From Lophium mytilinum (taxonomy: Eukaryota), in contig MU004198.1 of assembly GCA_010093605.1 (NCBI GenBank), forward strand, positions 436,726 to 500,725: 64,000 nt of DNA. The letters run 5' to 3'. Positions 1 to 64,000 of the stretch are shown here, piece by piece (position 1 is the stretch's first letter; every line of letters begins with the position of its first letter). Under the pieces are notes generated by a model that was given only the letters and a program-made list of their open reading frames with translations, did no database searches and was not told the origin of the DNA. Made by a program: the position numbers and the translations under genes.

Positions 1-514
1 CCTGTGGTATATAGACGACTCTTCGGGCTTGTAGTTTTACTAGTCTAGTTTAGGCTATCCAGCACGTACTTCTTATGCGCGCTGTAGGATTAGCATTGTG
101 AAAAGTCCACAGAATACGATGATGTGAGCGCTTGATGCGACGCGGCGCTTGACAAGCAGTGAAGGTGTGAGGTGTGAAGAGGTATCAAGATGACAAGGAG
201 TTGGCGATCACGTGGCAGTGAGGCTCTGCGGACGCCTTTCCCTTTTAGGCTACTGCCAGCTCAAGAAAAGAACAGTCTACAAAGGGGTTGAGGGGGCAAT
301 TCACCGCCAAAGTCCCTGAATCCCTCTGCCATCCCCTCTACGATTGATTGCTTCTGCGTGAGTACCCTTTTCATGTACCTCTTGTGTTTCTGATCCGCGC
401 AACATACCGCTCGTCCTCCACCATCCTCGCAACTAATCTCAACAACCCCAGCCCCGTCACTCGCTAAGGTCGCGTCGCAATCTGTGAGCGCACGCCCTGA
501 ACTTCGCGACACAT

Positions 515-2344
515 ATGTCAAGCGGTGTTGACGTCCGCCGACGTCCAGGAATCTGGTCTTACCTGAGCTTCTCCTCTAGCCCTCGCCGCCGCACCTCCTC
601 CGTCTCGCTACCGCGTAGCAACAACACCCAGGACCCCTTCGAGAAGGCCGACCGTCACTCTGGACACGGGCCGTCAGGATCAGGCTTCATGAACGATATC
701 AAGGCCGCGGGGATGAATCAGGGGCAGCGGACACGATACTTGAAGGCGGGTGGCATTCTCGCCTTCATCCTCCTTATTTTCTTCTATCTCGCGCCCAAAC
801 ATGGCAGTGGTATGTTTTTCAAACAGCCCCTGGCTTCTATCAACATGCTAACAACCCCAGACTCAGGTCCTTTCCCCGGCGGAGATACCGCATCAGATCC
901 CTCTCTGGCTACGTCGAAGTGCAAGAAGTCTTTTGACTCCCATAAGCCCCTCATCCAGTACGCCCTCATGATCGACGCTGGCAGCACCGGCTCTCGCATC
1001 CACGTATACCGTTTTAACAACTGCGGCTCTACCCCGGAGTTGGAAGATGAAATATTCGAAATGACCGCGAAGAAGGACGGCGGCTCCGGCTTAAGCTCAT
1101 ATGGCGAGAAGGCCGAAGAGGCGGCCGCTAGTCTGGACGTTCTCATGGACGTTGCTGTGAAGAATGTCCCCGATAAGATCAAGAAGTGCACCCCAGTTGC
1201 CGTCAAGGCGACTGCTGGCCTTCGCAAACTTGGCACTGAGAAAAGTGACAACATTCTGAAGGCTGTTCGACACCGATTGGAGACCAAGTACCCCTTCCCC
1301 GTTGTATCGGAAGAAAATGGAGGTGTGGAGGTCATGGATGGCAAAGATGAGGGTGTTTACGCTTGGATCACAGCCAACTACCTCCTAGGAAAGATCGGTG
1401 GCCCTGACAAGTCTCCAACCGCCGCTGTCCTCGATCTTGGTGGCGGATCCACTCAAATCGTTTTCGAGCCTACCTTCAAGGACAGCAAAACCGGCGGTAT
1501 GCCTGAGAAGCTGGCTGATGGTGACCACAAGTACGAACTGAGCTTCGGCGGTCGCAAGTTCGAGCTATACCAACACTCCTACCTAGGCTACGGTCTGATG
1601 GAAGCCCGCAACAACCTCCACAACGTCGTCATCAACGCCACCTACGAGGAGAACAAATCCACCGATGCCTCCAGCTGGCTTTCCAAGCCTGTCCTCAACC
1701 CCTGCATCGCTCCCGGTATGTCCAAGGAGGTCACTGTCAGCCTAGGCGCTGCCCACCCTCTCGGTGAGTCCGTCACAGTCAATATGACGGGACCCTCCGA
1801 CGGCTCGCCAGCTCAATGCCGCGCCCTCGCCGAGAAGACTCTTGAGAAAGACGCGGATTGCAAGCTTGCTCCCTGCGCTTTCCGAGGCGTCCATCAACCG
1901 TCGCTCGAGAAGACTTTCGCCCGCGAAGACGTCTTCCTCTTCTCCTACTTTTACGACCGCACGCAGCCGCTCGGCATGCCAGAGTCGTTCACGCTATCCG
2001 AGCTCAAGGACCTCACCCACCGCGTCTGCCACGGTGAGGAGGCTTGGGACGTCTTCCACAGCATAGAAGGCGCGTTGGACGAGTTGAGGGACCGACCCGA
2101 TCATTGTTTGGATCTGAACTTCATGCTTGCGCTTCTGCATACTGGGTATGAGATGCCGATTGAGCGTGAGGTCAAGATTGCGAAGAAGATTAAGGGGAAT
2201 GAGTTGGGATGGTGTCTTGGTGCTAGGTACGTTCTTCTTCCCTCTCCTTTACGTTCTATAGCATTTACTAACGCTTCCTTCAGCTTGCCATTACTTAATA
2301 AGGAGTCGGGATGGCAGTGCAGGATCAAGGACGTGACGCAGTAG
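515..2344 (+). CDS. GDA1: Golgi guanosine diphosphatase (GDA1/CD39 NTPDase)
   Basis: Apyrase conserved regions IDAGSTGSR, ATAGLR, GKDEGVYAWITANY, DLGGGSTQ, WCLGA; N-terminal TM anchor; in-frame introns 810-860 and 2227-2283 (GT..CTAAC..AG). Confidence 0.93.
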   Translation: MSSGVDVRRRPGIWSYLSFSSSPRRRTSSVSLPRSNNTQDPFEKADRHSGHGPSGSGFMNDIKAAGMNQGQRTRYLKAGGILAFILLIFFYLAPKHGSGMFFKQPLASINMLTTPDSGPFPGGDTASDPSLATSKCKKSFDSHKPLIQYALMIDAGSTGSRIHVYRFNNCGSTPELEDEIFEMTAKKDGGSGLSSYGEKAEEAAASLDVLMDVAVKNVPDKIKKCTPVAVKATAGLRKLGTEKSDNILKAVRHRLETKYPFPVVSEENGGVEVMDGKDEGVYAWITANYLLGKIGGPDKSPTAAVLDLGGGSTQIVFEPTFKDSKTGGMPEKLADGDHKYELSFGGRKFELYQHSYLGYGLMEARNNLHNVVINATYEENKSTDASSWLSKPVLNPCIAPGMSKEVTVSLGAAHPLGESVTVNMTGPSDGSPAQCRALAEKTLEKDADCKLAPCAFRGVHQPSLEKTFAREDVFLFSYFYDRTQPLGMPESFTLSELKDLTHRVCHGEEAWDVFHSIEGALDELRDRPDHCLDLNFMLALLHTGYEMPIEREVKIAKKIKGNELGWCLGARYVLLPSPLRSIAFTNASFSLPLLNKESGWQCRIKDVTQ

Positions 2345-2680
2345 ATATCTGAAATCAAACGGAGAGCGACGAGCGACGACGTATGCATTGGATCGGCGTT
2401 CCTGTTTTCTTTTCCTTCTTTTCTCCTCCCTTATAGAGCTTCTATTGGGCCCTACTTCGCATCATCTGTTTCCATCAAGAATATTCGTGTTTCATGCGTC
2501 ATGTGCATTACAGAGATGTATCATAGCATCGACCGCATTACTTTCTATCAACCCATCCATGAAATCTACCGCCTGTGTGCTCCCTCATAGCTCCCCGGGC
2601 CGCCCCGCCGCTACCACTAGAACATTTTGCACGTCTACCAACTATTGCCCATCTAGCACATTTACAATTCCCTTTCCCCT

Positions 2681-3789
2681 ATGTCCACCTCCCCAATACA
2701 CATCGTAGGCGCCGGCATCACCGGCCTAGTACTGTCCCGCTGCCTGTTGAAACGCGGCATCCCCTTCCACCTCTACGACCGCTCACCAACCCCGGCGCAC
2801 AACAACTACGCGATCACGTTACACGCATCTACATATTGCGCATTATGTAAAGAGCTAGACATCGAAGAGAGTTTGTTCCAGCAGCGCGTCGGCATCAGCA
2901 CAAGCTCAGAGGCAAAGGAGACAGCCAGAAACGAGGAGAACGAGTTGCGAGTCCACCGCGGCGCACTCGAAGCCCTACTCCACGAGCCCCTAAACATCCA
3001 AACCAACCACCAACTCTCCCACATCTCCCTCTCCCTCTCCACCCCCAACCCCACCTCCCCTTCTCCCCCTTCCAAAACTCTCCACTTCACAACCGCCCCC
3101 TCGCTCCAAACCCCCGCCCTCCTCATCGCAGCCGACGGCATGCACTCGGGTGGGCGCACCTCCCTCCTCCCCTCCCACCCCCCAACCATCCTCCCCTACG
3201 TCGCCTTCACCAGCCGCCGCCATCTCCCCGGCCCCATCTCCAACACCCTCTACGCCCCCGCCTTCACCACCTCCCCAACCCCCACCCTCCTCACCCACCA
3301 CATCGCCACCGCGCGCCTCACCATCTCCCTTACATCCCTTCCCGCCTCCGCCACAACCATCTCATGGACCTACTCGCGCCCCGCCCGGTCACCGCCGCGA
3401 CCACTATCCCGGCAGAGTTCTTCGTCGAGCTGGACGCGCTGCACGACGCGCTGCCGCAGCCGTTTCGGGATGTTTTTGCCAGCGGCAAGATCCGTGGGGA
3501 GCGGGTTTTGCATTGGCTGATGCGCGAGGTGCTTGTTCCGTTGGCGGAGTTGCGGGAGCTGGTGTTGGTTGGGGATGCGGCGTGTGCGGTGCCGATTCTA
3601 GGGGGGGAGGGGGCGAATCGGGGGGTTGAGGATGCGATAGCGTTGGCGGAGTGGATTGCGGGAAGCGGACGGGAGAGGGTGGGGGAGTGGTATGGGGAGC
3701 GGTACGGAGGGTGGGAAGGGGGGTTTGGGTTGAGTAGAGAGAGGATTGGACAGATGCATGGGGAAGCGGAGGGGACGGCGGTGTTGTAG
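2681..3789 (+). pseudogene. FAD-dependent monooxygenase, frameshifted near 3385-3395
   Basis: IVGAGITGL and AADG motifs in ORF 2681-3520; LVGDAA..PILGGEGANRGVEDA motif in a different frame (ORF 3364-3789); no frame-restoring intron found. Confidence 0.75.
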
Positions 3790-4071
3790 TGCGGTCCATT
3801 GTTGAGACGAGCTGTGAAAGCCGTGACTGATTTCTTCTTCCATGCCCAGCAACCAGGCTGGAGTCATGAATGAAAAAAATTGATTGCAATATGCAAATAT
3901 GTACCCTCCATCGCTCAATGCTCAACCCGACAGGCAAGAAGAGCAGCTGGACGACAAAGGCACCACGACCGAAATCGTGATGTGGTTTCACTCTCGCTTC
4001 ACTGTGTACACTTGCTCGTCCTGGGAGTGGAGACGGCATGCTCTAGCAAAATAGGAAGCGGATAAGATTTC

Positions 4072-4390
4072 CCCCAGAAGCCCACGAGACATCACCGAAG
4101 TGAGTCCAGAATATCCCCCAGAAACCCGCGAGACAGCACCGAAGTGCGTCGACAGAGATCCCCCAGAACCCATGAGTCAGACTGCCGATGATGCGAAGGT
4201 GGACCTTTGCCAGAGCCGGAGCTCCGTGATGTTGGCAGCTGAGAGTCGAGCACCGGAGTGCATCAACATACATTCCCCCAGAAACCCGCGAAAGAAACCC
4301 CCAGAGCCCGAAATCAGAATGTCGATGATACGAAGGTAGACCTCCGCCGAGTAAGACCCGTGGTGTTGACAACTGAGAGCCAACAGCAAG
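4072..4390 (+). repeat. Diverged direct repeats in a decayed coding-like segment
   Basis: CCCCAGAA[AG]CCC[AG]CGA units at ~4072, 4117, 4277; ~75-nt block 4172-4250 recurs diverged at ~4311-4385. Confidence 0.65.
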
Positions 4391-4718
4391 GCCGCAGCTT
4401 CGGTCGCGAAGAGAATTGATGATGACTTGGAGAAGCCTCTCCAGTTGCAACCACGAATGGTAGCAACTTTGGGCTGAGCCTCCAGAAACTAGCAAAACCT
4501 CTCGCTGTTCGATGCTACAGGAATGGGACGTCTGCAGGCTTTGCGAGGTGAGACCTCAGTGACGTCTCAAACCAGAGAACGTTGACGAGGCAGGACCTCA
4601 GTGAAGCCTCTGAACAGAGAACTTGAATGACCGAGTGACATGCACAAGGTTGCTTGGAGCATTCGCTCGTAGTTTGTCCAAGTGCCGTGGCACGGGATTG
4701 GGCTCATGGCCTGAAATT

Positions 4719-4943
4719 TGAGCGTGATAGCTCGTGACTTGAGCGCGATGGCTCGTGACTTGAGCGTGATAGCTCGATGACTTGAGCGTGAGAGCTCGAT
4801 GACTTGAGCGTGAAGGCTCGTGACTTGAGCGTAATAGCTCGATGATTGAGTGCCTGCAGGACTCGATGCCTTTGAACTTGGGCGTGCTGCCGCTGAACGT
4901 GGGCGTGATAGCCGCTGAACTTGGGCGTGCTGCCTCTGAACTT
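4719..4943 (-). repeat. 21/22-nt tandem minisatellites encoding heptads (HAQVTSY, HAQVQRQ)
   Basis: TGAGCGTGATAGCTCG(A)TGACT about 6 copies (4719-4850); TGAACTTGGGCGTGCTGCCGC about 3 copies (4873-4943). Confidence 0.85.
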
Positions 4944-5786
4944 AGGCGAATTTGCCCTCTGATCTTGAGGGCGTGACCTCGAAGGACGTGAGGATTTTTG
5001 AGCGCGGGGGCTCGATTGAAACATTTTGAGCAGCGCCGGGTACATCGGAGGCCGTTTCGACCGTCGCCATGGACATTGCTGCCTGGCATCGACTGGAAGC
5101 ACCGGACACTCCGGAAAACCTGTCGCTATGCTCGAATCTCTGCGGACGCGGGGGTCCTAACTCTGTACTCTGTCGACCAGCTACCATCTTCGGCCATACT
5201 GCGTGTGTCGCCGGCGGTGAGAACCAATGGTTTCATGCCTGTCGCGAACGGCTAGCGCAATGGCACTGTTTTGAAGAATGGTTCGTTGAGCTTGGTGACG
5301 TTTGAGTGACAATTGTGACAATTTGCTCATGTCTGCACCAGATGGTCTGTCTTCGGCCAACTGCGTTCGTGATCGCCGGCTGTTCTGGCCTGGTAGCGAA
5401 GTGAATCTGCGGTAATGCCTTGTGAAGCTTTCCACTTTGCCTGGGAGAACCTGAGTGACTTAGGTATTCTGTACTCTGCCTCAGCTTGAGACTGTTCGCA
5501 CGTCTGTGCGTTCGCCGGTGGCGGTGATGAAAGTGGTGGCCCTTTCATCCGCAATGTTCGAGGAATCTGCTTTGAGCGTAGAGGTCTTTTGAGTGAAATC
5601 TTTTCCACGCCTTGCTTACGATGTAGCTCTGGATCGACTCTCATCTTCCGAGTTCCCTCATGGGCCAAAGAAAGATCGCGTGGTGTAGGTACATCCGTGT
5701 CGACAGTGGCCCGGGTCTCGTCTGGAGTCGTCCGAGGATCTTTCGCAGGTGGGATACTTCGACTAGAATCGGGCGTCCGTTCAGCC

Positions 5787-6201
5787 AGGTGGGTGCCTCT
5801 GCGTAAAACATGCCAGGGACCCGGAGGTCTGTTGCAAGTCCGAAGACTGCTTTCTGTTGGCTTCTTCCTCCAGGTTCGGGCCACTAGTGACCCTCCCCCA
5901 GTGTCGGGCGTGACCGCCTACTGCAGAGGTCCACGGACTGACGTCGCTCGCGAAACAGTGATAAAAACTCAGCTTGCACTGGCAGTCTGCAGCGAGATAT
6001 TAAGAGGAAGTGCTGGGGTACGAACCGACGCCCCATAGGTGCCTCGAGTAAAACATGCCAAGGACTCGAAGGCCTGTTGCAAGTCCGGAGACTGCTGTCT
6101 GTTGGCTTCTTCCTCCAGGCTCGAGCGTCAAACCGTATCTCAGGATTTAACATCGAGGCTCGGCCTGGTGTCGGGCGATACCGCCTACTCAAAGGTCCAC
6201 G
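5787..6201. repeat. Diverged ~150-nt direct repeat pair
   Basis: 5787-5933 vs 6035-6201 share GTAAAACATGCCA, TGTTGCAAGTCCG, CTGTTGGCTTCTTCCTCCAGG, GTGTCGGGCG, ACCGCCTAC. Confidence 0.85.
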
Positions 6202-6711
6202 AAGCGAGGAGACGTCCCGGCAACCATAATATGCGACCACTCCATTTGGAGCAATCTGGAAGATTTAACATCGTAGTATGTCGTGACCAGTTCACGTGAA
6301 CCGATCCGGTATTGCCTGCAAAGAAGGGTGCCCATGCCATTAGGCACAAACTCCGATCCCCGAGAATGGGAGGACGCGTCGGAGGAAGGCGATGAACAAG
6401 AGGCCATGATGGCACGAGGTAGGGAGCCGACGGGGGAGACAGTCGACGAAGGGAACAAGACACTCCACGAACGGAGGCCGATGATGTGGCGACGTGGTGG
6501 TCGAGCGAGGTCGACGGAAAGTTTGGTGTAGGAGGGAGAGAGGAGAGGCTGGCAAGCGGACTCATTTTCTGCAGGTGCCGCTCGGGCCTTCTGAGCTACC
6601 TAGCTACATCCGGCTCAGGGCCTTGGCAATATCAAGCTCAAAGCATCATCATCGCAAACCGCCGCATGTCCAGCAGCAACCACAATACTCCCTGCCCCAA
6701 GGCTCTCCGCG

Positions 6712-7521
6712 ATGGTATTTCTCCCTCTCAAAACTAACTCTCAGAAGAAACACTGACAATCCCCTTAGCCGCCCAAACGGAAAGCCGCCTTCGCTCCACC
6801 TCCAAACCCCACTCCGCAACCAGCCCGCCCCTCCAAACTCGCGCGCGAGCACGGCATCACCGCAGCACAAGAAGCCGAGATCCGCGAAGCCTTCTCAATC
6901 TTCGCCATCCACCACCCCGACTACAAAGATGCGAAAGAGGGCGTATTACGCGCCGAAGACGTGCGCCGATGTCTAATGTACGCCCTCCCCTCCCCCATCC
7001 ACCTCTCTACCTCCCTCCCACTCCCCTCAACCGAATCCCGAACCCGCTAACACCCCACCCCCCCTCACAGCGCCCTCTCCCTCCCCCCCTCCAAAAACTC
7101 CGTCAAAGAAATCCTCTCAACCCTCGACCCCCTCTCCACCGGGCTAGTCCCCTTCATCCCCTTCCTCTCCTACGCCGCCATCTGCATCCACGACCGCGAG
7201 CCCGGCTCCGCCTCCCCCTCCGCGTCTCCCGAATCCACTTCCCGGAAAGCGAAGGGGAAGCAGAAAGCAACCACCGCGCCCTCTACGACCTCCCAACGCG
7301 ATGTTAACGAAGCGTATGCGTTGTTCACGCGTGGCAACCCAGGCCCTATCACGCTGGCGCATCTGCGGCGGGTGGCGAAGGAGCTGCGGGAGGAGGTGGA
7401 TGATGAGGTGCTGCGGGATATGATACGCGAGGCGAATGGGAATGTGGCGGCAGGGGCGCTGGGGGGCGTGGGGGTGGAGGAGTTTGAGGGGGTGATGAGG
7501 AGGGCGGGGGTGTTTGGGTGA
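6712..7521 (+). CDS. Centrin/calmodulin-like EF-hand protein
   Basis: Exons 6712-6714, 6769-6977, 7071-7521 give MPPKRK...EAEIREAFSIF...EAYALFT..GPITLAHLRRVAKELREEVDDEVLRDMIREAN..GVGVEEFEGVMRRAGVF. Confidence 0.85.
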
Positions 7522-8280
7522 GAGAGTGGCTAGGTTGAGGGGTGGGGTTTTTTACATCGGGGGAGTTTGAGGTGGGATGGGTCGGGGGGGTTGCAAAGGG
7601 TTTAGCATGGTGTCAGGCGTTTGATTTGGGGGTTATGATGTATGGGTAGTGAGATATGAGTTGAACGGAGCTATGCGAATGGTGTGAGGCTGGTTTGAGG
7701 GGTGCGGTTCTTTACATCCTACTTCTGCAGCCCCTCTATAACCCAGGGGTGTCTCAGAGTATTTACCACAGTGCCAAAAACTAAACATCAGCTTCTTAGT
7801 TTATGGAGGGTGGTGTTTGCATGCATTTCAGTTACGTCAAAAACGATCGTCTAATACACAACTCCGAGCTTTTGACATGGTGTATTTCTTTCCCTTCTAA
7901 AGTCGTGGGGCGCTAGAAGGCTGCTATTACAGTGGCAGGAGCATCGAATCTACCGCACGATTTAGAAAGGATGGAAAATCAATTGACTTTGAACCTGTTA
8001 GATTCGAGGGCATGATTCGCGGCTTGGAGATCTTGACATGCTATGTTCATTCACTGAAGATAACCCGAGGGGGCCACACAGCCTCCAGCAACACCCCAGA
8101 AGTCTACTCCCACCCTCCCAATCCAAGACGTCACCAAAAAACACAATCTTCAAACGATATAAAGTCCATAGACTCCAAACTACATCATACCCATCATCAT
8201 CTTATCTACCTACAACACCACTCCAGACCCCTTCAACCCACTCCCACAACCCTCAAAACCGCACAAACCCCCTCCCGAAC

Positions 8281-9185
8281 TCAAGCCTCATCCACCTGCA
8301 CCGCCGGCACACCCCCCAACCCAGCCCCCTTCCCGGCCCCCGCTGCACCCGCCGTCGCCTCTCTGAAGCCCTCATGCGCGCTGTGCGCCTTGTAGTACAC
8401 CGCATCCGGGCTCTTTGGCATCAGCGCCTCAGTGATATTGGCGTCCACCACCTCGCGGATCTTCGCGATGCCCGCGGCGTGCTCGGCGTCGCGGTTCCAG
8501 ATGCAGATCTGGAGGTGCGTCCACTTGACCGTGAGGGAGATGCCGCAGATGTCATCCAGAAACGCTGCATTGTTCCGTTAGCTACCGCTTTCAAGATAAC
8601 CTCAACAGGGCGACGGGGGTGCGCAGCGCGACAACGGAAAAGGGGTGATCTAGGGACAAGGGGGAAACACATACTCTTCCGATCCGTAGCCACAGCATTC
8701 TGCAGCTGCTCCCCCACAGCCAACAGACACAACTCCTTCCAAAACTCCGCCCCATGCGTCTTCTGCACCTTGAACGTCCAGCTGCCGCCGCGCAAGTTAC
8801 GCGGATCCTCCCACAGCGGCTTGACGCCCTTGTGGAAGAGGTGGATGCTGTCCTTCTTCTCCAGCGCCGCGATGTCGAAGTTGTTGAGCACGCTCCAGAA
8901 CTCCTTGATGTCGTTCATCTGCGCCAGCTGCACGAGGCGCGCTTCATAAGACGGGGTGGTGGTAGACGGGGTGGCGGCAGACGTGGCGTCGGTACTGCTG
9001 GGCTTGCGGTCCTGGCGGTCGTGGTAGAAGACCCATGTGTGCACGAGCGGGGGCGGGCGCAGCACTTTCTGCAGGTTGAGGCGGGTTTCTTTGCCGCGCG
9101 CTGGGGAGGAGGTGGCGGCGGCGTCGGTTTCGGAGAGGGTGGGGAGGGAGGAGGTGGTGAGGGAGAGGCCGCGGTGTTGGGACAT
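8281..9185 (-). CDS. Translation initiation factor eIF4E family, non-canonical paralog
   Basis: PPLVHTWVFYHD, IKEFWSV, HLFHKGVKPLWEDPRN..GGSW, FWKELCLLAVGE; intron 8565-8674; exon 2 DDICGISL..ICIWNRD..YYKAH. Confidence 0.88.
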
Positions 9186-11329
9186 TTTCCGGGCGAGCTT
9201 GGTGAAGTAGGCAACTTGGGTGTTGTAGAGGTTGATGAGGGCTTGGGCGTCCTGGCTCAAGATGATCTGGGACTGGTACAGCATGATGGTGAGCTTTGCG
9301 TGGGGGTATTGTGGAGAAAGTTGGGAAGATGATTGTAAAATTTGTGAAGGTTGCGCGTGAAGCGAGAGAAAGAGATCTGTGAAGATGGACGAAGGAAATG
9401 ATGGAAGAGAGAAAGAGAAGGGAAGCAGAACGCAGAATATATACTCTGGGATACCGGGTAGCGATGGTTCAATTGAAGTTATTGAGAACAATAGCATGAT
9501 CGTGACAATAGGAGGCGCTCGGGCCAGCGAGGTGAATCTTGGCCTGGTGACGCAGACGTTGAGCACTCGGTGGCCGGGAGCCGCAACCACGTCGTGGATC
9601 AAGGTGCGTGTTCTATGCGTATGATCCCAGAATGCGACGTGGTTTTCGAGTTTCCGGAACTAAGCTGAGCATGCGGTTTGGCGATGGGGATGCGAGCGGG
9701 AGTAAAACGGGGGGTGAAGTTCGGCTTTGTATCTGCCTCCCGAGGATTCTTGAAGTCAGAACCTGTTGTTTGTGCTGGACGTGGGAACCACTGAATCATA
9801 GGTGCCGTCATGATGCGCAAGCTTCATACGCGGGGCAATAGTGACAATGTCCAAGTCAAAGGCAGCCTTTTTTGGCGATCCCACGTCCGTCCTGGAGCTG
9901 TGGTACTTCGAGGTGCTTTGCGGTGGAGATTCAGATAAACATCAATTACACATGCCAGGCCGGCGATATGAAAGCAGGCAGATATGCGGTGGCGGAACGT
10001 AGGTTAACGATAAAAGCGCAGCGCCAGATCCCAATGTAGATTCGTCTTCCCGGTCGCAGAACATCTAATGTGCTCGGTATGCATCTCGAAGATAGTAGAG
10101 GCCGAGATTCATCGCACAGATCCAACCACTGCTCCAAAATGCTGGATTTCAGCTATGGGAGCGCGATCAGGGGTGCAGTCCTGGAAGATGCCGTAAGACA
10201 AGCACACGGAACTTATTTTGCATGTCTTCCAAAGTCGAGCGGCAATCTGCCAAGCAGCCTAAAGGGGACGCGAGTTTCGATAGATACGTCTCGATCCGAA
10301 GAGCGGCGTACGGTTGCCTAATCCCATTTGAAAGGAGCCAAATTTCCGCGAAAGCAGGCATATTCGTCCACGTCCGCGTAGTAGAGCCTATGTGCAGTGC
10401 TGTGTCATGCAGCAGAGCCCACATCCCAGATAGTTGAAGCTTTGGCTTGGTGGTCTCCGGTCCTCGAGGATGGAAGCCGAGTTCGACGTATTCAAAACCT
10501 TCCAAATCCAACTCTTGAAAACCAGAAGACTCATCGCGCCTATCAAGCCACAGAGAACAGAAAAGAGAGTAAATGTGACATATGACAGAAGAAAGAAGTA
10601 CTGTCCAAAGTAAAATCACAGCGCTTACCCAAGGCTCTCCTTTTCAGCTCGTTCTTAGAACCTTTTCCAAATCCCCTCAATCGAATAATGAAGCAGGATA
10701 CAAGTAGAGTAGTCACCACTAAAGCAGCACAAAGAATAAAGAGCGTCGAAGAGAATGTCGAGGTGCGGCTCTGTTCAGTGCATGAGACGGGAGCGAGGTG
10801 ATGTCCGGTCCTTTATGCCACCATTCGCCGCCCGGGCTTAGCGCCCGTTTCCGTTTCATCATGTAGCTGAGGGCGGGGCGTGTTTCATGCTTGCCGTCAT
10901 CTATCTTGAGCTGCATGCCTTTCTGCTTTCTAATTATTCTTAACTTTCCTATAGACCTGAGGAAGCTGAAACAGAGTAACGGGCAGTGCCTGGATACATA
11001 ACTCTGAAATGTTTGAAGACTTTAATAGAGATACAACTGTACCACGGTCCACCTCACCACCCAGCCCCATTAAACCGTCACCCACCCGCCCCACAAATCG
11101 CAGCACCCCAGCCGATCCCGCCGCTATCGATTAAACCCAATCGACCCATCTCATCACCAGAATTCTTTTCTCCCATCGCCATTGAAACACCACCACTGCA
11201 CCTCCACCCCATACCTTCCAGACCACCCCTACCACACCACACCATTCGTTCGCACCACCTCCCGCTACCAAGCCCGCCGAACAACCCCAGAAAACCCTGC
11301 AGTCCTCACGACATCAAGCCCAACCCACC

Positions 11330-12157
11330 ATGGTGGATACGATGCAGTCCTCGAACCCAAACCCTCTCAAACGCCCGCACTCCCCACACCACCCCCCGCA
11401 CTCCCGCCGCCTGCGCACCAGACTCTCCCCCGCCACCAGCAGCGCCGCGAGCGCAGCCTCGGTGTCGCAGGACTCGGCGGTCTTCTCAACGGACCGCGCC
11501 TCGAGCACCGAGCAAACCGCAGACTCAGAACCCGCCAGCGCAAACTCAGACAACTCAATCTCAAGCCCAAGCTCCAGCTCCAGCTCCAGCTCCGAGGAAA
11601 GCGAAATCTCGGACAGCAGTAGTGGGGACGACAGCAGCGACGCGGATGCGGAAAGCGAGGGGGAGGAGGAGGAGGAGGAGGAGGAGGAGGTGATAGGCGA
11701 TGAGGAGGGTGAGTTCGAAGATATAGAGAACGCGGACGGGGTCGTGGAGATTGGGCGGAGGAAGCGGAAGCCGCTGATCAAGGCGACGAGTGCGCGGAAG
11801 ACGGGGGATTTGAGGGCGAGGTTGAAGATGTTTTTGCCGATGCTGGCGGCGGCGAATGAGGAGTTGGAGGTGGAGAGGCGGGAGGGGAGGTTGGGGGGGA
11901 GGATGTTGGATCTTGGTGAGGGAGGGGTGGGAGAGGGGGAGTATATTGAGATGGTGAGTGAGGAGCGTTTTGGGAAGATGGGGTGGAGCTAATTTGTGTT
12001 GTAGGATCTTGGACTCGGCGTGCTTGAGGAGCGGGATCCGGATGCGGAGGAGGAGAGCGGGAGTGATGAGGAAGATGGGATGGATATACTGGGCAAGCTG
12101 ATGGGGCAGGAAAGGGCGAAAGAGGGGGGCGGGATACAGGTTGTTGATGAGGCGTAG
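11330..12157 (+). CDS. DUF4598 / NOP-chaperone-like acidic protein
   Basis: LRARLKMFLPMLAAANEEL...YIEM|DLGLGVLEE across intron 11954-12004; Ser/Glu-rich N-half. Confidence 0.8.
11664..11689 (+). repeat. (GAG)n microsatellite encoding poly-Glu
   Basis: Uninterrupted GAG run inside the DUF4598 CDS. Confidence 0.85.
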
Positions 12158-12422
12158 GGGTTGAGATTCGAGCTGTGAGGCTCGCGCGTTCGATATATAC
12201 AATTATTGCGGAAGGACGCTGTACGTTTAATGTGGGTATACATAAAGCATCCTAGCAAGTATATTATTCATACACGAATATGTCGTTGATTCTTCTGAGG
12301 TGAGGGCTACTCTCCAGTTCTCCTTTCGCCCAAAGCACCTGCTAGTCCAGCAGCTGTGCCCACCTGCATCCATCGCAAGCCCAGCATCAAATCCCCTCCC
12401 CTAAAACACACAACTACCCCCC

Positions 12423-13163
12423 TCACTTCTTCCACATCACATCCGCCTCCCCACTAATCTCCGGCACCTCAATCCCCTCCCTAATCTCCCTCTTCCTCCT
12501 CCAATCCTCCCCAAACCGCTCATCCCTCCCACCCACCAACTTCTCAAACCCCCCCTCCTTCACCCCCTCCATCTGCCCCTCAGCCGTGTAGCTCCCCATC
12601 AACTGCGGCGGCCCCAGCGGCACCTTATCCCCGCGATCCGTCTGCCACAGATGATACACCTTGCCATACAAATGCACAACCTAAAACAATCCTCAGCGCC
12701 CCTCCCGCCGTCATCGTAAGAGCCAACTCACCTCCTCCATCTCCGCCGTCTCAGCGGCCTCCCACGCAACTCGCGGTACCAACTGCGGCTTCGGCATAAT
12801 CAACATCCCGCTCTTGACCTCAAAAACATGCGAATGCCACAGCTTCTTCTCCTCCGCTTCTAGCCCCTCAAACAGCCGCGGCGAGATCATATACTCAATC
12901 CCGATCAACCGCGCGTTCTTGTCCGGCGAGTCGTACAATATGCACTGCCGCACGTCTTCGTTGAGGTGGGCGCAGTAGTGGTTCGTTTCGACGCAGCGGG
13001 TGGGATCCTCGACGTAGGCGTGGAAAGCGTTGAGGTGGGCGCAGATAGACGACACAGGCGCGAAGTTCTGCGTTGCGGCGGCGCCGGTTTCGAGGATGTG
13101 GGATTTGGCGGTCAGGGGGGTGCCGGCGGCGGCGTTGGTGGTTGGGAGGGATTCGTTGGACAT
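12423..13163 (-). CDS. DUF1264 / oil-body-associated protein (OBAP) family
   Basis: [68 protein letters not shown]; intron 12681-12731. Confidence 0.9.
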
Positions 13164-13328
13164 TCTGGAGGGGGAATGTTATGGGTGGTGTGGATGGTAT
13201 GTCGGGATGGTGTTGAAAAAAGTAAGTAGTGGTATTAGGAATTAGTCGCACTGGTGCTGTGAGAGGTGATTAGAAGGCTGCATTGACGATGTTGTGGAAG
13301 TATCACGAAGATGTTGCTGGAGCGTCAT

Positions 13329-13336
13329 TGACGTCA
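13329..13336. promoter_or_regulatory. CRE (ATF/CREB bZIP) site upstream of the DUF1264 gene
   Basis: Perfect TGACGTCA palindrome ~165 nt upstream of the ATG; function inferred only. Confidence 0.35.
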
Positions 13337-13950
13337 CCATGATGCGGGATTGGCTGAAGAGAGAAAAGTCGACAGGGTTGTTGAAGTACCTTGTGCGACT
13401 ACTGCAGGAACAGTGTGGATGGGAGGCGTTGAACCGTGGATGGAGAAGATGAGGGTGTGAGCTACTGCTAGGTTGAAGTGTAAGTAGACGTCTGCTTTGA
13501 CTAATTGATGGAAACAATAATGATCCGAAACGTTGAAATATTTAGATGATGTATGGATTCATAAGTATATGCAGCCGTGACCCTGAGGTCAAATCATCAT
13601 ACATTCGTCGCTTCTGGAAAGACCAAAGGAGGCCTGGAATATAATCCGCAGCAGAGAGACATAGACGAAGATGAGACGGAAGAACAGACAGCAGACAATA
13701 CACAATAGAAATTAGGGAGCGACGTAATTTTGGATTATTCAACACGCCCCAGAAAAGAATAAAACGCCCCGCTCAGTCGCTCGCTCCAAAAACAGGGAGC
13801 CGAAATGATATAATAGATGTGAATCCCCAAAAACGCCGTTGCATGAGGATATCCTTATCCAGATCTAAAGCACCCAAAACACCTAAACTGATGAGTAAGG
13901 AATATTCGTGAAGATGGTAAGCACTCCCGCAACAGTATGGCTCGCCGAGT

Positions 13951-15696
13951 TCAGTGGTCCATGACTTTCCAGCCTTCCTTCAGCAAGCTCTTTGCGAAGA
14001 AGGCGGCACCGAGTAGGACTCCGAGACCGCTCAGGCCCATGGCGGTGTAGTATGCGAGTCGGATGCCATGCTCGACGTTCGCCGCGTCTTTGTTGCCGTA
14101 GACCTCCACGGTTCCGGCGATACCGAGAGAGAGGGATATTGAGTAGTTGACGACAGTGTTGACGAGAGACATGGCCAAACCTTGGTGCTCGCGAGGCATG
14201 TGGTTCGAGAGGATGATCGAGGCCGCTGGGAAGGACATGTCCATTCCGAATGGCATGACGATGATGCTGACGAACATCTGCGCCCAATATGTCTGTTGGG
14301 CGGGCTGGGTGCCTGCGATGACGATGCCGACGCAAAAGGCCACCATCGAGGTCATCATCACGAAGCTGACGGGCGTGTGCGTCATGAGGAAACCGGTCAT
14401 TCCGGAGGCGATTAAACCGCTGATCATGCATGGAGCATACATTGCGGATGCGGAAAGGGGCGTGACATGGCGGACGAGGGCGAGAAATCGCCAGCTGTAG
14501 AAGACCCAGACACCAAACGCTCCCCAGCCCACGCCAACGCAAGCGAGGACGAAGCCGACAGTACTATTCAGGGCATGCATAGGGAGGAGGGGGTTGACTG
14601 CTCGCTTCTCGACCCATCCAAAAGCCCCGAGGCACAAAAGGCCAATGATGAGGATGAAGTAGACGTGCGGTTTACCCCAGCCGTAGAGAGGAGCGTTGTT
14701 GAAAGCTATGTTGACGAGGACCAGGCCACAGACACCCACAATTGACCCACTCCAATCAAAGCCGGGGCTCTTGGCTGGTCTATTTTGCAGAGCGTCGGGA
14801 ATGATGAACATGCTGAGAACACCAAGTGCGAAGCAGGTAATTCCAAAGCTCCAAAAAGCCCACGGCCACCACGTAACCTGTCCAAAGAAGCTGCCGGAGG
14901 TAGCGCCAACAACAAAGCCAGCAGGGGCAGCCGCACCAAAGAAGCTGAAGACGATGTTCTTGCGAATTCCCGGGGAGTATGCGCGACCGAAGAGTGCGAG
15001 GGCATTGGGCATGAGTAGCGCGGGACCGATTCCCTGCAAAGCCCGGCAGACATCGAAGAAGATCTGGTGTTTCGGGTAGGCGCTGAAACCAGCGAAACAG
15101 CTCCACACACCGAACCAGGCGTATCCAAAGGCAAAGACACGCTTGTGTCCGAGGATGTCTCCTAGCCGCCCCGAGATCATGATGAAGGTGCCGACGGTCA
15201 AACTGTAACCGGCAATGAACCAAGACGCTTCTCCGGGGTTTTTGGTGCCAAAGTCTTTTGCAATGATGTCGAGAGGGGCCAGTGCTAGACCCAAAGCTGC
15301 CTGGGTCATAAGATGGGACACTGCACAAATGGCGACGAAGAAGATCTCCCTCGTCAGGCTCATATTAATGAGTTTTGCTGGTGGTGGGCCATTAGATTCG
15401 ACTGGCGATTGTGGAATCGCCATTGGTTCTGGGTCGTAGTCATATTGGTCGAAGTTTCCGGTGTATCTTGGGTTGAGGATATAGCTAGTGGATTTGTGTT
15501 GTCTAGAACTGTAGGCGGCCGGGAGGCTTTGTCGTGAATCCCGGAAGTCGTACATGCTCTCTGCGGCGATGGAGTCCACTCTGGACTGTAATGATATGTG
15601 TCGAGACTTGTACATGGAGCTCTTCTTCATGGAGTCGTTGTCCACAGGAGTCCAATCCCCGCTCTCGCGGGGGGTGGGTTGGTAGCCACCGTTCAT
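13951..15696 (-). CDS. MFS drug:H+ antiporter, DHA2 (ATR1-like) family
   Basis: SWFIAGYSLTVGTFIMISGRLGDILGHK (motif A), RALQGIGPALLMPNA, FFGAAAPAGFVVG, many TM segments, GMDMSFPA. Confidence 0.9.
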   Translation of the reverse strand: MNGGYQPTPRESGDWTPVDNDSMKKSSMYKSRHISLQSRVDSIAAESMYDFRDSRQSLPAAYSSRQHKSTSYILNPRYTGNFDQYDYDPEPMAIPQSPVESNGPPPAKLINMSLTREIFFVAICAVSHLMTQAALGLALAPLDIIAKDFGTKNPGEASWFIAGYSLTVGTFIMISGRLGDILGHKRVFAFGYAWFGVWSCFAGFSAYPKHQIFFDVCRALQGIGPALLMPNALALFGRAYSPGIRKNIVFSFFGAAAPAGFVVGATSGSFFGQVTWWPWAFWSFGITCFALGVLSMFIIPDALQNRPAKSPGFDWSGSIVGVCGLVLVNIAFNNAPLYGWGKPHVYFILIIGLLCLGAFGWVEKRAVNPLLPMHALNSTVGFVLACVGVGWGAFGVWVFYSWRFLALVRHVTPLSASAMYAPCMISGLIASGMTGFLMTHTPVSFVMMTSMVAFCVGIVIAGTQPAQQTYWAQMFVSIIVMPFGMDMSFPAASIILSNHMPREHQGLAMSLVNTVVNYSISLSLGIAGTVEVYGNKDAANVEHGIRLAYYTAMGLSGLGVLLGAAFFAKSLLKEGWKVMDH

Positions 15697-18600
15697 GATG
15701 AAGATAGGAAAGACTGATAACTTGAACTGAAAACTGGAACAGCTAGTAGAATTAGACTGGTGGGTAATTGGGAGAGCAAGTCTGGAGATGAAGTACTCAC
15801 GAAGAACTGAAGTGCTGTTAGTATGCAGGAGGACAGGGAATTAAGAGGGTCGTTAGTCAACTGGGCAGTGCGACAGCGATCCTCTTTCTATCTACCATGG
15901 CGGAGGAAACTTGCATGGCCTCCAAGGGTCGCCTGGAAGGTCACAGCTTGTTGGTGCGCTGTGGTCTCGAGTCGGTGGTGCAGGCGTGCAGACACTAAGC
16001 CTTCCGGAGCTCTTTGGGGAGCCGGACCACCATGTCGACAGCCGTATTCGGTGCTGGGATGTGGTATGCGAGCCACCGTTGCAGACGATGATTAGACGGC
16101 CAGCAGAGCTAGGTGCAGATGCGGGAAGAGCTTGTCCAACTGCAGCACCCACGGGCCGTAAACTGGCTCCAAGGCGCCGGCAGCCATGAGGGCGGGATCA
16201 AGAAGATCCGGGGACAAGGAGACAGCAATCATTTCCTGGCAAGGCAAATGGCGTAAGAAAGACGTTGATATCGATACCTTACCGCGGGCCACACGCCATT
16301 CGAATCGCAGAGCGATATGTGGTAGAGAGCAGGGCCAGACGAGAGGAGCGTGGTGTTGAGGCTGGGCGTGAAGCTATGCGAGAGAGAGGCTGACCCGGTG
16401 TCATCAAGCTGGGCACGAACCCGGTTTCGCCTGTCGCCTGTCGGCATCGCAGCCCGTCACCTGTGTCACGAGTATCTTAAAAAAGCACAGGCAATGCGAA
16501 CTAGAGGCCGGACGGTGGCAGTGGGTGCATGCTTCGGCCGTGGTCCGCTGCATCCCAAACCACCGACAGCCACCCGCCGCCCCCTTGACGAAGTTTGTTC
16601 ATCGTCATGGTGCGCCTATAGCCTGCTGCTACTCGCGCCAGCACCAACTCTATCTGATCTACAAAGCTCACCCTCGTACTCCTCCGCCCTCTTCTGTACC
16701 GTCAACGCCATTCCTTTGCCAATGTCTGCCAATTCTTCTTGGCTCCGCCCTCAAACCTCCCCTCCGATCTGAGACAACTGCTCCTCTGCGTGCGAGACAG
16801 CGGCCCAACGATTGGGAGCATCAAGCCCGCTGTCATACGGCCGCCTATTCGCTCAGATTAGACCCGCACAGCCGCAAAGCCAGGGTATCCTACGCCTTCT
16901 CTGGGCCAGATGAGGCCAAGCAACGTACTCCCCCGACTTCTCCGACTTTTGCACCATCTTGAGAACTACGGGATCACGACTATCGTGACTTCTCCCTTAC
17001 GTACTACTGCAGCTCCTGCTCCGATATGCCGATTGCGACCAGCAGCCCTGCAGCACAAACTGATAGCTCATCTACACAGCATGAAACAATCCTCCGCCCA
17101 ACGACACCATTGTAGCACTGTCAAGAGCGGTGTATGCCACCTGCTAGCTGTCTATGATATCAGCATGCCAGTTAATTCGATGTGCATTATTCTCTACGTG
17201 AAGCTCAGGTAGGTACCGTGTAACTTCTTGTCCCTCTCGTCAGCTCATAACTACGCCTCAGGCGTCTTATGGCGTTCGCTCGGATCCCCAAATTCACATC
17301 CACGAGTCCGGCTAGTCGACGTTTCATGTCACAAGGCCCTCCATGGCCGATCAGGCTTGCCGTAAGCCACAGCCAAGACTACTAGTGCGCAGCATCTTAC
17401 TACGAATGGCGCAGCGGCTCGAAGATGCAAAAGTATGGTTGCTGCCCTGTTAAGGCCCTCCATGTTAAGGCCTTCCACTGCGGTTCCAATACCCCGTCCA
17501 TCATATTCGTGGTACCTGCCTTAGTGCACCTTGATCCTATCTTGGAAGGTCTATTTATACCTTTCTATAAAGTAATTACCGAGAACCCTGAAGAGCCTAT
17601 CGACGTTTTACATCGTACCCGAGCATCGGGATCTACTTATGCAGCTTCATGTAGAGGATCACAGACCCTCGAAATCATACAATAAGATCAAGTTGCCACA
17701 GTCCGCAGTCCCTTTTCAGCTTGTAGTCAATCTATTCGACGTCTTGTACGGCTATTTTTCGTCGACATATCTACCCAAAACCATCAACGAGCGCTGTAAT
17801 CAAGACATTTGCAACGTGTTGGCTTTGTCCAGCAGTGGCGATCGACCGTTCACTACTTCGAGGATGATGAGGGAAGGGGAGACAAACCTTTGTCTTAATT
17901 CCACGTCGCTGTCATTTCCACATGCTTCAGTCTGAGCAGCCGAATCGTCTACCGAATGGCATTGTTCGAGCCCATAAACGTTAACGAGCATACCCGTGGG
18001 AACGGCTAGTCTCGAGTTTAGCCTTACAAAAACGATGGGTGAACTCTAGTGATTGACTAAAGTTGGTATGAGCTAGAGCTAGCTAATCGGCCGAAGCCAA
18101 GAAGCAGAGACATACTTTCATGGTCCCAGATGTCTAGAAACCTTATTTTTCCCAAAAGAATTCTCTCTCCATCGTCGCGGATCGAACCTTAGCTTGCCGC
18201 AACGTCCCAAAAAATATTCAAGGAGCAAAAGTTCGCCGGGCAGGGCCCTGCGCTACATCTTTGTCGCGTGAAATGGCGTCCTACGGATCCAGGCTAGATT
18301 CTAACCCAGCCACGGATACGACTTACTTGGTGTCCCTGATTGGTTTGTCTGAGACTTAGACCAACCAACCAAGGCGCAGCAATTGCGTTATGGAGGTGCC
18401 AAGGAATTGTTGTAAATATATACCCAGGTAGGGTAAGATAGGTTACTCTCACCTGCTAAGTCACGCTCACAATTAAATCGCGGTTACTTACTAATCACGT
18501 TTACCTACTGATCAAGTTTACCTACTGAATCGCGACCACCTGTCGGTTCACGTTCGTCTAAGGTGGATCTATGTAGTTTCTGACGATCTAGAAGGGTAAG

Positions 18601-19031
18601 TTTCCTACGCACATAACCTGATGGGCTCACGATTATTTGAAGATGTATGCATGTTTTGGTAGCCTCTGGATGCGTCCGTTGAACTAGCGCGAATATCAAG
18701 CCACCAAAGTCCATTGCAAAAGAGAAAAAATCTCGAAAGTAAGTCCTTGCTGTTCCACGCTTCTCAGCAAATTCAGCTCGCCTCGATAAGACGTGGCCCA
18801 GAAAAAGGCTTCCTCTAGTATACCTGTGGCGTCAAGTCCATACTAGCTCACCGGACGCATCCAGAGGCTGTTAAAGCAGCGATACACGCTTTTGGAAGGC
18901 GCTGACGGCTTATAGCTGGGTGCCTCATTACAGTTTGTAGACACTCATAGGCACTCCTCTCTCTAATTTCATCTTCGCCCATCCATTTCCTTTTCCATAC
19001 TTTGATTTCCCCTCCCGTTTCTCGCACCACA

Positions 19032-20246
19032 ATGGCGACTCCTGAAGACTTCACCCGCATAGGTACGTATGATCAAGTATGCGCACTACAGATCCCTGGT
19101 GTCAGTTCCCCGCAGCGCTGCTTGATTGGGTGCTTAAACACGACGTCAATCGCGTCTCAACACCTCGATCGTGTCCAGACACCCATTGAGCTCGGTCTGA
19201 AACATCTATCAGGCTATGCTCAGCACGAGTCCAATCCAGCGTCTCGAGCACACCCAAAGCAGCTCTGAACAGGAATCTCGACACCAGTCCCCCGTTCTCT
19301 ACACCTACCCCCCCATACCAACAACCCCCTAGGCAACTACGCCCACATGCACTCCCCCAACCCCTCCATCAACCGCTCCCTCGCCACCCGCACCGTCCCC
19401 CTCTCCGTCCTCTGCCTCGGCTACTCCCGCACCGGCACGCTCACCATGCACCACGCCCTCACCACCCTCGGCTACCCCTCCCCCTACCACTTCAGCTCCA
19501 TCCTCGCGAACCCCCTCGACAGCGACCAGTGGATGGCCGCGCTAAACGCCAAATACAACGGCCTCGGCCCCCTACCCACGAAAAAATTCTTCGACGCCCT
19601 CCTCGGCCACGTCGGCGCCGTCACTGACGCCCCCTGCAACCTCTTCGCCGCGGAACTCGTCGCTATGTACCCGGACGCGAAAGTCGTGCTGGTGGAGCGG
19701 GAGATTGAGAGTTGGGAGCGCAGCTGGGCCGCGTTTGCGGAGAGCGCGTATGATCCTGTGTTGCCGCTGCTCGCGCGGCTGGATCCGGAGTGGTTGGGGA
19801 GGATCGTGAGCGTGGGGCGGGCGACGACGCAGGTTTCAGCTGGGTTCGCGGGGACGAAAGCGCAGGCAAAGGTGAGGAGTCGTGGGGCGTATCGGCGGCA
19901 TTATGCGGAGGTGCGGGAGATGGTGCCCGAGGGGAGGTTGTTGGAGTTTCGGTTGGGGGAGGGGTGGGGGCCGCTTTGTGCGTTTTTGGGGAGGGAGGTG
20001 CCGGTGAGTTTCTTCTATTCATTTGAGGGGGTTTACGGTGGGGTTGTTGGAGGAGGGAGGGATGAGGCTGACTTTGAGGGTTTGTAGGATGTGCCGTTTC
20101 CGCATGAGAATGAGAAGGAGAGGAATAAGCAGTTTTTTGTGGAGCTGGGGAGGAAGGGGATGAGGAATATACTGAGGAATGCGATGGTGGTTTTGATGAT
20201 TGTTGGGGTGCCGGTGGGAGCGTGCTATTGGGCTTACCGCGGCTAG
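19032..20246 (+). CDS. P-loop sulfotransferase-like protein (Sulfotransfer_4 type) with C-terminal hydrophobic tail
   Basis: LCLGYSRTGT, TDAP, YPDAKVVLVER..WERS, GWGPLCAFLG..VP|DVPFPHEN; intron 20004-20087; a possible first exon 19032-19062 joins in frame at 19333 (otherwise start 19347). Confidence 0.85.
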
Positions 20247-20735
20247 TGAAGGCTTGGGAATGGTAGACGTGATAAAGAGGTTGGAGGGTAGTTATGGTGT
20301 TTTCATAGCAGCGGTCTTATGCCACGCTTGCAGATACGTCTTGTCTGACATGTCCCCGTATCGTTAGGAATATGGTATGTGAGCCATTCATAGATACGGG
20401 ACCCATGAGAGCTGTGCTGCTGGAGTACCAACATACGATTTCGACTCCAGACTAAGTCCATATACAATCACGAACAATCAGGAGTATGTCGTAGAGGTAC
20501 CTACAAGCTGTCTGTGTAGGAGTACCTGGAAAATACATTACAGACTGACACGAGATCAGACTAATGAGATCAGTGAAGCCACAATTTGGCGATCTAAAAG
20601 ACGGTAGCCCGGCAAAGTATATAGCTATAGTTGAAATTAGTGAAAAATAAGACGTTGAATTGATACACGGAATCGCGCTCTGCTCCCATGATTGAGTCAT
20701 CTGCCCGTTCCTGTCTGTTCCCGCTTCTTCACACC

Positions 20736-22031
20736 TCAAGCGGCTACTTCAGCCGTGGCAGCCAGGGCTTCCGCTTTGGACTTGCTGTTCGGGTCGAGAT
20801 AAGGCTTTTCACCGATCCCCACTACACGGTTGCCAGCGCGTTCGCCCAGTCCCTCGTAGTCGAATGTAGCCGAGTGAAATGCGCTGCGATTGTCCCAGAT
20901 AGCTAGGATTCAATTGTCAGCAGCTGATATCAACTTTTCTTTCCCACTTGGGCAATGCCAACTTACCGATGTCATTAGGATTCTTCCACTTGAAGCGGAC
21001 TTGCAGATCGTGGTTATCCAGGATTACATGGTAAAACTTCTTAAGCAGCTCCGCGCTTTCCTCGGGATCCAGTTCGTTGATAGCCTTTGGGAAATTGCCG
21101 AGTCCGTAGAGGCTCTTCCACCCTGTCACGGGATTGGTGCGTACGAGCGGATGGGTGGCAGACAAATGTTTGCCTACGTTCTCCGGCGAGCCACGAGGTT
21201 GGTCGTACAGTACGGCTCTTCCAGCATCAGCCGCATCGATGAAGCTCTGCCCGACAAACGTAGCCGTTAGGCTATCGAAGAGCTTTTGGTAGGGCTTGCT
21301 GAAGCGGTCATAGATGTCGTATCCTAAAGATTGATGTCAGGGCTGTTGGAGGAAGTTGGGGAGAGCAAGACAAACCTGACGCCCAAAGCGTGTCTCCGCC
21401 GTTCTTCGGGAGCTGAACCAACCGCAGACTCGTGTAATCGGCGGGCACCTCCTCGAATTGAATATCACTGTGCCACGACGCTTCTGTACCTCTGGTGTTT
21501 CGGCGTAGTGACGGCTGGCCGAGATCATATCGGGCTTTCCGGTACTGCGAGGAGATTCTGCTGATCTCGCTGTCTTTGGCGCCGAATTCATTTGTGTTGT
21601 TCAGAATTGGGTGGATATGTAAGGTCGAGCTTTTCGGTCGCCCCGTCAGCTCTCCCAGACGTGTGATGAATTGTTTTTGCAGTTCGTCGGTGAGGCTGTC
21701 TTGCTTTCGGAAGAATACGACACCCCGCTCGCTGACTTCATTTGGGCACACTACTTAGCATCCGGATAATATCAAGTTAGTCAAAAGAATCACACTTACT
21801 TGTGATTGCCACATCCCGGAGCAAGTCGTCCGCATTGGGGGCATTCAGGATATCCTCGACGATTTGAGCAGTGAGATATTCCCTTCCAATAGCCGGAGTA
21901 ATGTCTTCAAATGCAAAAGCGGCATCCAAAGTCCCGCTTTTCTTCAATGGTGCAGTGTTCCTGCTACTCGTTGAGTTCCCGCCTTTGGGAGGATGATGCG
22001 ATTCGACTGGTAATGTTGCGCTGGGAGACAT
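20736..22031 (-). CDS. TauD/TfdA alpha-ketoglutarate-dependent (sulfonate) dioxygenase
   Basis: ERGVVFFR, WHSD, GGDTLWASGY, HPLVRTNPVTGWKSL, AIWDNRSAFH; introns 21736-21799, 21324-21375, 20903-20966. Confidence 0.92.
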
Positions 22032-23006
22032 TATGGCGGCTATCTGTCTCTGAATCTGAATATGAATCTGAAGTAAGACTGCGTACTAGAGATGCGTATT
22101 GTCGATTTACGATTTAGGAATTGCGCAGATCATCTTGCTTTTATGTTTTCAAGATTCGGATTCGCGTCTTCATACTCTTGCTCATCGCTCCAGATTAGCA
22201 CGCAATCGTTCATCACATGATCGTGATAGCCAATAGACTGCGGCTACTGGTAATCGTAAACTGATGTTCGCTTCAAGTGTATGTTTTTCTTTTGCTATGC
22301 AGGTATCGGGAAGAACGGCCCAGGTTGCGGAGTTGGCCTGTCAGTAGATCGCGGTTGGTGGGGTTTGCAGCTTGGTGATGTCAAGCGAGGCTGTGATACC
22401 TTTGTAGACTAGTACGCCAGTTCCCATCAATCCCTCCCCTTCGTGAGTCTGGAGAGCATTTTGGCAGTGGCTTCCAGTTACCACCTTACATGGAAGGCTG
22501 TTTGACTGACTACAGTGAGAAAATGCTGGTGCTTTATAGAATTGCATCGTGAAATGGGTTGGTAGATTTTCTGTTGCACTCCAGGACTCGCAGTCATAAC
22601 CACAAATGGAAAGAGCGCTATTCTAGAACTGGCTGAGGACCCCTGACGCTACCTTGCTGGATCGATTTTTTTGCGAGCATCGATAAGAAAGAATAGGCGA
22701 ACCAACGGCCAGAATGTGGGCCATTGTGTCACTGTGAAGACTAGCTTGTGAGTAGGGTAGTGACCGGAACTTGGGGAGAGTCTTGTTAGAGCTGGCACGA
22801 TAGTAAGCGCTTCAAGGCGACATAGGGGTTTGAAGAGAGAAGCAGTAGAGGATAGGATGTAAAGGTGATGCACCGGTCGCCGCGGATAATGGTTAATCCA
22901 CTAGCGCGAAGGGCTGAGCGTGGCACAGCATGAGAGTGATGGGATGTTCGCAACCCCGCACCTGAGAAGCATTAGGCTTCAACCTCTATTTTCTATCATC
23001 AGCAAG

Positions 23007-25397
23007 ATGAGGATATACAGCCCATGGCTTGTTCTGTTGACGGCCGCGGTTTGTGGGGTGACTGCGAAAGGTATTGTACTCCCGTTAGCTTCATTGTCTT
23101 TGGCGCTAAACATGACTAACTTACTGTAGAAGTGATCCATACCGCTAGCCTCAATTTTGATGGCGCTGGCCATAACTTAAGCTCCCAGAACAATCGTGGT
23201 GGCTGGGTCAATCCTGAAGACTTGACTCCTATGCCACAATGCATCGCTCAGCAGGATCAATCCACCTGGCTGAGTGCCATGACGCAGTGTACCGGCAAAC
23301 GATGCACCTCGCACTTCGGAGTCTTCTGCACCCATCACCAATGGCTCACTCAGCTCAGCTGTCTCAGCACTGCATTTTCCTCCGATGTTATCAAAGGCTA
23401 TCTCCCATACTGCAGTAGATCAGTACTCGCCAAAGCGCAGTTGTATGTTTGGGTTCGTGAACATACCGGTCGAACATGGCTTGTTGATGTCGGCGACGCA
23501 AACGAGCTGCAAAACCTGTCCCCGGCCTCCCTGGCGGAAGGATATGCGGCCGTCAATGTGATGTACAAGGCACCAACCTGCCTAACGCGCTCAGTTTCTG
23601 CTCTGTCTATGGAACCATTTCATCGTGTAATGGCCTCCTGTAGCTTCACAAGCACCACCCTCCATACCGGAAACGCTGCTCGTCCTTGGGAATATAGTGG
23701 ATCCTTACGCTCCATGATCGCTCTGGATTTCGAAACTGTCGGCTACGATCTCACCCACCATAGAATCGGATATGGCAACTATTTCGATAAAGAATGTTTC
23801 TGCAGTGCTTTCACTATAGATCCCCTACAGGAACCCTGTTCAGGACCAGGGCAGATAGACTGGACGAAGGAGCGGCTATGGATAAATGCCACTTGTGGAC
23901 CGATGTCCCTACCCGACAACTGGATGGACCGACTTAAAACTACAGAATTCGCGTATATCCCCATTGAAGACTGGCACTGGCCTACGTGTGTCACAGATAT
24001 GCCGAAGCAGGTAACCGGACTTACTGACCAATGTGCAACCGATGCTTGTGAGATAGACTCTAATGGCTACTGCAAAGTCAAGCGCGCAGTAGACAGGGCT
24101 TGCTTCTGCCACAACATTAGCTACCGATCCTGCGGAGGTTCATGCCAGATTTTCGAGACTCGAATAGACTATGTCAAGTGGCTCCACGGTCTTTGTGGTA
24201 GTGTGCAAGACTGGCATGGTCTACCAGATGACTGGCGCCATTTGGCCGTCCCTATCCCTAGCGACATGGTTCCATGGCGATGGACTATCCAACCATCCAA
24301 CACATCAGACAACGCCCCCATCACCCTCCCGGGATCTATCGAATCAACGGAAAAGTGTGCCTCGAACGAGGAGAAGCTCGGAAGCTTTGCTCTGATAAAT
24401 ATAGCTACTTTTCTAGCCGCATATCTCGGTCGGAGAACAGGACTACATCGCATCACACGCAGCTTCCTATGGCACCCGCATCCGTGGGGCTGGGTCTCTA
24501 CTGGCCTCCTAATCGCTGTCCTTCAACTGCTCGCAAACTGCCTGAACGCATTTCTCGTCCAAAGCACTTTTGGATATGAGGACACTCCCGTCTTCCAGCT
24601 AATGCTCCTCTGGTGCTCCATGCCTCGGCCTGCCTGGCTGCCGATTCTGCTGATTACTTCCCAACCCTTCGAAGCGATGAATTTCTCCGCGGCCGCATCT
24701 TCCCTGCTTGCAGAAATGATCCTCCAACTTCTATCGTCGTATTACATCATTATGACTGTCGATTACGGTCTAAAACACAACTTCTACTTTGCAGATATGG
24801 AAGGCGTAGAAAGAGGGACATCGGCAAAAACCATGTACGCGGGAGCACTCCTGTGGTTTCTTATCATCGGCGTGGCATTCGTTCAGTTATGGCGAACTAT
24901 ACCTATCATGAATAGGTTGACTGGATCTGGTAACCTCGATTTACCAAAGTGGCAGAGAAGCACGCAGAGAGCATCGAACAATGCGGAGGAGCCATGGGCC
25001 TACTCGAACGAACACCGCACAAGGTCAGGAGAGAACTCGGCACATTGGAAGACGAAGAGTAGGACCTTGGAAGAAACATCTTTGATGAGTGACAAGGGAG
25101 GAATTCACAAGAGCTATGGCACTCTCCCCACCGAAAGCCAAATCGACTGGGCCTCTCAAAAAGCATTCATGAACTTGCATGTGGTGACGGCGATAAGCAT
25201 GCTCCTGCTGTGGATTGCGCAATGGCTCTTTTGGGGTGGATTTATCAGTCTAAGTTCGGAAGAGTACGTCTTCACGCTCATACTTGGGGTTATGGTAGCT
25301 AACCGCACGCAGGTTCTGTCCCCCTAGACTTGGGATCCTCACGGCTGTCTGGATTGTCTTCTCATTGGCAGGCGCTGCTATTGGGGCTACTGTATAG
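23007..25397 (+). CDS. Signal peptide + Cys-rich ectodomain + ~7 TM membrane protein, function unknown
   Basis: Exon 1 MRIYSPWLVLLTAAVCGVTA; introns 23071-23129 and 25264-25312; many Cys in the N-half; seven hydrophobic segments in the C-half ending FWGGF..FCPPRLGILTAVW. Confidence 0.8.
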
Positions 25398-26852
25398 ATA
25401 GCTCGCGATTGTTGTACTTAGCCGGTACTGAGGAGAAGGGGGACTATGGGGGTCCTGGTTTTATTTTGGCGTTTTCCAATGTGGCTGCAAGGGTTTCCTG
25501 TTATTTTGGAGTCATGACATTGCTTTCTCGGACTATAGCCATAATTTCTACCTGTAGATTATATCAGCCGCACCAACCGCCTCCTGTGAGAGGATACGGG
25601 TTTCCGCATCTCAAACATATGGCGCACACTCCTCTTTCAGGCTTCCACGCTTCCAGAACACCCCCGATATCCGCCCCCATCAAAAACGACATGACCCACC
25701 TGCAGGCAATCATGTCTTGCATGAGCTCCCCCTCTCGCTCACCCTAGCGCTTCACCCTCCCCTCATGCCCGTCAGCACTCCCCCGATCGATAGATCTCAT
25801 CACCATGCTCTCAAACCATCCAATCCGCCGAGGGGGGCGGGGGCTCATTCCCTACAAAGGCCTCGAACAAGCTCTAGAACCCACCAATCGCGCGCCATCT
25901 TCTCACGACCCAACACACACCGGAGTTCCAAACCCGGCATCCCCATTCCATGCACACTATACCTACCTCCGCGGCCATCCGCGCACCGCCACACCCGCGG
26001 CCACAGAAATCCCGCATCAGCATCATCGAACCCCGTCAACTGCGCCGTCTGCACCCCTCTGCCGCCCCAGAGACCGCGCTAAGACGCGCTGTCACATGGG
26101 CAACTATCGGGGATGACTCTTTGTGACTCAACGCCCTTCCATCTTTCTGCGTGCGGAAACAGGAAGGGCGCGAACCTAGCATGCGAAAAATGACGCTGGA
26201 AGTGATGATGAGGGCGTGAAATGAATGCGAATCCGAATCTGAATCTTAGACGCGAAGAGTCAGGGTGGCGAAGCAAAAGCATAAACCCGCAGGGGTGGCG
26301 ACGTTAGGCAGCCATCAGGTTTCACCTCAGGCAGCGAGGCGCCGAAAAACGCGATTTGTCAGGCCGCCATCTCGTTGACCTCATCCCATCATCACGAGCC
26401 CGAGTTTTTCGGGAATCGTTAGGTTTCAAGGGTTTGAGGGGTTCACAGTTCACTAAACGGTAAGAGTGTATGGGGAGCGGTTTCACACGTTATTCTTTCT
26501 CTATTTACTAATCCTAATCAACCTTGGATATTTGATGGAGCGGAGATGCTTCTCCTCTCCCCCCTTTCGCGCCCACCCCGGTCCTTGATTCCACCTCATA
26601 AGAACAATACAAAAGACATAAACGTATAAGTCGCTCGCCCGCAAGCTCTTTACATCGCGAGCGAGCGAAGAAAGTCGGGGATTCGTAGTGTAGAGTCTGT
26701 AGATATAAACAACCACCCAACCCCACCCTATTCATAAAAACCATGGCATGGGCACAGGGAGCCTCTAGATGCCTTAACGCCAACGCAATGCACCCCGTCG
26801 TAACTGACTAAAGAAAAAGAGACATTAAGAGTTGCCGACGAGACTAGAAGTG

Positions 26853-29800
26853 TTACCGCGGCCCATGCTGTTGCGACTGCTGCTGCGACCGCATCACCAC
26901 CTCCTCAAGCTGCCGTAACCGTACAGCCATATCCTCGTTCTTGCGCCTGAAGTCCTCATTCTCCCTCCGCAGCCGCTTGACCTCCGCGTTTAAATCCGTG
27001 GCATCGTCGATGTCCGCAGGCATGACCTCCGAGCGCTTCCGTTTCCGCGAGGCGTAGAGGTCGCTCTCGAGCTGCGTCTCCTCCTCGCGGAGCTCCTCGG
27101 GACTGTCGCCGTCGTCGCGCTCCCCGGCCTCAGCTTTGAACGCGGTGCCGAGATCCGACGATCCCGAGACGCCGCGATGCACACGGCGTTTGTGCTCAGC
27201 GAGGTTCTCCTTGCGCGTGAACCCCTGCCCCGAGGAGCGCTTGCAGTCCGGGAAGGGGCAGAAGAGGGCTTTCTTGGTGCCGCCGTGCATCTTGTGGACT
27301 TCGCGCTCGTGCCGGAGCAGGCCGCCGCTGTAGGTGAAGCCCTGGAGCTTCTCACAGCCGGCGACGGAGCATTTGTAGGGGCGGTCATGCTTGTCCATGT
27401 GTTTACTAGAGTGGCATGTTAGTTATGGCTAGGGGAGGGTGATGATAAAGGTAATACAAACCTCCATTCGCATTTACGATCAAAGGTGGTGTTTAGGGTC
27501 GCACAGTCGCTATGTTGGCAGAACATCTTGTTCGCAGCATTGCGAGGAGGCTCTTCGGCGCGCTTGAAGGCATGGCCGCCACGGCGGGGGGAGATGGTCG
27601 ATTCGGCGGCCTCTGGGGATTGCGAGCCTTCTTCTGATTCTGCCCGCGGACGACTGTGCGAGCTGGCATGTGACTGCGCGTTTGACAGTCTTCGAGGGGA
27701 GTGGTAGGAAACGGGCGATCGCTCTCCGCCCATGCTGACTGGACTGAGAATACTGGTGTTATTTGGCGTGTTGGGGGTCATGTTATGTGGAGACCCTTGG
27801 GAGATGTGGCCCATAATGTTATTGTTGTTGTAAATTGGGAAGTTGGTATGGACACTGATGTTCTGGCGATGTTGATTTTGCTGGGGAAGGGGCGCCTGAG
27901 GCGTGCCAGCGTCATATATACTTGAAGCGGCGAGGAAAACTTGAGGCGCAGCTAGCCGTCGAGCATCCGGTGCCTGGCCGTTCGGCTCGGTGAGTCTTAT
28001 GGTGGGAGTCAGATGACTGCCGTCAAGACTCTGGCGTGGCAACTCGGGGGAGACGGGCGAGTGCTGCGTGGTTGCGTTGGGCTGTGTGAAATTCCAGTTT
28101 GCAAACGCATCGACGTCCGGGCCAAGAAAGTCGTCGGTGGCGATGCCTGAGTTTCCAGGCCACGGGAAGGCTTGGGCTGGAGTCGTCGACGACGCGTGGG
28201 ACGACAACGCGTAAGTATTATTATATTGGGCAGCGGGCGACGCTTGGGACTGCCTGGTGGAGCCTGTGAATTGTGCGAGGAAGCCTGCGCTGCCGATTGG
28301 ATCTGCCTGGGCGTCAGCGGCGGGCCAGAAGGCTGAAACGGAGAATAGTGTGCTTTCTTCTGCGGCGACAGGGCCACGTATGGGGCCTGGGGCCTGGGAG
28401 CTGGGGTGAGTCACATACCGGAGGGGGGGTTAGCATATTGTGGCTGTGCAGCATTCAGGTGCAGGTTGTGCGACGGCCGGCGGGTCATGTGACCGCTTGA
28501 CAAATCGCCCTCGGCGTTTCGCATCCTGGCACCGACATCTCCAACACTTCCGCGACCGCCTCTGCGTCCGCCGTCGCCCGCTTGCTGCATCATCTGCCGT
28601 CCGAACTGGACATCTGCTTTGACGGTGATTAGCCACTGCTTGGAACAGGCACAACATGAGGAGACGCAGACAGCCGGTGGTCCACCGCAGTAGGGATTAC
28701 CACTGTAGGAGTTCACCACTAAAGGAATTCACCCATAGCAGGGATCCCCGCAGCAGGGATCCACCACGGCAATTCACCAGTAGTAGAGATCAACAGTAGG
28801 GGTTCAGGACAAGAGGGGCAAAACAGGACAACGGTAGGAAATTCATCACTCACACTCATCTGGCTGCGGCGGCCTCGTGCTCCACCCCATGAACTGCCTA
28901 GCCGATTCGTCGTCGTTGAGAAAGTAGTTCTGCGGCACGCCCAGGTTATCGTACTCGGCACCGCTGCTGGCGATCGGGTTTGGCTGCGTCCCGTTTGGGT
29001 AGTAAAACATCCAGCACACGCCCCAAAGGACGGCCAGCGAGGGCTTGATCGACCAGGGCCACGTCGTGCTCAGCGGCCGGTGGCAGTCAGGAAACTCGCT
29101 GAACCACGAGAGCAGCCGTCTCTGCTTCTTGCCGTACTCGTCGTGGCTCCCTCCCTTTGCACGCTCGAGCACCTTGCGCACAATGGCCTGCATCAGCTGG
29201 CCGCGCAAGCTGAGCAACAGGTGCTCATAGTTGGCGATGAAGACCTCGTCGATGGCTAGTCCAAGCTCGTTGCCCTGGCAGATGAGCCACTTGTCGTCGT
29301 ACTGTGCCCGTGCCAGGTACAGCACCTCGATGGCATCTTGAACCTCGGCGAGGCGGCAGATCAGCACTTGGAGCGGGAAGATGTCGAAGTTTGGCTCCGT
29401 GTTTCGATTGAGGAACTGCTTCTGGTTTGCCGCGACCTGGCTGAGCTGCAATGCGCTATTCGGACTCTCCAAGTCCCTCAACATGCTGTGACGCAGGGGT
29501 CAGCCTCAGAACACCATCGACACATGAAACCAAACGAAGTCCAGACAACATACCGTTGTACCTCTTCTTCATGAGTGCTAGCACCGCCGGAAGCGTGCTT
29601 TCCGAGAGGCAGAGGTTTCACGCGGCTGCCCCTCTTCTGCGGCTTCGCGACGCGGTCTCGATGGCGATGCTTCGCCTGGTGGGGGAGGCTCTTCTCGAGT
29701 CTGCTGAAGGTTACGTCCTCGACAGTGGCTCTGATGCCGGCACGCTTGGCTCCGACGATCTCGTCGAGCGTTTCGGCCGAACTGGCCTGGACACGCGGCT

Positions 29801-29894
29801 TGAGGCGACGCCGGAGCTGATTGATGAGTTGAAAGACCTTGAACGTCAGGTAAATGCTCGTCGAGTGCTGCGGTCGCTGGCCTTGGATCGCCAT
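26853..29894 (-). CDS. C2H2 zinc-finger transcription factor (3 fingers + C-terminal coiled coil); 5' exons less certain
   Basis: CQHSDC..FDRKCEWSKHMDKH; CSVAGC..GFTYSGGLLRHEREVH; CPFPDC..GFTRKENLAEHKRRVH. Introns 27406-27461, 28303-28418, 28617-28853, 29486-29553 join five exons into one open 854-aa frame. Confidence 0.75.
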
Positions 29895-32800
29895 GGTGCG
29901 AGAGCGCAGTTGAGGACGTAAGAAGGTGCGTAAGAAGCGATCAAGTTCCGATGCCAGACTGCGCAGCGAGCGCGCTGCTTAATACTGAGGTTCCCCATCG
30001 TGCTCAGCTCGGGGCGCAAGGCCAGAAAATGCCTTGTAAGGTGTTGAAGGATGAAGTCGGCGCCAACCTCGCGCCTCTCAGCGATCTGATTGGCCTCTTC
30101 CCGAAGGCGGCAGCAATGCATGGGGCGGAATGGGGCGTACGTGAGGCGCAGTCGCCATATCGCAGTTCGCAACTCTCACCACCACTGCTGTCCCCATGAC
30201 GGGCTCCCTGCGATGCTCGGTGGCGAGGCGCAGTCGAGGCAGCCTGTTCCTCATTTTACCGCCCTGATAAAAGCGTGGCCACACAGCTGCGAGGCTGCAG
30301 GCGTTTCAAAACCTGCTGCTCCTCGACGACTGACCGCCGTCTCGATCAGTCCCGTTGCCTACGCTAACCATCGTACCAGACGATATTGCTTCTTGCTCGT
30401 TCCATGACGCCCTCCGAATCTAGCTTGATGCGATGAAGGTTGCGCTCCAAATCCAGCCCGATGCGACTGTTCCAAGTTCCTTTCCAGTCTGATGCGACAG
30501 TTCCAAGTTTCTTCTCCGTCTCTTCTCCGTTTCCTCCCATCCATCCGGAACTGCCTCACCAGCCTGTCCACCAGAAACAAGGCCCAACTCGGCACCAAGC
30601 TTTCCGGTGATCTCCCTCCAAGCCATCCGAGGCGATCCCGAGAAAGTCGACTAGAAACAACAGCCCGAAGCACCACATCCTGGCCCCCAGTCGTCCGAGA
30701 ACACCTAACACCGCAGCCTTTCCGCTCTAGAAAACAACCCCGGCTCCGCCTCGTGATCTCGTATCGGGCACGGATGCCTGCTGCGAAGGACACCCTTCCT
30801 CCGCCAGGCCGCAAACACCTCGCGGGAGCCTGATTGCCATCGCGAATCAGAAATCACGCATGTCGGGGAGCCGCCACGCGCTTTTGACGTCTGGGGCTTT
30901 TTCTGCTGGATAGCCTTGGGGTGCTGGAGGCTGAAATCTGGCGCGTGATTCGAGTCTGCGGGTGGGTTGGAAGCATCTTGTGCTTTGTGGGGGCTGCTAA
31001 TGAGAGAGGCCTAGCAATAAATCTAGAATAGACAAACAAATGTCTTCAACTCTAACCTAGAGTGTATGGTTGATGCTGATGCTGGATTTGATGAAGAAAC
31101 TCTTCCGGGCGCCCTGCTATCATTCTACAATAGAGACTAGGGAGCTACTTGTAATACGCAGGGGGATAATAGAAGAAGTAGCGGAGATGGCTAACAGGTC
31201 AAGAGTCTTGGCATTGAACGTTTTGTTTCGGGCCGCTAGTACGGACACTGTAGGAATGATGCCTCATTTACGAGACAGGTACGTTTGTCTCAGACAGCTT
31301 GGCTCATCCGATTTTGTGTAGGGTTTTATAGTCCGACACACAGGCTGGCCCTAAATGAGATCTGGCGGCTTGTCATCACGTGGTATCTCATAGACACCGG
31401 CGCATCAGAAGGTAACGTCCGCTTGAGAAAAGCGTCTTTGTGGTTGAATTCTATCCATTCTTGCACACTATCGTACAGACATTACGCGCTGAATCAAAAT
31501 ATCTCATCCCCTTAGACTCCGATCGCCGTTCCCCCATTCTCTCTTTAGCTTCTAGTATCTCTCTTCAGCATCAGAATCATCTCGTTATCCCATAGTCTGG
31601 AACCACATGTCCATCGCAAACCGCAAACTCGGAATTATAGGTCCATATCAACACCCAACGGCCGCGCTCCGAATCATCTGTGTTTCAAGTTTCAAGATGT
31701 CGTTGGATGCCCATTTGTAGGGAACGCGACCGTGTTTGCAGCGCCTTGCTGATGCGTCTCTTGTCCATACTGGATTTTCTCTTGGGACGGCTGGCGGGTA
31801 CCGTCCTCGCTGACTTCTTTGCCGCCTTTGGGCTTTCGGGTGAGGAGGTATGTGATGCACATTTTGGTTGATTGGACTCGGAGGAATTTGGGATGTTGTT
31901 AAGGTGTAGAAGGTGCGTCAATGATTTCGTTGTGGATATTCGTTTGATCGTAGTGGTTGTGTTGCTGGCCAGGGACGTGAGGGTTATTCTGGGGCTTGAA
32001 AGCTTAGTTTTGATGAATATAGACGAGGTAAGAGTAAGACGACGGGGGATCTGTTTGAGAACATTAAAGGCACATGTTCAAACCTATATATATTCTGAGA
32101 TGGAGAGTCTCAAGCAGTCTACCCACAATCTAACCAATCACGCACAGCTGACTGCATTAGTTCTAGCGTCAACGTAGTCATCAGCAATAAGCCTTGCAGG
32201 GATTTTCGGTCCCAACTACAACCACGATGCTCGCTCTTTTAGTCGTTTGCGGAATGCACTTCGCAGCCGCCTCGCGATGTGTTCCTCATCTATGTAGGCC
32301 AACACCAGGTCATAGTAGCGATCACAGCCTCCGCGGCTCCCGAGATCACCTTGAGTCGGCCGAAGCAGAGATCAGAGCCCGCTTTGGGGCTGGTATACTG
32401 TTGTAGGCCTTCAAGTGGCTGCGCTATTTCCCGGAATACCAAAAACTAGAGTAAGTGCACCTTGAAATAGATCCTTTACTACGATACTAAGCCTTACCAG
32501 TGTGACCAATGCCTAGGATGGGGCCGAGGCGTGACTTGGAAGAGAACACACCCTAGATATCGCAACCAATTGGACCTCGTCTTTTTGAATCAGAGTTCTC
32601 AGGATGCCTGAAAAGCTAAGAAAAGAAAGCCCGCTAAAGTGAACCGTTACCCGCCCGTCTCCAATAGAGGGCTGATTTTCCCAAATGAGTTGATGTCACG
32701 CTCCGGTTTGTGATTGAAGAAGTAGAGCTATCCCAACCATTTCAGACATTCATGCAGAACCCGTGTCACTCTCTCAAACCTTGGGCCGGCTGGTGGTAAA

Positions 32801-34049
32801 AGTCTTCATGGCCAATCATGGCGGACGTTTTGCGACTGGCACCCTTTCGACTATCTCCAAGACTTCTACCAGCAGCTCGGGCTTGATAGGAACTTCAGCT
32901 TAAGCACAGTGGCTGTTGACTGAGCGGGTAGGCCTTCTTCCTGTGATCTTAGGTGTCCTCATCACTGTCCTCGACTTCGTCATCTTCATCCCTCATTCTT
33001 ACTATCGGCCAACTCCCGACCAAACAAATCAACCTCACCTTCACGCGTCTTGGCTTTCGGAGTCTTGGAGCTGGAACTTTTCTACACCACGGCACTTGGA
33101 TTCTGGCTTTGTCGACCCGCGCTCGACTCCGCGATGTACGCAGCTGACGCCAGTCAAGAAGACGATGCGTTTGCCGTCGTTCCAGTCCGCCATTGCACTA
33201 ACAGAGCATCCTCGTTTCTAGGACGCTCTAACTAACTCCCTCGGCGATTGTTGCGGCGCCAACTTCACAGAATACTGTTACCATGTTCTCCGAGTTATGC
33301 TCTACGTTAAGGTGGACGCTCTCTAACGAGTAGGTCCAAGTCGAAACAACAATGCCGTGCCCTCGCAGCTCGTCCATTTTTGTGAGAGCTTCCTTGTACT
33401 CACTCGATCCACCGCTCGAATAGTTTGCGGAAGTCATGGCCCTCAGTGACAACGTCGTCGTCGCATAGGAGCACCGTTCCAAAGTCAGTCTTTGCGCTCT
33501 ACTCGGCTATGACGCTGACGAATGTCGGTAAACGAAAACGGTCCTGTTGACGGCAGTGCTGAGTTAGAAAATCATCTCCGCGACAGCACTAATCGGGCAA
33601 GAATTGATTTACTGCTATGAATAAAGAATGCTCATAACTTTATCGCGATGAAAGGAAACTCTGGAACACACGTTGAGATGATTCTAGCAACATCCAAATC
33701 CTGTTTGGATATGCTTGCTACTACGCTGCTTTGTCAAAGCGACGCAGAATACAAAGAGGCCTCTTTCATATAGCTGCAATGCGATGGTGTGCAGTTGCCA
33801 TGCAAACGTATCCGCAATCCCTATCACCAATGGGCTCATATACTTATGCCAGTCGTGGTAGGCACCAGGTGCGCTCCTGCCCTCAGATTGCTTTCTAGCT
33901 TCCCGTATGATTAATATCAATATTCACTCAGCCCGGTTCCATGCCTTGCCGCCTGACAATCTCACTTCCTCACTGTGGCACACCCGATTTGGTATCTTCC
34001 TGGGACGGTCGTTTTCATTATCATCAGCAAGGTTGAGGCGGAACAGGGG

Positions 34050-35003
34050 ATGTACAGCAACACGAGAGCTCTGAAGAAGGAGCGCCGTGACCACATGTGT
34101 CTCCAACGACGGTCGCTTCGACTATGTTCTTCGGCTTCAACGAAAGCTTCCCAACGGGCCCGCTACCCTCTTCGATCTCAGGAGCATCTAGAGCAGCTCT
34201 TGAAGGCGCTCAAATCCCAACACCTGGCCGTGGGTTCCGGAGACGTGGGAAATGGAAAGGACGAACGTTCCCTTGACTCAGACATGGAGATAGATGTGGC
34301 AGCTACGGACCCCAAACTCCCCTCCAAACCCTTCCCCTTCTTCGCTCTCCCCGCCGAACTCCGCAACGAAATCTACGCCCACCACGCCGCTACCGAAAAC
34401 ACCGTCACCGTCGCCATGCGCCGCTCCCGCGTCTCCGAAGACTGGCACGCCGGCTACAAGCCGCTCCTCCCCAAACCTCCCGCGCTGCTCCAAGTCTGCC
34501 AACAAGCCCGCACAGAGTACTTCCCCATCTGGGTCTCCCAGACTGAGTTCACGCTCGGCCTCGCCTCCGACAGCAGCATCGAGGTGGTGAAGATGTGGCT
34601 AGAGTGGATCCGACCGTTCGCGGGCTACCTCAATCAGATGAGCTTTATCCTCCGGGGCGAGAAGTGGACGGAGGGGCGGAGCGATCTGCCACCACATGGG
34701 TGGATTGAGATGGTTTATGATGGGTGGGTGGAGTATTGGTTTGACTTTAGGAAGGGTGTGGCTGATGGGGATTTGATCTATGTGGATGGAGAGAGATTGG
34801 AGTATTCGGCGCCGGCGGACAGATCGGAGATGATTGGGAAGGAGAGGGAGGCGTTCGGAGTAACTGTTGAGGAGATGCGGAAGAAACGCCAAGCAGGAAA
34901 GTTGGTGGTCGGGGATGTCAAGAAGCTAATCAATGCGCTGGTCAGGGATCATGGGCATTTGGTGGAGACACGCGTTCTGAGGAGGCGATTTGGGCCGTGG
35001 TAA
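34050..35003 (+). CDS. F-box-like family, paralog 1 (start uncertain)
   Basis: FFALPAELRNEIY; PALLQVCQQARTEY; TEFTLGLAS; GWVEYWFDF; ends RRRFGPW. Confidence 0.8.
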   Translation: MYSNTRALKKERRDHMCLQRRSLRLCSSASTKASQRARYPLRSQEHLEQLLKALKSQHLAVGSGDVGNGKDERSLDSDMEIDVAATDPKLPSKPFPFFALPAELRNEIYAHHAATENTVTVAMRRSRVSEDWHAGYKPLLPKPPALLQVCQQARTEYFPIWVSQTEFTLGLASDSSIEVVKMWLEWIRPFAGYLNQMSFILRGEKWTEGRSDLPPHGWIEMVYDGWVEYWFDFRKGVADGDLIYVDGERLEYSAPADRSEMIGKEREAFGVTVEEMRKKRQAGKLVVGDVKKLINALVRDHGHLVETRVLRRRFGPW

Positions 35004-35896
35004 TTACTCTATCGAAGCGGCTAGAGATGTGAGTTCAAGAAGCTCGGAAGCTAGGCACCATGGTGTGGAGACTATCTACTAATGAGTCTTGCGCCCCCTC
35101 GATATGCTTCCTAGTCTACCTCATTTTCAGACCTATCACTATCTTAGTGTTAGCGTACCTATATTACGTTCATTGTTTTTCTATACTCCCCGTCACTCTC
35201 ACGATTCTCATTATCTGCGAACATTGTACAACACGCATCGGATGGATTCAACATAAGCTCCGTTGACGTTCGCTGTATCTCCTTCTATTCACAATACGAC
35301 GTCTCGGACTCTTTCGATGTGTTTCATCTTTGGCTAAAGCACCTAATGAGCTTCTTTTCTCAAAATCACGGAACCAACACGCAAATACGAAATCTTTGAG
35401 TTGTTTCCGGCTTGAACAGCTTTGAAAGATGTCATGGAGGGCGAGGGCACGGCCTTTCTATGCGACAGTGCGTGATTCAGCGACTCGTTGGCTGTGACCA
35501 ACGTTTCCTTATACCATCAAGATGCATCAACTATACCTCCGCCAGATAACGGCGAGCCCATTGAATAGTCAAAACACAATGTGCCTTCGGTGGGCAGGGA
35601 ATGACAGAAACCTCGATATCATTTCTACACATTCACCTAGATGCATTCAATGTCTACGCACAGCGGCACATTGAAGGATCACTTTCACGACCCGGGAGGA
35701 GTGAAAGCAACATTGTAGAGATGCGTTCTCCTGCATTTAATTCGGTCCCTGACCAGACCTTCTCGTCATCAGAAATCTCCTCCCACTGCCCCCCAGTGTA
35801 CCAGTCAATACCTCTTTGGGGTCTCATCTTTGGGATCCCATTTCTCATCTTCAACCTCGGATTTCCTCTCTATCCAAAGCCCCCGATACTACAAAG

Positions 35897-36835
35897 ATGC
35901 CGAAAGCAGATTCGTCGCTAGGCAAGCAACAAGCCCGCTTGTCCAAGCGGGCGGGACCATACCCACCACGGGCTGGAAAGAAAACTGTCCATAAGCCGCT
36001 GCCCGAGTTCAAATTTGAGGACTCAGATTCCGAAGACATGTTCATCGATGGCGACATCTCTTCAGATGAAGACGAGGAAGGCTCAAGCGTAACGAGCACC
36101 CAAGAAGCCACCACGAGCCCTTACGAGCTTCAGTTGTTCTATGGCCTCCCACGTGAAATACGTGACATAGTCTACAGTTTTGTCGCAGAAGGCGAAGCCG
36201 AGGAGACTGTTACGGTGGGCCCTATCGAGAACACCGTTCGGGTCGGTCTGCAGCGAGACGCATACCATGACACTGCGTCTGCCGGTTACTACCTAGGGAT
36301 GCCAAAGGTCCCGGCCTTGCTTCAGACCAGCCGCCAGGGACGGGAAGAGTATGGCCCCGTTTGGGCTGCGTCCACTGAGTTCATGCTCGGTCTTGCCTCA
36401 GAAGGAGGCCTGAAGACTGTCCGTGAGTGGTTGAAGACCATCGACCCATGGGTCAATAACATCACCAAGCTGAGCTTCGTGCTGCGGAATCGGAATTGGG
36501 AAGATGACGAGGCCGACGTCGAACAGCACGACATGGCCGTCTATACGGGTTGGGTTGAGTACTGGCTCGACCTCAATCCCCGGACACTTGTCGCCGATGG
36601 GAATCTGATCCAAGTCGTTGGAGAGAAGATCTACTACCCCGACGACACATCAAAGCTGGTTCAGACTCATGTCTCTGCGTTCCAGCAATTAGCTGTAGGG
36701 CTGCTGGAGAAGAAGGCCGATAGCACACTTCAAGTGAAGGATCTGGAGGAGCTGATCGAGAAGCTCCTCGAACTTCACGGGAACTACATCGCTCGGGACA
36801 AGACCATTCTTCGACGGCATTTCGGGCCTTGGTAA
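35897..36835 (+). CDS. F-box-like family, paralog 2
   Basis: MPK start; FYGLPREIRDIVY; PALLQTSRQGREEY; TEFMLGLAS; GWVEYWLDL; ends RRHFGPW. Confidence 0.85.
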   Translation: MPKADSSLGKQQARLSKRAGPYPPRAGKKTVHKPLPEFKFEDSDSEDMFIDGDISSDEDEEGSSVTSTQEATTSPYELQLFYGLPREIRDIVYSFVAEGEAEETVTVGPIENTVRVGLQRDAYHDTASAGYYLGMPKVPALLQTSRQGREEYGPVWAASTEFMLGLASEGGLKTVREWLKTIDPWVNNITKLSFVLRNRNWEDDEADVEQHDMAVYTGWVEYWLDLNPRTLVADGNLIQVVGEKIYYPDDTSKLVQTHVSAFQQLAVGLLEKKADSTLQVKDLEELIEKLLELHGNYIARDKTILRRHFGPW

Positions 36836-37800
36836 GCTCGATATGAAGGTCGACGAGGCGGGAGCATGTACGATTGATTGTACTAATTGAAATTGCGAAT
36901 CTTTATGGCGTTTAGGAGCTGAACCTAGACAAGCCTTTCAGCTTGATGGGAGGTATTTTGTTTAGTTGACGATTACAGCATTCAGCATATTGCGGTGCTC
37001 CACTCCACGCTCCTATGATTTGTTTTCCGCGTCACGTTATTCTCCTTTTATCACTTACACCAACTACCTTCTCCATATCAACAGAGAAAGCTCCAAGTTT
37101 CTTTCAACTACTGTAACCTTGCCTTTCGTGACATAAAGCCCAGTGACGTAGACAATGCGTGTCTCTTGACTTCTCTCAATTATACATGCTTTTTGTGGTC
37201 CCTAACGGACTTTTCTATTACTTTGATCATAAAAGCAGTCATCAGACTTGGACCTGGGTCACTCAGTTACAGATGATACACAAGCCAACCAAGACATGTT
37301 GGGACTAGTAAATTGGCAGCATGTCTGTGCTCGATGCGGTAAGCCTAGCTTTTTCGGATCAATGTAAATCTAACTCCTGGAATACTATGTTCTGCTGCAT
37401 AGAGCTGACATTAGCCTTGACGAAGCTCGTTCAATACGCGAAAAGGAGTAATGGCAACTTGGCGGGTCCCCATCGAGTTTCCCGCGAGGAGAACAGTGAG
37501 TGCGAGATTTGGCGCTTATAACATTGTCAGTTTACAACTATATACAATGAGAGAGGTTCAGTTGGTGAGAGTTCCATGTAGACATTCAATGGTACGCCTC
37601 CAAGAGCTACCGGGTACCATTCACGACGCAGAATGGAAGTGAAACCGCACATCTGGGGCGCCAGCGCCTGTATTTATATCACATCAACACTTCTCCAATC
37701 TTTTTCTCATTCAGACCACCCACCACTTGTGTCCCCCCCCGACACACGCATCCACTTCCTCAAACAAACCACCCTGACAGATTCAACCAAGGGGTTCGTC

Positions 37801-38997
37801 ATGCCTAAAGTCAATACTTCAATCCGCACGTCCAACGGACCGTCTCCTGTCGGCCGTCGACCTCCCGCTCGTGTGTCCCCATATCCCTCGCGAACGGAGA
37901 CCCATTCACGACAAGCAATGGTTTCTTCCCGTCGGCGATCAGACGAAAAGGACACATGCGTCAATCCCGCCCTCTCTGACGGTTCTGAATCGGAGGAGAT
38001 GGTCATTGCCACCACGGAAACAAGCCAAATCAAAACTGAAATCGCCTTCAACGCATGGGAATCGGATGATGAAGACATGTTCGTGGATCCTGTGGAGTCG
38101 GACGACGAAGACATGTTCGTGGATCCTGGGGAGTCAGATGACGACGATATGTTCGTTGATTCTGTGAAGTCTGACGCAGTGTCGCGGAACGGTAGGATGA
38201 TTCCAATGATCGTTCTCGAAGACGAAAAAGAGGTTCTGGAGGGCACACCAGAGGATCGTCTCAATCTTAACGATGTATCCGGCTTCTTCAAGCTGCCGCG
38301 CGAAGTCCGAGATCAGATCTATGGCTATGTGGCGGATGGTAGAGAAGAGGATACCGAGTACGTGTGCAAGCAGAGCGACAAGTACCGCGATGCCCGTCTC
38401 CCGCCAGTCCCGCCTCTCTTGCAAGTTTCTCGGAGGACACGAGCCGAGTATCTTCCAGTTTACGTCTCGAAGACTGAGTTTGTACTCGGCCTCGCCTCAG
38501 TGGACAGCCTGAAGATCGTCAACAGATGGCTGAACTTCATCAAACCAGAGATCACCGAGCTCACAAAGATGAGCTTCATCCTACGCAAGTGCGACTGGAA
38601 TCGCAAGAACTTCGTCCCCCACCCAGAAGACCGCCCCCGGCCTCGATGGTCAATCTGGGCAGAGTGCTACGCCCACACATCCGACATGGACGACCACCCC
38701 GACTCCCATTATAGCGGCTGGGCGGAGTATTGGGTGGACTTCAAGCAAGAGGTAGCAGACGGCAATCTTATCCAGGTTGTCCAAAAAGACCTCTACTACC
38801 ACGAGACGACTTCTGGCGCTATCCAGAACGAGCTTGCGCTCTTTAAACAACAAGCCGCGCCTATGTTTCTCAAGCGGAAGGATGAGACATTGGCGCTAGA
38901 GGACATTCAGAACCTGATCAATGCGCTCTTGGAGATGCACGGAAATTACGTGGTTAAAGAGTATGAAATTTCTCGGTGGTACTTTGGATCTTGGTAG
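37801..38997 (+). CDS. F-box-like family, paralog 3
   Basis: MPK start; FFKLPREVRDQIY; PPLLQVSRRTRAEY; TEFVLGLAS; GWAEYWVDF; ends RWYFGSW; TATA-like element at ~37671. Confidence 0.85.
   Translation: MPKVNTSIRTSNGPSPVGRRPPARVSPYPSRTETHSRQAMVSSRRRSDEKDTCVNPALSDGSESEEMVIATTETSQIKTEIAFNAWESDDEDMFVDPVESDDEDMFVDPGESDDDDMFVDSVKSDAVSRNGRMIPMIVLEDEKEVLEGTPEDRLNLNDVSGFFKLPREVRDQIYGYVADGREEDTEYVCKQSDKYRDARLPPVPPLLQVSRRTRAEYLPVYVSKTEFVLGLASVDSLKIVNRWLNFIKPEITELTKMSFILRKCDWNRKNFVPHPEDRPRPRWSIWAECYAHTSDMDDHPDSHYSGWAEYWVDFKQEVADGNLIQVVQKDLYYHETTSGAIQNELALFKQQAAPMFLKRKDETLALEDIQNLINALLEMHGNYVVKEYEISRWYFGSW
38059..38166 (+). repeat. 36-nt coding tandem repeat x3 (ESDDEDMFVDPV)
   Basis: Three consecutive 12-aa acidic units in paralog 3. 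Confidence 0.9.
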
Positions 38998-40117
38998 ATG
39001 CGCCTGGATCAGGGAGGTTGGCCATACCGTTGCTGTTTTCGAATTGCTGGCAGAATAGCAGGGAATTTCATCTTGTAGGTCGTTTATGACAGCTATGTCA
39101 TCCTGGAGACCCGCATCTCCCGCCGATACTTTCGACTCTGCTAGGGGTGTTGGGGAAGTTGGCGAGGCATACTGGCGGATTCTGAAGGGCTTCGAGTCAA
39201 ATTGACGTTTCTGCATGAGTTTAACGCGTGTAGATCGAGCTGACTGTTTAGATGGCGTTGATATCTATAGGTAGAGTAGAAGGCCGTCGAGGTAGCTATA
39301 AATACTATTGCAATTTCTCCCAGACTTCCGAAAGCTGTGACGCTTGCAATAATGTGATTTCTTTGAAAGTCTCCTCATGCTTCTATGATGGCACGTGAGC
39401 GTGTATCCTAGTCTCAACTTACGATTAATAGAAAGTCACTCTATCTACATAGGTAGAGTCAACGGTCATATGTAAGATGCAATATCGAATGTTGAGTTTC
39501 TTTTCTCCCATCTTGCGTTCGCATGGGTTAGTTATATGCACACTCTGGTTTCCAGTAAAGTCTGCAAAGAAGACGGACCTGAGGCCTAGATGCCCGTTCA
39601 TCTACAGGCAATGTTCTGAACGGCTACTAATCAGTAACGGGGTAACAGTACCTCCGGGTCCGCGACTGAGGCGGTAAGTCCAACATGGTACAAGTCCTAA
39701 TACTTTGAAAATAACCTACACTGTTGATCAAGCGCGCTACCTTGTTTGTCGCAGTTCGCTATACTAGAGAGAACGGATCGCGGAAGCTTGCAAGAAGATC
39801 TCACATTGAAAGTCTGCCTAGAAGCCAGGTGGATAGCAAATTTGACCCGGGGAACGTTGTTAGCTTACACTCGGATATTCATGGGCTATCTAGGGACACT
39901 CAGTGAATACCCTATATAGGGGTTTATTCAAACGCTTTCACGCACCTGGAGGCATCAGCACGCGTATATAAATCCGCATCAACATTTTGTTCATCCTTTT
40001 TTCTCATTCATACCACACTCCACTCGCACACCACCACCTCACTTTCAACACACACTCATACATACAGCGCAACAGACACGTACCTACCTTTGTCAATCAG
40101 CGGACCAAAGACGCAAC

Positions 40118-41008
40118 ATGCCAAAACTTCAGTCTTCCGTTCGCAAAGTCGAGCGCGACGTGCCATACCCATCCGGCGCAGAACCCCGTTCTAAACGCGC
40201 GACCACCCACAAGTCGTTGAAATCCGATAAAAAACGTATGACCGTCAACCATGCCGCATCTGCAGTGCCCATGAAAGTGCGCGCTCGCAAGGCGGATGAA
40301 ATCATCCGGAAGTACCAGACGCCAGGGTGGCTCACGAAACTCAACGACGACTCACGCTTCTTCCACCTCCCGCGCGAGGTCCGGGATATGATCTACGGCT
40401 GCGTGGCGGTTTCTGACGAAGAGGGCACTACATACGTCTGCCTCCAGGATGACAACAAAATCCGTCTTCCAACAGTTCCAGGCGCGCTTCAGGTCTCTCG
40501 ACGGATGCGATCGGAGTACTTCCCAGTCTATGTCGCCAACACCGAGTTCGTGCTAGGTCTGGCGTCCATCAACAGCATCAAGGTCGTGGAACGCTGGCTG
40601 GATTTCATCGAACCCGAGGTCACGGAGTTGAACCAGATGAGCCTGATTCTGCGAAACACGAAGTGGTTGCGCGGCGTTCTGTCCCCCAATGCAGACGTGC
40701 CCGAACGCGAGGAGTCCTACTACAGCGGCTTCGCAGAATTCTGGGTCAACTTCAAGGAATCTATCGCTGATGGTAATCAGATCCAGTCGGTAGGCAAGGA
40801 GCTCTTCTACCATGACCGCACTTCGCGGTACGTCCACCAGGAGGTCCAGCAGTTCCAGCAGATGGCTGAGGAGCTTCGTGTCCATCGAGCTGCAGAGACG
40901 TTGACGGTGTCCCATGTGCGCCGACTCATCGATACGCTACTTGAGATCACTGGGAGGTTCATCGTCCAGGAAGCCCACATCAACCGCGCGAACTTTGGCC
41001 CTTGGTAA
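40118..41008 (+). CDS. F-box-like family, paralog 4
   Basis: MPK start; FFHLPREVRDMIY; PGALQVSRRMRSEY; TEFVLGLAS; GFAEFWVNF; ends RANFGPW; TATATAAA at ~39965. Confidence 0.85.
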   Translation: MPKLQSSVRKVERDVPYPSGAEPRSKRATTHKSLKSDKKRMTVNHAASAVPMKVRARKADEIIRKYQTPGWLTKLNDDSRFFHLPREVRDMIYGCVAVSDEEGTTYVCLQDDNKIRLPTVPGALQVSRRMRSEYFPVYVANTEFVLGLASINSIKVVERWLDFIEPEVTELNQMSLILRNTKWLRGVLSPNADVPEREESYYSGFAEFWVNFKESIADGNQIQSVGKELFYHDRTSRYVHQEVQQFQQMAEELRVHRAAETLTVSHVRRLIDTLLEITGRFIVQEAHINRANFGPW

Positions 41009-41450
41009 CGGAGCTTGCCAATGTGATGGCCATTGGTACCTATCTTGAGAAGTATGGCTCTTCTGAATCTCGTCAGCCGAGGCGAGGGACGGTAAGTGTA
41101 TCTGAGCGTGATGATTGGACCGGAAGCCATGCATAAGGGGTGGCTCGGGTCCAAGAAAGGGACTGGGATTTGATCCCTCAATTACGATGTTTCATGTCGA
41201 AACCTATGGCATATGTTAAAGGCGTTGGGGAATCCAGTTTAGCCTCTCATAACAGATACATAGCAAGCACTTGTATCATGCCTGTCTATCATCATGCGTG
41301 ACACCACCTTTGAAATGAAATGTGAGAAAGCTGTCTAACGCAACAAACAGCACGTCTACTGTACCGCAATAGAGTATCAAACTGATCGAAAAGAGAGGAT
41401 ACTGGAAACTTCCAGGGTACTTGCCCTTTTAGGAGTGAGGGTTGGCAGAG

Positions 41451-42764
41451 TTAGTTAGCCTTTACTTCAGGAAGCCCATATGTCGCTGCTAGCCTCCTAT
41501 TCAGATGATCTTGTGCCGTCATAACCTCGTCTGCGCCCCCAGTCCCGCCTCCGTAGCCAACTTTGAGCTTCTGATCCTCGCCTTCAGCGCTATGAAACCC
41601 TTTCACTTTCGCACTAGGCACAGGCACTAAGCGAGCTTCATCAAGAGGATGGCAAAAGTATGCGATACTGTACCGGTCCTCGCTAGACTTACCTTCCTCT
41701 GGCTGGGGAAAGATGACGCGATGGACTGTGCTTTTTAGAAGTCCGTTTGTCCAATAGGATAGAAGGTCTCCGATGTTGACGAGGATAGGTGGATTGGGTT
41801 CAGATGTTGGATTGACGGGAACGGGCGCCCATTCGTTCGATGCGGTGAGAATTTCTAGGCCGGGTTGAGATGGGAGCTGGAAGAGGAGTGTAACGCTTCC
41901 ATAGTCTGAGTGGGCGCCTGCTCGGATATCGGTCTGATCTGGTGGTGATGGCACAGAGGGGTACTGCCATGGTTAGCAACCTCCGATATAATGATGATGC
42001 CGCGCAAGCATGTCTTACGTATAACAAGCGCAGTATGCTTCCAGACGGGCCTTTGGCTCTGTTGTGCCGCTCAGAGAACCACTTATCTCCGCCGTCTGCA
42101 GAAGGAATCTCTAGGGCGGCAGCAAAGAGGTCCATGATTTTGTTGCAAAGATCGTGGCATTGATCTATGAATTGGGAGATCCGAGACTCTCCTTCGACGA
42201 GAGGTGCTGGTAATGGCTGATTGGCTTTGCCGTTACTGAATTCGCCGATATTGAAGGCCCTACTAGAGTTTAGGTATGAAGTGGAATTGGAAATGCCAAA
42301 ACGCTGACTCTTTGAAATCACCTCTCTGTCAACGAGTTAGTCTTTGGGCTAGTACAAGATTCAGATGTAATGAATCAAGATGATAGATAGTATGACAAAT
42401 GATGGGATCAAGACCTGCTGATGTGCTGGATCGAGTGTCTCAGTATGCATTGACAACCATCCTCGATTCTTCCCAGACTTGCTTGAGTTGATCGAGCATG
42501 TTGCTTTCACTTTCGTTGGCGATTGGAAGAAAGTGTGCGACTGAAGTACTCAGCATTTGGCACTGCTCACTCGGATACATAACGAAGTCCTACTAGGTCA
42601 AAAATAGCCTGTATATCTGCTGGTGGAATGCCAACATCGTGGTTCTTGACGAAGACGAAACCGAATGTTGACGCGGCGTTGAGAATGTTTCTCGCGGTCT
42701 CTGATGAAGGAGATGATATGTCAATGACAGGTATGTCCGTGCTACTGGTTGTTACAGCCGCCAT
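41451..42764 (-). CDS. 2OG-Fe(II) oxygenase (IPNS/DIOX_N-like), multi-exon
   Basis: IPVIDIS..AASTFGFVFV; RAGAHSDYGSVTLLFQ; LVNIGDLLSYWTNGLLKSTVHRV; RYSIAYFCHP. Confidence 0.9.
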
Positions 42765-43060
42765 CTCGATTATATTTGGGGAAAGGAATATTAAGGCTGT
42801 GGTGTCGAGGTGCGAGGTTATCGTGGAACTGCACACAAGGACGTGTGGGCTGACCAGCGCATCTGGCGCATTTAGTCAACCGTAAAAGCTTAAGCTCAAC
42901 ATCTACGCCGGCGCACCTCCTCACAAACACGACTGCGAAACCGCAAACCTGACCATTGTTGTCGCATCTCAAAGGCATTGAGGTGGCCTACGTTTGCAGG
43001 AGCTGCCGGTCTCCTTCTTAACACCACCGTCCTCGGTCGTTGCCCCACCCAACACTCACC

Positions 43061-45518
43061 ATGATCCGCGACTTCGACAACTGGAACACCAGCCTGAGTG
43101 AGGTCGCAGCGTTGGACGAGTTTGCCAATTGTACAATTGCTATAGAGGCGGCAGATTATATCACCAACCATCTTCTCATCCACTCATGGAAGGAACCGCT
43201 TCTCCCAGCCCTCGGCGGCCTCCCCTTTGGCATGAAACATCGCGTTGAGTCCGACCTTGAGAAATTCAAAGCCTTCCACATTCAGCCCATCTTCGTATTC
43301 AGCGGTCTTGCCTTTGGCGAGAAGGAAGACGTCTTCCGCGTGTCCGAGATTGCTGCTGAGGTCAACGAGCAAGCCTGGGACTTGTACGACAAACACCAGG
43401 CCGAACTTGCTGTTGCGAGATTTGGGGAGTCAAGTAAGAGCGCGAGGTATCCTACATGTGGATGTGCATAGCTGATAATAGCATAGCTTCTGTTAAAGCA
43501 GAGGATCTATTCCGCGCCTTTCAATCTATCCTACACGAACACAAGATTCCTTTCCAGGTTGCGCCATACAGCGCCTGGGCTCAGGTATGCCTTCTCATTG
43601 TCCACTGGCCTGCTACAGCCTATTAACTCCTTTGCAGCTAGCCTATCTCGAAAAGCATTGCCGTAATAGGATACATGCCATTGCTGGCTCCTCCGAACTC
43701 CTCCTCTTCGATTGCGACAAATTCATAACTAGCTTTGATTTCCCCAACGGACAGGCGAGATGGATCAAGCGGGATAAATGCATCGCAGATTTGAAGAGAT
43801 TCACTGGAAATGGCGACATCTCCGGCGAAATGTTCGTCGACGCGTGCATGCTGTCAGGGACCAATTTTCTCCCAACTTTGCCGCAGCTGAACCACGGCAA
43901 TGCTCGCGTCAAACAGCCTAAGCCACACAGTGCGATTGAGATGATGATGATGGGCCCTGGTCGCAGTGGGATTGCCGTATGCCTCCAATACCAGGACGAG
44001 CCGAGCTTCCAGCAGATCAACTATCTTGACAAGTACCGAAAGACGCGCATGGCTGTGAAGCATCACCCGATCCTCACTGACCAGGGAAAGATAGAGCCAT
44101 TGGACGCTGTAAATGTGCCGAACGACGTGCACGAGTTTATCGGTCAGCGCCTGCCAGACGAAATCTACTACTATCTATCCAAGGGCCTCATCGGGCCGCG
44201 GGTACTGAATTGGCGGACATCCGGGGAAATAGTCGAGCTGAAACCATTGGATGGCGGCGACTCGGATGAATATCGTAAGCTCGTCAGCGTTAAACTCACC
44301 CCGATGCGCACGACTGCAATCTCATTGCTCTCATATTCCCTACATCGATTCTACCAACATAAGGACTTGGCTTTGAAGTGCTACTTTGACGATGGACAAG
44401 GCGGAAAGCATACGGATAGCATTAGCATGCGAGACCTGACCGATCCTAGGCCGCTGGTTGAGAAGTGGAACGTCAAGGCTGAAGGTTCCAAAGATGAGAC
44501 GGCTAAATACCAAGGTGGTCTCCTTGGAAAAGCTATCCTAAGTCTCAAAGATGCACAATTTGGCAGCAAAACAATCACAGCGAAAAATCCCAAAGTCGTA
44601 AGTTTGAGATCTCAAAACCAAGCCGATTGCTGACAAAAGCTTAGCTCCTATCGACGAATGAGGAGATCCTTTCCAACGCTGTTTGGCGATTCTTACACTT
44701 GCGAGGCTACATCGATAGCAACCACAAGCTGACTCCTTGGGGAGAGGTGCTCGCGACCACCATTGCAGCACTTGAAGGCAACGCCGAGCTCGAAGAAGCC
44801 GCTACCATCGCCGTCGAACTTGCTCGCCTTGATCTCCTAAATGCTCGAGAAATGTTCCGGTATGGAGGTGCTCCTATGCGAGGTGAACGTAAGTGACCAA
44901 CCCAAAATGCTCCAGAAACATGACTGATGTGCCGCAGTGGTCGACAAGCGGAACAATCTACTTGTTTCCCGAGTTGCTTGCCTCGGTAATCTACGCCATA
45001 AGCCCATCGGTTTCACTGGACCACTCAGTAGGCATATGCTTGCCTATCACTCGATGACTACCGCTGTTCGTAGCACTCTTCGAGATCTTGCGGAAGTCAG
45101 CCTCACCACGATATTGCTGAGCGGCGATGCGAAACGCCCGCTATCTGATCCTTACCGACTTGGCATGGAGTAAGACTCGCCTAATTATATGACAAAGACG
45201 GAACGATTGTGCTAATTTTTACGCAGCCTTCCCTTTCTGCTACCGAACACTTGCGCACTTGGAATCGCGGTAAAGTCTTACCTCGACGAGCTTCTTGCCA
45301 AACCGGGCTTACCCGCCACTGCGGACGAAACGAAGGCTATGATCAAAGAAGACCTTGTGGCGCGCTACTTCCCTCAATGCCTGGATATCATAGAAGATCT
45401 GAAGACGGCATTCAAACTCTGGGACGCAGTCTATGCCGGTATCAAGTCCGCCGGTGACCTCGTCAAAGACAAGCAGGTCTGGAACGAGACCAACGAGTGG
45501 CTGGCTGACAGGCGTTAA
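43061..45518 (+). CDS. MKT1: Mkt1-like PIN/XPG-like post-transcriptional regulator, multi-exon
   Basis: EPLLPALGGLPF, PIFVFSGL, VAPYSAWAQLAYL, DACMLSG, PNDVHEFIGQRLPDEIYYYLSKGL, LRGYID..HKLTPWG, GFTGPLSR.MLAYHS, LGIAVKSYL; start approximate. Confidence 0.85.
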
Positions 45519-46298
45519 GCTCCCGTTCACATCATCTTCTTTCCCTTGCTTCTCCATCACCAAAAGCAGCATGAATCTGTGATTGAGGGTATGACTATGT
45601 CAGGCGCATGTCCGGAAAAGTTTAGGGATTTCGGAATTTATCGAAACAAATGAAGAAGGTGGTTTGCCGATGGCGAGCTCATTTCGTCATTTGGATAGAT
45701 GCGTGTTGTTCTGCGAAGGGAAAGGGTTAAGGTGGGTCTGAATTAATGGCGAGGCCGGCGGGCTTTCGCAATGGAGTAGGTAGTCAGATTCAATAGAAAA
45801 ATGGCATTCCGACTCGATCCACGTTGTGGCTTTGATTTGTAGGTGGGGTGGCTTTCAAAAATTATCACCCATATTTCCCAGTCACGTGTTCTGCATCTGC
45901 GCTCATTATTGGGTTGACTCAACTCTTTTCTATCTCAATAGCTCAGGACTTGAAGGCTTATGGTCAAATGCTTCAATTTTTGCGGCACGTACAAGCTTTT
46001 GGCTGCTTGGCTTTGGTCGTTGCCAACATTTCCGAATTTTATTGCATTTAGTCACCATTACATCGTACATCAAGTTTGGGTATTGGGATCTGGGGATTTT
46101 GCATTGAGAATGGTTATCAGAAGCTATGTGTTGTGGTAGAAAAGTTGTTGTGGGGTTGGGGCAAGAGTAAGGGTACACTCTAGTACGTGGACGCCATCCA
46201 GAAAAACAATCTAACGCCACTACGTCGGTCTCTATCTGGTCTCATCTCTGTGTTCTGTCAGTTGTCGAAATCGCGACTTTATTGGAAAGACAACGCGC

Positions 46299-47465
46299 TC
46301 AACTTGTCCTCCTGGGACGGATCGTCTCCTCGTATTCTTCGACGACCTCACCGTGCTCCTTGAGAATATAGTGTTTCTTGGTTCCACCCGCACTATTCCA
46401 CCCTTCCAATTCCAGGACTGGATGTTCTTTGTCGGATGAAAGCGGCCGAAAGTTCAGGAACCCATTCTGTTTGGACTCCTCGAAGTTGTCCCAAGTAGAA
46501 TTGAGGAATAAGCGTAAGATCCATTCCAATGGTACGAAGAAAATATGCCGCCTATCCATAGGTTGCTTGAGCACTGACATAGGACCTATGTACAAGCTGG
46601 CCGACTCCGAATAGCGATATTGCGATATGACACCACCAAGGGCAAAAATTTCCCACGAGTATCCCGCCTCTTCAGTGACGGAATCGTTTCCAAATACTCG
46701 TCTCTCTTTATCTCCGGAGAGTCTACACAGGTTGTGGAAGGCGTGAGCGAGCTCATGGCAGAGAGCAATTGCAATATGGAAATTAAGCTTCAGCCTCTGG
46801 TCTCTAGCTAATTTCTTTTGGTGTGCTAGCAGGAGAAGACGCGCATGTTTCAGGTTCAACCCTATCACAGGGTATGCGGGAAGCTCCCTCTGAGTTTCCC
46901 CGTAACTTTTCATGAACTCGGCTTTCATTGCACCCATTGCACCCATGGTTCGCATTACGCTGATTCTCAGTCCGGTGTTGCTGTTCCAGGTACTTGCGAC
47001 GATATTCGGTTCATTGCCTATTCCGAACATGAACGTAGTCCTGCTAGCAAGGAGGTCGAGATACTCGCATGCTACGTCCTTGGGTGACAGTGCCGCATAC
47101 TGCTTTGGGATTTGTTCCTTGTATGCCTCGACGCTCTTCACCCAGAACTCCTGTAGATTCTCGTGCCGGATGAGTTTTGTTGCTAGACGAAATGAGGGAA
47201 TCAGCATTTTCCACAGGATATCCATCTCTGCTTCACTAGCCGCGTCGACTTTGAAGAGAGGCCCGTCTATATCGCAGGTTACGTTGTTCTCATCAACGCC
47301 GAGGACCCAATTACTTCGTTGAAATACGGGGTCAATGTCGTTGTCTAGCAGTTTGCTCTGATCTACCGGTGGAATCGACCCGCTCATGCCGTGTTTTAGA
47401 AGCATTTCATTGAGGATTGGCCCAGTCAACGGTAGCAGCGGCTCAGGTGAAGGCTCTTTGCCCAT
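46299..47465 (-). CDS. HExxH zincin-like protein, paralog A
   Basis: 388-aa intronless ORF; LCHELAHAF followed by EAGYSWE; no signal peptide. Confidence 0.8.
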   Translation of the reverse strand: MGKEPSPEPLLPLTGPILNEMLLKHGMSGSIPPVDQSKLLDNDIDPVFQRSNWVLGVDENNVTCDIDGPLFKVDAASEAEMDILWKMLIPSFRLATKLIRHENLQEFWVKSVEAYKEQIPKQYAALSPKDVACEYLDLLASRTTFMFGIGNEPNIVASTWNSNTGLRISVMRTMGAMGAMKAEFMKSYGETQRELPAYPVIGLNLKHARLLLLAHQKKLARDQRLKLNFHIAIALCHELAHAFHNLCRLSGDKERRVFGNDSVTEEAGYSWEIFALGGVISQYRYSESASLYIGPMSVLKQPMDRRHIFFVPLEWILRLFLNSTWDNFEESKQNGFLNFRPLSSDKEHPVLELEGWNSAGGTKKHYILKEHGEVVEEYEETIRPRRTS

Positions 47466-47986
47466 GATTGAGCTTAGACGCGTTGCTTGAAAAATCTTGA
47501 AGTATGGGTTAAGTCTTTGCAGAGTTGGGTTACTGAGGCGGTGTCAAGGTTCGAAAAAGGGTTTCTGACACCTGAATACTGGCATCAGGGCGGGTTTTAT
47601 GCATCGTACAAGGCCAGCGAGTGTACAATTCGTTCCATTGTAAAGGCACAGTATAAGGTATTCGTCTTATTTAGGATTTACAATTAACAATGAATACTAA
47701 TTTCTATCTTCTAGTAGGCCAACGATAGTGAGCAGGCATCAAGTGCATAATTGCGCGAAGGAACGTCCATTATGGTGGATATCGAAACAAAATGCTAGTA
47801 TAATAAAGAAGAGTCGTATCGAGGAAGTTTCAGAGGAAGTCGACGAGGAAATCGAAGAGTTAATTATTTACCGGATCGGTCCAAGACATCTTTACAGTCT
47901 CTTGAATCCTGTACAGCTATGACGCCTTATCTCAAATGGCTGCCATGGGACTCATCTATTACGCCGCTGGCCACTACTGTTCTTAC

Positions 47987-49276
47987 TCAACCCTGGAATT
48001 TCGTAATCTTACAAGAGCCATCCTGATCGCACTGCTCCTCATAAGTTTCGACCACGGAGCCATATTCTCTCAAGACATACACGAGTGTGTCCACTTTGGT
48101 GTCTTCTGTCGGGAAGATGAATTCGATCTGCGTGAGGACTCGGTCTTCTTCAGAGCCGCCAGAAGGCGCAGCCATCAGGGAAAGGTAGTCTAGGAATCCG
48201 TTTCGCCTCGATGCTCTAGCATGTTTCCACGTGGATTTCAGGAACAGTCGCTGAATCCATTGCATCGGAATAAAGAATTTCGTCGGTGGTGAGGGGGTCT
48301 TGCCTATCCAGACCATCGCAATCAGCGGGCCTTTATACGGAGTAGCCCAAGGACGAAATTGCATCGTTAATCCAGCGAAAAAAAAGTCTTCCCAGGCATA
48401 ACCCGCTTCAGCTTCGGGATCCGATGCGTGCAATTTCATCTCCTTAGCCAGGTAACCACCACACATCATAGTGAAGGCGTGTGCTACTTCGTGGCATACC
48501 GCGACGGCAAACTGAAAGTCCAGTCTCAAGCGTTGGTCCCTAGTCAGCCGTTTTTGGTGGGCCAGAGAGAAGCACTTCTGAAAGTCGCTATGCATCGAGA
48601 TCGTTGGCCAGCAAGCCGATCGAGTTCCTTTCGGGGTGTTCAAGAGTTTCAGCATGGCTGGCGTGCCTTCACGAGCCGAGGCTGGTTGGCCCAAATGCCG
48701 CAGCGCCACCAGTCTTAGATGATTTGGGTTCTGGGCAGTACTGGCCCCGACGTTCTCTTCTTGCCAGCGGAAAAGGAACTTGGTCCTGCTCCTGACCAAT
48801 TTGAAGAAGGCGGCCACGATTTTTTTCGTTGTCATGTTGGCGTATTCTTCGCCAATAACGTCTTTGTACGCTTCTACTGTCTCCACCCAAAACGACTTGG
48901 GTCTAGAGACGTCATTGATTAGTTTCGTCGCGAGACGTAGCCCAGGAACCATCTGCTCCCATAGAATGTCTAGCTCCGCTTCGCTGGCAGGGTCGACTTT
49001 GAACAACGGGCCGTCTTCATCAACCGTTATGTTCTCTTCGTCGAGTCCAAGAACCCATTTTTGGCGTTGGAAGATCTCGTCGATCTCGTTGTCCAGGAGC
49101 TCATTTTCGTCAACTGGTGGAAACTCACCCACCATGCCATGTTTCCGGATCATCTCGTTGAGAACTGGCCCCGTAAGTGGGAGTCGCTCGGAAGTCTGGG
49201 GAGTATCCTTAAGCTCCACGTCTGCCTGATCTTGCAATTCCTTTTCGGCGATGTGGGGCAGAATTTGCTTAGCCAT
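47987..49276 (-). CDS. HExxH zincin-like protein, paralog B
   Basis: 429-aa intronless ORF; VCHEVAHAF..EAGYAWE; N-terminus closely matches paralog A (LPLTGP.LNEM..KHGM; GPLFKVD.ASEAE.DILW). Confidence 0.8.
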   Translation of the reverse strand: MAKQILPHIAEKELQDQADVELKDTPQTSERLPLTGPVLNEMIRKHGMVGEFPPVDENELLDNEIDEIFQRQKWVLGLDEENITVDEDGPLFKVDPASEAELDILWEQMVPGLRLATKLINDVSRPKSFWVETVEAYKDVIGEEYANMTTKKIVAAFFKLVRSRTKFLFRWQEENVGASTAQNPNHLRLVALRHLGQPASAREGTPAMLKLLNTPKGTRSACWPTISMHSDFQKCFSLAHQKRLTRDQRLRLDFQFAVAVCHEVAHAFTMMCGGYLAKEMKLHASDPEAEAGYAWEDFFFAGLTMQFRPWATPYKGPLIAMVWIGKTPSPPTKFFIPMQWIQRLFLKSTWKHARASRRNGFLDYLSLMAAPSGGSEEDRVLTQIEFIFPTEDTKVDTLVYVLREYGSVVETYEEQCDQDGSCKITKFQG

Positions 49277-50232
49277 GGTGATGTGCTCTATGATCTAAGG
49301 CGGAGTTGACGCTGGTTCAAATTGTTGAAGTGGAAATTGACCTCGTGGTGGTATGTGGTGGCAAGATTGTAAAGAAAGGCTCTGGTTTCGACAAGCAGTC
49401 GAAAAGTGAGATTATATACATCGTGTGAGTAAGTGAATCCACAATGAGTCCAATGTGCTGTGTCTTGACTTGGAGCTGCTTTCACTTTCCATTCACCGAT
49501 TTCACTCATTACAGTACAGTGAAGGTCGAGAACACCAATAGCGAAGGAACACCACCTGTACGAATAAATATATACTGCCGGCTTTGCGGACCAGAAAAAG
49601 CGATTGGGCCTCACTGATAAGTAGGCCCCCATGTTTTGTAATCAGGTTTGTTTTTCTGTTAGTATTCCTGTGGGTTCATTGAACAATGTCTCACTACTGC
49701 TTTCTGCATCATTGTCAAATGTCAATATCATAGGGGTCTCAACAGAGTTTCAAACATCTGAAAGATGTTATCACGAGGTAACAGTCTTTTTGAGCCATCC
49801 CTGTGAGGAGGTATTTGATTGCTTATTCGCTGGACCCGTAACTCACACTACCTGAAGTCAGAAGCCAAATCGAACGCCTCCTCCCTGGATGCCAGATATT
49901 GAGACACAGTTCACACCTTCCGAAATCTTACATCTCCACCTTGGAACTCTACAACCTCCAGACGCTCTCCAGCACGTTGTGACCACTGTCAAAAGGAATC
50001 TACGGAAGTCTAGAATCAAACGGTCGCGTCGAAACATCGTACGTTACAGCGCAGCGCGTGTAGGCTTTGACATCATCTGCACGAAGACTCGCCGTGCCAC
50101 CATGAGCTTTCTTGCAGGTTATTGATACTTCCTAGAGCGTTTGGTATGAGATGGCTAGACAGTACGCCCACGGTTCCGAAGCTACCAGGGCATGGGGCTA
50201 ATCCGCTGATCGTTTACTGCTTGCGCAGCGAG

Positions 50233-51723
50233 CTATGATGCGGGAGGTAAACCTGGAACTTGATGTTTTTCGACTTTCCATCTAGCGTTGAGGGCGCCAA
50301 ATTCTTTGTCGATCTGGGGGTCGAAAATCTTTCGTACAAATCCTTTTGGACCTTCTTGCCACAAGGAAGTGACAAACCTACCATCCTCAAAGTAAGTAAT
50401 ACTATATAATCCATCCTTATTACGAAACCTGGCAATATGTTCGTCGATGTTCAGATACTCCTCTTCGACACCAACAGGTAAAGACCAAGGCTTCCGAACA
50501 TTTCCAACGCTCGCAGTTGCTCTCGGAGGACTTCGGTGGTAATGGGAGAAGATCTCCTCTCCATGTTCAAGAAGTGTGAGTTTGATTACTTGATTACCCT
50601 GCTCGTCTCGGGAATCATTCTTGGTTTCCACCCCAGTTAGCACCGGATCTTTCAGCAAGACACCCACACTCAGCTCGCCGGATCGAATCAACGTGCTTTT
50701 CTCCCAAGTGGACTTTCGAAACCAGGTTTGGACCCAGGCAGGAGATATGAACACGCTGTGGCAAACGCGGGCCTCATGATCTGCCCACGGAGTTATCATC
50801 AGTCTAATCTCGTTCTTGCACCACAAGCCGGCGCCGTGGATCTGCCCTCCGAACATGTAATTTTCCCATGAATGGCCAACCTCGCCGGCAAAGTCGGTCG
50901 GGAAGACCAGAGGTTCATCGCACGGTCTACCTTGTGCTACCTGGAAAAAGGCGTGCGCCGTCTCGTGAACGAGCGTTATAGCAGCCTTGAACTGCTTCTT
51001 CAGCGAGTCCGCGGCAGGCAGCCGAGCAAAATCGTCACGCTTTCGGTGGAAGAGGTCTCGGAAGCAGCAATGCAGCGCTATAATAGGAGCGCAGTAGTCA
51101 TGGTCGTCGTTACGCGTTGATACCTCGACTGGCCCTTTCAACTTCCGCGCGTTTTTTCCGGTCGTTTGCCAGAAGAACTGGAAGGCCTCGGGGTGTGGAA
51201 AGGTGCAACCCCATCGCAAAACGTGGTCCTTGTCGCAGAGCGTCCCGAACGTCAGGTGTGTTCTAGTCGCCATCTTGTTGAAAACTTCGCGAACCTTCTC
51301 TTTTGCGCCAGGAGAGTTCTCATCAATATCTGCATCCGAACCCCCACGGTGGCTGAGCAGTCGCACCCAGAACCCCAAGAACTCGTCATTTGTTATCCAT
51401 TCTGTGGCGAGGCGGAGAACTGCCTTCATGTTGGACCAAACCATGGCCTTGTCTTTGGCGTATCTGTCGTTATCAAGGTACCGCAGCGTCGGTTCGTTCA
51501 ACGAGTTTTCATCAACTCCGAGCGACCACCTTGAGGGCTGGTACATGGCATGGATAACACCGTCTAGCAGCTCATCCTTTGGCAGCGGTTTGATATTAGC
51601 CCACTGAAGACGTCCTAATGCGCCCTCGATTACAGCATTCCAGTCCTCCCGGGTGGTGCTCAGTGCTGGCTCATTCTTGGGTCCTCCCTCTTCGTTGAGG
51701 TGCACGGGGCCTTCACTCTCCAT
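50233..51723 (-). CDS. HExxH zincin-like protein, paralog C (more diverged)
   Basis: 496-aa intronless ORF; WSLGVDEN, LRLATEWI, LVHETAHAF..EVGHSWENYMFGG, WVQTWFRKSTW. Confidence 0.8.
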   Translation of the reverse strand: MESEGPVHLNEEGGPKNEPALSTTREDWNAVIEGALGRLQWANIKPLPKDELLDGVIHAMYQPSRWSLGVDENSLNEPTLRYLDNDRYAKDKAMVWSNMKAVLRLATEWITNDEFLGFWVRLLSHRGGSDADIDENSPGAKEKVREVFNKMATRTHLTFGTLCDKDHVLRWGCTFPHPEAFQFFWQTTGKNARKLKGPVEVSTRNDDHDYCAPIIALHCCFRDLFHRKRDDFARLPAADSLKKQFKAAITLVHETAHAFFQVAQGRPCDEPLVFPTDFAGEVGHSWENYMFGGQIHGAGLWCKNEIRLMITPWADHEARVCHSVFISPAWVQTWFRKSTWEKSTLIRSGELSVGVLLKDPVLTGVETKNDSRDEQGNQVIKLTLLEHGEEIFSHYHRSPPRATASVGNVRKPWSLPVGVEEEYLNIDEHIARFRNKDGLYSITYFEDGRFVTSLWQEGPKGFVRKIFDPQIDKEFGALNARWKVEKHQVPGLPPAS

Positions 51724-52606
51724 TTTCGCCTCTATCTAGGGCTTCCCGAATACTGGCTCTTGAATGGGATTTACGCGGTGTAAAGTTGAATGTTCGAAAA
51801 AGGTGGTGGTGTCTTGTTGGTTCATAAAGTGATTGTACGGAGAATGGTCGTGGACATTAATGTCACGAAGTGGGTGATGATTCATCAAAGTGAATGTCAA
51901 GTGACACTATCTGCACTTTGCTCGAAGCTAACGAAGCGCGAAAATTAGGACGATTTGATTGAGCAAAGGATAAGAACGCATGGCTCAAGTTATCACAGCT
52001 AGTGTAGCTGTCTAGGTAGTCGCCTGGTCGATCCTGAAGTAGAGACGCTCTGCAACGGAAATTGGAGCTGTAGGCCGCGTACTTGAGGTATTGCATGATG
52101 ATAAAGATACAAGGGAGAGAGGAAGGCTATATACGAGACGTCGCGAGCGCCTGCTGTAGCCCTCACCGCTACTCCCTGGCACGCTGGGTAGTTACAAACC
52201 AACCAACCAACGGAGCTCACATGAAGATTATCATTTGATTGATTCCATACTGAAGGACGTCCTGACAGAAACCGTCTCTGAAATCTAAAAAGCTTAGGTA
52301 CAGCTCTTTGTTTGGATACGACAGGATCGGAGCAACTCGTCAAAGATTTCCACTTACTCCCAGCATGAGCTTTCTAGAAACTCCTACACTTTGTTCTTTT
52401 GAAGCACATCCTAGGAGCCACATTGTTCCACAGCACAGGTATGTGACAAAGTCTGGGCAAAGGCCTTCTCAGCTTAAATACTATAAGTTCACTAGCACAG
52501 GTGGAGGACAACAATGCCCAAAGGCTAGGATGAATTTGAAGATACTATCACACAACACGTATTTCTCAGCAAAGTAGGGGTTTCACGGCGACGTGAATAC
52601 TCCACC

Positions 52607-53698
52607 CTAAAGGTTGAGCTCGTCACCTTCGGTCTCCACGAGATCTAATAGCACCTGCCGCACGTCAATCCCGAAAGGCTGCACAGGTTGGAGCAAGTCG
52701 GCCACCTGGAACAGGTACTCCTCGCAAAGTTGGAGATGGGCAGAAGTCGACGCGAGCAATCTACGAAGCCTTCGGTCTACCTGATCTGGTTTCAATCGGC
52801 GCTCCCGAGGCTGCAGCAGTTGAAAGCGGCATAAAGGACAGCTATGACTCTGCTTCTGATCACCCAGAATCCATGCTCGCCCGCACTCAAGCCCTATTCC
52901 ATGCCCGCAGACGAGTCGAACAGCTGGGTGGACATCCGAATAGCGTTCGTAGCAGATAACGCAAATTTGCGAGTCCGATCTATCCGCATTAGTGCTATCG
53001 CAATTCATGGGCGTCGAAATATCCTCGATTCGAGGATCAGGACCCAGATTCTCCATCTCAACATCCTGCAAAACTCCTGGGACGGTGTGAGGGTTTTCAA
53101 GGACATTCCAGCAGCTTCGAATCTCGCGTTTTAGAAACCTTATGACGGTGGAGAAGTGTTGATTGGCTCCATTTTCGCGTATGGCCTTCCAAATGCCTGC
53201 TTGATCCTCGTGGCTCTCAGTTATGCAAAGATATCGAAGACCTGCGTACAAATGTCTAATATAGAGAGACACATATCGAATCGGGTCGTCTTCATTCCCG
53301 ATGGCTTCAATATCTAGAAGCTGAGCTGCTAGGATGCGTTGGATATCGCGGTTCGTGCGAGCTAGCGCTTTGTCTTCTCGGGACCATTCTAGAGAGGGAG
53401 TATCGAGAATGCGATCTACTTCTCGATGAAAGTTAGAGCCCCGTATGATGAATGCGTGGACAATTTGCTCGAACTCGAGGAATATCGATTCGACGATGTC
53501 TATGTCACCGTCTGCCATCGCTACAGTACCTTCAGACTCTTCGCTATCTTCCTCTAGCATAGCCGTGCTGCCATCATGGTTGAGATATGAACCACGACCG
53601 CCACTGATAGGCGTGCCCGTAGCGGTGATGTCGGGTGTTGCGTTCGCCCTTCCGCTAGAACTCAGCTCGCCGTTTGCGATTTCGCTTCCCACCGCCAT
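52607..53698 (-). CDS. RING-finger protein (variant, putative E3 ligase)
   Basis: CVIC..CGHGIGLEC..W..CPLC at 52829-52963; intronless. Confidence 0.75.
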   Translation of the reverse strand: MAVGSEIANGELSSSGRANATPDITATGTPISGGRGSYLNHDGSTAMLEEDSEESEGTVAMADGDIDIVESIFLEFEQIVHAFIIRGSNFHREVDRILDTPSLEWSREDKALARTNRDIQRILAAQLLDIEAIGNEDDPIRYVSLYIRHLYAGLRYLCITESHEDQAGIWKAIRENGANQHFSTVIRFLKREIRSCWNVLENPHTVPGVLQDVEMENLGPDPRIEDISTPMNCDSTNADRSDSQICVICYERYSDVHPAVRLVCGHGIGLECGRAWILGDQKQSHSCPLCRFQLLQPRERRLKPDQVDRRLRRLLASTSAHLQLCEEYLFQVADLLQPVQPFGIDVRQVLLDLVETEGDELNL

Positions 53699-54533
53699 GT
53701 CACGTCGCAAGGAAGGCGATCCAATTGTGGTGAGTTAATGCTGAAGTCTTTGAGAGTGCACAAAACTATGACTGGCGTAACGATCTTATATTGCGGATAT
53801 TTAGATTACTAAGTTTCCGGTACATAGTACATTGTGCCGAAACTCCACGTCAAGATCTACTTTTCTAATTCTATACTGGACGACCTGTAGAGAAAAATAA
53901 GATCATGTTAGACTTGAACAATGTCTCAATGTGGAAGAACCGTATAGTGAAGGAGGGTAAGAGCTTCTGGTACAATTCGTCGCCCCAGCGGAAAGCAGGC
54001 GAATAGTTCCCCTCGACACTTTGGTTCAGCAGACTATCTACGCGTTCGTAAGGGACCACCAATTATTTAGCCATGAACAGCATCTTAAACAAAGTTCTCC
54101 TCAAAATGGAGTTCTTACTTAACTCACTCGCCCTTTCAACGAAGTAATAAGCAGAAATTCCCATCTTATCTCTCAATACTAATTCCACCAAGAGTAGTAT
54201 CAGCTACTACACGTTGTTCGGTAAGAAGTCTCACCTCACATTTCTCATTCTAGGACTAGTAACTTCACAATGAACGATAGGGTTGTTAGCCTGCAATTTT
54301 TCCGCCTCAATCCTCACATTGTTCTATATAGTCCTCGTGCGGTCACAATACATTTTAATCCATGCTGATTCACGAGATATCTGTGTCTATATAACCACGT
54401 CTCCAACCCGCTCTTCTTCTCAACTTTCCTTCCTCGACGCTTTACGAAACCCGCTTCTAAACCACGGTCCAAACCTCGTTGGTAGAAAGCGTGCCCGAGA
54501 AACGGATCCTACGACACTTCCTCGACCGACAAG

Positions 54534-55135
54534 ATGTGTCACTTCATTAAGTATCTTTTTGCTTGCGACCACGAGAAGCTCGAGCCTTCGACCTGTGGGA
54601 AATTCGTCTTCGTTAATGGGCATTGCGATCCAGACGACCCGCTCCTGTATAGGATCTTGAGGGAACAGACCTTCGATCGACCCTGTGGCCGCTGCGAGGA
54701 CCGAGTTCGAAAACTCCGTGAACAGGGTGATGAGTTAGAGGAGAAGGTCTGGGATGTTGCTATTCGTGAGTTTCAGACGAGTATCTACGTTCGAGCGATG
54801 TTCCCACGCACTGATCCTCGTAAAAGCCGCTTGTGCCTGCTCCAGAGGTTCCGACTGGATTCTATCCTCGCAACATTCCACAGTTCGTTTTCCTAGCGTC
54901 TGCGAAGCTCAAGAAGTTGCGCCTTCAGCTTGCATACGACACCCATCGTGTCACTAAAATAGAGCGGGAGCAAATTAAGGCTCTGGCTGAAGGTACTCTT
55001 CCGGGAATGAACCAGCAAGATCTCGAGCGAAGGAGGTCGCTTTTCCGAGAGTTTCTCGCTGACAGCGACTGGCGGAGGTGCCCCAAGTTCAAAGGGCTCA
55101 CAGTGGACGAGGTCGTCTATCAAGTGTTGCCATAG
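54534..55135 (+). CDS. Small Cys/His (putative zinc-binding) protein, ~173 aa
   Basis: MC-x8-CDH-x7-C-x9-C...CGRC; intron 54766-54845 (GTGAGT..CTGAT..CAG) joins ORFs 54534 and 54833; TATATAA at ~54388. Confidence 0.6.
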
Positions 55136-55894
55136 AAGTATCTCTTTGAGTGTACTGATGTGAGTGTTAAACCACTGTCGTATTGACCCATCGATATCTT
55201 ATGGCTTCGAAGCGTTCTCTCAGGCTTCATGCACCTTAACTTGCATTTTCTCCTGATATCTAAGACAAGTTTTATGAATATTAGAGAACCCAATCAATCT
55301 CCAGTACCCCAACAATGAGAAATGAATACTCTCAATATAAACACCAAGTTTTATCCCGTGATATAAATCTTATTGAGATCAGCCCTTGGCCCATTATATG
55401 CGTGAAGCGTGCTGGTACGCTTACATGACTGGTGCAATGAAACCATGGTACTCATCTAACGGCCCATATATATATATATATAAATATCCTTGCAGCCACA
55501 GCCACCACACAATCATCAAAAAAGCCCATTACGAGATCTTCCATATCGACAACTCTTTTACACAGTTGCAGTCCTGAGACGTAAGTTTATGCCCTCCCTT
55601 TCCGCCATGCTCCTGAATCCTCAGGCTGATTTTTGCGAACATTTTGAAGCCCCCCTCGACTCTTTGCACACCGCGCTCTTGCCCCTCGACAACAACAACA
55701 ACAACGTATGCCGATCAAAAACGACTAACGAGGATCTCAATCGCACTCACTGAAAGAAACTCGTCTGGGATTTTGATAAGGCACCGAAGCTACTCAAACA
55801 GCGGCGAACAGGTATGCATAGGCTTCTATCTAGGCATTCTATTATCTTTTTCAGCGGAGATTGACCAGTCAAAGTCCGCTAGAAAATGGGCCAA

Positions 55895-56932
55895 ATGGCT
55901 TCTGCAACTCCCCGCACTTCCTTGGACAGCTTCGCACTGCTAGATCTTCCCCGCGAGATACGCGATCTTACTTACCATTTTGCGCTCGTTCGGAATCGAC
56001 TCTATATTCGACAAGTCTGTGCTAGCAAGGATCCTATATCTCGTACGACATGGGATTCTGCAGATACCAAGAACGAGCCTCAGACGTATGGGTTGCACTG
56101 TGTTGAGGTTGCGCCTCAAGTAAATCTTCTAAGAGCCAATCGGCAGGTATATTCAGAAGCCTCCAAAGTCTTTTATTCTGAGAACATCTTTAATTTCTAC
56201 GCATACTTTGGGTCGGGTTGTCCCGAGTTTGATTCCGTGCTTGGTTTCCTCTAAGACCGTCCCAAAACCTCATTGGGCAGCATAAGATCAGTAGAATTCG
56301 TGGAATTCGGGTCTAAAGGCCGGTCACTTCGCAAAAAAGAATACGAGGTGTGGAACTCAGTTCACACAATTATGAGCCGGACAAACCTGCAGTACTTCGG
56401 GCTTCAGCTGCCCGCGCGACTAGTGCTGGAGAGTTGGGCTCGAGGGATGCAAGGTACGGACCGGATTCTTTTCATACTGCGCCTGTTGACTGCGGGAAAC
56501 AGTCCAAAGAGTTTCCGATTAAGGGTGTACAACGAACACTATCTTAACAAGGGCCCCTATATCCAGCCCATCGTGACCCTCGAGTCACCCGACGTGACGG
56601 ACGAGCTCAAACTGAGACAGTTCTGTGAGCGGATGGCTCGCGTTCTTCCACACGTATACCGTGGCTTGACACGTCGGTCGGACACATTAGGGATGAAGAC
56701 ATACATCCTAGCCAGGCGTACGAATACGTGTCGTTGCGAAAACCATTGGATTGTCCAAAACATGGTTGGATGCGACTTCAATATGAAGTACAAATCTGAC
56801 TTTCATGCTGCGACGTTGAGTTTAGCCGGGCCTAATGATTCTGGAGAACTGAACAAGAACCCGTGGATGCAGGACGACTTTGGAGGTGTTATTGGATCGG
56901 ATACCGGTGAAAATCTGCCTGACAGAATTTGA
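55895..56932 (+). pseudogene. F-box-like gene interrupted by a single in-frame TAA (56252-56254)
   Basis: LLDLPREIRDLTY; LLRANRQVYSEASKVFYSENIFNF; the same frame stays open after the stop to 56932. Confidence 0.7.
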
Positions 56933-57571
56933 CTTGGCGGAGGTTCAGGGCGAAGCTGGCCGGTATCACTTCAGCGGTACTAGGTGACGAGCCTTGGTAA
57001 ATTAATATAGCGCTATACGGCTCTCAGTCTTGATCACTCGACAAGACTGTGAGGAGTAGCCCAGCTAGCAGGATCCAGTTAAAGGGCTGCTTACTCTTAG
57101 TTGGACGGACCTTGAAATTATTTCTCTATTCTAGGAAGATCATGAGAAACTGAGCAAGGCATAAAAAAGTGCCCGTAATTCGCATCTTAGGACTGTACTG
57201 TTAGGGTCGCGATACCGTTTGCACAAAGTCGATGTCTAGTCACACGTATGAAGAAAGCCTCGTTGAGAACTCGATCACATCAATCTTCTAATCAATGCGG
57301 TCAGACTTGAGTACATTTCGTTAATTCGATCGTCAGCTACGGTACTTGAGGCGCCTTAAGGAGCTACAAGACTGGGAGGTACCCCCACTACTTCCACGAG
57401 TGATAACAGCTCTTTGGTAGGCCAGTCTCAACCCGGCTCTGGACACCGGATACTCTACCAGCCGCTCTTGCTATACAGATGCGCCCACGCCGCCGCCCAA
57501 TGCAGCCACGTAGATAATGTGCTCAAGACCGCAAACGCCCGCCGGTGCGGTAATGATTCAAACGACCCGGC

Positions 57572-59203
57572 TTACTTGTACATGATTTGGTTTCCAGATC
57601 TCAGAATCTCGCTCCCATACGTGTCCCAGAAGTATTGAAGGTTATAATCCCAGAAATCCTGAAGCTTTTGTCGCATTTCACCTATAGCAATCGTCTGCGG
57701 CGACATGTTCTTGTATGTATTCAAGACCAGATCGAACGTGCCCGAAGCCGTGAACAGATCGTCACCTATGTACCGAATGTGGTCATGTTCTGCGTCCTTC
57801 TCTAGAAGAGTGCGGATTATCGACTTCATGATAGTGAGGATGTAATTCCCAGGCAGTAGTGTAGGGAGCTCCATGTCTAAAGCCACCTGCGCTAGGATGG
57901 CCGCCCACTTCACGTGACAACTTTCGCTGGCACGGACTTGCTCGATTCTAGCTGGGAGGTCCTTGCCAGATTGATCCTTCACATGCGGGTCCGCACCATA
58001 CTCAAGCAGGAGTCTAAGAATCGAACATCCGTGCCTGATATCGCGTGCCGAGACTACCGCTACGTCTAGGTAGGTCTGGAGGTTGCCGAAGCCGAAGCAG
58101 GAGTGTTCCTGGCTGTTTGCGCTAGCGCCACCTTCTAGTAGCCTACGCACGCATTCAATCTGGGCATCGAGAGATTTGAGACTGTCTGGCCGTGGTCTCG
58201 CGATGCCAATGGAAATGGCTTTGTATAGTGTTGTCGCGCGGAAATTGTCCCCTTGGAAATTGCAGATAGTTGCTCCGAATTCCAATAAAGTGGTTGCGAT
58301 CTTCGGATTTCTGCCAGTGAGAGCGGCTTGTAGAGCCGTCTCTGAGTCGTTTCTGTGCATTGGAACCAGGTTCGGATGTACGCCAGCCTCGAGCAGGAGA
58401 CGAACCAGTGTCGGATCATCATCCTGGTTGTGCCAGGCATGATGATATAGGGCTGGTTCGTGTCCAGGGCTCAGATAGAAAGGATCGGCCCCCTTCTGAA
58501 GGAGTAGCTTGACCACTTGTGGATCTTGGGTTTGATTCAAGAACGGGAGACCCCCTTCACCTCGGGACCGTGCCCCTAGTGTAGTCCGGTGTGTAGCGTT
58601 GGCGTGATACTTCGATATAAGAGTATCAATGAGTTCGAACCTGTTCGGGTCTGGATCTCCCGTTCCCGACGCTTGGAACTTCTGCAGAGCAAACTCGAGA
58701 ATCTGCGTCGCCTCGCGTGCAGTCATGCGCCCAAGCTCTCCCGCTTTCTCGACGAACAAGAGAATGATGTCTGAAGAACTGTATCCAGTCTTTGTGGCGA
58801 TAGAAAAAAGAGGCCAGTCGTATTGGGGAACGAAGTACATCATTAACGTCCTCCAATGTGTTCCCCGATATCTCTCCACCAAACCACGGAAAGGTAGGTA
58901 CTTGAAAATATCAGCCTTAACCGCGCTAGAATTTGAGTAGTCTTCAATCCCAGTGATGCCATGGGCGAATAGGTATCGCAAGAGATGTGGCTTCCGATGC
59001 CGTACTGCCCAGCTGATTGCTGGCATTGTGGATGGCCAACCTACGTCGGATGCAGGTCGGTCAACAATGGCGCGCTTGTAAAGCTGTCCTTCCAAGAGTG
59101 AGCCGTATCGCCGGTTGGTGGCCATCAGATGCGATATAGAGCGATCATCGAGGTAGTCCCCTATGTCGAGGATCAATTCGTTCGGGAGCGCGGAGAAAGG
59201 CAT
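57572..59203 (-). CDS. F-box-like + ankyrin-repeat protein
   Basis: FSALPNELILDIGDYLD; repeats VKLLLQKGADP, VRLLLEAGVHPN, TALQAA..LLEFGA, RRLLEGGASAN, RLLLEYGADP. Confidence 0.85.
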   Translation of the reverse strand: MPFSALPNELILDIGDYLDDRSISHLMATNRRYGSLLEGQLYKRAIVDRPASDVGWPSTMPAISWAVRHRKPHLLRYLFAHGITGIEDYSNSSAVKADIFKYLPFRGLVERYRGTHWRTLMMYFVPQYDWPLFSIATKTGYSSSDIILLFVEKAGELGRMTAREATQILEFALQKFQASGTGDPDPNRFELIDTLISKYHANATHRTTLGARSRGEGGLPFLNQTQDPQVVKLLLQKGADPFYLSPGHEPALYHHAWHNQDDDPTLVRLLLEAGVHPNLVPMHRNDSETALQAALTGRNPKIATTLLEFGATICNFQGDNFRATTLYKAISIGIARPRPDSLKSLDAQIECVRRLLEGGASANSQEHSCFGFGNLQTYLDVAVVSARDIRHGCSILRLLLEYGADPHVKDQSGKDLPARIEQVRASESCHVKWAAILAQVALDMELPTLLPGNYILTIMKSIIRTLLEKDAEHDHIRYIGDDLFTASGTFDLVLNTYKNMSPQTIAIGEMRQKLQDFWDYNLQYFWDTYGSEILRSGNQIMYK

Positions 59204-59691
59204 GGTGATCCGTAGGGTTGTTGATGTTATCCAATAACCGGCTATCTAGTATGAATAGTAGGGTTTGTTGATATGTGGCTGAAGTTTAAGGTACTGGTGT
59301 GTGGGAGTGTGGGACAAGTGTGTGGAGGAAGTAAACTAGGCTGGACGAAGCGTCTTTTGTAGGCCCTGGGTATTTTTCCATCAGTGGGTGGTAACGGTGA
59401 AAGGTACCTAGGCAGGCAGCTGCTCATTGAAGCTGCAGGGTAGGCTGTGCAAGACCAATCTAGAAAACAAGTCAGTGAATGGAGAATCGCTGCCTGGGTA
59501 GCGGGTAGCAGGAGGCGTCATATGCGATCGTGAATCTAATGGATGAACCATGCCTAGCATTCACCAGCAGTAAAAGACTAGATTCCGCTGTCAACTTGGA
59601 TTTAAAGTTTTGCAAAGGCCAGCAAAGCAACTCGACCAGCACACCAAAACTACACACCGCTATCTTTTGTGGCACTTACCAGGTTTCTGCA

Positions 59692-61525
59692 ATGCCTGCC
59701 TCAGAGCCCAAGGTGTTGCTGAAAGTCCCAAAATTCTTTGATACGCCACCGCCATCCCTCTCGACGCTCCCGATCGAGTTAGTTGTCAAACTGACCGATT
59801 TTCTCGATGCTTCATCTCTTGGGCGACTCATGCGGGCAAACCAGCGCTTGAACAAGGTTCTCCAGGCGACTCTCCATGAACGGGCTATTGAGAATCGTCA
59901 ACCCTTGAATCGTCGAGCGGAACCTGCCTTAGATTGGGCAGTTCGCAATCGCAAACCCAAGCTCGTCAAATACCTCTTTGCGCATGGTATTACCGGTACA
60001 CATGGAGATCCAGGAGACTCCATGGCCTCTATAGTAGAGATCCAAGACGCTCCTCTACTAGCCGTGAATGAAGCTGTCCTACCACCAGCGCCAAATAGGT
60101 CTGTGGCACACATCTTGGAAATGGCCCCTGTATCGTATCGTCATGAGCTTCAAGTACTACTGCTCGGAGATAACCTTGTTGTTCATCGAGAAGGCGGAAG
60201 AGCTAGGTGCATACAGATCGAGTCCAAAGGAAGCTACCAAGGCGCTTGGTCGTTTGTTGACGGCGTCCCTAGTATTGGAAGCGCGTAAGGAGCGCCAGAT
60301 CCGGAAAGGCAACTACTTGGACGGCGAAGACTGCAGTAAACGGACGCTGAAGCTAGTGAAGATCCTCCTTTCCAGATACGGGGCAGACCCCAACGGACTC
60401 GGAGTGAAGCTGGACAAGGAATACCTGCGGTTTGGGTCGCAGACGTTTCCGTATCTCACGAAGGACCCACAGGTCTTCGAGCTTCTGCTAAAGTACGACG
60501 CCGACGTCAATGCGAACCACGATCATCGGGAAAGAAATCCGAAAGCTCTTCCTCTACTGACCCACGTCATTATGATTTCGGACGATGACGACGACACGCT
60601 GATCCGTATGTTGCTCGAGAAGGGCGCGAACCCGAATGCGCTCTCGGTGAATAGGCGTAAGCAGCCGTACACAGCGCTAGCCTACGCCGTGGTGACAGGA
60701 AAGTATAAGAACGCCCTGGCACTGCTTGAATATGGTGCAGGTGTCGGCGGATCCTGGAAGTGGAAAGGCGAGATTACCTCGATACCCTTCGAAGTGGTTG
60801 CACGCCACACGCGATCGAAGACTGATGAAGGTGTCAACCTACGATTCGAAGTCCTTCAACGCATCCTACAACGTAATGCCAATCCGCGTCTAAATTCCTC
60901 CTACGATGCTACTTCAAGACTAAAGGAACCTTATAGAGTCGATATACGAATGGTCGAGGCTGCATTAATGAACGGAAGTAGTCTTGCAGACGCCGTCAAG
61001 ACTATCAGCTTGCTCCTGGAGTACGGTGCTGATCCTAGGGCTAAGGATACCCAAGGGCAGACATTTATCCAGATGCTGCTCGACAACTTCGACCCGAAGT
61101 CGCCAAAAGAGCTGAATTGGTTCAAGGTCCTTGCAAAGGTGGCGGCTATGAAGGGGTGTATTGAGCTCCTTCCTGGTGACTATTTCTTGAGGTACTTTGC
61201 AGCTGGCTGGAAACAGGCACAAGCAATCGTTACTCAAGCTGGTTGGCGGCGGGTTGAAGCTACGGCTGTTCGCTGGGCCGAGGCTAGATATCCCCGGAAT
61301 GCCCTTATCGAGCTTGGCGAAGTTGTTAACAAAGAATCATGGGATCTGCTCATGACCATCGAAGAGTCTTACCGGAGCCTTCCTCTAGGTGGTGGTGACG
61401 TCGGGTCAAAGTACCGAGAGTTCTGGCGCACTCATCACCGTAGTGTGGAACGTTGTCTGTTCGAAGATGACGGCAAGGCGCCTAGGTTCTTTTTCCCTTT
61501 TCCGCCCGATTTGGAATTGATGTAG
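59692..61525 (+). pseudogene. F-box-like + ankyrin-repeat paralog, frameshifted at ~60068-60120
   Basis: LSTLPIELVVKLTDFLD..WAVRNRKP.L..YLFAHGITG in one frame; WPL..LLFIEKAEELG and ankyrin repeats in another; colinear with 57572-59203. Confidence 0.72.
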
Positions 61526-62512
61526 CCTTGAGTTGTTGGGAACTAGCGGGATGTGCTCATGGTGGACGGCGTAGCGTGAGGTTGGGATAGGGTTTGTGCT
61601 GGTTGGTCGGGAATGCAAGTGTAGACTGACTAAGCGACTTGGTCATCACTAATCGGAGTATCAATAGAGAATTGCCAAGTTTGACCACCAGTTTCGATCT
61701 GCACGCAGTGATTAGTTATATGTAACCCAATGAGAATATCAGCGAGGATGACCTACTATAGGCCAAGATCAGTCATCCAGCGGTAGCACCTTTAAAATAC
61801 TGATCCAGTTACAAAGCAGCGGACGAACACCAAGCTGCATCCTGCAAGCGTCATAGAGACACATCCCGGGAATCCAGTCGTTGACACTGGCGTAGTTAGC
61901 AGCAAACATAATGGTAAATCCGGTCAGTTTACTGAACAAGGACGAAGCTATCAGCCTCAGACTGAAAATGAAACGAGCCAAAATCGCCTTCCAGATAGAG
62001 ACCCTCGCCTCCTACAGCTTCTTTCAGCGCGCGGCGAGCTAGTGTGTAACCAGAGCCACCATATCAGGCGTTGAAGAGGGGTACTCTTCGAAGATTACGC
62101 CTTCCAGTACATAGCTTTCAGTAGGCTAAGCTCAGCGCCTGTAATATATACTCCGGAAAAGAGTTTCCTCCGTTGTAATCTTAATTACCTTGCCTGTGGC
62201 GTTAAGAGGGCGCTAGTTCGCCGGACGTATGAGGATGCTATACCCTGGCGGTGATGGTCGTACCCCACGCACTCGTAGAAAGGTCGTCGTAACTCTAGTA
62301 GCCTAACGCCTAGTAATCAGTTTTCTGGAAATCAGATGCAGTGCGGAAGAGCACAGCTCGCACATGCTGAAGCCCGCAGTATAAGAGCCAAGGTAGATCC
62401 CAAATTATGAGTGAGCTTCATTCCTTATCGCGCCTCTGCCAGAGTCTGCAAACCTCTTCAAGACACATCAACACGACTTGCTACAATTCCACCCACGTAA
62501 ACAACCAGGACC

Positions 62513-63623
62513 ATGGCTACCCCTCAGGACACCACAACCTACCATGGCGTCTCCGGTGACGTTAAACCCACGACAACAGCACTACCAGCCCTTGGGCCGA
62601 AAGAAATCCTGATCAAGATAACCCATACTGGACTTTGCGGAACCGATCTTGCCTACATCCCTTACGGTATCGCCCTCGGCCATGAGGGTGTGGGAACCGT
62701 ACTCGCAATTGGCAGCGACGTCACCCAATTCGCTGTCGGCGACCGTGCTGGGGGAGGATATCATCGCAACAGTTGCGGGCACTGCTCTTACTGTCTTAGC
62801 GGCCAGGACATATGGTGCTACGAGCGAACCGTGTACGGGGAAAAAGACTACGGTAACGGAACGATCGCGGGTCACTACATCGGTGTTGAGACATATCTGC
62901 ACAAGATACCAGAGGGACTCGCAAGCGAACACGCTGCACCTTTGCAATGCGCTGGTGCGACGGTGTACAACGCCCTTCTAGGGGTGGCAAAGCCTGGTGA
63001 GCGCGTGGGGGTCGTGGGTATTGGCGGATTGGGCCATTTGGCAGTCCAAATGGCGAAGAAAATGGGTGCAGAAGTTGTCGTGTTCAGTACCAGTCAAGAC
63101 AAAGAACAAGAAGCGAAGGGATTCGGTGCGAACGAGTTCTACTTGCTGAACGAGGTAGAGAAAGTGACGAAGCCGATCAACACACTGGTCGTTGCCGGGA
63201 ATAAATATCCAGATTGGGACAAGTGAGTCTTCGCGTGCTACCGACTGTACCGTGTACTGATCAAGTTCAGGTTCCTGGTAAAGAGCGTTCTTGCGCGGGC
63301 TGGAACGATCATTCCTCTCGCAGCACCTCAGGGCCGTCTCGATCTTCCGTAAGCACGCTCCATTTCATCCGATTCTGCCAATCGAAGCAGTAGTATTGAC
63401 AGATTGTAGTGCCTTCCAACTCTTCTTTGATGGATACAATGTCAAGTCGAGCTTGGTGGCTTCGCGCCGCGCGCATGATGATATGCTCGCATTTTGCGCT
63501 TCGCACGATGTCAAACCGGTTATCGAGAAGTTCGAGCTCACTGAAAGTGGAATTCAGGAAGCAATCGGAAAGCTTACATCAAACAAGATGCGGTACCGAG
63601 GCGTATTGGTGGCTCCACAGTAA
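62513..63623 (+). CDS. Zn-dependent alcohol dehydrogenase (cinnamyl-ADH/ADH6-like MDR)
   Basis: GLCGTD, GHEG, CGHCSYC..C, APLQCAGATV, GIGGLG, RYRGVL; introns 63223-63270, 63349-63409. Confidence 0.93.
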
Positions 63624-64000
63624 GTCGGAATAGCGTGCTGCTTTCGCAGCACGGTAGTCCTTGCTCGAGGGCACTATCGGACAAAGACTGAGTGAAAGGA
63701 CATCGTTGGAGGAGTAATATTTGGGAAATTAGAAGATAGTAAACGATCTGTGCACTCATTTCCATATTATGCTTTGTCTTGCCTATGTTCCCAGCAGGTA
63801 CGCTGTCCATGAATGTCGAGATACGATGCGATTATGCGAGGCGTCAGGCAGAAGCTATACCCTGCTGTCCCCTGATGTACTCAACACACCACTGTATGTA
63901 GGGCTTCCACAATGGCTCGATCTGGCGGGAAATTTCTTCCACTAAGCGAGAACTCCACCCCTCAATGAACCAGTACCCCTCCTCTTGGTTGAGATGGAGG

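What the first reader, a model, noticed from the sequence alone, without database searches (positions are those of the whole stretch)
34050..61525. 27-kb island of paralog arrays with a ubiquitin-ligase/protease theme: candidate undescribed defence or proteostasis locus
Seen: apart from the oxygenase/MKT1 pair, the 12 genes here are 7 with F-box-like LPxE(I/L/V) motifs (three different architectures), 1 RING, 3 non-secreted HExxH proteins and 1 small Cys/His protein. Eleven of the 12 are intronless, nine are locally duplicated, the copies are highly diverged, and two are broken. Established: F-box proteins are SCF substrate adaptors, RINGs are E3 modules, ankyrins are binding scaffolds, and birth-and-death arrays of such genes are typical of host-parasite conflict loci. 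Inference: an intracellular recognise/ubiquitylate/cleave system (antiviral, anti-TE, allorecognition or meiotic). A plain duplication hotspot is the alternative.
Basis: partly seen in the sequence, partly recalled or inferred. Interest (0 to 1): 0.8.

Follow-up and report, generated by a model that had tools for sequence, protein, structure and literature searches.

The report
Three neighbouring fungal paralog arrays
A 27-kb stretch of a fungal chromosome holds three old, locally duplicated gene families (F-box-like, zinc-protease-like, F-box/ankyrin) and a RING gene, but nothing tested shows that they work together, so it reads as an ordinary duplication-prone region that happens to include a large, still unnamed protease-like family.

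Summary
The region holds 4 copies of a 2EXR-type protein, 3 copies of a non-secreted HExxH protein, 2 F-box/ankyrin copies, a RING gene, a small Cys/His ORF and a DUF7730 gene. Two genes are broken: D by an in-frame TAA, C2 by a frame change that an RNA contig also carries.

The interpretation as one recognise/ubiquitylate/cleave system found no support in the tests I could run:
- Only C1 and C2 match F-box models. The five 2EXR/DUF7730 genes share only the LPxE motif with them.
- The arrays are old (synonymous sites saturated, pN below pS). Outside proteins, two of them from Mytilinidion resinicola, are closer to A4, B1 and B3 than the window paralogs are.
- The arrays are split by two spliced, conserved genes (2OG oxygenase, MKT1).
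- None of 133 scanned HExxH-family representatives carries any Pfam domain, so there is no fusion to ubiquitin-system domains.
- The RING protein found no relative in a word-based search.

The HExxH proteins belong to a large Pfam-less family (524 representatives). HExxH is invariant and the fold is weakly zincin-like.

Co-clustering in other fungal genomes could not be tested because no fungal genomes are held. The best reading is a duplication-prone, lineage-specific region. Interest is low to moderate.

The parts
34284..35003 (+). A1: 2EXR-type protein. The ORF opens at 34050; the 239-aa form starting at 34284 equals stored protein P0004.
   Evidence: Pfam 2EXR 30 bits against a cut-off of 24.8; 33.4 bits on the segment. 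P0004 is 100% identical to residues 79-317. It is 36-39% identical to A2-A4.
35897..36835 (+). A2: 2EXR-type paralog.
   Evidence: 2EXR at 15.5-18.8 bits, below the cut-off. It is 35-36% identical to A1, A3 and A4 over nearly full length.
37801..38997 (+). A3: 2EXR-type paralog with an acidic 36-nt x3.3 tandem repeat at 38058-38176. The ORF opens at 37633; the start at the MPK methionine is inferred from the alignment.
   Evidence: Alignment A2; tandem repeat; 2EXR 19.3-22.7 bits; 46% identical to A4.
40118..41008 (+). A4: 2EXR-type paralog. Its closest outside relative is a Mytilinidion resinicola protein.
   Evidence: P0005 is 58% identical over full length, more than A3/A4 at 46%. In the ESM Atlas the neighbours are Ascomycota 2EXR/DUF7730 and automatically named 'F-box' clusters.
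41451..42875 (-). Context, not part of any array: 2OG-Fe(II) oxygenase, multi-exon.
   Evidence: Pfam 2OG-FeII_Oxy 4e-17 and DIOX_N. A spliced RNA contig carries CT..AC joints.
43022..45518 (+). Context, not part of any array: MKT1, multi-exon and conserved.
   Evidence: Pfam MKT1_N 1e-37, MKT1_C and XPG_N. The RNA contig carries five GT..AG joints.
46299..47465 (-). B1: HExxH protein (HELAH at residue 237) of a Pfam-less zincin-like family.
   Evidence: 43% identical to B2. No Pfam hit. Outside relatives are P0007 (67.5%) and the C-terminal part of P0002 (60%).
47987..49276 (-). B2: HExxH protein (HEVAH at residue 262). This copy was modelled.
   Evidence: AF2 model with pLDDT 77.3 and pTM 0.82. 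Weak zincin-dominated fold matches, best Z 5.1. Family search.
50233..51723 (-). B3: HExxH protein (HETAH at residue 253), a diverged copy with a C-terminal extension.
   Evidence: 25-26% identical to B1 and B2. It groups with P0008 and P0009 at SH-aLRT 98.
52607..53698 (-). RING-finger protein with an unannotated 240-aa N-terminal part. The ligand pattern is C246-x2-C249-x14-C264-x-H266-x5-C272-x12-H285-x-C287-x2-C290.
   Evidence: zf-RING_2 33 bits against 27.3. The word-based search found only the protein itself.
54534..54896 (+). CH: small Cys/His-rich ORF of 120 aa. It has no family, and whether it is a gene is unproven.
   Evidence: No Pfam hit at E<=1. It has 7 Cys and 4 His and coding-like GC periodicity.
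55886..56932 (+). D: DUF7730/2EXR-type gene interrupted by an in-frame TAA at 56252-56254.
   Evidence: DUF7730 28.8 bits against 27. Read through with X, the hit does not extend past the stop. It has no blastp similarity to the A copies.
57572..59203 (-). C1: intact F-box + ankyrin-repeat protein.
   Evidence: F-box-like 24.4 against 24.3 (28.2 on the segment), and Ank_2 1e-13. An RNA contig covers 57320-59578 colinearly.
59692..61525 (+). C2: F-box + ankyrin paralog, head-to-head with C1, with a reading-frame change between 59998 and 60115. The ORFs are 59539-60288 and 60068-61525; the start at 59692 is inferred.
   Evidence: blastp to C1 in two frames. The sequence offers no usable intron. 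The RNA contig is colinear over 59680-61312 with 0 gaps.

Best explanation
This is a duplication-prone, lineage-specific stretch of a chromosome arm in a fungus whose nearest named relative in the searches is Mytilinidion resinicola.

Three unrelated, fungus-specific gene families each expanded locally by tandem or inverted duplication long ago, and the copies have since been kept mostly under purifying selection:
- Family A (plus the singleton D) consists of 2EXR/DUF7730 proteins. These have a short LPxE-R..IY motif followed by a family-specific C-terminal domain, and their biochemical role is unknown.
- Family B consists of cytosolic proteins of a large Pfam-less family with an invariant HExxH motif and conserved downstream Glu residues. 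These are most likely zinc metallopeptidases of gluzincin type (inferred).
- Family C consists of ordinary F-box + ankyrin substrate adaptors for SCF ligases. One is intact and transcribed. The other is transcribed but frame-shifted.

The RING gene and the Cys/His ORF are lineage-restricted singletons.

The genes most likely act independently of one another. The shared ubiquitin/protease flavour reflects the kinds of families that expand in filamentous ascomycetes, not a dedicated multi-gene system.

Shown: gene content, paralogy, age of the duplicates, family sizes, absence of domain fusions, and transcription of C1 and C2. Inferred: peptidase activity of B, SCF adaptor role of C1, and independence of the families.
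For: 1. Each family is a separate block with uniform orientation (A ++++, B ---, C -/+) and no interleaving. The A block is separated from the others by a spliced 2OG oxygenase and MKT1.

2. The duplications are old.
- Amino-acid identity is 25-49%, pS is 0.71-0.85 (saturated) and pN is 0.34-0.51. The rough dN/dS for A pairs is 0.20-0.26.
- No DNA-level repeats remain apart from one 36-nt coding repeat.
- Outside proteins are closer than the window paralogs: P0005 58% to A4 against 46% for A3/A4; P0007 67.5% and P0002 60% to B1 against 43% for B1/B2; P0008 49% to B3.
- In the tree, (B1,B2) has support 100 and (B3,P0008,P0009) 98, and the two groups join at 88.

3. Family B is a large independent family. 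There are 524 representatives at E<=1e-3, 128 at E<=1e-10 and 5 at E<=1e-30.
- HExxH is present in 145 of the 148 listed representatives. H262, E263 and H266 are invariant in a 52-row alignment.
- 133 of the 148 were scanned. One search gave 0 of 103 with a Pfam family at E<=1e-4. One search gave 2 of 30 with only sub-threshold hits (Peptidase_M50B 18.8 against 26; DUF918 16.5 against 27).
- So there is no fusion to F-box, RING, ankyrin, NACHT or any other domain.

4. The B2 model (pLDDT 77) gives weak matches (Z 3.7-5.1) that are mostly zincins: deuterolysin 1eb6, selecase 4qhf, M1 aminopeptidase catalytic domains, M36, lugdulysin, Wss1 and SPRTN.

5. A and D match only 2EXR/DUF7730. C1 and C2 match F-box models.

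6. All ORFs show coding-type GC periodicity, and there is no strong RIP signature.

7. The flanks are ordinary genes: GDA1/CD39, eIF4E, MFS, sulfotransferase, a TauD-like ORF and a C2H2-type protein (both read by eye from the ORF translations, not scanned against Pfam), and an ADH.
Against: - Three separate arrays plus a RING gene within 27 kb is itself unusual. The motif-bearing ORFs are confined to this stretch of the window (0 of 45 ORFs outside).
- The closest outside proteins of A4 and B1 in M. resinicola are both listed with the same longest-contig length, 1,618,902. The neighbourhood may therefore be conserved, although ordinary synteny would give the same result.
- ESM Atlas neighbours of A4 carry the automatic name 'F-box domain-containing protein', and one cluster has F-box-like_2 in 14% of its members. 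A remote F-box relationship of 2EXR therefore cannot be excluded.
- Independence of the families is an inference from missing links. Co-clustering across fungal genomes, co-expression and physical interaction were not testable here.
Confidence: 0.65

Rival explanations
1. The arrays, the RING gene and the HExxH proteins form one intracellular conflict system. F-box-type adaptors recognise non-self or aberrant proteins, SCF/RING ligases ubiquitylate them, and the zincins cleave them. The roles proposed were antiviral, anti-transposon, allorecognition or meiotic.
For: - The domain theme is real in part: RING, F-box in C1/C2, ankyrins and HExxH.
- All motif-bearing ORFs of the window lie in this stretch.
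- Two broken copies fit gene turnover.
- The M. resinicola relatives of A4 and B1 share a longest-contig length.
Against: - A1-A4 and D hit no F-box model at E<=10, and hhalign to the C F-box gives probability 0.55%.
- No B-family representative is fused to a ubiquitin-system domain; 133 were scanned.
- The duplicates are ancient and under purifying selection, not rapidly turning over.
- Housekeeping genes split the region.
- The RING protein found no relative in the word-based search, so it is not a conserved partner.
Confidence: 0.08
2. A partial module. Only some neighbours are functionally tied, for example the head-to-head C1/C2 pair with the RING gene, or the B zincins with one adaptor family. 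The rest are bystanders.
For: - C1 and C2 are head-to-head paralogs, and both are covered by RNA contigs.
- RING, D, C1 and C2 lie within 9 kb of each other.
Against: No test links any pair. The RING protein has no detected relatives, and the B family has no fusions. Adjacency is the only argument.
Confidence: 0.12
3. A decaying region. Most of these ORFs are relics or annotation artefacts on their way to loss and have no current function.
For: - Two of 12 genes are broken.
- RING and CH have no detected relatives or families.
- Outside relatives P0007 (190 aa), P0008 (306 aa) and the P0002 piece look truncated.
Against: - pN is well below pS in all seven pairs compared.
- The catalytic-type motif is intact in all three B copies and invariant in the family.
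- ORFs of 296-543 aa remain open despite saturated synonymous divergence.
- Coding periodicity is present.
- C1 is transcribed and intact.
Confidence: 0.1
4. Cargo of a large mobile element (Starship-like or similar) inserted into the chromosome arm.
For: - GC is slightly lower than in the left half of the window (0.47-0.53 against 0.53-0.60).
- Short dispersed 35-nt repeats at 52147-52183 and 55652-55687 break the DNA contigs.
Against: - The Pfam scans of the window ORFs found no recombinase, transposase or reverse transcriptase.
- No long terminal or inverted repeats were found.
- The conserved MKT1 and oxygenase sit inside the region.
- M. resinicola has close relatives of A4 and B1.
Confidence: 0.03

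Closest known systems
Pfam 2EXR (PF20150) and DUF7730 (PF24864), fungus-specific families of unknown function
   Same: - A1 passes the 2EXR cut-off, and A2-A4 are its paralogs just below it.
- D passes the DUF7730 cut-off.
- ESM Atlas neighbours are Ascomycota clusters carrying these families in 11-100% of members.
   Different: - The A copies have a family-specific C-terminal domain of about 150 aa ending in FGPW. It found only one outside relative in the word-based search.
- That domain has no convincing fold match: best Z 4.3 on a poor model with pLDDT 50.
[quoted passage not shown]
F-box + ankyrin substrate adaptors of SCF ubiquitin ligases, and tandem F-box gene arrays in nematodes and plants
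   Same: - C1 has an N-terminal F-box-like domain followed by ankyrin repeats.
- C1 and C2 are local paralogs with one broken copy. That pattern matches the species-specific expansion and contraction of F-box genes described for Caenorhabditis (PMC8665587 and 10.1101/2020.07.09.194670; only the search listing and abstract starts were seen).
   Different: There are only two copies here, and they are anciently diverged (29-46% identity, pS saturated). Skp1 binding is untested. A1-A4 and D are not shown to be F-box proteins.
Zincin metallopeptidases with HExxH plus a downstream Glu (gluzincin type; the motif class is recalled, not tested). Examples are deuterolysin M35, minigluzincins such as selecase, and Wss1/SPRTN.
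   Same: - HExxH is invariant, and E279, E290 and G292 are nearly invariant.
- The model places HExxH in a long helix, H246-273.
- The weak fold matches are mostly zincins.
   Different: - No sequence match to any Pfam peptidase family or to PDB sequences.
- No Foldseek match at E<=1e-3.
- Z of at most 5.1 is in the range of a common arrangement.
- B proteins are much larger (388-496 aa), with a conserved N-terminal helical part and a C-terminal beta part.
- Activity and metal binding are untested.
RING-H2 / C3HC4 RING E3 ligase domains
   Same: zf-RING_2 at 33 bits is above the cut-off, and several other RING models match. Eight candidate Cys/His ligands are present.
   Different: - The usual ligand-5-x2-ligand-6 pair is replaced by a single Cys (C272) plus a distant His (H285), read directly from the sequence.
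- The 240-aa N-terminal part has no family.
- No relative was found by the word-based search.

Membership tests
F-box (Pfam F-box, F-box-like, F-box_4) | Sequence match to an F-box profile at or above the curated cut-off: C1 and C2 | tested here: met
   - C1: F-box-like 24.4 bits against 24.3 for the whole protein, and 28.2 on the 50-aa segment.
- C2 is below the cut-offs (F-box_4 24.5 against 32; F-box-like 19.4 against 24.3), but it is 46% identical to C1 over this part.
F-box (Pfam F-box, F-box-like, F-box_4) | Sequence or profile match to an F-box profile: A1-A4 and D | tested here: not met
   - No F-box model is listed for any of the five N-terminal segments at E<=10.
- hhalign against the C1/C2 F-box gives 8 aligned columns at probability 0.55%. 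Both profiles are thin (5 and 2 rows), so remote homology is not excluded.
F-box (functional definition) | Binding to Skp1 | not testable with these tools
   No Skp1 of this fungus is in the window, and no fungal reference sequence was available to complex prediction. No job was sent.
2EXR (PF20150) | Profile match at or above 24.8 bits | tested here: met
   A1 scores 30 bits (33.4 on the segment). A2, A3 and A4 score 18.8, 22.7 and 19.1 on segments, below the cut-off, but they are full-length paralogs of A1.
DUF7730 (PF24864) | Profile match at or above 27 bits | tested here: met
   D scores 28.8 bits over profile positions 9-105 of 235. Read through with X it scores 27.3, and the hit does not extend beyond the stop.
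RING finger E3 domain | Profile match, and eight Zn ligands in cross-brace spacing | tested here: inconclusive
   The profile test is met (zf-RING_2 33 against 27.3). The ligand spacing is non-canonical at positions 5 and 6. E2 binding and ligase activity were not tested.
Zincin metallopeptidases | HExxH on a helix plus a third zinc ligand, and the zincin alpha/beta fold | tested here: inconclusive
   - HExxH is invariant and present in 145 of 148 representatives.
- Conserved E279 and E290 are candidate third ligands.
- The fold matches are zincin-rich but weak, at Z 3.7-5.1.
- Foldseek gave no hit at E<=1e-3, and no Pfam peptidase family matched.
Multi-gene conflict or defence locus | Recurrent co-location of the component families in other genomes | not testable with these tools
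   - No fungal genome collection is held.
- The metagenome scan returned one 3.4-kb contig holding a single ORF.
- The only hint is the shared longest-contig length of the two M. resinicola proteins.

The most novel reading that the evidence does not exclude
The neighbourhood is a genuine cytosolic conflict module of filamentous ascomycetes. 2EXR/DUF7730 and F-box-ankyrin proteins act as diversifiable adaptors, and a previously undescribed large family of intracellular zincins (family B, at least 524 sequence clusters, no Pfam entry) acts as the effector arm alongside a RING ligase. Even without the linkage, family B alone would be a new, widespread clade of intracellular fungal metallopeptidases.
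Probability: 0.07. Interest if true: 0.75.

Novelty: new member of a known kind. Interest (0 to 1): 0.3.

Why it matters
If the genes did form one system, it would be a new type of eukaryotic intracellular defence coupling ubiquitin adaptors to dedicated proteases. Nothing tested points that way.

What remains useful is more modest:
- Family B is a sizeable, Pfam-less family with an invariant HExxH motif and a confident model. It has 524 representatives at 50% identity. ESM Atlas neighbours are Ascomycota clusters. It deserves a family definition and a biochemical test.
- The 2EXR/DUF7730 'LPxE-R..IY' domain is often labelled F-box by automatic naming, but it did not behave as an F-box in the profile tests made here. 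That is a caution for genome annotation.

Tried and rejected
- Whole genome: none is held, so genome-wide family counts and neighbour statistics could not be made.
Names and taxa of the B-family representatives therefore remain unknown. Only ESM Atlas taxa (Ascomycota) are available.
- Metagenome scan for B relatives with flanks. The 52-row alignment was too diverse. The 3-row alignment gave one 3.4-kb contig with a single long ORF and no neighbours, so it was useless for co-clustering.
- RNA evidence. No listed holder is on record as RNA. Run X3 (RNA by guess, but its contigs are spliced at MKT1 and the oxygenase) has no contig over B1-B3, RING, CH or D. This lack of cover is not evidence on expression.
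- PDB sequence search with the B profile gave only chance-level rows at E about 0.8.
- Foldseek against PDB and against viral models gave nothing at E<=1e-3.
- The Tox-MPTase3 lead from the ESM Atlas (score 0.91, 12% of one cluster) was not borne out. No Pfam Tox-MPTase hit was found in B1-B3 or in the 133 scanned representatives. That family is bacterial according to PMC3482391 (passages read).
- The A4 structure model was poor (pLDDT 50, N-terminal 150 residues below 50). Its VIA search gave at most Z 4.3 with unrelated proteins, so it yields no fold assignment and cannot test F-box likeness.
- Earlier findings of the scan: nothing on this genome or on look-alike stretches. The word search returned only viral or phage paralog arrays that do not bear on this case.
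- Literature searches found no description of 2EXR/DUF7730 function, of the B family, or of such a locus. Supplements were not consulted.
- Complex prediction was not used. The report claims no binding, and no Skp1 sequence was available.
- Intron explanations for the C2 frame change were rejected. The candidate GT..AG spans are only 35-42 nt, and the RNA contig is unspliced there.

Full report
**What is there**

The window is eukaryotic and fungal in character. No whole genome is held for it. Read with the standard code, the region 34-61.5 kb contains the following.

| Gene | Coordinates | Strand | Identity |
|---|---|---|---|
| A1 | 34050/34284-35003 | + | 2EXR-type |
| A2 | 35897-36835 | + | 2EXR-type |
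| A3 | 37633/37801-38997 | + | 2EXR-type |
| A4 | 40118-41008 | + | 2EXR-type |
| oxygenase | about 41451-42875 | - | 2OG-Fe(II) oxygenase, multi-exon |
| MKT1 | about 43022-45518 | + | MKT1, multi-exon |
| B1 | 46299-47465 | - | HExxH protein |
| B2 | 47987-49276 | - | HExxH protein |
| B3 | 50233-51723 | - | HExxH protein |
| RING | 52607-53698 | - | RING finger |
| CH | 54534-54896 | + | 120-aa Cys/His-rich ORF |
| D | 55886-56932 | + | DUF7730-type, in-frame TAA at 56252-56254 |
| C1 | 57572-59203 | - | F-box + ankyrin |
| C2 | 59539/59692-61525 | + | F-box + ankyrin, head-to-head with C1 |

Pfam results:
- 2EXR for A1 at 30 bits (cut-off 24.8); sub-threshold 2EXR for A2-A4.
- DUF7730 for D at 28.8 bits (cut-off 27).
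- zf-RING_2 for the RING gene at 33 bits (cut-off 27.3).
- F-box-like plus ankyrin repeats for C1; weaker F-box and ankyrin hits for C2.
- Nothing for B1-B3 or CH.

The flanks hold ordinary genes: GDA1/CD39, eIF4E, an MFS transporter, a sulfotransferase and an alcohol dehydrogenase. They also hold a TauD-like ORF and a C2H2-type protein. Those two were read by eye from the ORF translations and were not scanned.

**Check of the observation**

- Paralogy (blastp). A copies are 35-46% identical. B1/B2 are 43% and B3 is 25-26% to either. C1/C2 are 46% over the F-box part and 29% over the ankyrin part.
- tblastn of all island proteins against the whole window finds no extra copy or fragment.
- LPxE[ILV] is present in A1-A4, D, C1 and C2.
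- Among stop-to-stop ORFs of at least 150 aa, the motif occurs in 7 of 18 inside the region and 0 of 45 outside. One of the seven is an MKT1 exon, so the bare motif is not diagnostic. HExxH occurs in 3 of 18 inside and 0 of 45 outside.
- None of the proteins has a hydrophobic N-terminus or a membrane-like segment by a simple hydropathy check.
- The D stop is a single TAA.
- The C2 frame change lies between 59998 and 60115. The only GT..AG spans there are 35-42 nt. An RNA contig is colinear over 59680-61312 without a gap, so the break is carried in the transcript.

The region is not one uninterrupted island, because the conserved oxygenase and MKT1 separate the A array from the rest.

**Are the LPxE genes F-box genes?**

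Only C1 and C2 match F-box models. On 75-110-aa N-terminal segments at E<=10, A1-A4 and D list only 2EXR and DUF7730 (D adds a chance-level DUF3928 hit) and no F-box model.

A profile-profile comparison of the A/D segments with the C1/C2 F-box aligned eight columns, the LPxE motif itself, at probability 0.55%. Both profiles are thin, so remote homology is not excluded.

ESM Atlas neighbours of A4 are Ascomycota clusters. Some are automatically named 'F-box domain-containing protein'. 2EXR, DUF7730 or F-box-like_2 occur in minorities of their members.

The only paper passage found on 2EXR says it came from an automatic cluster, is mostly predicted unstructured, and has two ExR motifs of possible importance (PMC9621593, passages read).

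My model of A4 was too poor to test the fold (pLDDT 50). Its search gave nothing above Z 4.3.

**The HExxH family**

A word-based search with B2 found only the protein itself and a piece of a Mytilinidion resinicola gene model.

A full HMMER search with the B1-B3 profile found 524 representatives at E<=1e-3, 128 at E<=1e-10 and 5 at E<=1e-30. The conserved core covers profile positions about 90-350.

- 145 of the 148 listed representatives keep HExxH.
- In a 52-row alignment H262, E263 and H266 (B2 numbering) are invariant. E279, E290, G292, F345, T349 and W350 are nearly so.
- Of the 148, 133 were scanned against Pfam. One search gave 0 of 103 with a family at E<=1e-4. One search gave 2 of 30 with only sub-threshold, chance-level hits. 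Fifteen were not scanned.
- There is therefore no Pfam family for this group and no domain fusion of any kind.
- ESM Atlas puts B2 among 29 Pfam-less Ascomycota clusters at scores up to 0.97.

The AlphaFold model of B2 is fair (pLDDT 77.3, pTM 0.82). Foldseek finds nothing at E<=1e-3 in PDB or BFVD. The exhaustive VIA search gives only weak matches (best Z 5.1). These are dominated by zincin peptidases: deuterolysin, selecase, M1 aminopeptidase catalytic domains, M36, lugdulysin, Wss1 and SPRTN.

I read this as a probable zincin-like metallopeptidase family of gluzincin type. The motif class is recalled and was not tested, and membership in any named peptidase family is not shown.

**Age and history of the arrays**

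- Synonymous sites are saturated in all seven pairs compared (pS 0.71-0.85). pN is 0.34-0.51. The rough dN/dS for A pairs is 0.20-0.26, and is unreliable at this divergence.
- DNA-level repeats are absent apart from a 36-nt coding repeat in A3.
- Outside proteins are closer than the window paralogs: P0005 of M. resinicola is 58% identical to A4 (A3/A4 46%); P0007 67.5% and P0002 60% to B1 (B1/B2 43%); P0008 49% to B3.
- A tree was built from B1-B3 and 49 of the 52 representatives P0008-P0059. Three shorter than 300 aa were dropped. (B1,B2) has SH-aLRT 100, (B3,P0008,P0009) has 98, and the five join at 88.
- The copies therefore arose locally within one subfamily, before the split from the species that carry these relatives. 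These are old, retained duplicates, not a fast birth-and-death array.
- The A profile found only one outside relative, so copy number may differ between species (word-based search, limited sensitivity).
- The RING protein found no relative at all by the same kind of search.

**Transcripts**

Run X3 is labelled RNA only by guess. Its contigs carry five GT..AG joints in MKT1 and CT..AC joints in the minus-strand oxygenase, and the DNA run X1 lacks these joints. X3 therefore behaves as RNA.

Its contigs cover C1 (57320-59578) and C2 (59680-61312) colinearly. One contig also carries a 60-nt CT..AC joint at 61312/61373, inside the C2 reading frame. On the minus strand this reads GTAAGA...AG, which suggests an antisense spliced transcript.

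**Can the families be linked?**

The decisive test is recurrent co-location in other fungal genomes, and it could not be run:
- No fungal genome collection is available.
- The one metagenome contig recovered holds a single ORF.

The only hint is that the M. resinicola relatives of A4 and B1 are listed with the same longest-contig length. Ordinary synteny would produce the same result.

Against linkage stand four points: no domain fusions in the B family, the failure of A and D to behave as F-box proteins, the RING gene having no detected relatives, and the great age of the duplicates together with the housekeeping genes in the middle.

**Verdict**

The best-supported reading (confidence about 0.65) is a duplication-prone, lineage-specific region in a relative of Mytilinidion. 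Three unrelated fungus-specific families expanded there independently.

The integrated ubiquitin/protease system remains possible at under about 10%. A partial module is possible at about 12%.

The most useful by-product is the delineation of family B as a large, unnamed, probably zincin-type intracellular family.

Five literature searches found no description of it or of such a locus.

Noticed in passing
window 61313-61372: An RNA contig skips 60 nt with CT..AC ends inside the C2 reading frame. On the minus strand this reads GTAAGA...AG with a TTAAC branch-like site, so a spliced antisense transcript seems to overlap the 3' end of C2.
   Followed up: partly
window 52147-52183 and 55652-55687: Two short (about 35 nt) sequences in intergenic DNA recur with 2-3 mismatches on several other contigs of the DNA run, and on RNA contigs. 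The assemblies of the run break there. They are a small dispersed repeat or a shared regulatory motif.
   Followed up: no
window 38058-38176: A3 carries 3.3 tandem copies of a 36-nt unit encoding an acidic (E/D)SDDEDMFVDP-type repeat. A2 has one related copy at 36019-36054.
   Followed up: no
window 43497-44633 (MKT1 exon): MKT1 also contains LPDEI, a chance LPxE[ILV] match in an unrelated conserved protein. The bare motif is therefore not diagnostic.
   Followed up: yes
protein P0002 (Mytilinidion resinicola gene model): The B1-like sequence (60% identical to B1 residues 5-107) forms the C-terminal end of a gene model that is otherwise an amino-acid permease. This is probably a merged or truncated model, or a remnant of the B1 relative next to a permease gene.
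   Followed up: partly
L001 878-3412: A metagenome contig encodes a protein of more than 845 aa. A B-family domain (HELAH, conserved N-terminal core motifs) follows a long low-complexity, repeat-rich N-terminal region. The family therefore also occurs with long disordered extensions.
   Followed up: no
window 23120-25327: A 735-aa ORF with many Cys in its first half and several hydrophobic stretches in its second half has no Pfam match. It may be a lineage-specific membrane protein.
   Followed up: no
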